Shown here: piece after piece, positions 1-64,000 of the stretch
How the letters are laid out: each line of letters starts with the position of its first letter
Numbering within the stretch: position 1 is the stretch's first letter
Assembly (NCBI GenBank): GCA_010909165.1
Contig: MU008183.1
Coordinates: 682,001-746,000, forward strand
Reading direction: 5' to 3'
DNA: 64,000 nucleotides
DNA from: Anthoceros angustus
Taxonomy: Eukaryota; Plantae; Anthocerotophyta
The notes under the pieces: generated by a model
Told to the model about the DNA's origin: nothing
Seen by the model: the letters and a program-made list of their open reading frames with translations, nothing else
Databases searched by the model: none
Translations under genes and position numbers: made by a program

Positions 1-400
1 CCCAGTCATCCTTATCACACATAATCAACTTGTCAATGTTGCCCACTAAGTCATCCATATTAGGTACAATTTCCGGTATGCTAAAAAACGCACTAACAGG
101 CTTACCGCTACTACTCACAAATCATATACCCAACTCATCCTTATTATACGATCAACTTATCATACCAATCAACTCACAAGTCATCTGCCCAAGTCATTTT
201 TGTTATACAATCAACTTACCACTACTATTCATAAATCATTTATCCAAATCATCCTTATTAAACAATCAACTTATTATTCTTGCTGACAAAGTCATCCGCC
301 CGGTCATCCTTATCATACACAATCTACTTGTCAATGCTACCCACTAAGTCATCCATATTAGGTAGAGATTCCCGGTATGTTCAAAAACGCACTAGCAGGT
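1..400. repeat. Degenerate tandem repeat (about 298-bp duplication built from about 60-bp subunits)
   Basis: 1-100 (gtcatccttatcacacataatcaacttgtcaatg...cactaacagg) recurs at about 303-400; the motif tcatcc..ttat..aatcaactt recurs several times in between. Confidence 0.75.
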
Positions 401-1437
401 GCACCTCCCAGTGTCGGGGTTTGGGTGGCCAGCAACTCCTCCAAGTTCGTACCGCGGTTGAGACACAACTGGAAAATCGGTGGCCCCAACGGTGGCACCA
501 GGTCAATTATCCCTTGAATCAGTAGCCAACAGCTTTCCAGAGGGACCCATCTAAAATGATCGGGGTGTTCTGGATCCGTGAGGGGAAAGCTAGGCTTCGC
601 AGGCTGCTCAGGCTGCTTAGATTGCTCAGGCTGCTCAGATTGCTCAGGCTGCTCAGATTGCTCGGGCTGCTCAGATTGCTCGGGCTGCTCAGATTGCTCA
701 GGCTGCTCAGATTGCTCAGGCTGTTCAGGCTGCTCAAAGTAGAGCAGCACAGCTTTGTGCTCGGCGAGACCTATCTCCACCAAATTGGGACTCGTTCTGT
801 ACTCTCCGAAGTGGAGAATGGGCGGCCAAATGTGACCGGGTCTCAACGTTCCTGCGTCCTTCAGGCTATGCAGGATATCCCTTAGCCTAACTACGCTGGA
901 ATCTCCGTACAGTTTCACTGCCCCCTTTAACCAATGTAATAGGCGGCACGAGCCCATGGCCCAATAATCATCCACCAGAAGATAGAGCTTGCGTGTTCCC
1001 TCTATCTCTCGTTCGTGTATGGCCAACAAGCGCACTATGAACTGGTCCTTCATGTCGTCCCTGACGGAACTCCACACCAGTTTTGTGGCAGAGTTGGGAC
1101 CATCCGCCAAATCACCAGCTACATTCCGGGCAGGCCGTGAATCGGCATTAATCGGCCTAGGATTGAACAGCACGGCCATATGCGAGGACCTCGGAAGGCT
1201 CCTTTGCTCCATGACATTCGTTTCCTCCCGAGCACCAGCTACATTCCGGGCAGGCCGTGAATCAACAATGTTAATCGGCCTAGTCGAATTGAACGGCACG
1301 GTCAGATGCGAGGGCCTCGGAAGGCTTCTTTCCTCCATGACATTCCTTTCCTCCCTCCCGCTCCCTGCAGAATCCTCGCCCTCCGTCTGTGTATTCGTGT
1401 TTTCCTCCCTCGAGCTCTCTGAATCCTCTTCCTCCAT
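358..1437 (-). CDS. Hypothetical 359-aa protein with an internal 39-40 aa duplication and (PEQSEQ)n low-complexity tract
   Basis: Long uninterrupted ORF starting at ATG, acidic N-terminus, plausible globular middle (KLYLLVDDYWAMGSCRLLHWLKG). No family recognised. Confidence 0.5.
   Translation of the reverse strand: MEEEDSESSREENTNTQTEGEDSAGSGREERNVMEERSLPRPSHLTVPFNSTRPINIVDSRPARNVAGAREETNVMEQRSLPRSSHMAVLFNPRPINADSRPARNVAGDLADGPNSATKLVWSSVRDDMKDQFIVRLLAIHEREIEGTRKLYLLVDDYWAMGSCRLLHWLKGAVKLYGDSSVVRLRDILHSLKDAGTLRPGHIWPPILHFGEYRTSPNLVEIGLAEHKAVLLYFEQPEQPEQSEQPEQSEQPEQSEQPEQSEQPEQSEQPEQSKQPEQPAKPSFPLTDPEHPDHFRWVPLESCWLLIQGIIDLVPPLGPPIFQLCLNRGTNLEELLATQTPTLGGAPASAFLNIPGIST
598..735. repeat. 18-bp minisatellite (caggctgctcagattgct), about 7 copies
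   Basis: Directly visible; encodes PEQSEQ repeats on the minus strand. Confidence 0.95.
1113..1355. repeat. About 120-bp direct duplication inside the 358-1437 ORF
   Basis: caccagctacattccgggcaggccgtgaatc occurs at about 1113 and 1234; encodes NVMEERSLPRPSH...DSRPARNVAG twice. Confidence 0.9.
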
Positions 1438-2324
1438 CCGTGAATTCAGTTTTCCTCCATCCCTGAAGAATATAATGCTTTAATCGAATCGCACCATTAA
1501 TTTAGGGAAGTTTGCGACGCTGTATGTAGATGTTTGCGGTCTGGTGTCTCTCTGGCGACCGTTGGCCCACGAACCGTGTTTCATCTTCCAGCGGAAAATC
1601 CCTGCCCTAATTCCCACCAAATTGAATCCGAAAGCAGTGTTCCAGAAAGCACCGATAATTGGGCAGCATGCTCATCATCCGATTCAGCTACCTACTTCAT
1701 AGGTTGCTTACATTCTGTTTTCATGACATTCATTCTCGTTTTTCTCTTTTGTCATCCGTAGCACCTCTCGTCTTCCAGGAGTTGGCTGTGACGCTGCTCG
1801 TCTTCAGGCATGACGACCTACGACGACGATGTCAGCTCGGGCTCGCAGCCCTGCGGCTTGTGATACGATCCGCAGCTACATCTGCTTTGAATCCTTCGGA
1901 GCGCTCCAGATCACTTCCCGGAGACCGCGGACGATCTTTTGAAGCCCGATGACACGGACTTGCCCTTCACAGCCACCGACGGGTAATTTGGCTATCACCA
2001 CTAAGCTAAACGACGAGGCTTTTCTTCACTGATTCCTTCCGGTCGTTTTGGTGTGTCTACAGTCGGGAGGCTGTGCTGTGAGCAGGCTCAGCAGCCGATC
2101 GGTCCTTCGCCTCCGTCCGCCACGCTGGAGTCGGTGGACATAGCCAGTTGGAGTGTCAAGGAGCGACACAGGAGTGAAACTTACGGGAAACTTCTGGATG
2201 CTCCAAACGACATGCGATATGGACGCCTGCTTTCTTGCGAAAAACTTTTTGAGTATTTCCATGTTCTCTAAACATGGACGATTACCCGGGCCGATTGACT
2301 ACCTACTGGGATGGGGTGTTGAAA

Positions 2325-2505
2325 TCAGGGATTGTCCAATTTGAGCATTTGAGCCATTGTGGAATAAAGAGACAAACAACAACAACGACACAGAAGAAAA
2401 ATCTCCAACACAGGGTGTTAGGAATCAGGATTGTCCAATTTGAGCCATTGTGGAATAAAGAGACAGAAAAAACGACAACACAGAAAAAAATTCTTCAACA
2501 CAGGC
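2325..2505. repeat. About 95-bp tandem duplication, 2 copies
   Basis: aatcagg(g)attgtccaatttgagc...gtggaataaagagaca...caacacagg appears twice. Confidence 0.85.
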
Positions 2506-2563
2506 TGGACAAAAGCTGTAGACCGTAGAGGGAAGACGGAGCTAGACTCTAAACTTAACAGAA

Positions 2564-3139
2564 ATGTGGTGTATAATGGAAGGTGCGAGCTCGGTTGAAA
2601 TGGCGGAGCTCATCGGGCGGCCGCAAGGGGACCCTGTCATTTCCGCCTTCCTCGCTAGCTTGGGCCCCAGTGTGGTCAGGCCCGAGAAGAAGGCCTTCCC
2701 AGCTTTGAAGAACCGGCCTGCATGTGAGTACCAAAATTACAAGCAGCTCGGTGTCTCGCTTTGTTTCGAGGACGGCAAGTTGCAAGCCATTCACCTCTAC
2801 AGCCAGTGCCATGGGTACAGCAGCTACAAGGGAGATATGCCCTTCAACGCCAGGTGCGCTGTTTCAAAAGTGTCTTGTTTGGCTGCTCAATCGTACAGTG
2901 AAAATGCTTGTGTCAGTCACGCCCAAGTATTCTACGCTTGCAGGATGGATATGACTGGGAGAGAAGTGGTGGAAATGCTGGGCGAACCAGATCGGAAGAC
3001 GGGTGGGGGAAGAGCCGGTCCCATTTCCATCGCCTACCTGGACAAAGGTCTGCAGTTTAATTTCAGTAGTAGGGACTGGGAGAACAGTGAAAGCAACATA
3101 GAGAACGTCACTATACACCATCCTCAGACTGCATCCTGA
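2564..3139 (+). CDS. Small uncharacterised alpha/beta protein (about 157-161 aa after removing a 90-bp intron, 2854-2943)
   Basis: GT at 2854 and AG at 2942-2943; splicing gives ...FNAR|MDMTGREVVEMLGEPDRKTGGG... Motifs YKQLGVSLCF, AIHLY, LGEPDRKxGGG, IAYxxxGLQFxF look like a real domain. Alternative ATG at 2576. Confidence 0.75.
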   Translation: MWCIMEGASSVEMAELIGRPQGDPVISAFLASLGPSVVRPEKKAFPALKNRPACEYQNYKQLGVSLCFEDGKLQAIHLYSQCHGYSSYKGDMPFNARCAVSKVSCLAAQSYSENACVSHAQVFYACRMDMTGREVVEMLGEPDRKTGGGRAGPISIAYLDKGLQFNFSSRDWENSESNIENVTIHHPQTAS

Positions 3140-3800
3140 TCTGCAGAGGGAGCATTTGGAAATGTACAGGCTTATGCCATTATACACTACCCGCGGACTG
3201 TTGCGTCCCAACTTTCAACAAGATACTCTGAATTGGAAATAGATATGGGGAAGCCTCTACTTGCTTTTATAATCGCCTTCCCTTGGCCTCAACCGACCGA
3301 GGACTCGACGGAAGTTCCCACGCTATTGAGATGGAAACGCCCTGCAAGAATTCGGTATAAATTCGATACATGAGCTTTACTCGAAGAATAAAACGTTCGC
3401 TCCAGCTTAAGATGAACTCTTCAAACAATTTATGCAGCGCTTAACATAGAGTGGTACTGACCCCAACGACTTCTGTAGTGGAACACAACCTGCGAGCCAT
3501 GTCAATGGGGATCATATTAGAAATGTGAAACCACCAAACACCTCAGGTGTCCCTACCTGCCGAACACACAAGTGCCCAAATTTACCTGCAATACTCGAAC
3601 GTCTTCACTGAAGCACCGAGGATGGCTCCACATTGGCAGTCTAGCTTGAATTCACAAGTACGTTAAAGCAGCCAGTGTATGCTGATCATTCCAAGTATTC
3701 CGAATTTCTAGGCACCAGGAGCCCTGAGCAGTCACTAAGGGGCCCTGAAATAGACCAGATAAACACCCCCGTCATTCCCTCAAACGCGTTTTTAACAACT

Positions 3801-9669
<5,869 letters not shown>

Positions 9670-11320
9670 ACGGAGCACGGGACTCGATCCCGTTCCACCA
9701 GAACGCATCCGAAACCTGAAGATATCCCAAGCTGCTCTCCTCTTCACCAAAGAAGCTACACTCTCGGGTCTCAACACAAATCTTGCATCTAACACGGTCA
9801 CCAGCATCAAGCCGCACCGCTTCAAGCAAGCCACTACACGGGGTCCCTTAAATCAAGGCTCCTCCACACAAATCCACACCCGTCCTCCAGCAGCTCGCTT
9901 TCTCCATCGCCGGATCCACATTTCCACACGAATCGCTCTCCACCAAACTCCCAATCTCGCCTCCACATCCAGACAGCCAAAGAGGATCGTCCGAGCTGCC
10001 GGCTAGTCCAGCTGCAAAGCGACAACAATCCACGGCACTGCGAGCGCTCCCCGAGCTGGTGATGCAGCCAATTCCGGGCGCCCCGCCTGAGGCCTAGTCC
10101 TTGTCCTTGCTGGTGGCCCGTCATGCAGGATCCGGCGACACCGCAATCATCCAGGAGCTGGCATGCGGATAAGGGCGCGAGGCACAGCAGCAAGAGGGGC
10201 TGGACACGGGCGGAAGAGATCCAGAGGTGCGACCTCTCCTGGCTGGCATGCATCGCGCATTTGCTATTCCTGGCGTTTTACTTTTGTCCTTCCTGTGCCC
10301 CTGTACGCAAGAGCCACTCGGAACTTTGTCTGGATCAGCAACCGACCTTCCACGCGCTGCGAAAGGGTTAACTAACAAACCTTGGTGTACAGACATACAT
10401 ACCTGCTCCTCCACGCTACGTCACGACGGAAATGTGTCCTTTGTGGATTATAATACATTCCTTTTTTTCTTTCAAGTAGAAATTTGATTGAGAAGCCGTT
10501 AGGTACTGCGAGTTCTGTTCTTCAATGCTTATATTTTGAGAATTATTTGGAAGACAGCTCTAAGTCAACATAGTAAGACCCTTGTCACCAGTTATGCTAT
10601 TCTTAATGAATCTTGACATCAGGTTGTGAATAACTTGGAGCCAGGAAGCTAGCAGTGTGAATTCACAGCTGATTGCAGCGAAGAAATTACTAGCCAATGA
10701 TGCACAACAACCACTTGTTTCGGTGGAAGAGCCACTTTTAGCAGGAGAGAAACAGCCTGCGGTATACTTTCCATCACGAGCAATCCGATGTGTGACTTTT
10801 TTACTTGCTTGAGAAAATGAGCCGTTGTGGCAAACATGAGAAGACGGGCTCAGGGTTACATATGTAGCGACAAGAGGAGGTCTCTTTTTCGTGTACAAGC
10901 TTTTTGTTTATTTGTTCGCATATAGTTCTGTTAAATTCTACTTGCCGTTCTGTTGCCGGAACAAGCTCCTGCTGTTCCTGCGAATAGGACAATTGTATGC
11001 TGGAGTTGCTGCTGGGTGGTGGCAACTAGAGTGCATTGCAAAAAGACACATTCTCTTATTGCCTCTTGTAAGAGGATCGTACATATGTGAATCGTGTAAT
11101 TCCAACAACCAGGATTTACTTTCAGGATGGCATAAATTGGTACCTCAAACGATGCTGTGTTCGTGCCGGAAGAGAGGTGCTAGCTTTGCTCGGCTGTTTG
11201 AAATATGTATTTTGGATGTCGAAGAAGAAGAATAAGTCGTCTACTATTGTCTATGTGGATTGATTTTGCTACATAATGGTACTTGATATTTAACAACTTG
11301 CGACTAAGTTTCTAACTTGG

Positions 11321-11470
11321 TACTTCACAACTTGTACCACGGTGCGCCTAAACTACTTACGACGTTCTTAGGCTAAATGGACACATATTTATAAGATCAC
11401 CGTTATCAAACATCCTGCGCTTACATCGGTGCAAGTAGCTTAGGCACGCTATGGTACAAGTTGTTAAAGT
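11321..11470. repeat. Imperfect inverted repeat, about 38-bp arms
   Basis: acttcacaacttgtaccacggtgcgcctaaactactt (11322-11358) versus aagtagcttaggcacgctatggtacaagttgttaaagt (11433-11470). Confidence 0.7.
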
Positions 11471-11589
11471 CATCCACTTCCTCTAGGCACCCCATCTAAG
11501 TACCAATGAAAGCCTGGATGCTTAACAACCACGTCCTTATAAATGTGATCCATTGCCTAAGCCATTTGGACATACAAAGAGGGATATAG

Positions 11590-11775
11590 TTCCAATCAGT
11601 ATGATGAAATCGGTCATGCACCGTGTACAGTATTGAATCAGAGTGGCGCAGCCCCTACTCTCTTTGGTTTCTATATTGATGAGCTTGAGGAGTGGCTTCT
11701 TGCAACAGGTGACTGCTGTTGATGTGAAATGGATGTGCTGACCATTTACGGCACAAGTGATAATATCTAAGGGTA
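11590..11775 (+). mobile_element. Possible degenerate LINE reverse-transcriptase fragment
   Basis: Translation GAAPTLFGFYIDELEEWLL resembles the LINE RT QGCPLSPxLFxLYID region; in-frame stop follows and no intact YADD. Confidence 0.4.
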
Positions 11776-12421
11776 TAGATTCATTAAGAGTCGTACCTGT
11801 TGGTTAAGGTTACGTCCTCGGCCTAAGTTGTCTTTTCATGTTTAATTAATTAATATATATTTTGATTGATAAAATATAATTATTTATTCTATTTATCTAA
11901 TTGATCTACATAGTCTTATGATATAAGAGCTATGTATGTAGGGTGCATCTAGAAAGATGCACATCATTTTGTGAATTAGAAATGTGCACAAAAATAGTGG
12001 CAACGCGCTCAGCGAGCTCTCTTGTGCTGCGCTTGCCTCTTAGATGCTTGTGGGCACCGGTGGGAGAATCCCGGGCAGGACGATGTTCTGAAGTTCGGGC
12101 TTTGGCGGATCAGGAGCCGCCTCTTCCCGCCGCGCCGGTCGACCTGCTCGATAAGCTCGAGTCCCAGTCCCCGAGCCTGTCAGCTCTTCCTCCTCCTGCG
12201 GGTTCCTGGGGCAGATTTTTCCTGGACAGCAAACAAGAAGAGTTGAGCGAGTCGAGGCGGGAGCTGCGCTTGCGCAAACCCTCACTTCATGACACTCCAA
12301 CACGTGAGCTTGCAAGGCCAACCCGCAGCCTTGAGCAAAAGAATGGAAGCGGGAGGTCTGTGTCGACGTCGCTGCAACAACCTTCCAGTCAATTCCAGTG
12401 AAATTGGAATGCTTTCTGGAT

Positions 12422-12605
12422 GGATTTGTTCGCTGTCCACATCACAGAGAAACTACGTAAGGGATTTGTTCTTTGTCCACATCACAGAGAAACTATATAG
12501 GTAAGCGTAGGATTTGTTCTACGTTCACACCCAGAGAACCTATGCAAGTGTATGATAGGTGTGTAGAATGGACTTATTGTATGTCCACACACATAGAAAC
12601 TTTGT
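12422..12605. repeat. 40-50 bp tandem repeat, 3-4 copies
   Basis: gatttgttc...gtccacatcacagagaaacta repeated. Confidence 0.8.
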
Positions 12606-12649
12606 TGCTAATCTGTATATCAAGGATGTGGATTCCTGGAGTGTCGTAA

Positions 12650-14070
12650 TCACACAATTGATGCCCAACATGGGCTCAGGACTGCAAGAAGCCCTCCCTG
12701 TGTTAGAAAACTGAGGGCATCATTCTGGCCTATCATGTCGCTGTTGATTGTGTGTCCTCTGAAGACTATGGATGGAGCTCTGCAGGGCAAATCCAAATTC
12801 AGAAGTGGAGCTAGACAGGTAATCCTGTCACATGTGTGTGTCTTCTGAAGGCATGGGCTGAGGATGGAGCTCTGCACTGACAAATTCAAATTCAGCACTG
12901 GAGGTCGGATGAAGATATGGTTGTCGGCAGTTGCCTTGAGGCCGTTCGCAAATCTGCAGCAGCCTGGAAGAGGCTCGCAAAGTATGTGACCGATTTCCCA
13001 ACAGAGATGTGTTAACCTGGAATCATACAGCCGACATTGACCTAATTGAGTTGGCAGCCTTAGGCTAAGGCTGAAGGGGAGCTTGGTATGCATTTCGATA
13101 AAATATCGAGTAGCAAGGGCCGCTCAGCGTGCTCAAGCTGTACTTCTCATAAGTGTTTCCGTCACCTTGCCACCAGAGCCCTCGCTCATTCCTCACGTTC
13201 AATACCTGTAGATGAACGAAATTGGGTGTTCCCCGAGATATGACTCCAATGACACCTCGATCGCTCACATTCCTTGGGGAAGTGAAATTCAAATGAAGAC
13301 CCCAGCGGCAAGCTAAGTTCAAAATCCCAACCAGGAATTACTTTCGGGAATCGAAGTCGGAAGATCGAGTTTCATGCTTTCATGATTGTGAAAATTTCAT
13401 AAAGAGGCTTTGTTCAAGGCCTTCCTGGATGTTTGTCTTCCTGAGAAGCTTATCCATAAGCAGTCCAGCAATTTGGCTTTCAAATCTTTGTCTTCCTACA
13501 ATGTTTGTCCTACTGAGATATTTTCATAGGCATTCCAGCAAACTTTCTTGGCTTTCTCATCTTAAATTTCTGAGGTGATCGTTCATAGACAGGCCTTTGC
13601 TCATAAGCTTTCTTGTATCATAGGCAGTCCAACACCTTTCCTCAACTCTCTGATCTCCCTTCTCTTTCAGAACTGCTTGTTCACACGCAGGTCCTATTCA
13701 CATGCAGTCCAACAATTCCCAGCCAAACCCTATAGCTCGTCGTCTTCTTCTTTAGAACCTTATAACTTATGCCTTTCTAATTCAACGTACTTACACATTT
13801 CAACGACCCATTTTTACATTTCCTAAGGACATTGCCATCATCAATCTCCTGTATCCTTGCGCATGGCTGGGAACGGCAATTCAATCCCCCCTCCAGCCAC
13901 GCTTCTACAGGCATCTTGGAAATCGGAGCTCCCCCACGAACTACCTGCATCCACTTTCAAACGACACACCCCAGTCCTCCAGCTATTCGCATCTGCCATG
14001 GCCAGATCCACAAGCAAACGCAAGTGTTTCCGACTCCCGGTCCCGCCTCCACATCCCGCTCTGACAGTCA
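12650..14070 (-). pseudogene. Decayed 5' part of an LRR-RLK paralogue of the 3801-9669 gene
   Basis: 13100-13390 aligns by eye to 9060-9450 (RGVIGVISRGTPNFVHLQVLNV versus RGISGVIPREIGNLVYLQVLDV; KA*N at the KAWN position). 13860-14010 resembles the 5' region 9660-9915. Stops and frameshifts present; no kinase domain found. Confidence 0.7.
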
Positions 14071-14975
14071 TTTTCTATTCTGGCCTGGCCACGCTCCCCT
14101 TTGGTGCGGGTCAAGCAAGCAACGCGTTATGGAATCATCAATCGCGATCCTCTCAGACCAATTGGATAGGACCCAACGAGAATACTGAACCAAATGTGGT
14201 ATGGACTCATGTTTTACACTAATGGATAATAATATATCTATATTTTAATATAAATTTATGATAATAAATTTAACTATCTGTTAATAATTAAAAAAATATT
14301 CGCTGATTGTCCAGTAAATGGAAGATTAAATAAAAATATAAAAAATAAAATTAAGAATGAAGTGTAGAATGAAGTAATAAAATTGTGAGTAATTGTGTAA
14401 TGGTTGAGTTTAGAATTAGATCGTCGAATAGTTGAGCTTGCCACATCATTTTCACATAAACGTCACATTAGAGCTAGGAAAATTGTGGTCCAGTCGGAAC
14501 ATAATCCGCAGATTTTGCAAGCTAGACAAGCTAATTATGGCGTGAACCATGAGTCCATTATCATCCAATTTCTTACATCTAGTATTTGGGATGAGATGAA
14601 TAATGTCTTGTATTTGAAACGAGGTAAATAATATGTTATTACTAGTACTGAATATTATTAACCTAAACACTCTAGTAAGTTCTTTATCTCTAACATGTTC
14701 CTAATACAATAAAATACTTCATTTTGTATACATCATCTATGCTCCCTGTCAACATGGTTATGGGAGATCACCATATGGTTAACTGGTTGGGAACTATTCT
14801 TAGAGACTTTATTCTGAAAAAAAATGGAAAGCCCATGATACCAGTGGTAAGTAAGCCTTTCCCTATCTCGGACAGTGGTATTTGGGGACTATCGGGGTTA
14901 TAGGGTAGATTAGTGTGGGGCATACCCCCTTGGCCTGGTGCCTCGTCGTGGGTTGTCCTTGGTAGATGGTATCTT

Positions 14976-15175
14976 GTTCTTTTTATAAAGTCTCCACATT
15001 CTCTACCAAGATAAGGGGAACAACCCTTCGGAGATGGGATTTCTTATCTCATTCTTTTTATAAAGTCTCTACATTCTCTACCCAAGAGAAGGGGACAACC
15101 TTCGGAGATGGTTCCCAATTCTTTTTATAAAGTCTCCACATTCTCTGCCCAAGAAAAGGAATAACCTTGGGAGGG
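14976..15175. repeat. About 70-bp tandem repeat, 3 copies
   Basis: ttctttttataaagtctc(c/t)acattctct(a/g)cc.aaga..agg...aacc.t..g(g)ag occurs 3 times. Confidence 0.9.
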
Positions 15176-15761
15176 CACCAGACTGTGGGGACTAACCCCG
15201 TTGTCGCCAATATTGTAAGCCCCGTTGTCGGCTGGGATGGGATGAAGACCCGGATGAACCGCGGAATGAAGAGATGCCAGTCCGCTGTTTGAGATTCCGG
15301 GAAAGAGAAGGTTTGTGGATGGACAGGCCGTTACTACGCCGCCCTGGATAAAATATCTGAAATAAAAGATCATGGGGGCGTGGTGAAATGGTGAAAGGAC
15401 ATACACCTGGCCAGGTTCCAGGGCTGCATTTTGCCCCAGGATGTACAGTCGCATCACGCCTGCTTGACGAAAGTGGGATTAGGGCAAGGCCCGTGGATGC
15501 CCCCCAGCAGGCGTGTGACATGCGCGTGTAGGCGCATGTGTTGACGATGGACTTCACTGCCACCGCCCAACGGCTTGCGCGCTCTATATCTACCATCTCC
15601 AAATCCTTCTCGGCAGCCACTCAGCGCACTCCCGAGCCTGGTCCGCGTGCTGCCTTTTCCGCATTTCCTCTCCCGTTTCCGCCTGCTCTTGCACATCGCA
15701 TACTTGCGGATTCCGCAGAGGACGCTGAGCTTCCAGGCATTCCATCTCCGGGAGCGGAGCG

Positions 15762-17225
15762 ATGGCGGTGGAGAGGCAGCTCGGATGCTGCCTCCCGGTC
15801 CTGGCCGCGGCGTTTCTGCTGCTCCTGGCCTCGCACGGGGAAGCTGGCCATGTGAGGAAGTATTTGGCTCCGGCTTTGCAGTTTGATTTCTATGACGAGA
15901 GCTGCCCGCAGCTCGGGAAGATTGTGGAGGAGACGATTGCGTACTACACCAGCCTGGATGACACCACTCCGTCTCCGCTCATGCGCCTGTTTTTCCACGA
16001 TTGCTTCGTGCAGGTACAGCGCGTGTTTCCGTTTGTCTCGGATCTGCGTTTTGTGCGTGATTTGAGGAGTGTAGGTCCGGCGGGAAGTGTGAGTTGTCAG
16101 TTGCTGATCGGGATTGATGCGTTGGTGTGGCTGGCAGGGGTGCGATGCTTCGGTTTTGCTGAACTCTACGACAAAGAACAAAGCGGAGAAGGACGCTGAT
16201 ATCAATTTCAGCATCGGCAATTTCTTCGTCATTGATGACATCAAGGCGAAGCTTGAGAAAGAGTGTCCTGATACAGTGTCGTGTGCCGACATTCTTGCGG
16301 CTGTTGCTGTCTACTCCATCAAGCAGGTGCGTGCCGGTTAGCAGCTCAGGACCGGATTCCAAGACGAGAAATTTGTGTTGAATGGAGAGATCTTCGGGAT
16401 GGATGGATGGAGGCTAGGTACTCCATCCAGCACTCGGCGTGGAAGTTTACTATTGTTCTTTTTCAGGCGGGAGGGCCGCTGTTCCCGATCGAATATGGCC
16501 GGCGCGACGCGCTCCTTTCTTACGCGCAGAGTTCCGAGACGTTGCTGCCGGCTTTCCACCTCAATGTATCTGGCTTGAAGGAAGATTTTGAGAACGTCGG
16601 GCTTGACGTGACGGATCTGGTGGCTTTATCTGGTAATTGTTTTGACGCTCAAGTGGACCTGGTCATCTAGTCTTGTTACTAGACGGATCAATTTGGCGAG
16701 ATTTTGCTGACGTTTGTCAAGACTGACAGTGTATGGACCGCTGCTGCAGGGGCGCACACTATTGGACAGGGACACTGCTCCAGCGTGGCGGACAGGATTT
16801 ACCCCAAGGTCGACCCTTCCTATCATGGCGGATTGGGGCAAGAGCTTCTGGCCAACTGCACCGACAATGGCGCCCTGACTGGTCCCGATTTCGACCAAGA
16901 CGTGCAGTACTTTCTGGATCAAGTTACCAGCCTAGTTTTTGACAATCAGTACTTCAAGAACTTGGAGTACGGGCTGGGCGTTCTCACCTCCGACCACGTT
17001 CTCTTCACCGATCCCAGGACCAGGAAGCTGGTGAAGCTGTTTGCGAAGCGGCAGGATAAATTCTTCAAGCAGTTCGGGATCTCGTTACGGAAAATGGGCA
17101 AAATCAATGTGCTCACAGGCACTCAAGGCCAGATCAGGAAGCAGTGCTGGGTGAGGAATTCCAACAACCAGGATCCGGCGTTTGATCCCTTATCTCTGGA
17201 CTTCACCGACTCCACGGATCCTTAA
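15762..17225 (+). CDS. Class III (secretory) plant peroxidase, 4 exons: 15762-16013, 16138-16326, 16467-16632, 16750-17225 (360 aa)
   Basis: Signal peptide; RLFFHDCFVQGCDASVLL distal His motif; VSCADILA; GRRD; LVALSGAHTIG proximal His; FDNQYF; 8 Cys; canonical 3-intron layout with GT-AG sites; exon lengths sum to 1083 nt. Confidence 0.97.
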
Positions 17226-17766
17226 ACTCGCGCCGGTGGCTGTTTGCTGCAATTCCTTCATATTTATTATTTATCAGAATATCTCTAAGAGGTAAGCGAA
17301 ATCCGTCTCTGCGGTCTGGAGACGGAGTCAATTCTATACTATTCTTGGGAGGAAAGTCTCCCGAAGTCGAACCCGAACAAGGCATCCATCTATCCTGGGA
17401 GCCTGTCAGCGTGGCTCCGACCTCCTCCGTAAATGTTTGCATATATTCCGAAATTTTCGGATGTTCTCCGACATAGTTTTTGCTGTGAGCGATATAACGG
17501 AAAAGGAAAAAACAGGAAAAAGCCTGTGCTTGACAATTGGCATTGAGCGCAAGCTTGCAGGGATTGCCTGGAACGGTGGAAGTGAGTTTGTGTCAGGCTG
17601 TCTGGGAATCTGTGTATCGTGCATAACAAACAAAAGCTTGCAGCTTTCAGCTTCTGCTGCGTGCAGTCTCACATACAGCTTTTGATGATTCAGGAGAGTT
17701 TTATATTGCCTTTCTTGCTGGTTCATTCTTCTTGTAATATTCCTCCTCAATAGCAGTTGAATGCGT

Positions 17767-17772
17767 GTTGCG
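17767..17772. repeat. Left target-site duplication GTTGCG
   Basis: Identical 6-mer immediately flanks both TIRs (17767-17772 and 41388-41393). Confidence 0.95.
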
Positions 17773-17799
17773 TATGGAATACCGATCTCGTCACACGGG
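17773..17799 (+). repeat. Left terminal inverted repeat TATGGAATACCGATCTCGTCACACGGG
   Basis: Exact reverse complement of 41361-41387. Confidence 0.97.
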
Positions 17800-18384
17800 A
17801 GTCTGTGTGTGACTTTCTTTCTTTTCGGTGTACGCTACGAGGATATGCCACAGAATCTTTTCGATACTCACGTATAATACACGTATAATACGTGCCACAT
17901 CAGCTTCACGGGGTTCGTACGCGGGGAAAAAACATTCTATCACACGTTCATCGGCCTGGTGTTCCGATGGTGTCATACAGATGTTTTTTTGATGACGGTG
18001 TTAGGGTTTTCATCGGGTCTACACACAAACATGGCGGGCAACACATACACGTGAACTTTTGTTCGCAGGTATGGCCCGCGTTCGCCGAGAAACTGCCTGC
18101 AAATCCTCCGCTTACACATGCTGCTTTCACTATATATGCAGGAAGGACAGGATGTGGGAGCACCCACGCTTCGTGTGCTTGCCTACTAACATGCTTGTGT
18201 TGTGCTTGCGGTTGGATGTATGGGACCGCAGAAGATGATCGTAACTTCACCTTTCAAACCGAACATGCCAAAAACAAAGGTAATGCATTATGATCCGAAC
18301 ATGCTTCACACTATCCCTCCTCAACCTCATCAAACAGGCAATGTCACTGGCCCTACAAATCCACTTCCCCTACTGACACGCGAA

Positions 18385-21300
18385 TCGCCAGATGCTGCTC
18401 AACCAAAAACATCCGCATAGTCTGCGCCACACCTCATGGTGGAGCGCCACAACAAAAACACCTCCCTACGCCACGGCCGGAAGAGCCTCGAGCAGTCCTC
18501 CATCCTCTTGTGCTCCGAACTTGGCTCCTCCTCCGCACTGCTCGCCTGTGCCGCCTCCGTGGAGGGGCCGAATGTCCTCCGCACCGGACATGGGAGGTGC
18601 ACCCGATTGTGCCATGGCAGGCTGTGCACCACCCCTCGTGAGGTTGGGGAGGTGTTCATCCCCAGACCAATGGGAAGGGGGACCCCTAAACCGGAAGGCG
18701 TGGATGGGTCGAGAGGGTGGCTGTCCACCACCAAGAACTGCACTTGCACATTGGCCCGATGGCATGGAGGATGCGCCATTGCCGCTCATGTATTCCATGA
18801 ACGCAGCCGCAGCGGCATTTCCCATCGGCCGCGTTGTCGGCCCGGCCGCCGAGTCCGTCCATCACTCCCTCCATGTCGGTGCGGGACCTCGAGGTTGCGC
18901 ACCTTCTCCACCACTTCAAGAAGGAGGCCGATGTCATGGCGCGGCCGATTGCAATCGCATTGACTTCGCCACATACCATACTCCCGAGCTCCATTGAGCC
19001 GGATGCCCCACCTTGTTGCGGTGCTCAAGTGGCCCCTCCCACCGTGCTGGCCCCATTCACGCCTCGGCGGCACCGGGTTCGCCCGACTCCGCCTTGCTTC
19101 TCGCCCCACCTCCTCCGCCGCCTGCCTCGCTCACGCACCTCTTCCTCTTCCGGTGCCGCCGGGCTGCCTCGAGCTCAACGATGAGCTCGGCGCCTCTTCT
19201 CTGCCGCCTCCTCGCCTCCAGCCAGCGCCGCCTGCTCGATCTTCCGACGACGCCCCACCAGAGATAGCGGATGCGAAGTTCCTGCTGTCAGATGACCTCA
19301 GAGGGCCTCGGTCTGCCCACTCTGGCCCACACCGCAAACCCAACTGCATATATGAGTACTGCATGGCAAAGTTCACCACTTGCAACCAAGATTACGAGGC
19401 ATGACAATGACAATCGAACCCACCAAAGATTGTCAAACACATTGCGCCACGGCGGATTGTGCGTGATCACTTACCATCTGAGTCTTCCGATTGTTGTCCG
19501 GCCGCGCCTCGCCCTTCTGCTCGCAGAACCCCCACGCCCATCGTCAGTCACTGTGGGCGCCTCCTCCTCCGCTTCTCTCCACTCACCGAAGCGCCCGACG
19601 GCTCCTTCCTACGGAGCCGCTTGCCCCACCATCCTCACGCCTCGCCCCACCTCCTCCGCCCCACGGGCACGCCCGAGAAGGAGGCGCAAGGGATGCCCGG
19701 TCCTCCGCCCGCATGCGCCTGTTTGCCCGCCTTTGGCGCAACCACATGGGTTTTCAGCCGCGTGCAGGCATGGTCCTACGCCTGAAGGTCGCTGCAGCCG
19801 CCGCCTCGAGCAGTCCTCCATCCTCACGCCTCCATCGCAGCCGCCGCTCGCCTGTGGCCGCCTCCATCGCAGCCGCCGCCCGCCCCACCATCCTCACGCC
19901 TCCTCCGCCCGCCCCACGCCTCCTCCTCCGCCCCACCGGTGCTGGCCCCATTCACGCCTCCTCCGCCTCCGCCTCAGCCGCCGCATGCCGCTCAACCAAA
20001 AACATCCGCATAGTCTGCGCCACACCTCATGGTGGAGCGCCACAACAAAAACACCTCCCTACGCCACGGCCGGAAGAGCCTCGAGCAGTCCTCCATCCTC
20101 TTGTGCTCCGAACTTGGCTCCTCCTCCGCCGCTCGCCTGTGGCCGCCTCCGTGGAGGGGCCGAATGTCCCTCCGCACCGGACATGGGAGGTGCACCCGAC
20201 AGCATGGCAGGCGGCAGTGCACCACTGCCCTCGTGAGGTTGGGGAGGTGTTCATCCCGGCACCAATGGGAAGGGGGACCGGAACCGGAAGGCGTGGCCGG
20301 GGACAGCTGTCGAGAGGGTGCCCCACCACCAAAGAACCGCACTTGCACATTGGCCCGATGGCATGGAGGATGCGGCCATTCGTTTCAGAGTTTCCATGAA
20401 CGCAGCAGCGGCATTTCCCATCGGCCGCGTTGTCGGCCCGGCCGTCGAGTCCGTCCATCACTCCTCCATGTCGCAAGTGGACCTCGAGGTTGCGCACCTT
20501 CTCCACCACTTCAAGAAGGAGGCCGATGGCGCCTGGCTGATGGCTGCATTGATTGACTTCGCCGCTGCTACCATACTCCCGAGCTCCATTGAGCCGGATT
20601 GCCCCACCTTGTTGCGGCCTTGGGCGGTGGCCCCTCCCACCGGTGCTGGCCCCATTCACGCCTCCTCCGGCACGGGGTTCGCCTCCGCACTCCGCCTTGC
20701 ATCTTGGCTCGCCCCACGGGGCCCGCCTGATCGCTAGGTCCGCCACTGCTCGGCCGCACCTCTTCCTCTTCCGGTGCCGCCACGCTGCCGCCTCGAGCTC
20801 AACGATGAGCTCGGCCAGCTTTCTCTCGCCTTGCCGCCTCCTCCGCCTCAGCCGCCGCCAGCCTCCGCTCGCCGCAGCCGCCGCCTGCTCGATCTTCCGA
20901 CGACGCCCACGCCCCAGAGTAGCGGATGCGAACGAAGTTCCTGCTGGCTGAGATGACCCCGTAGGGCCTCGGTCTCGCCCACTGGCCCACACCGCAAACC
21001 CAACTCGCGGACATATGAGTACTGTGCATGGCAAAGTTCACCACTTGCAACCAAGATTACGAGGCATGACAATGACAATCGAACCCACCAGCATTGTCAA
21101 ACACATTGCGCCACGGATTGTGCGTGATCACTTACCATCGAGTCTTCCGATTGTTGTCCGCCGCCTCGCCTTCGCTCGCAACCCCACGCCTCCATCGCCG
21201 TCCGGCGCCTCCTCTCCCTCCTGGTCGTTCTCCTCCACTCTCACCGGAAGCGCCTCCTCCTGAGCCGCTTGCCCCACCATCCTCACTGCCCGTCCACCTC

Positions 21301-22480
21301 CTCCGCCGCCGCCCCACGGCACGCCTCGACAGGCGGATGCCCGGTCCTCCGCCCGCATGCGCCTCCTCCGCCCCACCGGTGCTGGCCCCATTCACGCCTC
21401 CAAGCACCGGGTTCGCCTCCGCCCGCCGTGAAGCGATTGCCCGCCGCCGGCCGCCTCGAGCTCAACGATGAGCTCGGCCGCACCCTCCATCGCAGCCGCC
21501 GCCGCCGCCACCGCCTCCACGCCACCGCCTGCTGCCGCCTCCATCGCAGCCGCCGCCCCACGCCGGGCCGCATGCACCGCCGCCGCCGCCACCGCCTCGC
21601 CGCAGCCCAGACCATCCGCATGCAATCGCCCTCACCGCTTCTCCGTGTTTGCTGCAGTGTCATCTCCGCATACAGCTGGGTCGAAAGGCACCTCAGCCGC
21701 CGCTTGTTGGGATCGCCTCAGCCGCCGCCACCGCCTCCACGCCGCCACGCCGCCACCGCATCGCAGCCTTCGACCGAGCCCCTCCGCCCGCCATGCCTCG
21801 GCCGGGGCCGCCTTCAAGCATTGCCCGCCACGTCAGCAAGCTCGTGGCGCTCGACCGCCTCCAACTGTGGTACAAGCTCCGACTCTATGTTTTAAAAAGT
21901 CCAAGAAATTTCCTTCCACTAATTTGATAGAAAGCAATTGATCTTGAGCATATAGCCTAAATGTGCGCTGCTAGGTATGTAGAGGCCATATGATGAGGAT
22001 CCATCTTGAGCCACATCATGATTTGGCCCAAAGGGGTCACCGAACACCCTTCCTACATCTGACTCGCAAGAAGGCCACATGATGAGGATCCATCCGAGCA
22101 CATCGGATTTGGCCCACCGGCCGCCGGCCGGGCCCCTTCCTACATCGACCTCCAGCAAGAAGGCCACATGTGATGAGGATCCATCTTCGCCACACTGGGT
22201 CGCGCTGACATGACTGGCCCATGCCTCGGGGCAGGCCGCTGCCTCCACGCCACCGCCGCTCTGCCGCCGCCGGAGCAGTGAAGCGATTGCCCGCCCGCCG
22301 CCGGCCATCGCCATTTCCTCATCGCCGCCACCGCCGGCCGGTGCGCCCATAGTGCCCCCGCCCGCCATGCCTTCCAAGGCGCCTCCTCCTCCGCCCCGGC
22401 TACCGACATGGGTGTGTCGAGCTCCATGTCTTCCACCGCCGCCGCCGCCCATATCGCAAAACGCCTATGCTCGTGAGCTT
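18385..22480 (-). other. Transposon cargo unit A: GC-rich, internally repeated, coding-like, unidentified
   Basis: An approximately 1.6-kb module occurs twice (about 18390-19980 and 19985-21470) plus shorter ccgcc-rich repeats. Overlapping ORFs on both strands; G-rich strand is minus, so the strand call is inference. Confidence 0.4.
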
Positions 22481-22829
22481 CCACTTTGAAAAGTGGCACT
22501 TGAGTTCTTGAGTGAAGAGCCGCCCAACTTGCGCCTAAATCAAGAAAGCCGCCTCTGTTCCATTTTCACCGGCATTTGGCACCCCAATGCATCACTGCTG
22601 CCACCAGCGCACTGCTTTGGCCGCTCGCCAACCGCATGCCGCAGCTATTCGCCCAACACCACTGCTGGATGGCTGATGTTGCCACGCCGCTTTCCGATAC
22701 CGGTTCCAACCTTCTAACCGCTTACAGCTTGCTTGAGTCCGGACTTTGACCGCTAGTCAACCTACCACTTCCTTTTTCCGATGTGTTCTCGCCATCTATC
22801 CATGGCATCTACACGATTTGCCTTTCCCC

Positions 22830-24640
22830 GCCTTGCATGCCTATAAATAGGAAGAAAAGTCCTTCGATTTGGACCAATGTCACATGTGCATTGCCTATGG
22901 ATGGCATCCACATGGTATGTATGCATGATGGCTGGTTGTCATGCATCCGAACATTTGTACCTAGATGTCGTGCCATGGCACAATCCATGTATGTGCACCG
23001 TCATGCATGTCGGAAGGGTACCATGACATATAAAGGTCACGTGCGGTATAGAAGACATAAAAATCAAAACCCAAGGAAAAGGTGCCACGACACGATCTAC
23101 GTAGACATGGTCACATGCATCACTGTCAACGGGCATCATGCATGTCGGAAGGGTACCATGACACATATAAAGGTCACGTGCGGTATAGAGAAGACATAAA
23201 AATCAAAACCCAAGGAAAAGGTGCCCACGACACGATCTACGTAGACATGGTCACATGCATCACCGTCAACCGCATCATGCATACATACCATGTGCATGTG
23301 CATCGTGATATATGTTCGACGGTACTCGACACATACATACGCCAACGAATCTATATACAAAAGACCTAAAAATCAAAACCCAAGGAAAATGTGCACATGG
23401 AAAGCACATGGTATGCATGCATGTAGGATGGATGGTTGACATGTGAAGTATGTGAACATGTATACCTAGATGCTCGTCATGGGCACCTTTTCCATCTATG
23501 TGCATCGTGATGCATGTTCGGCAGTGGTACTATGACACATATATAGGTCGATCTATATTCAAACTACGTAAACACCATAACCCAAGGAAAAGGCGAGTAC
23601 GTTCTTGGTGCATGAATATCAATTGTTCAAGGCCAAGGACAAGTGGGATTACAAATATACCTAACTGCCTACCATCGACTGTGAGGTGGCACTCCATCAA
23701 CAGTTCCCGGTTTTTTTTGCCTATATATGTGGGCTACCCAACCATGGACTACCAACTACACGCTACTTGCCTATCCCTGCCCTACCTGCCTATATATAGG
23801 AAGAAACGTCCTTGGCCTTTGGACCACGTCCTGTGGTGTATGTGAACATGTCTACCTAGATGCTGTGTCATGGCACAATCAACCTATGTGCATCGCGATG
23901 TTTGTAAGGCACAGTACTACGGCACATATATAGGTCACCGCACCTATATAGAAAATACCTGAAAATCATAAACCAAGGAAAAGGGCTAGTAGGTTGTTAA
24001 CTGCATAAATATCATTTGTTCAAAGGCCAAGGAGAAGTAGGACTCTAAATAGATCTAGTGCCTACCATCGTCTGAGGTGGTGCTTCATCGAGAGTCCCGG
24101 TGGTTTTGCCTATATGTGGGCTACCCAACCTATGATTCTTCGATTGTACATGTTTGTCATAAAGGATAGGCAGCCATACGTCCCTTCTTTTCTCTTTTCC
24201 CTCTTCTCACCTTTGGGAACCGCATTGTCTAGTGGGAGCGACGTGCGGTTGTCGCAATGGGCGCCCTATGTACCGCAATGGTCACTAAGCGGTCGCAATG
24301 GTCGATAGGTACTTGCTTTCATTTGGTGATTCTCGGTTTGGTCCAAAGGCCAAGGTCTTCCTTCCATTCATTGATTGACATATTGGTGCAAAGGCCAAGG
24401 AGTTTTGTTCCCTTCATTGCCAATGTGAAAGCTCCAAAGGCCAATGAGTATTTTCCCTTTCATGACGCCGGGATGGTCCAAAGGGAAGGCCTTGTCTTCG
24501 TATATATAGGCGTGAGGATAGGCAAGTACCGTGTAGTTGGGAAATGGATTTTCTTCCTACACTTGAATCGGACCTTACATTCGGACCATTCGTCAATCCA
24601 GAGTACATTTTAGTCCTTGGCCTTTGGGCGTCAACGGAAA
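22830..24640. repeat. Left internal minisatellite/foldback arm (about 140-200 bp units)
   Basis: Units such as catgcatgtcggaagggtaccatgac...ccaaggaaaaggtgcc recur (gatctacgtagacatgg at 23094 and 23234); local inverted pairs 23212-23300/23400-23492 and 23751-23800/24500-24540. Confidence 0.85.
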
Positions 24641-24651
24641 AATCATGTCAT

Positions 24652-24727
24652 GAACTAGTCCTCCCGGCCGAATGACGAAAACAACGATGTTGTTTTCGTC
24701 ATTGGGCCAAAGGCCGAGGACTAGTTC
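24652..24727. repeat. Compound palindrome (hairpin/cruciform)
   Basis: aatgacgaaaacaac-gat-gttgttttcgtcatt (15-bp perfect stem, 3-nt loop) nested in gaactagtcctc...gaggactagttc (12-bp perfect stem). Confidence 0.95.
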
Positions 24728-24849
24728 CGCCATGATCTGACATGAAAACGAAACACCGTTGTGCTTTGGACCTCGACCACTACAGTGTGCAAATTATTAG
24801 GCTTTGGACCGATAAATCATCGCGACTGCCCTTGGTTTGCGAAACACCA

Positions 24850-27800
24850 AACTTATGGAGGAGTATAAAGTGCCCTTTGCTACCGCCATTCCACAACCAC
24901 TCTTCCACTCGCGATCGCGCCATTGCTATTATGAGCAGCGCCGCCATCGCCACCCGAGCAAGAGCTATGCCTCCGGTGATTGCGGCGCCGCAATAAATGC
25001 ACCTCCTTTGGAGGCCATTCCTGCGCCTCCCGCCACCGATCGCCGCCCGCCTCCACCGCATTCAAGGACCTTCCTCCCACCGCATAAGGCACCGCAACGG
25101 ATGGTGTGCGCGTGCGAGTGGGCTCACCATACCGATGATGCACCAAAGCGCCTTCCTCCGCATCCGCAGATGCACTGCATCCCCGTCTTCCACACGCTTC
25201 AAACTCCTCGGCGTCATGCCCAAGACCTCACCGGCCGGAATGCGTGGCCCAAACCGCCTGTCTCATCCGAGCACCGCACTGGAACCGCAGCCGACCGCAC
25301 TTCCACGCCGCACACTTCTGCTTGTCTTCTTCCGCCGTCAGCTCGCATCCGATGTACAAGAAGAACTTTGAGCTGTCCACCTCGGATTGTCGCAATGACA
25401 ACAACCTTGCTCGGGCCGCACCACCCTCGCAGCCGCCATGCGTGCACGCTCCATGGAAGACCTTCCGCCTCAAAACCTCACCGCTGCACCTCTTTCCATT
25501 TCCCCAATGTGGTTGTCGCAGCCGCAGCCGATTGGAACCTCCGGATGCACTTCCGCTCCGCCATTCGACCGCCCGCAAATGCCACCGCCAACCCTACGGT
25601 TTCCGTATTATTGCGCCCGACCTTGTTTACATCCATTCTCAATTGGTGACGGAAAGCAATCACGTGAGGCCGTCTTTCTGCTGTGGTGCCGCTTTCGAGA
25701 TCCGCCATCGCAAACCAAGAAGTGAGTGCGGACAGTCAAAGTCTCTTCACATTAGTGCCCTCTTGCGGGGCGGGACAAACACAACCGAAAACCACTTGCC
25801 TCTCTAATGAAACGCAGTCCGACTCGAGGCCGGCCTTTCAAGCCGCCCCATACACGGAGTTCATGCGGATGGCTTCGCCACCCGCGTGGCCATCACGAGC
25901 TTGAGACATAGAGCGGGAGAGTGCGGAGCACGTCCTCCGAGTGCCCAAATGCCCGAGGGGAACTTGCCCGACCACCATTGGCACCGCTTCCGAAGTAAAC
26001 TCGCCCGTGATGAAGGTGAGCGCGCTCTATCGCCGAATGACATCTCTCGACGATTTCACGAACATTTCTCAACCGCGTGCCCTCGAATCTCACTCCGAGA
26101 ACGCTCGCCTGCATCCATGCGTGGCGTTGAAGAACTTGGTGACACTCTCAAACGTGCACTCCCTAGACACTCCAACATGGCCCTCTTGTCCGGTGTGCAC
26201 CACATGCCGGAACCCTCTCCCACCCACCCGCCAACGCGTGCACCCGGTGAATAAAAGCTGGTCACCTTCTTCCGACGCGCCACCGCCGCCGGACATGCGA
26301 GGGCTTGGTCGGCCACATGCTTGAAAAATCCGGAGCCTGCGCCATCGGACCAACGGCCGATGAAATCGCAGCCGCCCTCTTCGCCCGCCGAGCCGCTTCT
26401 TCTTGGAGGATGGCCATGAGTGGGTGGGTTGTCAACATATCCGTCTTAAAAGCCCTCTTCAACGCCTCCTCTCTGTGCCCGCATCCTTCCACTCCTTGTG
26501 CACGCCATCCTTTTGGCTCCCTAGTGCGTGCGCGAGTGTGGCAAATGTCATGGGACGACTCACCTCAATGCCATTTGACAGCAGCATGTAGAGCAGGTGG
26601 CCGAAGAACATGGCCTGCACAAGGAGGCATCTGCCGTCGTCAGCGCACCTGCACATTTTGCATCAATTAACAGCCAAATATCTTACCATGCTGCGCTGTA
26701 GGGGGTCGGATGCACTCCTGTGGCTGATGTGGTAATGTGTAGCACCGGCAGCAACGTTGCGTTCGAACACGCCGTCCACAAATGACGGCGACTCCCAGAA
26801 TTGCTTCCAGGCCTCGCTGATGCACCGTCGTAGGCCCGCCTGCGTCCACTGTTCCAACCTCGTGGACTACATCACCACCGCCCCTGCACTGTGCGATCGC
26901 ACTCTAAACGGTGGAAAGGTCCCTCCCGCCGGGAAATTGTCGAGCACCATGCCCGCCTCAACCCGCAATCACCAAAGCCGCTGCCAACCCCATCGCCGTG
27001 CCCACTGCAATAATGGCATCTTCGCACTCACCGAGGGTTAGGATGTCCTCGAATCGCCGCTCCCGCTCCGCTCGGACGGCATACATGAGCCTTCTCGGTC
27101 ATCGCAAACCGTGATCGCAGCGGCGCATCGGCGCTTCCGCCGCCGGACATGCGAGGGCTTGGTCGGCCACATGCTTGAAAAATCCGGAGCCTGCGCCATC
27201 GGACCAACGGCCGATGAAATCGCAGCCGCCCTCTTCGCCCGCCGAGCCGCTTCTTCTTGGAGGATGGCCATGAGTGGGTGGCTTGTCAACATATCCGTCT
27301 TAAAAGCCCTCTTCAACGCCCTCGTGCCCGCATCCTTCCACTCCTTGTGCACGCCCTTTTGGCTCCCTAGTGGCGAGTGTGGCAAATGTCATGGGACGAC
27401 TCACCTCAATGCCATTTGCCACAAAGATGTAGTGTGGTCAAGAACATGGCTCGCACAAGGAGGCATCTGCCCGACCGCACATTTTGCATCAATTGATGCC
27501 ATATATCTTACCATGTCACGTAGGGGGTCGGATGCACTCACGATGTGGTAATGTGTAGCACCGCCGAACGCTATGCTCAACACGCCCACAAATGACGGCG
27601 ACTCCTGCATTGCTTCCAGCCTCGCCGATGATGCACCGTCGTAGGCCCGCCCGCCCATGCTCCAACCTCACATCACCACCGCCCCTGCACTGTGCAAGAT
27701 CGCACTCTAAACGGTGGAAAGGTCCCTCCCCGCGAAATTGTCATCAGCTTGTTGGCACTCCATGCCCGCCTCAACCCGCAATCACCAAAGCCGCGCGTTA

Positions 27801-30800
27801 ACCCCATCGCCGTGCCCCAGCAATAATGGCATCTTGCACTCACCGGAGGGTTAGGATGTCCTCGAATCGCCGCCTCCGCCCGCTCGGACGGCATACGAGC
27901 CTTCATTACCGCAAACCGTGATCGCGGCATCGCGCCCGCCGACGCTGTGCCGGCCGCTTTCTCCGCCTCCGCCGCCTGAAGCGACCCACCGGCGGTGGCC
28001 GCGTGCGCCGGAGCATCTCCTCCTCATCCATCGCGAACCTCAAGTTGGTGCTGCTGTCCGTGCAACTCTTCCGCCGTCATGGAGCGAAGGTCTAGTCGGT
28101 CGTCCATGTCCTCGAGAAGGCGGACCAGCCCGGGGAGACGCCGCGGCGAAGAACCCCTCGGATGGTGGTGGCGGTCGAACATTTCCGGCCCATGCCTTGG
28201 ACCATCTGGATGCAAAGCGAGCCCTTCCGCCGAAGTTCGGCTCTGCGCTGTCCACGAGATGTTGCCTTGCAAGCGCAGCCCGCTGCATCTGCCGGGCCCG
28301 CCATTCCCGCCTTCTCCGCAAGTGACCCAAAATTTCAAGAAAAGAAGCTCCTCCGCGATGGCTCGCCGCCCGCCGACGCCCGCCGCCTTCCACTGCGGTG
28401 GTGTGTGCCGGAGCTCTTCCACAACTAAGAAGGTCCGCTTGCCATGCCGGAGAGCCTCCTCCCGCCTCCGCGCGAGACGCCCATCAACGCACGGCACGCG
28501 CGCCGCCCGCGGGACTTCGTGGCGCCCGCCCACGGCAGGCTCAGGCTGGCTGTTGGCCTTGAGGGAGAGGAAATTGTGCGCCCTCCCCACATGTCCCGAG
28601 GCGGGTGGGATGCGGGTGCCTCCAAGGTCGGGATGCCGGACGACGGCGTTGTTGAACTCTTCCTCCGAGCGCGCCACGACCACCGCTGCCACCGCCCGCT
28701 ATCCCTCCCATCCTGACATCCACTTCTTCCTCCTCAACCCGCCATACACCTCCGGCGGGCGACGCCCGCCGCCTTCTCCGCACCGCAGAGGTGTAAATTG
28801 CGCGTCACGTCCCGGATGTACAGATTTGCATCGCCAAGACTGTGACGCTGCCGCTGGGGGAAATTGACAGAATGTCGCCGATACACGGACTTGTGTGCGC
28901 GACGAATCATGCATGGACCACAAAGCGCCCGGCCCTGCATCGCCACCGGCTTGTCGAATAGAGCCTCGCACGCCATCCTTTTGGCTCCCTAGTGCGCGCG
29001 AGTGTGGCAAATGTCATGGGACGACTCACCTCAATGCCATTTGCCGAAAGATGTAGAGCGGTGGTCAAGAACATGGCTCGCACAAGGAGGCATCTCGCTG
29101 CCGTCACACACATTTTGCATCAATTGATGCCATATATCTTACCATGTACTGTAGGGGGTCGGATGCACTCGTGGCGATGTGGTAATGTGTAGCACCGCCA
29201 ACGCTATGCTCAACACGCCCACAAATGACGGCGACTCCTGCACTGCTTCCAGCCTCGCCGATGCACCGTCGTAGGCCCGCCCACTGTTTCCAACCTCGTG
29301 GACTACATCACCAGCCCGTGCAGTGCGATCGCACTCTAAAGCGGTGGAAAGGTCCCTCCCCAGCGAAATTGTCGAGCTTGTTGGCACTCCATGCCCGCCT
29401 CAACCCGCAATCACCAAAGCCGGCGTGCAACCCCATCGGGCCCCATTGCAATAATGGCATCTTCGCACTCACCGGAGGTTAGGATGTCCTCGAATCGCCG
29501 CTCCCCGCCCGTTCGGACGGCATACATGAGCCTTCTGTCATCGAAACCCGCATCGCAGGCGGCATCGCGGCGCTTCCGCCGCCGGAATGCCAAGCGCGCG
29601 TGCCGTTCTTTCTCCGCCGCCTGCCTCTCCGCCTTCTCGCCTGCCGCCTGAAGCGACCCACATGCGGTGGCTGCGGTGCAGTCGGAGCATCTCGTCCTCA
29701 TCCATCGCGAACCTCAAGTTGGTGCTGTTCGCGTGTTCTGCAACTCTTCCGCCGTCATGGAGCGAAGGTCTAGTCGGTCGTCCATGTCCTCGAGAAGGCG
29801 CACCAGCCCGGCAGCTGGAGACGCACTGCGTGCGAAGAACCCCTGGATGGTGGCAGTGTCGAACATTTCCAGCCCGTCCATGCCTTGGACCATCTGGATG
29901 CAGGCGAGCCCTTCCGCCGAGTTCGTGCCTGCGCCCGTGTCCACGAGATGTTGCAGCCTTGCAAGCGCAGCCGCCCCCGCATCTGTTTCACAATCTGCCA
30001 TTCCTGCCTTCTCCTGCAAGTGACCCAAAATTTCGAAGAAAAGAAGCTCCTCCGCGATGGCTCGCCGGCCGCACGCCGCCTTCTCCGCCTTCCACTGCGG
30101 TGGTGTGCCGAGCTCTTCCACAACTAAGAAGGTCCGCCATGCCGCCGGAGAGCCTCCTCCGCCTCGCCGCGAGACGCCCATCAACGGCGCACGCTGCGGG
30201 CGCCCCGCTGGGGACGTGGCGCCCGCCCACGGGCAGCACCAGCCGCTGGCCTTGAGGGAGAGGAAAGCGTCCTCCCCACATGTCCCGAGGGTCGGCAGTG
30301 GGATGCGGGTGCCTCAAGGTCGGGGATGGACGACGGCGTTGTTGAACTCTTCCTCGAGCGCCACGACCACCGCCGCCACGCCCGCTATCCCTCCCATCCT
30401 GACATCCACTTCTTCCTCCTCCCAACCCCGCCCCACCTCCGGCGGGCGACGCCCGCCGCCTCGCATCTCCGCACCGCAGAGGTGTAAATTGCCGCCCCGA
30501 TGTACAAGATTTGCATCACCAAGACTTGCCGCTGGGGGAAATTGACAGAATGTCGGATACACCGGACTTGTGTGCGCGACGCGGCGATGCGGACCACAAA
30601 GCGCCCGGCCCTGCATCGCCACCAGCTTGTCGAATAGAGCCTCGCACCTCCGCACCGCAGAGGTGTAAATTGCGTCACGTCCCGGATGTACAGATTTGCA
30701 TCACCACAAGACTCGGACCTCTGCGCGGGGAAATTGACAGAATGTCGCCGATACACGGACTTGTGTGCGGACGCAACGGCATGCGGACCACAGCCCGTCC

Positions 30801-32560
30801 TGACCGCCACCGGCTTGTCGAATAGAGCCTCGCACGCATCAACAATGGTCGCACACCGCCTTCCGCGAACGGCGTCGCGCCCCCACCGCATGCCCGAGGG
30901 CACCGTTAGCTCCACTGCGTGAGGTCGAGCGGACACGGACCGTCCCGATCGCCACCGGCTTGTCGAATAGAGCCTCGCATCAACACGCACACACCGTTCC
31001 TTGCGAACGGCGTCCTGTACGCCCCACCGCATGCCCGAGGGCACCGTTAGCTCCACTGCGTGAGGTCGAGCGCACACGAAGACAACCCGCCTTCTCCATC
31101 TCCCAAGTCGACCTTGGGAAAGCCTTGTCAGTACTTGTATCCGAGTTTTGTGCCAACGCCGCCTCCGCGCATCCCGACGGTGCTCCCGCTCTTTGCTTCT
31201 TCCGCGGGCCTATACCCGGCAGCCCGTGATTCCGCAGCTGCGTGAATGGGATTGTCCCAACGGCCGCAGGGAGGCGGCCTCGCCTCCTCCCGCCTCTCCT
31301 CCTCCCACCAATCTGGCGTGGCGCGGAATGCGAGACGATCCTCCCACCCATTCCCCGCCATATGTGGAAGGGCCGCCTGGGACGACCACGTTGAACCTCC
31401 GAGCTGCTCCGACGATGGCGGCTTGGCACGGGCGGCCCGGGTCATATCTGCACGCCGCGCCCACGCCAAGGGTCGCCGCGCCGGGCGCAATGACGCCGGC
31501 CCGCTGGGCGAACGCGCGATGGCGCGGCAGCCGACACGGCCGCCCATCCGCGAGGGCAGCCGACACGGCCGCCTCCATCCGCCCATCCGCGGATCGTCTT
31601 CTCCTTCGCGTGCCCAGCAAGAACTGTGTGCCCACAATTTCTTCTTCGTCTGCTGCCCGAGCGGGTTGAGAAGTGCAATGCTCACCGTGTCTTCCGCTAG
31701 ACGCCATGGAGCCTGTGTGCAAGATCCGCGCTGGCCTGATACCTTATGTCCACACCGCCACCGATGTGGCGCCTCGTGTGGGACGAGACGCGCATGTGCA
31801 AGGAGATCGATGGCGATGTCGCAAGCATTGCGCGGTGTTCGAAGGGGTTGCAGCCGGAAAGCTGAAATCATTGTCCATAATCCTCCGTATCCGCCCGACA
31901 TACTCGCACGCCGGCATGTGCGGTACATCGTTGAGTTACGAGGGGCCGGGCGCAAGTTTTGGCTCCGAAACATGATTGCTGCGTTGCGCTACCGCATTTC
32001 CTCAAGTTGCGCCCACGCCGCGCCCCATGCACGCGGCGCCACTCCACACCCTCATCGCGCTGCCACCGCACCACTCCCGGTTGTTGCAGAGGACATGACG
32101 TAGTGGGTCGCCGGCGTTTGACTTCCGCGGCGCCCGCCAAACATGCCGATGGCGCGGAGGGTCCATGGTTCCTTCCGCGTCACATGTGCGAAGATGCGGC
32201 ACAAACGTGTCGCACTAACATATTGGGTCCGATATGGTCCGAATATAGTGGGCCGATAGGCAAATGATGCGGTATCATCGCTGGCCCGAGCATTTGTGTC
32301 CGGACCGCACACCAATACCGACGCTCGAAGCAATTCATTGTGCCTCGGCTTATTCAAATGCCCTTCTCATCCGATGTCTATGGTCGTGCATTGCGCAGTC
32401 GACCGGCTATGCATTTATAAGGTATTTCGTAGGCGCGCCATGGTCTCGATCCGCTCATGAAGTCCATCCCATATTGCTTGCCATGAAATCCGTGAGCATG
32501 GCCCATATTGGCTCGCCAACGCAGCCATCACTTCACATTTTTCGATGGCATGGTTGCCCC
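24850..32560 (-). other. Transposon cargo unit B: frameshifted coding-like region with nested tandem duplications, unidentified
   Basis: Peptides recur across copies (GLVRLLEDMDDRLDLRSMTAEEL; RRFEDILTSGECEDAII; ALKRAFKTDMLTSHPLMAILQEEAARR). Modules at about 26305-27110, 27140-27900, 28975-29560 and at about 27930-28975, 29600-30640. Confidence 0.5.
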
Positions 32561-33199
32561 TTGGCCCTTCCGGCCTCATGGCTCGGAGATTTGTCTGTCA
32601 CTCCCACATCCCGACCCCATCCCGCCAAGACCGGTCCTCCCCCTTACCCGCCCGCCACGGACAGGGCCGCAGTGCCCGCACGCCATCCCGCAGGCACAGG
32701 CCGCAGGCCGCTGCGGAGCGCACCAAAGATGCCCCACCCGCACGGCCCGCCCCACCACCACAAACCGCCCCACGCTCAACCCCGCCCCAACCCACAAACC
32801 GCCCCACCGCTCAACCCCGCCCCAACCCGACCAACCCACCCCACCCAACAAACCAAAGAAGCGAAAATGCCGACCAACCAAAATGCCTAAACCGCAAATT
32901 TTCGAAAATGCATACAATGCCTTACATTGGTGAAATGCATAGCATGCGAAAAAGGCAATTGCGTTGAATGTGCAACCGGACGAGGTTGAATGTGCACTGA
33001 CAATAACGACCGCCATAGAACACAATGCACTTGCGTCAAACGAGGATGACGTTGGCTGCCTCGCAGCTCCCTCCTCGAATGACAATGACAATAATGAAGG
33101 AGGTGCATATTCATATGAACACATGAACAATGGTCCCTTGTGTCCAAGACCAAGGCAATCGCAATGCATTTGACCGAGTGGCCCCGATCAAGTTGGTTG

Positions 33200-34750
33200 C
33201 CTAACGCTCCCACTAGATCCCAAAGGTCAAGAGAGAAAGAAGCCAGTGCATGGTCAAGTATGGATGCCTTTCCATGCAAACAAACTTCTACAATCGAATA
33301 ATGAATGGGTAGGAAGCCACATATATAGACATGTTTATCGGTAGATGTCAAGACCAAGGAACAGGTTAATCACGTGCCACCTCACTTGGCCGGTAGGCAC
33401 TATAGGTCTATTTAAAACCCTACTTGTCCTTGGCCTTGAACAAATGATATGTATGCGATGTAACGCACCTTTTCATTGGGTTATGTTGTTCATGTATGTA
33501 TATATGTGTTCGCAACCCTATATCATTATGGTATGCCGTCACATGCATCACGATGCACATGGATTCATTGTGGCATGACACAACATCTACCTAGGCATGT
33601 TCACATACACAACATGCCAACCATACATGCATACACACCATGTGCATGCCATACATTCAATGCACCCTCATCACATGCACCACCCAAATCACATGGCATA
33701 TGGCAAGTGGTATGACAACAATGTTCGCTAAAGTCAAGACCAAGGAAACACATGCAAGGGTTGGACCGAGGCTCCCACCGAAATGCGGATCCCACAAGAC
33801 ATAAGAGAGAAAGAAGACAAGACCTTGTCTACTTCGCCTGAACCTAGGGTCAAGTATGGATGCTGCTCCATGCATACAAACTTCTACAATCGAATTATGA
33901 TTGGGAAGGAAGCCACATATATAGACATGTTCACGGTAGCGTATGCAAGCCCAAGGAACAGTTGAATCACGTGCCACCTCACGAGTCGAAACTTTGGGTT
34001 TATTTATTATCATACTTGTCCTTGGCCTCAACAAATGAATGCAATCGAACACTGGGTTTTTATTATCATACTTGTCATATACATGACGATCTAGGTAGAC
34101 ATGTTCACGCATCCGATTGCAACCATGCATCATGCATACATACCATGTGCATGCATGTGTTGTGGTGTTTAGGTTTTTCTATGTAGATGCGATGACCTAT
34201 ATATGTGTCATAGTACCGCGCCATATACATCTAGATAGATGGATTGCGCCATGACGATCTAGGTAGACATGTTCACGTGCATCCGATTGCAACCATGCAT
34301 CATGCATACATACCATGTGCATGCCATGTGGACCTTTTCCTTATGGTGTTTAGGTTTTTCTATGTAGATGCGATGACCTATATATGTGTCATAGTACCGC
34401 ATATACATGACGATGCGATAGATGGATTGCGCTATGACACAAAGATCTAGGTAGACATGTTCACGCAGCATCCATTGCAACCATGCATCATGCATACATA
34501 CCATGTGCATGTGTGGACCTTTTCCTTGGTGTTTAGGTTTTTCTATGTAGATGCGATGACCTATATGTGTCATAGTACCGCGCCATATAGACATGACGAT
34601 GCAGATAGATGGATTGCGCCATGACACAAAGATCTAGGTAGACATGTTCACGCATCACAAACCATGCATCATGCATACATACCATGTGCATGCCATGTGC
34701 ACCTTTTCCTTATGATTTGGTTTTTGTATATAGATTTGCGACCTCTTCCG
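33200..34750. repeat. Right internal minisatellite arm, mostly inverted relative to 22850-24260
   Basis: gatctaggtagacatgttcacg at 34088, 34256, 34444 and 34631 (periods 168, 188, 187); reverse complement of 33200-33440 matches 24010-24260. Confidence 0.85.
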
Positions 34751-35269
34751 TTGTCCGGCAGATATCAAAACCACATACCAGGAAGATGGATTGGTTGGAA
34801 ATGAAAATTGGGAGGTTGTGTATGGCGCCTCAAAGTGAAAGGGTTTGGTACATGTGCGAGCTACTCACGCCCACGCCACCAAAGGGAGGGGTTAGTGAAA
34901 TTAGGTGGAAGTGGCGATACCGCGGTGTTGGTTGGGTTTGAGCAGACGGCGCCCACCGCTGGTGATCGCCGGCGGTCGCAACCTGCGGAGAAGGGGGAAG
35001 GGACGGTTGCCGCGGTGGTCGGAAGGGAAACGCGGGTGCGCATTTACGTGCAAGGAAGGCGCGGCCGGGTGGCGGTGGGTGGAGTGCAACGCGCCCGACG
35101 CCTGTGCCGTGGAGGAGGATGAGGAACACAAGATCGCCGGGCGGCGATGAGCGAGGCGGCGCCTGTGGGTTGGTGTGTTCTCGGCCGGGCGGTTGCGCTT
35201 GAAGAGTGGAAGGTGGCCAGTGAGTAGGTAGTCGGAGCCCATGTCAGATGACCGCCGCAAATCACGGTG

Positions 35270-38200
35270 CGGATGCGCATGTTTGCGGTGTCCGGCGAGC
35301 ACGGCCTTGTGCGAGGGGCGCGTGGAAGGGCCGGGAGGAATGGGAGATGCAAAGCTCGCGAGTACATTCTGCGTGGCCTATGGTTCCCATCAACCATGGG
35401 AGCGTCCGAGTTCTTGGCATTTGTGGAGGACCATCAAAGCCGGTTCCGCGCATAGAGGGCTATCCAGAAACTTGCCGCAACGACTGCACCGCGAGGGACG
35501 ACCGGATGGAGTGGCGGTGGACAAATTATCGCGAGAGTGCCTACTGTGGAGTGCCACATTTTCATGCACCAAGTGTTCGGCTGGCCGCCGTCGGATGGAA
35601 GAGGTACCGGAAAGGAGAGCTGCCAAAAGCTGACGACCGCACCGGCGAGGGACGACCGGATGGAGTGGCGGTGGACAAATTATCGCGAGAGTGCATACCG
35701 TGGAGTGCCACATTTTCATGCACCAAGTGTTCGAGTTGGCGCCGGATGGAAGAGGTACCGGAAAGGAGAGCTGCCGAACGGACGACCTTAGGATTTGGTT
35801 TTCCGTGCACGCATCGAGTGCCACCGACCGTGGAGAGGTGGCCTATGAGGTATTATGAATTGGTTGATTTCGCGCGGTATGGAGAAATGGAATGGAATGA
35901 GAAGACGGAGCGTTGTTCCGGGATATCAACCGCGAGAGAACCATGTTCGAGTACTTGGGATGCGAGCGGGAAGGTAACCGTGCCGGCCGTGAAGGCACAA
36001 AATTGTAATGCGTTGCGGTTGGGAATGGCGTGATGCGGAGCACAGCCGATGGTGAACGCCAGCCGCAAGGGTGAGGCGGCGGCTTCGCATGGCTGCGACG
36101 GCCACGCCCGAGGGTAACCGCCGCTAAGTTGCGGATCGTTGTAAGGTGTGCGGCGTGCGCGATTGCACATTCAATGTTTGCTGAAAATGCACGGTGTGAA
36201 AACGAGAATCGCATGTGGCTCGCATGGCATCGCATTGCACACGACCGACGGAAGGGTGCGTGAAACATGCGCATATGCCGCAGCGCTATGATGCGGATGC
36301 GCGAATGGAGCGGGCGTAAAGGCGCCGCTGGGGATCTCGACGATCCCGAGGCCGCAAGTATACCTATGATTCCGTGCACATTCAATGCCCGCCATGATGG
36401 TGCGTTCGAAACGGGGAGGCGATGGAGGAGGAGGTGCGGTGCACGCGCCTGTGAAGGAGCCATGGCGACGACGGAGGAGGGAGGAGTGGGAGAGGCCATG
36501 GACAACCCGTGGTCGTCCGAACGGAAGGTGGAGTGGAAGTCACGCCGCGGTGGTGGATCAACCGATTGGCGCACCCACCTTGGGAGGGGCGGGACGTCGA
36601 TCTCGTGGAGGTGCACCACAAGTGGAGACAGGTGCTCACGCAGCGCGATGCCGCATCCGCGGTCACCATGAATTCTCAAACCTCGCTATTGATTGCGTGG
36701 TGGATTGCACAGCGGTCTCCATTGCCCACGGCCATGCTTGGGCGGCTCAAGGAGGCGTGACTCCGCCCACAACGAGCGACAGTACGAAGGGCTATGTGGC
36801 CTCCAAGGAAATGCTTTGCGCGGGCTCGTGAGCCTCACAACTCTTGTGTGTGCGTGGTATGATCCATTCGAGTTTGCGGCCGACAGTGAGAGCGTGGGCG
36901 TGGACGCGTGCCACCGCGCAGGACGATCGAGGCGGCGGTGGATGGTCGGGCGCCGCCGAGGAGAGCGCAATGCGGCGGAGGAAGGGGCGGCCGGGCAAGA
37001 TGATGCGCCGGCGACGGGCGATGCGCGGCCGACCGGAGGTTGTGGGCGAGGTCATCGAGCGGCGGTTTTGGCCGACCGTCCCCGCCGAACGCCTCGCCGG
37101 GCGCCAATGCGGGGATCGGCACATGCCGGACGGGCGGGGCGCGAGGAGTGGAAGCGACGGTGGCTCGCGAAGCCCGGGCGACGGAGCCGGTGTGGGAGTG
37201 GGAGTCCGCAAATCCACTCCACCGACTCCGCATGTGCGAGCGAGGCATGTACCGGGAGGGCGAGAAATGTGGCACGATGCTGGTCCGGGAAATGGGTACT
37301 CATGGTATTGGAGGTTCCATTGTCCGCAATGCACAAAGATTTCATTTTCGGTGGAGAGGATCGACAGGGCCTACCATTGAGGTCGGGTTGGAGGTGGAGT
37401 GAAGGTGCGGCATCATGCACGCCTTGGGCACGGAATGCGAACGCGCAAAGAATCGGCATGGCACGTTGGTGCCGTTGTGGATGCAATTCGAAGAGTGGAT
37501 TGCAATCTGCGTGCTCGACCATCGAGATAGGAACGCCACCGTGACCATGCTCGTGAGAAGTCAATGGAGGCTTCGTGGGAGTTTTCAACAGAGAAGGACG
37601 CCTTTTTCGCAATCACCGCTGCTCAAAGTGGAGGAAAGCAGTTGGATGGCACCCTATGGTCGCAGTGGAGGGAATGATAGCGGCGGATGTTCGCAATCGG
37701 AGAAGTGGAGTTGGAAGCTAGGTGAGGCGGTTGGGCGGAATGGGACCGGCGTCACATGTGCTCGTGGACCGGGCCAAAGCGGCATTGGAACATGCGTGAG
37801 GCTCGTTTGTCAGGTTGGGACATTGAGCATCCTCCTGTGGAGTTGGATCAACACAATTTTTGTGGGTCACGCTCATTGCCGTCGGTACAACAGACGGAGC
37901 ATTTCATATGTTACATGGACTCAATCGAACGAAGAGGGAGTATTCCAAACCTGGAAGCATGTGACCGATTATCGTGGCATGCCACACAATGGGGGTCGAC
38001 GGATACGCCCGATAGCCGGAAGATCCCATGCCTTTTGTTCGCACCGAGGACCGTCGTGGAACCCCCGCATTGAGGTAAGGCAGTGTTCTCGCTATTTGCC
38101 GGGTTTGCAAGCGAAGTCAAGAGTGAAGATAGGAGAGCGGGCCATCGAATTGTCGATGGCCTCCGAAAATGGGCGGTGGACGGCAAGTGTGTTTGCCGCA

Positions 38201-38300
38201 CGCCGTGAAGCGCCCATTCTAGATTGTTCACATACGACAGGTGTTTGGTGCGTGCGGGTTTGAAGTGTTGCCGGAGTGCACTTGTGGTCGCACTTCAAAC
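35270..38300 (+). other. Transposon cargo unit C: long frameshifted ORF(s) upstream of the transposase, unidentified
   Basis: Protein-like stretches across frames (EYILRGLWFPSTMGASEFLAFVEDHQ; RIVVRCAACAIAHSMF; CGIMHALGTECERAKNRHGTLVPLWMQFEEWIAICVLDH); about 153-bp internal duplication at 35480/35633. Confidence 0.4.
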
Positions 38301-38859
38301 AATGAATGAAATGCGAAACGAAAAGTAAACCGTGATAGCTACGGGCGCACCGTGAACTTGCCGGCGGCCTCTACCGCAGTGCACAGGAAACCCCCGCAAG
38401 CGCTTGAATCGGACCGTCCGGAACAAAAATCGGAGTGGCATACGCTAATACCGATCGAGCCGCCTGACGAAACCCTTGGCTGCGGACATGCCATTACTCG
38501 GGCGGAAAGTGTTAGGAGGATCGAAATCGCCTACTGCTCAGAGAGGTGCATTTGGGGTTTGAACTGGAGGAAGGCGATGGGGCAAGGAAAAGCGCCCATC
38601 AGGGCGGCGGCGCGAGGTCCGAGGGTGTTGAGGCCACCAAGTTCCACCTTGGCCATCACGTGGGGCAAAAAGCAGTGAAGGGTGCCCATGGACGCGGCGG
38701 CCTTCGCGGACGAAGGAGGAAGATGGTGGGCGCCAAAGACGGCCGCATCAGAGGTCATGGCGAAGCCCATCATCATGCGGACGGTGAAAACTTGTGCACC
38801 TGCGAGGAGCCGTGGGATGAGGGCCGGAAGGTGGAGATGAAGGATGCATAGGAGACGGG

Positions 38860-40805
38860 CGGGTGCGCGCGCCTTACACCGCAAACTGTATGATTTGGCG
38901 GCAAAGACTGGTGGAGACCATTGAAAGGCCTACCGACGGAGCTAGGCCGCAGCTTGAGCACGGTGACGAGGCTCTCGTGACGACACGGCATGGCGCGGGT
39001 GTATGGGAGGTTGTCCGTGGAGGAGGTGTGCACGATTGCCACGCACACACCCATCACCCAAGACGTGAACGCCGGAATACGATTCGTGCGTGCAGAAATC
39101 GGATGGAATCGAAATCCCAAGGAGGCAGGTCACGGAGGCGCTTGATGGCTGAGCACATGGCACGACGGCCGAAAGGCGCATCCGCTGGCCCAAGACACCA
39201 ATGCGACACCCATGTACATGTGGCATATGGATTGGGTGCGTGAGAGGAGGGGGGGCACATGTTCGCAGTTCGCGGCAGGGAAGGAAGGTGAGTTGTGACC
39301 GCAATCACCGACGGAGCTAGGCAGTTTGAGCACGGTGACGAGGCTCCTGCATCGGCACACGGCATGGCGCGGGGTGTATGGGAGGTTGTCCGTGGAGGAG
39401 GTGTGCACGCTGATTGCCACGCACACACCCATCACCCGGCACGGCGTGAATGCTGGAATACGATTCGTGCAGGCAGAGCTGCAACTGGATGGAATCGAAA
39501 TCCCTAGGAGGCAGGTCACGGAGGCGCTGCGTTTGATGCAGCCGGAGCACATGGCACGAGCCGATAAAGGCGATCCGCTGGCCCAAGACACCAATGCGAC
39601 ACCCATGTACATGTGGCATATGGATTGTAAGTGCGTGAGAGGAGGGGGGGTCGCGATGTTCGCAGTGTTCGCGGTGCAGGAAGAAGTGATTGCAGGAGTT
39701 GTGACCGCAATCACCGACGGTGCCTCGTGGTTGCCTTGTGCGCAATTTTATGACAAGACCAATTCTACTTGAGTGCACGGGGCCATAGATGGGGCAACCC
39801 ATTACGCCCCGTTGGTGCCGGAGGATAACAAGCGGGAACGACGATTTTCAACGCCTATGTGGAAGCAAGTGAGGAAGTTTGGGCATCCGCAGGATTTGGC
39901 CGACACGCAGCAGAGCACAACCTATAGAGGCGATATGAACCGAGCGAGGCCAAGGGCACATGGAAGCAACTTCATCCGCGCCCCTCTGCACAACTGTAAA
40001 AGTTAGGAGGTTGGTCTCCTTGTCCGCAGTGATACCGGTGAAGTCGTGAATGCGGATTGTTGCAGGATTGAGCATTTCGGTCCTTGGGAGAGAAGTGGGC
40101 ATTCCTCTACAAGGGTACATGATGGATATGGTGAGGAGCAATGAATCGACATCACCAACCTCGGCACATCCATTCCCCACGCGTGACCTTCATGCCCACG
40201 ATGAGGGCGGAGCTCGAGCGTTGGAGGTGTATGGAATAGGCACCGGTGCGGAAGATCGTGCCGATGTGGACATTCCCGCCATGTGCTCGCATCGCATTCC
40301 AAGAAGAAGGTCGACTACAAGGGTGGGTGCACACCCGCATATGGGGGTGAGGAGGACGATGGCGAGGAGTTCGATGTGGTGGCCTCAAGATGCACAAAAC
40401 GTGGCCCCCGAGATGCCACCACTCAGCGGCATAGAATTGCTGAGCGGGGTGAGCAACTGCAGGCTGCCTGTCCATTTATTTTGTCCAGTTAGATTGTGGA
40501 GGGGGAGGGCGATCGCGCCATTTGTGCACGGGAATCGAATCGATGGGCCATCATGGGTTGTGCAGGAACTGCAGATGGCGAGGGACAATGCATATGCAAA
40601 GGGATTGCAGGACATGGACTTCCTCCTGACATGTATCGGCCGACATGGCACTAACAACACTGCAGGAGTGCAGGAGCACAGGGACGATTGTTCAATACCT
40701 CCACCGGATTTGAGGTCAAGCCACCCGCGGGCGTGGACGGCCATCACGCCGCGTCTATGGTGCACGAGGTGTGAGGGGCGTGGCCCAGATTCGCTTCCGG
40801 AGTGA
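38860..40805 (+). pseudogene. IS3EU-like (IS3/IS481-related) DDE transposase, frameshifted as assembled; 5' part tandemly duplicated
   Basis: HTH-like ELGRSLSTVTRLL; YGRLSVEEV; GIRFVQAELQLDGIEIPRRQVTEALRLMQP; WHMD (39614-39625); HGAIDG (39776-39793); FGHP..D.AAEHN after a frameshift; HN (39989) then a probable intron and RIEHF (about 40064-40078); LERWR..WNRHR (40232-40246). Start and end are approximate. Confidence 0.85.
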
Positions 40806-41360
40806 GCTAGGTGTCGGAGAAAAGTGTTTTGTGCGCCACCATGACCGGGAGCGGTGATTTTGTGCGCTCACCATCACCGGGAGCGTGACAATTTGGATTT
40901 GTTTGTTCGCGCTTTGAGAGTTGAGCGGGTGGCTTTGTTGTGGTGGAATGTAAAGGCCGGTTGTGTGAAGATGGTGTGCGCCACCGCGAGGCCTATGGCT
41001 GGCCTCAGCGCACGACGCCGGATGGTCGCGATAGCCAGCGCGAGGCGCATGGCGCCGACGCTATCAGTACAGGCGATGCCGCCGCGCATATGTGCCCTTG
41101 TGCCTCCTCCACGCTATCTCCCATAAAGCCCGGTGACGGTATCGTGATGGCAAACGAATGGATGTCCGATGGCCCATGCCCTCACAGCGAAAACATTGTG
41201 TGTCACAACCACAAAAGATTCCTGACACAAACCACATTAGTGACGAGATCGGGACACGAGGGCAGGCGCCGACGACCGATGTCGTCAAGGAGACCAGAAG
41301 TTTTCCCGCCGTATGCGGCCGGAAAACTTCTTTGGTCACAATGGAAAAAAACCCTAAAGG

Positions 41361-41387
41361 CCCGTGTGACGAGATCGGTATTCCATA
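41361..41387 (-). repeat. Right terminal inverted repeat
   Basis: cccgtgtgacgagatcggtattccata; its core gtgacgagatcgg recurs subterminally at 41240-41252. Confidence 0.97.
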
Positions 41388-41393
41388 GTTGCG
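41388..41393. repeat. Right target-site duplication GTTGCG
   Basis: Matches 17767-17772. Confidence 0.95.
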
Positions 41394-41549
41394 GCAGAAA
41401 GCATGTCAGCCACATGCAATCATTGCCACATATGCATACGCACAAGAGCCTTCCCCTGAAGGAAAAGTGTTGCATTTGCCTCATGGAAGTGAACAGCTTC
41501 GCAGGGATGAAGCTGCACAAACATGATAGACGGCTCAATACGTGTGAAT

Positions 41550-42268
41550 GTAGGCACCGCACCGCTGTGCACGGTACTACTCGTGTTCTGTCTACCCAGC
41601 TCGCACGACTCGCGAGTCGCGACTCACGATTCACAGGCTTCCAGCCGGCAGCCGGCAGCCAGCTAATCCAGGACTCAGATTTTTCCTTGTAGCAATTGGA
41701 GGCATCTCCGATGGAAAATGGCAAATCGGCGTGCTCCAGTCGCACATGTCCAGGCCGGCAGGGTGAGATGAGCAAGCACGCATTCTGACGAGAAGGCCGG
41801 CGAGGCGCGTTTTCATGGTGTATATATAAGGATCCAAGTTTTCCGCGGCCCGTGAATGCTTTTACAAGTAGAAGCTTACGTCGGCCGCAATTTCGAGGCC
41901 GTGATATCATGGATGGGCGGCTGCACTTCTCACAAGCTCGTACATCGGTGTACAGGACAATACAAGGTGCGCAAGCTTGTTGAGAGCAGCTCAACCTGTC
42001 TCGGAACAAATCGCTGGCCTTTGGGAGTGCTTTGATGTCGGAAACAGACCAAGCCCGCAAGCCCTTCATTATGACGAACCCTATACCAAGGTTGTCAGTA
42101 TGCCAGCTGAAGCTTGGCTAGTGTGATAATGTACTTTCTATTATGAAATGCAACACATATTGCTTGAGCTAGTGTATGATTCTCATGGTATCACAGCACA
42201 CCAATGTACATTGGAAGAATGTGGTTTGCTAATCGAGCCAAGCAGCAATGCCTTGGACAGTGGCCGCA
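41550..42268. repeat. Dispersed duplicate of 46172-46838; may contain a Ty3/gypsy integrase C-terminal remnant
   Basis: Shared sequence from gtaggcaccgcaccgctg to ctaatcgagccaagcagcaatgccttggacagtggccg. Second copy translates HKLVHRWRGQYKVCKLV, resembling the KLxxRWxGPY motif (weak). Confidence 0.7.
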
Positions 42269-42459
42269 GTGGTAGAAGGACTGAGCGTGTTCCCACCTAG
42301 AATGGTGTCCAACAGGGCGAACACAATAGCCTCGCTCGAAACTGTGTGAACCGCCTCAGCTTCATCCGCTTGCACCTGAAACAGAAGCACGGTCAGACTT
42401 GTTAGTTCTTGGCAACAAAGTTGGACATGGCACGGTGAAAGTTTTCCAAGAAATCCATG

Positions 42460-43150
42460 TATTACAGTGGTTGGGGAACGTGAGTGGGTACCTTGAGCTG
42501 GAGGAGGGAGGGAGTGGGGAAGGCGTAGAGCACGGTGGAGCCCAGTTGGGAGATGGGCTGGAAGAAGTGCACCAGCTCCTGGAGTGCCTTCTCTTCGGCC
42601 TCGCCCAGCTTGCCTTCCTTCACCAGCCTCTCCTTGATGGAGGCCTCTACTTGGCTTCCGTACAGGGGACCCGGCGCTGGGCCCAGAAGCAGCAACACCT
42701 TCACAAACTTCTCCACAGGCGCTGCAAACGTTTGAATTCGTCAAACAGCTTGTCAGCTCACATGACAGGATCAGCCCATGATCATGCCATGGACTGGTGT
42801 TACAGCAAGTCTACATGATGTGGAAGGGGATCACCCCCGGTACCTTTGATCAAGGCGGTGAAGAAGGCATTGTCCCTTGCCAGATCGTCGGCAGACTTGC
42901 CTTTCCAGGCTTGGAGGTGGGAAGTCACCTCCTTCTCCATGTAGACGTCCAGTTGGGCCACCTTGAGCTGCTGTCCTTCGATGTTCTTCTCTTCCACACC
43001 TGCAAGCATGCCCAGATGAAAATGGTTCACATACGAAACACGGAATTCCTGCGAGCAGAAGAGTAGAAGTGCAAAACTTGGCCAGTCAACAAGAGTAGTG
43101 TTGAGGAGTGGTACCGTGGCCGGCGAGGTGGAGGGTCTTGGAGCTAGGTG
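42460..43150 (-). pseudogene. Degenerate coding remnant of an unidentified protein
   Basis: Protein-like frames (FHLGMLAGVEEKNIEGQQLKVAQLDVYMEKEV...DDLARDNAFF; EKFVKVLLLLGPAPGPLYGSQVEASIKERL) broken by stops and frameshifts. Confidence 0.4.
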
Positions 43151-43257
43151 CAAGGATGGTTGCCTGGATCTCTCCGGTCCGAGCCATCACAATTTTCTGT
43201 TCGGAAAAATGCAACATACATGTCAAGTCTGCCTGCAAACATTCCAAGTTCAAACGA

Positions 43258-43330
43258 CCACGAACTACACAATGCAATGCCATGCAACGAACTACACAAT
43301 GCCATGCCACGAACTACACAATGCCATGCC
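43258..43330. repeat. About 22-27 bp tandem repeat, 3 copies
   Basis: acgaactacacaatgc(a/c)atgcc repeated. Confidence 0.85.
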
Positions 43331-44322
43331 ATAGGTACCAGATTGAAAACGAGCGTAGCAAACTGATGCAGAGCGACGAGAGAGTGACCGATGTCGAGGA
43401 GGCCTGGAGCTTAGAACCTGGAGAGATTTGATGAGCTTCAAAAGCAAATGCAGATGTAAACGGCAGAGGAGATTGTTCTGTCATGGGACTCGAGCAGCCC
43501 GGCATTTATTCATCACACTGGCCGTTGAGTCCACTATATCCAGTCACCAGTGTCTCACTTATTTGTTATGACTGCAAAAACCACGAAAGTGCAAGGAAAG
43601 CGAGGAAAGACGAGTCGACCCATTGGGCACTTGCCATCTCATCGCTTCCGACGCTTCCAGAACTTGGCAGCCACTCTCATTGGCTGGTTACACCTTACAA
43701 CTTCTACTTCCTGCTTGTCGTGGTTCACCTACATCGTCGACCTGGCAGCGTGGAACCTTCCTTTGCTTGCAGGATTTTCGGTCTTTCATCAACGAGTAGC
43801 AAACCTGGCATCCCCAGGGATGGTGCAGACGCAACCCAGTTGTATGTGGGCTCCAAAAGCTGCAATACACATTACTGTATCACAGACAAGTCCTTCTAGT
43901 ATTCCTGTTCATCGGGGGTCATCAAAGCCGACTTCATCTGCTGCAAATTCCTGAGCCCCTACACTAATTCATCAGGAGCAGGACCTCAACAAGCCCGGCA
44001 AGGATTCTCATGAAGCAGGGCATGGCATTGCCTGGAATGATTCACGAGAAGACATTTGCATCACCGAATGTCAATCAATGACCCGCCTCGATATCCAGCA
44101 GGAGAAGACTATGCAGTCCACACCTTCCTGCAGATACAGACTCAGTGCCCGACTGAGTCTGACTTTTGTCCCAGAAAATAGGTCAATCAATCCTTCGTGG
44201 TTCGCCTGCTGCTGCCGCTGCGATTGCCTGGAATCCAGCTCCGTCTCGCTCTTTGCCGTCTCTGCGAACGAGAGGCAAGAGTCGTTCTTGTTGTGTTCGC
44301 GTCTCAACAGACGGCCTTGCAA

Positions 44323-44545
44323 TGAGGGCCGTACGGAGCGCTCTGAAGGTTGCCCAGCAGATCCGCAAGGACGTGACCTCAGGGCAGCGAGAGGCAGCTC
44401 CTGGCCGCAGCAGGTGCGGCGGCTTGGATCCACCTCGCAGCCGGCCGTTTGAGGACAAGAACACCCGCGTCATCTGCCAGGACATCACAGGCAAGAGCGG
44501 GACCTTGCACACGCAACAGGCCATCGGGTACGGGACAAACATGGT
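44323..44545 (+). pseudogene. Truncated succinyl-CoA ligase alpha-subunit exon 1 (transit peptide plus N-terminus)
   Basis: ...RRLGSTSQP.. / [33 protein letters not shown] matches the conserved [31 protein letters not shown]; frameshifted, and no downstream exons seen. Confidence 0.85.
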
Positions 44546-45189
44546 GCTTTCCTCTGAATGTTTTGATCCTTTTAGGCATGGGGTGGTTAACGGGGGAATG
44601 TGCTGCTTTGCCTTGCCTTGGCTGATCTCATCTCATCTGCCGTGCTTTGCTGTTTTGTGGGGGCTGCGCTACAAGGAGGCAGTCCGCATAGGATGAACGA
44701 CTATGTCTACTTGTGTGGTGTGGATTTCGAAGTGCTCTGTTTGCGTTTTCAAGCGAGGCAGTCGATCAGGATGGCCACAGAACAAACTGCGGAGCAAGCC
44801 ATAATCTAGCACAGAGGAAGCAGAGGAAGAGGGAAGAGGGCCACAAGAGTAACTTGTTCAGGCAAAAGATTTGGAGGTTCATCAATGCGAGGAGTTTTTG
44901 AGCTTTTTGAAGCGAAGGTGAGAGTTAAGCATGATAACAAGAAGCTGATTCTCGAGTTCCCTTCCTGTTACGATGTTTGGCTCTCATCTTTCGTCTCGAA
45001 GAGCTCAAAAGTTCCTCCTCCATCTTGAACGTTCCTCTTTTGCCTGTACGAGTTACTATGTGGCATTCTTAGCCTGCTCTGATGCCCTCCTACCTTTTAT
45101 GGCTTGCTGCGTGGCTTGCTCTGGGGCTTCCTTGGCTTGCTCTGGGGCCTCTGGCCTCTGGCTTAGAAATGAATCTTGAACTCTGAGTG

Positions 45190-45635
45190 AAGTCCAGGAT
45201 ATCCTCACCAACTTGGAATGGTGCAAAACGTGGAGAACTGCAACATGCGCGCAAGGTTCTTGACATCACTAACACAAAGGATGTGGTGGCATGGAATGCA
45301 AGTTGGTTGCTGAGTAAAAAAAAGTGTGAACTGGAGGATGTACACCAGGTTTTTGATAGCATGGCCACAAAGGATTGCTGGATATGTACAGCAATGGCTC
45401 GGACATGAAGCGCTTGTTCTGTATGGACAAATGGAGAAGGAGGACCTCATTGTGGCCGATGATGTTACTTTTGCTTGCCTGTGGACGGTTTGTTGCCTTC
45501 CAGAAGGGCAGGAAGCTGCACTCCAAGATTGTGGAAAGAGGACTAGTGGACAACGTATTGCCGGGCACCTGCCCGGTGGACATGTATGGTGAGTGTAATG
45601 AATTGAAAGACGCACGCTCGGTGTTTACAGCATGA
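45190..45635 (+). pseudogene. PLS-class PPR gene fragment
   Basis: GELQHARKVLD...DVVAWNA; ELEDVHQVFDSM; DDVTFACL; KLHSKIVERGL...VDMYGECNELKDARSVF; frameshifted. Confidence 0.85.
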
Positions 45636-45990
45636 TAATGACTTGTCTCAGCTTGGAGCCTTCATGTACAGTATGTAGCTACCTTCCCAGATTCAAAAGC
45701 TGCCTGCCACATTTGCACATGCCCGAAGGAGGCACCTAAATTCACCTAATCTATTTTATTTATTTAGCTTTCTCACTGGCTTTGAGAGGGATCTCATTTA
45801 CAGAATTCCCAAGTAGGGAGGGCCGCCTGTACTTGTATTGCGAACTAAAACCGAGGGGGAAAGAAAACTGTGCGGAAAAGAGAACGAGACAGTGTAAAAG
45901 AGAATTTGCGTGGTTAGATTGAAGCTTGTATAGTAGAGCAGGTGGCTCTCGCGGCAACGGTACTCAAAGGGAGATGAGATAGATACCATT

Positions 45991-46103
45991 GAGGATGGCA
46001 AGGGGGCAGAGGATGGCAAGGGAGCAGAGGATGGCAAGGGAGCAAAGGATGGCAAGGGAGCAAAGGATGGCCAGGGAGCAGAGGGTGGCAAGGGAGCGAA
46101 GGA
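45991..46103. repeat. 18-bp minisatellite gaggatggcaagggagca, about 6 copies
   Basis: Directly visible; encodes EDGKGA repeats on the plus strand. Confidence 0.95.
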
Positions 46104-46894
46104 TGTGTCTGCCTTGCTGCCATGCTGGCTAAGAGCTCTGCTAACACGAGATGTCTGCATATTCTAATAAACGTAGGCACCGCACCGCTGTACTTGGTAC
46201 TACTCGTGTACCGTGTATCCACCTCGCACGCACGACTCGCGAGTCGCTACTCACGATTCACAGGCTTCCAGCCGGCAGCCGGCAGCCAGCTAATCCAGGA
46301 CTCAGATTTTTCCTTGTAGCAGTTGGAGGCATTTCCTATGGAAAATGGCAAATCGGCGTGCTCCAGTCGCACATGTACAGCCCGGCAGGGAGCGATGAGC
46401 AACCACCATTCTGACGTTTCCGGCAATAAAGAAGGCCGGCGAGGAGCCTTTTCAGGGTGTATATATAAGGATCCATGTTTTCCGCGGCCCGTGGATCATT
46501 TTACATGTAGAAGCTTAGGGCGGCGGCAATTTCGAGGCCGTGATATCATGGATGCGGGGCTCCACTACTCACAAGCTCGTACATCGGTGGAGAGGACAAT
46601 ACAAGGTGTGCAAGCTTGTTGAGGACAGCTCAACATGTCTCGGAACAATCGCTGGCCTTTGGGGGTGATTTGATGTCGGAAACAGACCAAGCTCGCAGCC
46701 CTTTATTATGACGAACCCTACACCAAGCTTCTCAGCATTGAAGCTGAAGCTTGGCTATTGTGATAACATGTGCACATTGCACATGGAAGGATGTGGTTTG
46801 CTAATCGAGCCAAGCAGCAATGCCTTGGACAGTGGCCGTCAAGAATCCGTCTGTTATGGTGCTACTCTGTTAGTGGTCCCACTCCGTTAGTGGA

Positions 46895-47060
46895 CCTCAG
46901 GGCAGCGAGAGGCAGCTCCTGGCCGCAGCAGGTGCGGCGGCTTGGATCCACCTCGCAGCCGGCCCTTTTCGAGGACAAGAACACCCGCGTCATCTGCCAG
47001 GGCATCACAGGCAATAACCTTGCACACGCAACAGGCAATCGGGTACGCGACAAACATGGT
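46895..47060 (+). pseudogene. Second, 5'-truncated succinyl-CoA ligase alpha exon fragment
   Basis: [16 protein letters not shown]...[13 protein letters not shown]; near-copy of 44377-44545. Confidence 0.8.
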
Positions 47061-47734
47061 GCTTTCCTCTGAATGTGTTGATCCTTTTAGGCACGGGGTG
47101 GTTAACGGGGGAATGTGCAGCTTTGCCTTGCCTTCGCTGATTTCATCTCATCTGCCGTGCTTTGCTGTTTTGTGTGGCCTACGGTACAAGGAGGCAGTCC
47201 GCATAGGATGAACGACTATGTCTTCTTGTATGGTGTGGATTTCGAAGTGCTCTGTTTTCGTTTTCAACCGAGGCAGTCGATCAGGATGGCCACAGAACAA
47301 ACTGCGGAACAAGCCATAATCTAGCACAGGGGAAGCGAGGAGGGGGAAAGAGGGCCACAAGAGGAACTTATTCAGGCAAAAGATTTGGAGTTTCATCAAT
47401 GCGAGGAGTTTTTGAGCTTTTTGAAGCGAAGGTGAGAGTTAACCATGATAACAAGAAACTGATTCTCGAGTTCCCTTCCTGTTACTATGTTTGGCTCTCT
47501 TCTTTCGACTTGAAGAGCTCAAAAATTCCTCGCAGTGTTTCTGGCTTGAGGAGCTCAAGCCTCCTACGTCTTCAACGCTCCTCTTTTGCTTGTATGAGTT
47601 ACTATGTGGCATTCTTATCTTGCTCTGCTGCCCTCCTAGCTTTTATGGCTTGCTCCGTGGCTTGCTCTGGGGCTTCCTTGGCTTGCTCTGGGGCTTCTGG
47701 CCTCTGGCTTAGAAATGAATCTTGAACTCTGAGT

Positions 47735-48262
47735 GAAGTCCAGGATATCCTCCGCAACTTGGGGAATGGTGCAGAACGTGGGGAACTGCAACATGCGCGC
47801 AAGGTTCTTGACATCACTAACACAAAGGATGTGGTGACATGGAATGCAAGTTGGTTGCTGGGTAAAAAAAATGTGTGAACTGGAGGATGCACACCAGTTT
47901 TTTGACAGCATGGCCACAAAGGATTGCTGGATATGTACAGCAAGGGCTCGGACATGAAGCGCTTGTTCTGTATGGACAAATGGAGAAGGAGGACCTCATT
48001 TTGGCCGATGATGTTACATTTGCTTGCCTGTGGACGGTTTGTTGTCTTTACTGAAGGGCAGGCAACCGCACTCCAAGACTGTGGAAAGAGGATTTGCTTG
48101 CCTGTGGACGGTTTGTTGTCTTTACTGAAGGGCAGGCAACCGCACTCCAAGATTGTGGAAAGAGGACTAGAGGACAACGTATTGCTGGGCACCTGCCTGG
48201 TGGACATGTATGCTGAGTGTAATGAAGTGAAAGACGCACGCTCGGTGTTCACAGCATCATGA
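47735..48262 (+). pseudogene. Second PLS-class PPR fragment (duplicate of 45190-45635 with a small internal duplication)
   Basis: KIVERGLEDNVLLGTCLVDMYAECNEVKDARSVF. Confidence 0.85.
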
Positions 48263-48628
48263 TGACTTGTCTCAGCCTGGAGCCTTTCTTCTATAATTTG
48301 TGGATGTAGCTACCTTCCCAGATTCAAAAGCTGCCACATTTGGACATGCCCGAAGGAGGCACCTAAATTCACCTAATCTATTTAATTTATTTAGCTGTCT
48401 TTAATTTTTCTCATTGTTTTTGAGAGGGATCTCATTTACAGAATTCCTAAGTAGGGAGGGCCGCCTGTACTTGTATTGCGAATTAAAACTGTGCGGGAAA
48501 GAAAACTGCGCGGAAAAGAGAACGATACCCTTTAAAAGAGGATTTGCGTGGTTAGATTGAAGCTTGTATAGTAGAGCAGGTGCCTATTGCGTCAACGGTA
48601 CTCGAAGAGAGATGAGATAGATACCATT

Positions 48629-48832
48629 GAGGATGGCAAGGGAGCACAGGATGGCAAGGGAGCACAGGATGGCAAGCGAGCAGAGGATGGCAAGGGAGCA
48701 CAGGATGGCAAGGGCGCGAAGGATGGGCAAGGGAGCGAAGGATGGGCAAGGGAGCGAAGGATGGGCAAGGGAGCGAAGGATGGGCAAGGGAGCGAAGGAT
48801 GGGCAAGGGAGCGAAGGATGGGCAAGGGAGCA
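48629..48832. repeat. 18/19-bp minisatellite (ggatg(g)gcaagggagc.a), about 11 copies
   Basis: Five 18-bp units followed by about six 19-bp units. Confidence 0.95.
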
Positions 48833-48835
48833 AGA

Positions 48836-48935
48836 GGAAGATTTCCCTGCCGGAAAGAGCATCAGTCAGCGTACACGCTCTCATGCTCGGGAAGCCATGC
48901 CGCTGACTGATGCTCTCTCCGGCAGGGAGATTTCC
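48836..48935. repeat. Near-perfect 30-bp-stem hairpin
   Basis: 48842-48871 tttccctgccggaaagagcatcagtcagcg pairs with 48901-48930 cgctgactgatgctctctccggcagggaga (1 mismatch, 1 G:U on plus strand), 29-nt loop. Confidence 0.9.
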
Positions 48936-49029
48936 TCAGAAGGTGTGCCCTACTCGCCATGTGACCTACCGTCACGAGAATACACTGTCGGCCGGTCGGC
49001 ACTGTGAAGCTCGGAATTATATATTCGTA

Positions 49030-50000
49030 AGGAAACCCCTGATAACGATGGGCAACTGGCCTTGTACATAAGTCATGATTCAGGGGAAGAAGGATGTCGC
49101 CCGGTTGTTGATCGAGGAGAAAAGGAAAGACAGGGAGCTGCTTGCCTCTAAGAAAGGAAGAATTGCCGAAGAAAGTTGATGCAAGGGTTCTGAATCTCGA
49201 GCAGCAGGTGGAGGTCATACTCAGCTTCAACTGAATCTTCACATTCCCGGATTCCGATCTTAAGAGCAAGCTGTCTCTTCACCTCAAGGTGCAAGTTGTG
49301 TGATCCGGCCAGCTGTAACATGGAGCAGAATTGCTTTCCGCAGCACCATCGACATAGGCACAAAGCTAAAATCGGTGTTTGAGAGTCTCAAAGTGGGCCA
49401 CAAGTCTAGAAAACAGCTTCAGAATGAAATCAGCATTAAGGCTAAAGCTCATGTGATGGTACCGCAGAAGCGAAGGCCTGCCAGGATGTAAGACACCATC
49501 ACACATGCGTTCCTACTTAGCCAGGTTGTTGTCTGGAGGGGGATTTCTTGAAGTACATTAACCTCTTCCTGTTTGCATACCCACGCTCTTTCGAAATACA
49601 CGTTTCTGGCAGGGTCACCTCGTCAGTTAATTTAATGGGTAACAATGTTTGCAGGCTCTCATTGAGGTTCTCGAGGCGGAGAAGATGTTTTGGCAGAGTT
49701 TGAATAACTTCAAACTCAAGTACGTGCTTACTTTCCGATAGCAGCTGGTGTCATGCCCTGCCCGTAACAAAGATTTGTCTGCCTGTTTAAGATGCATTGC
49801 TATTCCAAACTGACCGCTTGGCAGACGGAGGTTGAGGAGGTCTCTGAAGTGCCAGTACCAGAGATCCTATACCAACCATTGCCGAAGAGGCAGAATCACT
49901 CAGCAAGAGACTACAGACACACGCAGATGGAGAGACGTCCGAGGGAAGTAGTTTACCCAGGCAAGATGAAAATCTGAACTCTATGAAAGAAAGAGTTGAC
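49030..50000 (+). pseudogene. Possible degenerate multi-exon gene remnant, unidentified
   Basis: Exon-like cag|ALIEVLEAEKMFWQSLNNFKL|gt at about 49656-49720 and coiled-coil-like frames upstream; several stops. Confidence 0.3.
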
Positions 50001-50603
50001 AGGAGGTGTGGATCCGGAGGAGGAACTAGATTCACAAAGCGTGCCGACCAACTCGCTTGTTGTGCACGAGGACTCGAACAAAGATCTGAATGAGATGAAC
50101 CTGTTTCTCTGCGTTCCTGAAGGACCCAGAAAAACAGTTCAGGGACGCAGAAAAACAGGTGGGGAGGCTTCGTTTCGGTTAATGTTTCGCAGGCGGTCTG
50201 AGCATACAGCAAGTGTTCATCGTAGGAAGTCTCTTATTCCAGAAGAGAGACCGTGAAGGTATTACAGTGTGTTTATACCAGTAGTGAGATGGGGGTAGGG
50301 CCAGGCTGCCTAGGCAGGCCTGATCCCTTTACTGTGAGAATTAGTTAACAAGACCTCTTCGTAAACCTCTTTTACGGGAGTGGGGGGCATGTTAGGGGTA
50401 GGAGAGCGAACGCGGCGAACCTGCCTTGTGGCCGGCGGTATGCTAAATGGTCGCTTAACAGCCCAAACGGTCAGGTCGGTGAAGGCTCCGCTACCGCAGT
50501 AGAAAGGCCGTGAGACTCCACTGTGCTGCTACCATGAAAGGCAGGGAGGCTCCAGTGTGCTGCTACCATCTGTGTGAAGGGAGCTGGAGGGGAAGATGGC
50601 AGC

Positions 50604-54610
<4,007 letters not shown>

Positions 54611-56511
54611 TTTGCGCTACTTACAGAGTTCCCTTTGAAAATGCAAACAAGTGAACAAGGTTAGGAACTTTGATCAAAGTCGATGTGATGACAAATGGAA
54701 ATGCTGACAGAGCTCCCATGGGATGGGGTCTCCACCTGATGGTTTTCTGCTCGTTGGTATAGGATTGATGTCACTGCCTAGTGGTGTTTGATCGAAAACC
54801 GTCTGGATCTCTTGGCCACGCATCTCTCTGAATTTTCTCTCACTGGTTTGCTTAGCTAAAGGTCTTGAATAGAAGCCTTCACAAGTTGATTTATCTGCAG
54901 GCACAAACATCCAACGTTCACTTACGACTGCCAAATCGTCTGACGCTAGCTTCTTCTTTGTGGAACCTACATACTCGTGGTTGCTGTCAGAAACAGAACA
55001 ATCGTGGAAAGCTGAAGGTGGTTGATATCTCAGTACCAACGAGCAGAGTAAAGCATCAAAACTGTGCATAGCAAGAGTATTTCCCACACTTGCGCAGCGA
55101 CTTTACATATTTTGGGGCTACCACCGGCCGAGGGTGGCCCGAAGACTAAAGCACTCAGAGAGCCATGGTCTAACATAACAGGCTGCTCCAGGAATGAGAC
55201 ATCTACACAAGAGCTATGCTGCTGTCTCCACCTGGTGGCTTCCGGATTCCACCTATAGAGTCTCGTGGAGGAGGTCTCTCATCGGCAAAGATATCACTGC
55301 CAGTCATCTCTTTCAGTTTTGCTTGACTGAGAGCCTTCTCCACCGATAGAGTAGGAGTTTCGTCCTTGAAAATGTTGCTCCCGGTGAGCTCAGCCAGCTT
55401 CTGAACACTAGGACGACCCTAATCTGTTGATCGAGATTAGTGCGTCCAAAAGAATGGAAGTAACAAAATGACATTGTACTGAAAGAATCGCTACACTAAT
55501 ACCTGAGGAACCTGAAGATCGTCTTATCAAAAACTTTTGCGAATGTGGTGAGTGATGCGCGAAATCACCATATGTCAATCCTTTTCCTAGTCCTGACTGA
55601 AGGCATATTGCCGCTCGTGTGAATAGACAGCCCCCACATACCAAGGAAAGCTGACAGGCAGGTTGGCAGCTGTTGGATTGTACTGTCCCTGGTAGTTTTC
55701 ACTGACGCTGCTACGAAGGCGCTCACAACCAGGAGCGGCCTTTTCAAAGCTGTTGCTGATTCCTCCAGTAGTTGGCCAGAATGTCGTATACATCTGCTGA
55801 GCTGCTCATGGAGTTTCACAAGGGCTGCTGTGAACTCTATGCGGGATTCCGAGCAATGCAGTTTTGCCAAACAGAAGCTCGATCAGGAAATATACCACTG
55901 CCCATCATCTCCCTCAGCTTTGCGCTACTTACAGAGTTCCCTTTGAAAATGCAAACAAGTGAACAAGGTTAGGAACTTTGATCAAAGTCGATGTGATGAC
56001 AAATGGAAATGCTGACAGAGCTCCCATGGGATGGGGTCTCCACCTGATGGTTTTCTGCTCGTTGGTATAGGATTGATGTCACTGCCTAGTGGTGTTTGAT
56101 CGAAAACCGTCTGGATCTCTTGGCCACGCATCTCTCTGAATTTTCTCTCACTGGTTTGCTTAGCTAAAGGTCTTGAATAGAAGCCTTCACAAGTTGATTT
56201 ATCTGCAGGCACAAACATCCAACGTTCACTTACGACTGCCAAATCGTCTGACGCTAGCTTCTTCTTTGTGGAACCTACATACTCGTGGTTGCTGTCAGAA
56301 ACAGAACAATCGTGGAAAGCTGAAGGTGGTTGATATCTCAGTACCAACGAGCAGAGTAAAGCATCAAAAACTGTGCATAGCAAGAGTATTTCCCACACTT
56401 GCGCAGCGACTTTACATATTTTGGGGCTACCACCGGCCGAGGGTGGCCCGAAGACTAAAGCACTCAGAGAGCCATGGTCTAACATAACAGGCTGCTCCAG
56501 GAATGAGACAT

Positions 56512-58752
56512 CTACACAAGAGCTATGCTGCTGTCTCCACCTGGTGGCTTCCGGATTCCACCTATAGAGTCTCGTGGAGGAGGTCTCTCATCGGCAAAGA
56601 TATCACTGCCAGTCATCTCTTTCAGTTTTGCTTGACTGAGAGCCTTCTCCACCGATAGAGTAGGAGTTTCGTCCTTGAAAATGTTGCTCCCGGTGAGCTC
56701 AGCCAGCTTCTGATCATGGACTTTCTTTGCCAACATTTCGGACTGCTCAGCCCCGAACAGAATCTGACTCTTACCTCCTGCAGGCTGCCAACCGAAAATT
56801 GACAGTCAGCAATCACAAACAGCTGGTCGTCTAAGGATATCAGAGGGTTTACGACAGCGGCAACTTACGTTTGAGACCCTCACAGAGGTATGTATGTTGC
56901 GAAGCTGCGAATCTGGGCTAGCGGTTTTGTTGTGTTCCCTGATCTCATTCCGCTGCACCGACCTTGGTGCATCCACAGGGGGAGGACCGAAAATATTGCT
57001 TCCACTGAGCTCCTTGGCCTTGTTGTTGGAAAACTGCCTCCCACGGTGAATATCCTGTGGGTTCTCTAGGTTGCCACACAGTTCACGCTGCTTTGCGACC
57101 TCAGGAATCGACGTGGGTTTCTTTGGAGAAACAATGTCTTCGCCTCCGAAGGATATCTGGCTCGCACCTCCCGCAGGCTTCAATATGCAAAATATGGACG
57201 GCATCAGATAATTCCTTCAAATCCGAAAAGTCCGCATTGCGTGACGAGGAAGAAAGCTGGCGAACTAGCGGCTCAAAACTACCTGGTGCGATAGCCGAAC
57301 GCTGGGGGTGTACGCAGCTTTTTCTGCCTCAATACCATCTGCTGAATCAGCCCCAAATATTCCACTCCCTGACATTTCCCTCCTCTTGGATTCAGATCCA
57401 GGCCTCCTGAAACTTAGGGTCAGATACAAATTGAGATCAACATGATGCTTTCGGCAACCGATTCCAGTCCCAACTCAAGAGCCCATAGTGCCTGAACGGG
57501 TGATCATAACCTGCGACCCTTGTTTCTGTGAAGGACTGACGACATGCTTAGGTCCATGGACTTCATGCACAACAAGCTTGAAGAATCACAAGAGCGTTGT
57601 CAAAGTGGCACTACAAATCCACCTGCAGGCCCAGTGTTTGCAGGGTTTTTGTTTCTGTGGCAAGCAGGACTACTCATTCACGATCCGGATCATGACCGGA
57701 GAAAGCAGCTACCTTTTGAGGAGAGCATCCGCTTCTTCTTGTGAGATTTGCTCGCCGAAGTTAATGTGGCTCACTCCACCAGCAGGCTGCACAGGTTCAC
57801 CTTCCATGTCAGAAGCTTGGCCACAAAATTAAGACTCATTCCAGCGCCACTCCACCGTGCGTGTCTAAGGCTCGCGAGTGCTGTACCGCAACGAAAGGAT
57901 AGAAGATAGTGAAATAGAGCATCGAAACCAGTCCATGATCAACACAAGATTGACGCAGTTCAAAACTTACAGCAGCCATGATGAGAGATCCTGTAATCCT
58001 AGGGAAACGTTCTATTCAGCGTCCAGACAGCTTGATGGCTAGCTCTGTGCATTATATTATAGGAATTGATTGTGCATGCAAATTTCAGTGCATTCCTCGG
58101 AGCAAAGATTTCAGTGCATCCTCCTTCCAGTGCGACCCAAAGGCAACACATCGTCAACAGAAGGCAAAACATGAAACACCGCCATCGCCACAGGTTCGCA
58201 GCAATGCATCACACGCACACACACAAGCTTATCCTGCAAGTCAATCGCCCATACTTCTCCACTCATAACACATGCATCCCTACATGCCTAAGCAGCTTAT
58301 CATATCCACCGAAGCATAACAAGCATTGGACCGGAAACAAAACAAGCAGCGGACTATCGCGATGCATCTAGGATCACATGTCCCACCACTCGATTCCTAA
58401 GTCGCATCTAAACCAAGAAACTCCGAGGCGCCGATAACACCGTTCCGCCATCGCATGACAGAAACCCGACTAATCCTCTCAAACACCATCCGCATCATCT
58501 CTCAACCGGCACTCTGCTCTCCGGAGTAGAACGTACCTGATGCATCCGGATTGTAGGCCGGCCCACGGGGCTGGCGCACACAGCTTGCTGGTCATTGACG
58601 GAGGCGAATCCATTGCTGTCGTTGGTGGCTGAGACTCGCACTGGAGGGCGGGCCGAGGGGTTGTCAGAGCCGTCGTACCAGCTGAAAAGATCGAAGGTGG
58701 AGTTTCCTCCAGGTGTCCCCTTCCGCGCTGGGCTCTTGAATTCCACAGGCAT
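56512..58752 (-). CDS. DUF4057-family protein (At4g39860-like) with repeated PxGG motifs as in HN1/Jupiter and SPIRAL1 microtubule-associated proteins
   Basis: Exons MPVEF...STFDLFSW...MHQ | PAGGVSHINFGEQISQEEADALLK | RPGSESKRREMSGSGIF | PAGGASQISF...SPKKPTSIPEVAKQRELCGN | PAGGKSQILF...KLAELTGSNIF...KLKEMTGSDIFAD...GGIRKPPGGDSSIALV*; GT-AG boundaries visible. Confidence 0.92.
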
Positions 58753-59213
58753 TTCTTGAAACCACGGCTACCAAAAAACTCCAATTATCCCGGAGCGACC
58801 ACCTAGTGCACAATGCGGATCCTCTGCAGCACCTCCACACACCACTGCCTCCTGCAGCCTTAATTCTCCCCCTCCTGTCCGGACCCTGCCTGCCGCCAAC
58901 CCTGCGCAGAGCGGAGCCGTGCACCGCAGCATCAGGACCCCTACCAAACCACAATGCACACATCCATGACCCCGAAACACAAAAGCACACTCGTTCCAGC
59001 CCCAGCCACGATCTCAATCCTCCTTCCTTCCCTCTTTCCCCTCGCAAAACCAAGCAAGAAGAGCGGCTTCCAAACCCCCGCAGTCGAGCAGCAAAACCCC
59101 TAGACCTGCTCCTCCGACGGGGCCACCGGCATTACCTCCCGAGGCTCCCCTCGCAGCAGACGCGAGGCAGCCAGGAAAAGAGAATGCGCGCACGGCGAAG
59201 CAGCAGCAGGGGC

Positions 59214-59246
59214 GGCGATGGCGATGGCGATGGCGATGGCGATGGC
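59214..59246. repeat. (GGCGAT)5 microsatellite
   Basis: Directly visible. Confidence 0.95.
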
Positions 59247-61573
59247 AGGCGAGGGAAAGGAGACGAGAGAAAGGGGCAGCGCGGGAGACGAGAGGGAGCA
59301 AGGACCGAGACGGGTTCCGTGCAGCAAGAGCCAAGGTTGGCACAGAAGGGGATGAAGAAGACCAGAGCAGCAGAGAGGCACAGGTAGGGAGAGAGAAGGC
59401 GCGAAAACCAGAAAAGGGAGAGAGAGACGGTTAACATAACTGCTCTGATTTAACCGCGGTCAGCTGTAGCGCTTGCCAGCTTAACCCCTAGTTAGAAAGT
59501 GGAGGGAAAGGACAGCCAGCTAAAAATGGGGCTGTCCGTGCACTGCACTGCATTGGAGTGCAACTCCGGGCTATGGGGCGCCAAATTCAAATCCCGGCCC
59601 GGGCCGGGCCCCGGCCTCGCTCCTGCCTCCATTGCGCCTGCTCCTGACCCGGCTCCAGTCGCCTGGCTGGCCCTCACTCAAAAACTGTCCGCTGCCGAAT
59701 GCGCTTGCGTCATTTGAATTCCATTCCTCATTCTCTCTCGGGTGCGAGTCCACTTCTCTTTGCTCTGCTGGTTTCGCGAATCGCGCTTGCTTTGCAACCA
59801 AGCTAGCTACCTATTTCTTTATGTTTACTCCTTTGTGTCCAACGCTGTATAAATCCTTTAGGTATGTATATTTAATTTTTTTCACGAGGCTTGGATGCAT
59901 TTGCTTACGCTGCCCTCTTCCGCTTACCACAGCTCCCACTTTTTGAGGTACTCTTGTCCCAAGACTTCATACCCTGCTTTTTCAGTCAAGGCATACTTAC
60001 TTGGGTGAGGTCAGGCCGACACCGTTGCCTCATGGAACATCCTCCATATTGCTATCAATGTGTAACCAGGGTTTGGCAAAGTGACCCGTCTAGGGTTTTT
60101 TTTTTCATTCAGTCCATATAAGTTACGCTGCAACAATTGCAGGTCATATAGCTTTCCCTTTCAAGAGTCTTCTCAATATTTTCACCTTTACGTTCTGATT
60201 TTATTTTACTTTGCTTTCCACAGCAGTAAACAAATAAGATTTTGGTTCAAACTCATGTTGGTCCAGAACTAGGCTTGAACCATGATTGAGCAGTGAGTGG
60301 AGCCTGCTAGAGTGCTGATAAGGTACTCTTGTTCATTGGATTAGAAGAAAAACAGATTGTTATAATCCATTAAGGATGGTATTTTCTGCCATGGGACATG
60401 ACAACATAAGGACAATCCACATCTTGTTAGAAGTCTAAAGAGCATGATATGTGATATGCTGGTGAGCGAACTCCTTCTTACAAATCCATACCACCCGTGC
60501 CAAGGGGGTGAAAGATGTAGCACATCATTCTGGGAGCTCTCCAATAAGAGGGAGTAGAAAGAGGCATAAACAACAATTCCAGACCTTGATAAAATTGGAA
60601 GATGCGCTGAGGGAATATTTTTGGCGAGGGATCTTTGGGCGAGTGCCGATTCGAATTCAAATTGTGAATGACGTCTGGCGGGCAGCGCGGGCTCGGCTGG
60701 GTAGCATGGGCCATGGGCCAGGGGTGGATTCATGCAAGATGCGTGGGCATTTATTCTGCTATGTTTGGTAGTTCAGTGAGGTAAACGTTGTGCCTACCTC
60801 ATGAGCCTGCACACTTGAGCAAAGAGTGTCACAGCCTCATGACGCTGCTTGGCAGAGCCGGTTAGGGCTACAACTTCCAGCAACGAACAGACCGGGCCGG
60901 AGAGGGACACAGCTCCTGACAACGGAGAGCGATGGGACCAGAAAGGGCTGATGATGGGAGAGTCAGGTTACATTAGGTGTCCAGTACCTATGTAAGCGGG
61001 ACTGTCCTCAATGTCCCTGCAGGCATGTAAACTGTGGGTTGATGGACTCTAACCATTTAGATTGCCCGAAAGTGGGCTAACTCATTGCTTCGGGTTTGGG
61101 AAGGACAGATGCTTGCTCTAGTATTCTATCCAGAGCTAGCAAGTGAGTGAGAGAGATGTACATACCATGGTTGCCTGATCCTTGACCTGGAGTAAGAGGA
61201 CACACAAATCTCGTCCTTCGACGACATGTTGGTCACTTCCGATAAGATTATCATTTGTTCGCATCGTACACAACACAGCTATCCACGAGGCAAGATCATT
61301 AATTACAATCAAATACTAGGTACACGTGCAGGTAGATTGCATACAAGGCGCGCCATAGGCTGCAGGAGGAATATGACCAGGAATATGTTACACTTATCAT
61401 ACTTGCGAGCTGCTTTCTTTTATACACTGGACGAGACTGGGGTTGCACCAGGCGCCTGACAGCAGGGACCTGTTCGCGTCCACGAATTCACGGGAAGTCG
61501 CGCTGTGGTGCAGTCGACACAATTTCGAGGAACAGCTTCTGCAGGCACGCTGTACATGATGTGGCTCAGCCTG

Positions 61574-63694
61574 CTATAAGTCATCACCGCCTGCCATGGC
61601 CTCTGGCACTGGCCCAGCCACCGACATAAAGGTCTCCACATCGAAATCTTGAGTTTGAAAGGCGAAGGTCCCATTTCCCCTGCCGTCCACACTTGCCCAG
61701 GAGCCTTCCATGACTCTTGTTGAGGTGTGAAGACATTGCAAATCAATTTGCCCACAATAATGCACCGATGCAGACGTGCCAGGTTCATACAGCTTCACCA
61801 TCTTGATTCTCAAGGTGTAGGGCTCACGGGAGTATGTACCTGCATAGGAAAATGCCATCATAATTTGACAGGATCGTTGACACACGTATCTTTGGAGCGT
61901 AAGCAGATGCTCAAGCATTGGTCAACAGAATGGGGACACCAACCGGGAGAATGGCAATAGCGACGAGCAGACTCACCTAGATACGTGTAGGTCCCTTCTA
62001 CATCGCTGCCAGAGCCAAATATACGGTTATTGTTCGTGAAGACAAAATCAGAATCGTTCGATCCGCGTTGATTGCTGTCGCCGCTCATTTCACAATAACC
62101 AGTCCATTGTTGCCCATAACCCTTTCTTCCGGCTGCCTTCTCAATTTTCAACTGAAATGCTTGGGGATTCTCTCGAGGTGCGTTCACATTCAGGTGCCAG
62201 TGACCTTCGATCACCTCAACGTCATTCAGGGTGCTTCTAACACCATTGTACAGGGCCCGATACTGTGGCTTATCCAGATATTGCTTCCGCAGCTCCAATT
62301 GGTTGCCGTCTGCATCACCTGATACCGAAAATGCAGGATCAACCTTCGGCTCTTTGAACCCAAATCGTCCAGCGATGGAAAGGAAACAGCAGTCTCGGTG
62401 AGTTGGTTACCTTCCCAGGTCCACTCTCCGCTTGAATCACTACCAAACCCACATAACCTATTGCTGCTTGTAACATACAATTCTGCAGTCATTTCGAGAA
62501 ATCGCCCATCTTGTTGGTACCATCCTTTCCAAACCTCCAGCTCAGTGACACCATGTGGGAGCTACAGAAAGAAAAGAAAATGAAAGCCACTATTAAGAAC
62601 TCTTTTCTACAAGCTGTTCCAAAACTTGACAGATGACACTCATCAACAAGATCAAGTTCTAACCTCCCAACTCAACACATACCTGCACACAGCTTGAGAC
62701 TGAGGGTGGAGAAAGTTCAGCACAGAAATCTCGTGTCTCCAACCGAAAGATCCCCTCTCCAGAATCAGAGACATTGACCCATTTGCCCTCCATGAGACTT
62801 GAAGCCTGGAATCTAAGATATAATTGTCCCCAGTAAATGACATAAGGAGAAGTGTTGGGTTCATAGACCTTCAAGGTAGTAATCTTTAAAGTGTTTCCTT
62901 CTTGAGCATACGTCCCTGCATGCCGACCATACACAGGGTCACAAAACGACCGGCTCACTTGAGCTAAACTTAGCCATATGACAATCCTCTGCAAGGAGGA
63001 CTGATCAATGTCCTGACAGTGAAGAAGAAATCATGCCATTAAGGAATGATTTGCAAGCTTTTGCTGTCAAGTAGAAGACGGAAAATGGACAATTTGATAA
63101 ACACCTGTGTGAGTGAAACTGCCCTCCATATCACTTCCAAAACCAAACATCTTATTATGACTGGTGAAAACGAATTCCGTGTCATCTGTCCCACGTCGAC
63201 CACTGCTGAGCTGCCAATAGCCTGTCCAAAGCTGTCCATAAGCTGTCTTCATTGAAGACGTCTCTCGCTGCAGGAAGAATTTTCCGGCATTCCTATAGTC
63301 GACCCTCCCATGACTTGTCAAAATTGACCAAGTTCCTTCCAATATCTCCTTCCCCTCTTCTTTGAAGCATTTTGTACCAAGATATCTAACACGGTGATCA
63401 CGCTTATTTATGTATTGCTTGTGAAGGAAGACTTGATGAATCCCAACATATTCACCTATTTGAACATCCAGTGAAACCCTCATCAGGAATGGATGACAAT
63501 TTACCATTTGCCATTGCTTGGACAAAACAAAAAAGCCACACACCTTCCCATGTCCACTGTCCAGCAGCGTCACTGCCATAGCCGCAAAGCCTGTTGCGGT
63601 TGGTAAGGTATAAAGCTGCTGTCATGCTTCTCTTCAATCCATCATGCTCATACCAGCCCTTCCAAGACTCGAACACACCTCGAATACGGGGGCT
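61574..63694 (-). CDS. Uncharacterised multi-exon protein with four about 115-aa beta-rich repeats (A-B-A-B); 5' end not resolved
   Basis: Repeated motifs W(K/T)G(W/Y)(Y/W/C), G(Y/F/S)GSDxxGx(W/F/Y)T, KxY, YxG, EGxW, GxFxL in ORFs 63452-63676, 63067-63579, 62659-62994, 62226-62492, 61858-62298 and 61574-61918; short GT-AG introns; acceptor at about 63695. Confidence 0.8.
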
Positions 63695-64000
63695 CTACAA
63701 ACATACAACCCACTGTCACTTCACTCCCTGTTCAACTAAAAGGGATCCAGCAAAATGAAGATTCAGAAACTCCCAGAAGAGAATGCTACCGAACGTACAA
63801 GTACACACCAGTCTGTTCGAAGACAAGGGGCCGGGAAACACTTCAGGAAATCCCCTCGTCTCCAGTCGAAATCGACCAGGTGCATTATGTGCTATGCCTT
63901 CCCAAATGCCCTCTAGGACTGTTGGAACCCCTGAAAACCCTCTGAACAGCTGACCCCAGTAGAGTGCACAAGTCGAATCAGGGTGTGGGTGGTCATACAG

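Follow-up and report, generated by a model that had tools for sequence, protein, structure and literature searches.

The window analysed here, a stretch of 64,000 bp from Anthoceros angustus, carries an element of 23,615 bp, measured between two identical copies of the hexamer GTTGCG that lie directly outside its terminal inverted repeats (TIRs; Table 1). The left TIR, TATGGAATACCGATCTCGTCACACGGG, is 27 bp long and starts with TATGG, and the right TIR is its perfect reverse complement and ends with CCATA. Similarity between the two TIRs stops at 27 bp and does not extend inward; likewise, the GTTGCG duplication is exactly 6 bp and the bases adjoining the two hexamers differ. Allowing up to three mismatches, the 27-mer has two sites in the window, i.e. 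the two TIRs themselves, with 0 expected (100 shuffles). Moreover, the 13-mer CCGATCTCGTCAC inside the left TIR recurs as an exact subterminal copy on the minus strand near the right end, and these repeats are candidate transposase-binding sites. No paralogous empty site was detected inside the window. Together, the TIRs and the 6-bp duplication show that one transposon was inserted as a unit, and the length, ends and duplication reported in the earlier note were all re-read as given there.

Table 1. Coordinates of the features of the element in the window (strand "." where none applies)
Feature	Position	Strand	Basis or remark
Target-site duplication GTTGCG, left	17767..17772	.	same hexamer at 41388..41393
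Left TIR, 27 bp, with the 13-mer at 17782-17794	17773..17799	+	sequence match to right TIR
GC-rich block A, 63% GC, C-rich on +	18386..21557	.	tandem unit of ~1.6 kb
Left satellite arm, units of about 139-181 bp, 47% GC	22886..24240	.	self-comparison
GC-rich block B, 62% GC, CpG observed/expected 1.07	24800..32900	.	composition
Right satellite arm, 181-bp unit	33205..34736	.	inverted relative to left arm
GC-rich block C, 60% GC, G-rich on +; no recognisable gene	34800..38800	.	composition
Upstream tandem duplicate of exon 1, heavily decayed	38932..39314	+	85% identical to 39307-39720; stops, frameshifts
Exon 1 remnant, helix-turn-helix to first catalytic Asp (MWHMD)	39299..39634	+	homology to plant first exons
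Exon 2 remnant (YDK..HGAIDG..GHP..RARP..HN)	39747..39995	+	profile of relatives' exon 2
Exon 3 remnant, RIEHF (catalytic Glu motif) right after AG	40064..40330	+	weak match
Subterminal copy of the 13-mer, candidate transposase-binding site	41240..41252	-	exact match
Right TIR, 27 bp	41361..41387	-	inverted match; multicopy/single-copy boundary at 41387
Target-site duplication GTTGCG, right	41388..41393	.	same hexamer at 17767..17772

The right end of the element is multicopy in the same organism. An independent DNA contig from a public run spans the right TIR into the flank (41360-41651) with 0 differences, and a second contig matches up to exactly 41387 and then continues into a different flank. 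Read depth in the same organism is 152 in the subterminal region vs approximately 12 in the flank, and the multicopy/single-copy boundary and the loose contig end both fall exactly at 41387.

The interior is composed of three GC-rich blocks (A to C) and two satellite arms. Internal repeats account for 48% of the element. Its GC content is 58-63% with a CpG observed/expected ratio of ~1.0; the corresponding values for the flanks are 48-51% and ~0.7. Specifically, the block A copies at 18386-19720 and 19979-21364 are 83% identical and are accompanied by a partial third copy, block B contains nested tandem duplications between 26277 and 31078, and block C has a small tandem duplication at 35480-35787. 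The left satellite arm is inverted relative to the right one with 64-85% identity, and in the right arm the 181-bp unit is repeated 3.6 times at 34088-34735. Overall the duplicated segments have diverged by 12-17% with flat codon-position counts and frequent indels of 1-2 bp; in block A the substitutions show no codon periodicity and there are many such indels.

A further possibility, which we consider rather unlikely, is that the element is a composite, i.e. a GingerRoot-size element of ~10-12 kb inflated by one or several nested insertions of other, unrecognised repeats (for example 22.9-34.7 kb), in which case its size would reflect nesting and not cargo. The two inverted arms, each ~1.3 kb, bracket ~9 kb, GC content and CpG observed/expected shift sharply at about 22.5, 24.8, 32.9 and 34.8 kb, and subtraction of the 22.9-34.7 kb segment leaves ~11.7 kb, which is inside the published size range. 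However, the arms are satellite arrays that lack sharp ends, no duplication was found at their outer edges, and the bracketed segment contains neither a transposase or reverse transcriptase domain nor any other domain typical of transposons. A composite origin is in any case compatible with the explanation that we favour below and does not exclude it.

The same interior bears on the view in the earlier note that the element is cargo-laden, for which we find no basis: the ~20 kb yielded no recognisable gene, and internal duplications and satellites occupy almost half of the element. Credible Pfam matches were obtained for none of the 116 interior ORFs outside the transposase remnant (all ORFs ≥110 aa and, for the strand more likely to be coding, also ORFs of 100-109 aa), a result that is no proof of a non-coding interior, as lineage-specific genes with short exons would escape such a search. 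Borderline Pfam matches to ANKLE2_3rd, FinO_N, Harakiri, Dscam_C and DUF7211 (E 4e-4 to 0.04) were below the cut-offs and were taken as chance or low-complexity hits. No Rfam family or tRNA was predicted in the interior, and for its longest ORF (20030-21037, minus strand, block A) no homologue was present among 5.8 billion proteins. In tblastx comparisons of the element with L001, one of the plant transposase loci described below, transposase exon 1 alone matched, and no match was obtained to the window's own flanks; hence there is no cargo in common with L001 and no captured neighbouring gene.

That the interior nevertheless represents true gene cargo, encoding lineage-specific or fast-evolving proteins that benefit the element or its host, we regard as improbable. 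Fungal IS3EU elements do carry cargo and GingerRoot captures host gene fragments, and the strand-asymmetric composition flips near 34 kb, as would be expected for converging transcription units. Against this, no credible domain, homologue or RNA family was identified, the cargo ORF that was tested (28027-28698, minus strand, block B) has low protein-likeness with a protein atlas recognition value of 1112, and the duplicated segments differ by frameshifting indels and bear no sign of purifying selection. Furthermore, RNA contigs cover almost nothing of the examined part of the element although a neighbouring gene is well covered. Taken together, the interior is likely to be non-coding.

Close to the right end, at about 39.3-40.3 kb on the plus strand, there is a transposase remnant consisting of three exon remnants. 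Exon 1 is directly followed by a GTAAGT donor and matches plant first exons with E 9e-12 (whole library), and in tblastn the E-value to L001 and L002 is 6e-17; the first exons of these two loci likewise end with WHMD followed by GT. Similarity to the IS481 family model NF033577 is distant (E 1.6e-4; 21 bits vs a family cut-off of 224 bits). In the protein atlas exon 1 falls with rva_4 clusters (score 0.95) and has neighbours with rve/IS481, and the recognition values of the transposase pieces are 3224 and 3579 vs the value given above for the cargo ORF. The exon 2 remnant is the sole match to the profile of the relatives' exon 2 among 1585 window ORFs (E 2e-4). The exon 3 match is weak (E 0.28 in a 2.3-kb search), and this remnant was missed by an HMM of the relatives' exon 3. 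GT donors after WHMD and HN are at the same positions as in L002, such that two intron positions are common. Direct Pfam scans of the window transposase pieces gave nothing even at E 10, and the homology was thus established solely through relatives; word-indexed protein search retrieved no close relatives of exon 1, and the exon 2 profile had 0 matches among PDB sequences.

The remnant carries several lesions. Exon 2 lacks two codons and is interrupted by a TGA (39770-39772) within the conserved YDK..IHG segment. Its RxRSDxAAEH motif, to which the second catalytic Asp belongs, is garbled by a pair of frameshifts around 39893-39930, and there is no AG at the homologous position of the intron 1 acceptor. 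If exons 2 and 3 are joined at their canonical sites, a TGA arises; exon 3 is out of frame with exon 2, and a weaker match downstream uses a different frame, where a TAG interrupts the WNNH motif. In comparison with the intact 474-aa relative no match was detected for the C-terminal ~130 residues. With respect to the catalytic triad, the first Asp is present (MWHMD), the motif of the second is garbled and that of the Glu is out of frame. At the garbled site, a contig of ~91% identity from the same organism, found in a run with the label RNA, has FGHPQRIRSD and so represents a paralogue whose second-Asp motif is intact. Some of the frameshifts may be errors of long-read assembly; 38400-39975 is without independent contig coverage and hence unverified. 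Indel errors would not typically produce the TGA, the loss of whole codons in frame or the absence of the AG. A further point against a broken gene is that an AG at 39772-39773 could join exon 1 in frame to HGAIDG; splicing there would bypass the TGA, yet drop about 11 conserved residues.

On this sequence evidence the transposase gene is, in our reading, a pseudogene and the copy non-autonomous, and of the IS3-type DDE transposase reported in the earlier note only a decayed remnant is left, with a nonsense codon, frameshifts, a lost acceptor and a duplicated exon 1. It is accordingly very unlikely that we are dealing with an autonomous giant element that would have a transposase gene intact once spliced and would move itself together with 20 kb of cargo. 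The conserved motifs are indeed recognisable (MWHMD, HGAIDG, GHP, RARP, HN and RIEHF), the GT donors are at conserved intron positions, the TIRs and the duplication are perfect, and some frameshifts might be assembly errors; these points are outweighed by the TGA within YDK..IHG and the missing acceptor AG, by a second-Asp segment that is out of frame relative to the paralogue from the same organism, by the TGA formed at the exon 2-exon 3 junction together with the frame shift and stop of exon 3, and by the undetectable ~130 C-terminal residues.

The relatives are intron-containing plant genes in which the ORF after the first exon matches PF24764 (rva_4; E 5e-18), and L002 splices to an intact protein of 474 aa. 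L002 is ~54% identical, as aligned by eye, to the GingerRoot DDE query printed in PMC6839031; the link to GingerRoot is given by this by-eye alignment and Pfam rva_4 and not by a computed tree. The catalytic exon of the relatives scored with rva_4, without a reported rve match, and no zinc-finger (HHCC) or chromodomain signal was found in the element. The window remnant is only ~27-44% identical to the relatives retrieved and hence represents a separate family. Around the L001, L008 and L009 transposases no convincing pair of inverted ends with a duplication was found within +/-10 kb.

IS3EU and GingerRoot are both characterised by a 6-bp duplication and TA..TA termini (PMC10045372, PMC6839031), the fungal IS3EU ends are TAYGG..CCRTA (PMC12730594), and GingerRoot groups with IS3EU with 99% bootstrap (PMC6839031, PMC10045372). 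The element has a 6-bp duplication, TA...TA termini (TATGG..CCATA) and a transposase remnant homologous to the IS3EU/GingerRoot DDE clade, which is characterised by Pfam rva_4 and lacks an HHCC zinc finger and a GPY/F module, and on the basis of these three features it is assigned to this superfamily of cut-and-paste DNA transposons, in agreement with the placement in IS3EU that had been proposed before. Ginger1 and Ginger2/TDD were also considered as candidates and rejected, as they require TG..CA termini (and for Ginger1 a Gypsy-like integrase with YPYY/HHCC/GPY motifs), compared with TA..TA and an N-terminal helix-turn-helix here. Another mobile-element class with a 6-bp duplication, such as Polinton/Maverick, Ginger2/TDD or an LTR retrotransposon, is extremely improbable. 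Polintons do have such a duplication and range in size from 15 to 25 kb, and all of these classes share a DDE enzyme resembling an integrase. However, the searches gave no signal for polymerase B, capsid, ATPase, protease, reverse transcriptase or HHCC/chromodomain, the element has TA..TA termini where AG..TC or TG..CA would be expected, its 27-mer ends are inverted and are not direct LTRs, and the relatives' catalytic exon scores with rva_4, with no rve match reported.

The explanation that we favour, and consider likely, is that the element belongs to the IS3EU/GingerRoot lineage as a non-autonomous copy that has been amplified internally. A transposase of this lineage, with an N-terminal helix-turn-helix and an rva_4 catalytic core, would bind the 27-bp TIRs and probably also the repeated 13-mer, excise the whole 23.6 kb and insert it into a target site whose strands are cut 6 bp apart, and repair of this stagger would generate the GTTGCG duplication. 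As the element's own transposase gene is a pseudogene, its last move would have been catalysed in trans by a relative that is better preserved and resides in this genome too. The subterminal read depth, the contig that enters another flank at 41387 and the paralogue with FGHPQRIRSD speak for such a mobilisation in trans. The remaining 20 kb, GC-rich and not CpG-depleted, would travel passively between the TIRs, and the interior would have been swollen by tandem and segmental duplications and by the two inverted satellite arrays. A recent insertion, as suggested in the earlier note, is plausible for the last move; the decay of the interior must however predate that move, which also implies that the element moved in trans.

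The closest known system is GingerRoot of Selaginella lepidophylla (Cerbin et al. 2019, PMC6839031), with which the element shares the 6-bp duplication, TA...TA termini, TIRs, a homologous transposase with an N-terminal helix-turn-helix and no HHCC, and a plant host. GingerRoot likewise has many defective copies, loss of the transposase is accompanied by extra internal DNA, and insertion occurs regardless of genes. In contrast, GingerRoot elements are 3.9-12.9 kb long with TIRs of 100-150 bp (PMC6839031), compared with 23.6 kb and 27 bp here, and the passengers they carry can be traced to host genes, of which they are fragments of 84-1,654 bp with about 48% GC (PMC6839031), while the ~20 kb in our case is unidentifiable, has 58-63% GC, is not CpG-depleted and is heavily self-duplicated. 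The element is therefore a superfamily member outside the S. lepidophylla GingerRoot families as described.

Fungal IS3EU elements also have TA..TA termini, a 6-bp duplication and TAYGG..CCRTA ends, and some members are multi-gene; for Styx (7.9 kb), transposition with 6-bp duplications has been directly observed. They differ in having recognisable cargo (TET/JBP, alpha-kinase; PMC12730594) and intact transposases, whereas the present element resides in a plant and its transposase gene is split by spliceosomal introns. Bacterial IS481/IS3 elements show distant similarity from the helix-turn-helix region to the first Asp, but have TG..CA ends, while the present element is eukaryotic, intron-bearing, TA..TA-ended and about 20x larger. 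Polinton/Maverick elements, which measure 15-25 kb, resemble it in size, in their 6-bp duplication and in having an enzyme of the integrase type, and differ by their polymerase/capsid module, AG..TC termini and another integrase family; no Pfam match to their genes (DNA polymerase B, capsid, packaging ATPase, protease) was obtained in the 116 ORFs.

The presence of such an element in a land plant is less unusual than the earlier note proposed, as GingerRoot was described in 2019 in S. lepidophylla and is also present in other lycophytes and in bryophytes (PMC6839031, PMC10045372). What is new is the size (the published maximum is 12.9 kb), the short TIRs and the odd composition. These features might indicate a distinct short-ended giant GingerRoot lineage with a foreign or actively maintained GC-rich interior, for example a horizontally acquired or methylation-escaping module; we hold this to be a speculative reading of low probability, and if true such a lineage would be a plant counterpart of the cargo-carrying giant transposons. 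The known host range of the superfamily is unchanged by our data, which give no evidence for functional cargo. For transposon annotation, a family with 27-bp ends differs from the S. lepidophylla families with TIRs of 100-150 bp. Finally, our analysis documents that in a plant a length of at least 23.6 kb can be mobilised between IS3EU/GingerRoot ends, i.e. ~2x the largest published GingerRoot, and that this move would have been made by a defective copy dependent on the enzyme of a relative, which bears on estimates of the amount of DNA that such elements shuttle.

The earlier note claimed inverted ends and a GTTGCG duplication, and the sequence reads exactly so. The left inverted repeat is the 27-mer TATGGAATACCGATCTCGTCACACGGG (positions 17773-17799), with a perfect reverse complement at 41361-41387, and GTTGCG directly flanks both ends (17767-17772 and 41388-41393). 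The duplication is exactly 6 bp since the next outward bases differ, and alignment of both ends limits the inverted repeat to 27 bp. With up to three mismatches the 27-mer has no further occurrence in the window (100 shuffles gave no match), and a 13-mer from within the repeat, CCGATCTCGTCAC, has one extra copy, 110 bp inside the right end and in the same inward orientation. Two unrelated solo ends were rejected: the chance of an exact 6-bp match is ~1/4096, and the composition shifts at both ends.

Reads were checked in one DNA run (X1; contigs summing to 98 Mb, a small genome) and one run labelled RNA (X2), both from the same organism. An X1 contig of single-copy depth (12) spans the right end (41360-41651) with no differences, although this support is not fully independent since X1 may be the sample behind the assembly. 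Summed contig depth just inside the right end is 152 compared to ~12 in the flank, and an X2 contig matches exactly as far as 41387 and then continues with 255 letters of different flank (TCGCAGACGCAG...). Therefore, 41387 is a genuine boundary, and further loci carry the end sequence. The contig coverage (X1/X2) excludes 38400-39975.

Direct Pfam scans of the open transposase pieces gave no matches. When the 157-aa piece 39299-39769 was searched exhaustively with phmmer, 13 proteins were found (best E 8.8e-12) and these are, with few exceptions, short ORFs ending ...PM.LWH[MI]DC[EK] and then junk, the pattern left when the reading of a first exon runs on past its GT donor. For the two best matches (L001, on an ENA contig of 401 kb; L002 and L003, on contigs of Logan assemblies), each contig has an ORF just downstream that matches PF24764 (rva_4, 'Integrase core domain'; E 5e-18), and an additional ORF covers the end of this model. 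When spliced (398-890 / 1053-1318 / 1615-2280), L002 encodes a 474-aa protein without interruptions, and the gene appears intact. By eye, this protein is ~54% identical to the DDE query Sl-GR-005 printed in the GingerRoot paper (PMC6839031), with KL..RIHG.ID.SSH, DK.ATTI, RVRSD.A.EH.LV.Q..ER and TGSS.HNQ.IE.FW in common. GingerRoot and the Repbase IS3EU group form one clade with 99% bootstrap according to Kojima and Bao, and TA..TA ends and 6-bp duplications are given for both (PMC10045372); the ends of the studied element also agree with those of fungal IS3EU families, TAYGG..CCRTA (PMC12730594).

In the window, exon 1 (39365-39634) matches L001 and L002 (tblastn E 6e-17 and 8e-16) and, weakly, the IS481 family model (E 1.6e-4). 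A profile built from exon 2 of the relatives matches only one of 1585 window ORFs, 39773-40003 (E 2e-4), and this ORF has HG.IDG..H, GHP, RARP and HN in common with them. The GT donors after WHMD (39635) and HN (39996) are at the same two positions as those of L002. Since the transposase homology is accompanied by a matching gene structure, the assignment to the IS3EU/GingerRoot superfamily is sound, on this basis and not on a computed tree. The intron-containing rva_4 transposase family (L001, L002-L007 and L008) is found in ENA assemblies and JGI metagenome contigs, and the intron after WHMD is kept across matches of 32-43% identity.

Of the IS3-type DDE transposase claimed by the earlier note, only a decayed remnant is present: as judged by comparison with L002, the window copy is broken by stops, frameshifts and a lost AG. 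A tandem duplication (38932-39314 / 39307-39720; 85% identical) covers exon 1 and a stretch of intron 1, and its upstream copy is full of stops. At the intron 1 acceptor L002 reads tag/CA TAT GAT AAA and the window caat/TT TAT GAC AAG, with no AG, and the conserved YDKLAKWKFRIHG has become YDKTNST(stop)VHG, with two codons lost and a TGA at 39770-39772. An X2 paralogue contig, ~91% identical to the window over 39907-39984, reads TTTGGCCATCCCCAGCGGATTCGGTCGGAT just upstream of 39907 (FGHPQRIRSD, then AAEHN) where the window has FGHPQDLADTQQST; relative to this contig, the window has lost one base and a compensating shift follows further on, which scrambles the second catalytic Asp motif. The exon 2 donor is CAG/GT in L002 compared to T/GT in the window, and its junction with the sole available acceptor (gcag/GATTGAG) gives a TGA and leaves RIEHF, the motif of the catalytic Glu, out of frame. 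Downstream, the best exon 3 match is weak (E 0.28), in yet another frame and with a TAG within the WNNH motif, and a search with the relatives' exon 3 profile did not recover it. Splicing to an alternative AG (39772-39773) could keep exon 1 in frame with HGAIDG at the loss of ~11 conserved residues, but would not cure the lesions at the second Asp, the exon 2/3 junction or exon 3. The indel lesions might in part be assembly errors; the nonsense codons, in-frame deletions and lost AG belong to another type.

The description of the element as cargo-laden is not supported, given that the scans revealed nothing recognisable in the other 20 kb and that internal repeats account for 11.3 kb (48%) of the element. 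None of 116 interior ORFs outside the transposase remnant (stop-to-stop, at least 110 aa on both strands, plus 100-109 aa on the likelier coding strand) has a credible Pfam match, and no Rfam families or tRNAs were found in the interior. A search of 5.8 billion proteins gave no homologue of the longest ORF, 20030-21037(-). Atlas recognition was 1112 for another cargo ORF, 28027-28698(-), a value typical of non-proteins, compared to 3224 and 3579 for the two transposase pieces.

Internal repeats of the element
Feature	Position	Source
1.6-kb unit, duplicated	18386-21364	self-comparison
Nested duplications	26277-31078	self-comparison
Two satellite arms, inverted to each other	22886-24240 and 33205-34736	self-comparison
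Smaller duplications	35480-35787 and within transposase	self-comparison

Duplicate pairs are 83-89% identical, with substitutions even over the three codon positions and many 1-2-bp indels, which argues that they drifted without protein constraint. The interior has a mean GC content of 58% (60-65% in three blocks) compared to 48-51% outside, and CpG observed/expected is ~1.0 inside and ~0.7 outside the element (0.95-1.15 in the GC-rich blocks vs 0.66-0.78 in the host flanks and the satellite arms). GC skew is negative at 18-34 kb and positive at 34-42 kb, the sign flipping near 34 kb. That the satellite arms bound a nested insertion is unlikely, as sharp ends, a duplication of its own and a transposon protein are all absent. 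A Polinton/Maverick, Ginger or LTR element was rejected: the termini and repeat geometry are wrong and the marker proteins absent.

The IS3EU/GingerRoot-type element lies in a ~1-kb spacer between two converging genes. To the left, the last (C-terminal) exon of a class III-type peroxidase (16704-17225 (+); PF00141, E 2e-22) ends ~550 bp before the insertion site, and the element is thus located in the 3' spacer of the peroxidase gene. The presence of this peroxidase agrees with a plant host. To the right is a spliced, expressed gene, 41847-44134 (-), with introns at 42374-42489, 42722-42843, ~42998-43112 and 43197-43338 (RNA contigs; CT..AC on the + strand). In this flank, 42143-42339 has a summed contig depth of 221 where its surroundings have ~12, and loose ends fall at 42129 and 42186; this stretch resembles a small repeat of high copy number, perhaps a MITE. 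Older segmental duplications (88-94% identical) are also found right of the element (44375-46105 vs 46893-48744; 41547-42129 vs 46170-46766), as are short tandem arrays near 45991-46105 and 48629-48838. Tandem duplications in the flanks at 4856-6059 / 6051-7256 (99.6% identical), 50604-52609 / 52601-54610 (98.8%) and 54082-55404 / 55397-56713 (99.4%) are either very recent or assembly artefacts; the 50604-56713 set includes an ORF (50596-51759) with an oxidoreductase NAD-binding domain (PF00175, E 9e-24).

The novelty proposed for an IS3EU-type element in a lycophyte was pre-empted in 2019 by GingerRoot of Selaginella lepidophylla, which was found also in other lycophytes and bryophytes (PMC6839031). 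The 77 intact S. lepidophylla copies measure 3.9-12.9 kb, have 100-150-bp inverted repeats, mostly end in TA..TA and are flanked by a 6-bp duplication. Host gene fragments are present in 28.6% of intact GingerRoot elements, most of these lacking an identifiable DDE motif (PMC6839031), and hence a defective, passenger-bearing element is not new either. The studied element differs from GingerRoot in being ~2x the published maximum size, in its short 27-bp repeats and in its large, compositionally distinct interior without recognisable genes, and its transposase is only distantly related to those of the fetched relatives.

The 66 bases of the ends and the duplication show no changes, where several would be expected had the internal duplications postdated insertion; decay and amplification of the interior thus most likely predate the last transposition. 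This would imply that the element was mobilised in trans in its last move. A more intact transposase copy is present in the same organism, as shown by the X2 paralogue contig, and is possibly transcribed (run label 'RNA?').

What the first reader, a model, noticed from the sequence alone, without database searches (positions are those of the whole stretch)
38860..40805. Spliced IS3/IS481-type DDE transposase with recognisable catalytic motifs
Seen across frames: HTH-like ELGRSLSTVTRLL, GIRFVQAELQLDGIEIPRRQVTEALRLMQP, WHMD, HGAIDG, FGHP..D.AAEHN, HN..RIEHF and WNRHR. Established: this order matches the eukaryotic IS3EU-type core (W-H-x-D, HGxIDG, PxxxRxDxGxEN, HNQRIERxW, WNxH). Inference: a GT-AG intron at about 39996-40065 splits HN from RIE, suggesting adaptation to the host nucleus rather than bacterial contamination. 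Its closest relatives would show whether it is ancient in plants or was acquired from fungi or algae.
Basis: partly seen in the sequence, partly recalled or inferred. Interest (0 to 1): 0.8.

Follow-up and report, generated by a model that had tools for sequence, protein, structure and literature searches.

The report
Decayed GingerRoot/IS3EU transposase gene copy
This stretch is a broken, partly duplicated copy of the three-exon transposase gene of a known plant "cut-and-paste" transposon group (IS3EU/GingerRoot), lying just inside the right end of a 23.6-kb element. The suspected intron is real for the family, but this copy cannot make a working enzyme, so the find is fairly ordinary.

Summary
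The motifs are real and in the stated order, and the ordered chain never appeared in 300 simulated windows. The gene is an IS3EU/GingerRoot (Pfam rva_4) DDE transposase. Its N-terminal ORF finds 12 genuine relatives. In six of the relatives' contigs (five distinct loci), ORFs matching rva_4 follow that ORF directly. Those ORFs are about 54% identical to the GingerRoot DDE sequence printed in the 2019 paper.

The gene sits 1 kb inside the right end of a 23.6-kb element with perfect 27-bp TA...TA inverted ends and a 6-bp target duplication.

Intron-less contigs from two sequencing runs read HNQRIE without a break.

This copy is dead as assembled:
- exon 1 is tandemly duplicated;
- there are 11 frameshifts and two stop codons;
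- intron 1 has no acceptor AG;
- the intron 2 junction is 4 nt short, so splicing gives TGA.

A host ORF 10 kb away has no frameshifts, so this is probably real decay. No reads were available to confirm that.

Earlier follow-ups of this scan reported similar dead GingerRoot/IS3EU elements elsewhere in this genome. This is a new member of a known kind, of low to moderate interest.

The parts
17767..17772 (.). Left target-site duplication, GTTGCG
   Evidence: Read directly from the sequence. Identical to 41388-41393.
17773..17799 (+). Left terminal inverted repeat, 27 bp, starting TATGG
   Evidence: 27/27 match to 41387-41361 by BLAST. Sequences read.
38932..39317 (+). Copy A of a tandem duplication. 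It holds a degraded exon 1 fragment (HTH to WHMD) plus the start of intron 1. Its donor site is destroyed (GATTG--GGTGCG).
   Evidence: 84% identical to 39307-39723 over 423 columns, with about 12 gaps. Hits to the exon 1 profile at 38981-39142 (E 1e-4) and 39069-39149 (E 0.046).
39307..39626 (+). Exon 1 (copy B): an HTH-like N-terminal region, a linker, and the first catalytic D in WHMD (D = 39623-39625). The last base, 39626, is the first base of a split codon.
   Evidence: The open frame 39299-39769 hits the exon 1 profile built from relatives at E 1.6e-25. A phmmer search of 1.84 billion proteins gave a best E of 8.8e-12.
39627..39746 (+). Intron 1 (phase 1). The donor GTAAGT is at 39627-39632. 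The expected acceptor AG just upstream of the YDK codons (39749) is absent as assembled.
   Evidence: The donor GAY N|GT[AG]AG is shared by all 9 related loci and the window. The acceptor yAG|cn TAY GAY AAR is present in all 5 loci that cover it but not in the window. The alignment program independently placed a skip at 39629-39748.
39747..39995 (+). Exon 2. It holds YDK, an in-frame TGA (39770-72), HGAIDG, the second catalytic D (39902-39904), AAEHN in a shifted frame, a TAG (39925-27) and HN (39989-94). There are 5 frameshifts, and the Q codon before the donor is reduced to one T.
   Evidence: Exon 2 profile E 4.6e-6. Frameshift-aware alignments give z 13-18. Frameshifts lie near 39809, 39834, 39868, 39899 and 39925.
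39996..40065 (+). It lies between HN(Q) and RIE. The junction is 4 nt short of the relatives' CAG|GT...AG|AGR, so splicing as assembled gives CAC AAC TGA.
   Evidence: Junction DNA of the window and relatives. Skip placed at 39995-40060. The intron-less contigs L013/L014 read CAT AAC CAG AGG ATT GAA.
40066..40339 (+). Exon 3 remnant: RIEHF (codons 40064-40078; the R codon overlaps the acceptor AG), catalytic E at 40070-40072, WNRHR at 40232-40246, and an RKI...AFQEEGRLQGW tail. There are 6 frameshifts.
   Evidence: Frameshift-aware alignment to L002 exon 3 gives z 7.4, and to P0030 z 25 over the whole gene. The stop-to-stop pieces alone do not hit the exon 3 profile.
40340..40805 (+). No significant similarity to the C-terminal parts of relatives.
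   Evidence: The C-terminal queries from L012 and L001 found no significant match in 40340-40805: z -0.8 for L012, and for L001 z 0.5 with its best local alignment lying in exon 3. Only low-value skips were placed there. Pfam found nothing.
41361..41387 (-). Right terminal inverted repeat, 27 bp, ending CCATA
41388..41393 (.). Right target-site duplication, GTTGCG

Best explanation
The interval holds a non-functional copy of the three-exon DDE transposase gene of an IS3EU/GingerRoot DNA transposon (Pfam rva_4, an integrase-like RNase H-fold core).

In an intact family member the protein would have three parts:
- an N-terminal helix-turn-helix region that presumably binds the TA...TA inverted ends;
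- a catalytic core carrying D (WHxD), D (RSD) and E (HNQ-RIE, 33 residues after the second D in locus L004);
- a C-terminal tail.

That protein would cut the element out and insert it with a 6-bp staggered cut. This mechanism is inferred from the family, not shown here.

The gene is interrupted by two spliceosomal introns at conserved positions. One is phase 1, one base after the WHxD codons. The other is phase 0, between HNQ and RIE, two codons before the catalytic E.

The copy in this window lies 1 kb inside the right end of a 23.6-kb element (17773-41387) that has intact ends. The gene itself has decayed: part of exon 1 plus the start of intron 1 is tandemly duplicated, and there are at least 11 frameshifts, two stop codons, a lost intron 1 acceptor and a damaged intron 2 junction. 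If the element moved recently, it must have used transposase supplied by another copy.
For: **Relatives found through the N-terminal ORF.**
- The N-terminal ORF finds 13 proteins at E <= 0.001, of which 12 are genuine relatives and one (P0011) is an unrelated repeat protein. The best E-values are 8.8e-12 and 6.1e-11.
- Ten of them reach WH[MI]D; 9 continue DC[KE] and one DSE. This is the read-through of a GT[AG]AG donor.
- In six of the relatives' contigs with sequence downstream (L001, L002, L003, L004, L008, L011), the next ORFs match PF24764 rva_4.
- My own scan of four of them gave exon 2 E 5e-18 to 2e-8, covering profile positions 17-103 in three and from position 31 in the truncated L001 ORF. 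Exon 3 gave E 2e-14 to 4e-7, starting at profile position 104. The rve family scored only 0.014.

**Link to the window.**
- Per-exon profiles built from the relatives hit the window at E 1.6e-25 (exon 1) and 4.6e-6 (exon 2), among 2902 fragments.
- A frameshift- and skip-aware alignment of the natural 370-aa relative P0030 (rva_4 E 3e-45) to 39250-40900 scores 311, against 100 +/- 8 for shuffled queries (z 25).
- It gives 128 identities in 301 aligned pairs. Its two long skips fall on the two introns.

**Link to the named family.**
- The GingerRoot paper prints the Sl-GR-005 DDE query, which includes IHGAIDASSH, RVRSD and HNQKIEAFW (PMC6839031).
- By eye it is 58/108 identical to L004 exons 2 and 3.

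**Element ends.**
- The inverted repeats are 27/27 identical, running TATGG...CCATA, with a 6-bp duplication GTTGCG.
- This matches the TA..TA termini and 6-bp duplications given for IS3EU/GingerRoot (PMC10045372; PMC6839031).

**Decay rather than sequencing noise.**
- The host ORF at 50578-51756 keeps one frame across FAD_binding_6 and a complete NAD_binding_1 (profile 1-108 of 109, E 9e-24).
- The transposase has 11 frameshifts in about 570 nt.
Against: - None of the window's own pieces reaches any Pfam family, even at E <= 1. Family membership therefore rests on relatives as intermediates.
- The comparison with the named GingerRoot sequence was done by eye, not by a tool.
- No sequencing run was listed for this stretch. 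Assembly or polishing errors confined to repeats cannot be excluded as the source of some frameshifts.
- The inverted repeat is only 27 bp, against 100-150 bp reported for Selaginella GingerRoot.
- No matching ends were found in the relatives' contigs.
- The organisms carrying the relatives are unknown.
Confidence: 0.88

Rival explanations
1. The gene is intact and possibly active in the real genome. On this view the frameshifts, stops and perhaps the tandem duplication are errors of an insufficiently polished long-read assembly, which are worst in repeats.
For: - Amino-acid similarity stays high within each short frame segment while indels are frequent.
- The two tandem copies differ by about 12 gaps against about 25 substitutions.
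- The element's ends and target duplication are perfect.
- Earlier notes from this scan call parts of this genome badly polished (untested here).
Against: - A host ORF 10 kb away keeps its frame over about 590 nt of matched domains. At the transposase's frameshift density, about 11 frameshifts would be expected there.
- Several lesions are multi-base or substitutional: TGA at 39770, TAG at 39925, the Q codon reduced to T, loss of the acceptor AG, and gaps of 3-8 nt between the tandem copies.
- Relatives in other assemblies are also broken (L008 and L012 carry stops, L001 a frameshift). Decay is therefore common in this family.
Confidence: 0.08
2. It is a fragment of an LTR-retrotransposon (Ty3/Gypsy or Ty1/Copia) integrase, not a DNA-transposon transposase.
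For: - The core is integrase-like.
- Protein-atlas features of the 77-aa core piece resemble rve fragments.
- rve matches L004 exon 2 weakly, at E 0.014.
Against: - rva_4 beats rve by more than 13 orders of magnitude in the relatives.
- The N-terminus is HTH-like, with a single cysteine and no HHCC zinc finger.
- No reverse transcriptase, protease or LTRs were found nearby. The ten longest ORFs inside the element have no Pfam hit.
- The element has TA...TA inverted ends and a 6-bp duplication.
Confidence: 0.02
3. It is a bacterial IS3/IS481 insertion sequence, present through contamination or a recent transfer.
For: The atlas's nearest clusters for the core piece are bacterial IS481/rve fragments (score 0.92).
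Against: - Two GT-AG introns at positions shared with 9 related loci.
- One relative lies next to BEACH/WD40 genes, which are typical of eukaryotes.
- The atlas's best cluster for the N-terminal piece is eukaryotic rva_4 (score 0.95).
- The termini are TA..TA, not the TG..CA of IS3/IS481 (PMC10045372).
Confidence: 0.01
4. It is a host gene derived from a transposase (domesticated) rather than part of a mobile element.
For: An earlier follow-up of this scan reported a transposase-derived host gene elsewhere in this genome (untested here).
Against: - It lies inside an element with intact inverted ends and a target duplication.
- It is riddled with frameshifts and stops.
- It is partly duplicated.
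Confidence: 0.01

Closest known systems
GingerRoot (Cerbin et al. 2019, Selaginella lepidophylla; PMC6839031), merged with the Repbase IS3EU superfamily as IS3EU/GingerRoot (Kojima and Bao 2023; PMC10045372)
   Same: - An integrase-like DDE core with the same motif series: HGAID, RVRSD, HNQ[KR]IEAFW.
- By eye, 58/108 identities between the printed Sl-GR-005 segment and the relative L004.
- 5'-TA...TA-3' termini and a 6-bp target duplication.
- No HHCC zinc finger.
- Found in a non-seed land plant.
   Different: - The perfect inverted repeat is only 27 bp, against 100-150 bp reported.
- The element is very large (23.6 kb), mostly unrecognisable GC-rich and repetitive interior.
- The gene copy is dead.
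- The text of the 2019 paper does not describe the two conserved intron positions.
- If the host is a hornwort, as earlier scan notes say (untested), that lineage is not among those listed in 2019.
Pfam PF24764 rva_4 (integrase core domain)
   Same: - Relatives match end to end: P0030 at E 3e-45 over profile positions 2-170 of 194.
- The exon 2/exon 3 boundary falls at profile position 103/104.
   Different: The window's own fragments are too broken to reach the family in a direct scan.
IS481EU (parabasalids) and bacterial IS481/IS3
   Same: - The same broad DDE/integrase class with an HTH-type N-terminus.
- Not separable from IS3EU/GingerRoot in the published tree (PMC10045372).
   Different: - IS481EU makes target duplications of about 4, 15 or 25 bp.
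- IS3 and IS481 end TG..CA and have no introns.
- Here the duplication is 6 bp, the ends are TA..TA, and there are two spliceosomal introns.
Ginger1, Ginger2/TDD and Gypsy integrases
   Same: An RNase H-fold DDE integrase core. Ginger2 also makes a 6-bp duplication.
   Different: - Those elements end TG..CA.
- Ginger1 and Gypsy carry HHCC and GPY motifs, which are absent here.

Membership tests
IS3EU/GingerRoot DNA transposons | Transposase sequence belongs with named GingerRoot/IS3EU proteins | tested here: inconclusive
   The relative L004 is 58/108 identical, by eye, to the Sl-GR-005 DDE segment printed in PMC6839031. The window links to those relatives at E 1.6e-25 and 4.6e-6 and z 25. No tool alignment or tree against Repbase or GingerRoot proteins could be run: those sequences are not held, and a long typed string was not sent.
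IS3EU/GingerRoot DNA transposons | 5'-TA...TA-3' termini | tested here: met
   The element starts TATGG at 17773 and ends CCATA at 41387. The rule is stated in PMC10045372 and PMC6839031.
IS3EU/GingerRoot DNA transposons | 6-bp target-site duplication | tested here: met
   GTTGCG at 17767-17772 and at 41388-41393. It is GC-rich, as reported for GingerRoot duplications.
IS3EU/GingerRoot DNA transposons | Terminal inverted repeats of 100-150 bp (Selaginella GingerRoot) | tested here: not met
   Only 27 bp are inverted-repeated. The sequences diverge completely beyond that. This length was reported for one species, and the Repbase IS3EU definition quoted does not require it.
IS3EU/GingerRoot DNA transposons | DDE triad present, with no HHCC zinc finger upstream | tested here: met
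   D 39623-25, D 39902-04 and E 40070-72 align with the relatives' WHMD, RSD and RIE. The window's exon 1 has one cysteine and no CxxC. The relatives' exon 1 gives only weak HTH hits.
Pfam PF24764 rva_4 | Score above the gathering threshold (26 bits) | tested here: not met
   The window's pieces give 0 families at E <= 1, because the domain is split by introns, frameshifts and stops. Relatives score 30-155 bits.
Functional (autonomous) transposase gene | Open reading frame across correctly spliced exons | tested here: not met
   There are 11 frameshifts, a TGA at 39770, a TAG at 39925, no acceptor AG for intron 1, and an intron 2 splice that gives TGA. No reads were available to rule out assembly error.
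LTR-retrotransposon integrase (Pfam rve with HHCC) | Best family match is rve, with an HHCC N-terminal domain and flanking RT/LTRs | tested here: not met
   rve scores E 0.014 against rva_4 at 1.6e-15 on the same exon. There is no HHCC. No Pfam hit was found in the ten longest internal ORFs.

The most novel reading that the evidence does not exclude
Land-plant GingerRoot/IS3EU transposase genes share two old spliceosomal introns. One splits the catalytic HNQ|RIE motif two codons before the active-site glutamate. That would mean the family has lived and diversified vertically in plant nuclei for a long time, including in this host. There it has given rise to unusually large (>20 kb) elements, some of which may still be mobilised by an intact copy elsewhere in the genome.
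Probability: 0.3. Interest if true: 0.4.

Novelty: new member of a known kind. Interest (0 to 1): 0.25.

Why it matters
The result assigns the transposase of the 23.6-kb element in this window to a named superfamily. It also shows that this copy cannot drive the element's own movement.

The one piece of wider value is the gene structure. Two intron positions are shared by nine related loci and confirmed by intron-less contigs. They give annotators a three-exon template for finding GingerRoot transposases that ORF-based or prokaryote-style gene callers cut into three unrecognisable pieces. They also argue against bacterial contamination. Beyond that, the find is ordinary.

Tried and rejected
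- **Pfam on eight window ORF pieces:** nothing at E <= 1.
- **Word-index protein search with the 148-aa ORF:** nothing within the allowed length range.
- **Metagenome related-loci scan:** 188 pattern matches, none confirmed.
- **PDB sequence searches** with both pieces and with an exon 2 profile: only two non-significant matches (E 0.59 and 1.9, methylated-DNA methyltransferase) for the 148-aa piece, and none for the other two.
- **Sequencing runs:** none was listed for this stretch. Read laying was therefore not used, and neither the introns nor the frameshifts could be tested on reads.
- **A weak colinear hit on the minus strand at 35170-35400:** proline-rich low-complexity sequence, not a second transposase copy.
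- **Search for the window's inverted-repeat sequence in the relatives' contigs:** only chance-level matches with 3 mismatches.
- **AlphaFold model of the relative P0030 from a shallow mixed alignment:** mean pLDDT 63.5. The catalytic core was mostly below pLDDT 50, and only the helical N-terminal region was confident. No fold search was run on it.
- **Literature searches:** "IS3EU" with "hornwort" found no paper, and "PF24764/rva_4" returned only unrelated papers.
the position is right, but the junction is out of frame as assembled.

Full report
**1. Observation**

- the HTH-like ELG(R)SLSTVTRL at 38939 in copy A, and again in copy B;
- the GIRFVQAELQLDGIEIPRRQVTEALRLMQP block inside the only sizeable open frame (39326-39769, 148 aa);
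- WHMD (39614-39625);
- HGAIDG (39776-39793);
- FGHP (39878) followed by AAEHN in another frame (39907-39921);
- HN (39989-39994);
- RIEHF (40064-40078);
- WNRHR (40232-40246).

The ordered chain WHxD > HGxIDG > RIE > WNxH occurs once in the window. It occurred in none of 300 second-order Markov simulations.

**2.

The region 38932-39317 is a degraded tandem copy of 39307-39723. The two are 84% identical over 423 columns, with about 12 gaps. The repeat unit runs from the HTH into the first intron. Its borders share the short sequence ACCGACGG.

The whole gene lies inside a larger element. BLAST of the region against the window found a perfect 27-bp inverted repeat, at 17773-17799 and 41387-41361, running TATGG...CCATA. 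It is flanked on both sides by GTTGCG. The gene's 3' end is about 1 kb from the right end of the element.

**3. What the gene is**

The window's own pieces hit nothing in Pfam, nothing in the word-index search and nothing significant in PDB. The protein atlas gave leads only: eukaryotic rva_4 for the N-terminal ORF (score 0.95) and rve/IS481 fragments for the core piece (0.92).

The exhaustive phmmer search with the 148-aa ORF found 13 proteins, the best at 8.8e-12 and 6.1e-11. Twelve are genuine relatives; P0011 is an unrelated repeat protein. The eleven genuine relatives whose sequences were read are short ORF calls (the twelfth, the 2572-aa P0012, was not read), and ten of them reach WH[MI]D; nine continue DC[KE].

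I fetched their contigs. Wherever sequence continues downstream, the N-terminal ORF is followed by further ORFs after about 60-140 nt. The next ORF matches PF24764 rva_4 at full strength in six contigs (L001, L002, L003, L004, L008, L011) and only weakly in L009 and L010.

My own scan of four of them gave these results:

| Exon | E-value | rva_4 profile positions |
|---|---|---|
| Exon 2 | 5e-18 to 2e-8 | 17-103 (from position 31 in the truncated L001 ORF) |
| Exon 3 | 2e-14 to 4e-7 | from 104 |

On the same exon 2, the rve family scored only 0.014.

The GingerRoot paper prints its Sl-GR-005 DDE query, which contains IHGAIDASSH, RVRSD and HNQKIEAFW (PMC6839031). Aligned by eye to L004 exons 2 and 3, it is identical at 58 of 108 positions. 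I did not send that 115-letter string to any tool, because it has no reference.

**4. Linking the window to those relatives**

- **Per-exon profiles.** Profiles built from the relatives were searched against all 2902 stop-to-stop fragments of the window. They hit 39299-39769 at E 1.6e-25 and 39773-40003 at E 4.6e-6. Exon 3 is too fragmented to hit.
- **Alignments that allow frameshifts.** I wrote a protein-to-DNA aligner for this. It gave z 13-18 for exon 2 and z 7.4 for exon 3 against L002.
- **A full-length relative.** The second word search returned P0030, a natural uninterrupted 370-aa protein (rva_4 E 3e-45). Aligned to 39250-40900 it scores 311, against 100 +/- 8 for shuffled queries (z 25). 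There are 128 identities in 301 aligned pairs. The program placed its two long skips at 39629-39748 and 39995-40060.
- **Catalytic residues.** These align as D 39623-25 (WHMD), D 39902-04 (the relatives' RSD) and E 40070-72 (RIE). In L004 the second D and the E are 33 residues apart.

**5. Introns**

Junction DNA shows the same pattern in every locus that covers the junction concerned.

- **Intron 1.** The donor reads GAY N|GT[AG]AG one base after the WHxD codons, in 9 of 9 loci and in the window (GT at 39627). The acceptor is yAG|cn TAY GAY AAR, in all 5 loci that cover it. The split codon then reads Ser.
- **Intron 2.** The junction reads CAG|GTA ... yAG|AGR ATT GAR, between HNQ and RIE.
- **Lengths.** Intron 1 is 107-274 nt in the relatives and intron 2 is 105-296 nt.
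- **Intron-less contigs.** L013 and L014 come from two different runs and are 100% identical over 1830 nt. They align to the genomic locus L002 in three blocks that skip exactly L002's two introns. They read WHMD-S-YDK and HNQ-RIE without a break. They are most simply spliced transcripts, but I could not check the library type.

A second conserved intron was missed.

**6. State of this copy**

- Intron 1 has its donor but no AG in the 50 nt before YDK.
- At intron 2 the Q codon is reduced to a single T, and the R codon overlaps the acceptor AG. Splicing as assembled would read CAC AAC TGA.
- TGA lies in frame at 39770.
- TAG follows AAEHNL at 39925.
- One search places 5 frameshifts in exon 2 and 6 in exon 3.
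- Beyond about 40340 there is no detectable similarity to the relatives' C-termini.

Is this assembly noise? A host ORF at 50578-51756 keeps one frame through FAD_binding_6 and a complete NAD_binding_1 domain (E 9e-24). That is about 590 nt, where the transposase's frameshift density would predict about 11 frameshifts. Unique sequence nearby is therefore clean, and real decay is the better reading. Polishing failure confined to repeats cannot be excluded, because no sequencing run was listed.

**7. Comparison with what is known**

IS3EU/GingerRoot elements are defined by TA..TA termini, usually 6-bp target duplications, and an integrase-like DDE transposase without HHCC (PMC10045372; PMC6839031). 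All of these are met here.

The 100-150-bp inverted repeats of Selaginella GingerRoot are not met; here the repeat is 27 bp.

Among plants, GingerRoot was reported from bryophytes and lycophytes, so a non-seed-plant host is expected. Earlier follow-ups in this scan reported similar dead IS3EU/GingerRoot elements elsewhere in this genome. My result agrees with them and adds the exon-intron structure.

The relatives come from unnamed environmental or run assemblies, and no taxonomy was available.

**Verdict**

The object is an ordinary dead member of a known transposon superfamily. The conserved three-exon structure is a small new detail.

Noticed in passing
window 50578-51756 (+): A 393-aa open frame with a complete NAD_binding_1 domain (E 9e-24) and a partial FAD_binding_6 domain, resembling a ferredoxin-NADP-reductase-type host gene. 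I used it only as a control for frameshift noise.
   Followed up: partly
window 38932-39317 and 39307-39723: A tandem duplication of part of exon 1 plus the start of intron 1. Its borders share ACCGACGG, which suggests a microhomology-mediated duplication or an assembly artefact. The copies differ by about 12 gaps and about 25 substitutions.
   Followed up: partly
window 17773-38900 (interior of the element): The ten longest open frames inside the 23.6-kb element give no Pfam hit at E <= 0.01. The interior is GC-rich (up to 65%) and holds several tandem repeats with periods of 89-181 bp.
   Followed up: partly
L009 3367-3900 and L010 2792-3300: In this related family, exon 2 is itself split. 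The part ending ...APTIYSG and the part beginning ...YAEAVAKYG are in different frames about 200 nt apart. This is either an extra intron or an insertion. That copy also has a stop after RPNV.
   Followed up: no
L010 5299-6657: BEACH and WD40 gene fragments lie next to a related GingerRoot copy in a JGI metagenome contig. The relatives therefore sit in eukaryotic genomes whose identity is unknown. The same N-terminal ORF occurs on 15 contigs.
   Followed up: no
L013 1200-1600 (and the identical L014): The intron-less contigs change frame between ...ADNAHY and ...EAQG relative to the genomic relative L002. The 370-aa ORF therefore ends early, and a conserved C-terminal block (IRDRAYE...EEKYAFHLGLTAEC) continues in another frame. 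Possible causes are a retained or alternative intron, or a transcribed defective copy.
   Followed up: no
window 39697-39700: An upstream AG at 39697-39698 would give an in-frame alternative splice from the intron 1 donor (72-nt intron). It would add 16 residues before YDK. This is speculative and has no support from the relatives.
   Followed up: no
window 361-1479 (-): A 373-aa open frame with a sub-threshold match to glutenin-like low-complexity repeats (E 1e-5, 24.7 bits against a 50-bit cutoff). It is probably just Q/P-rich repetitive sequence.
   Followed up: no
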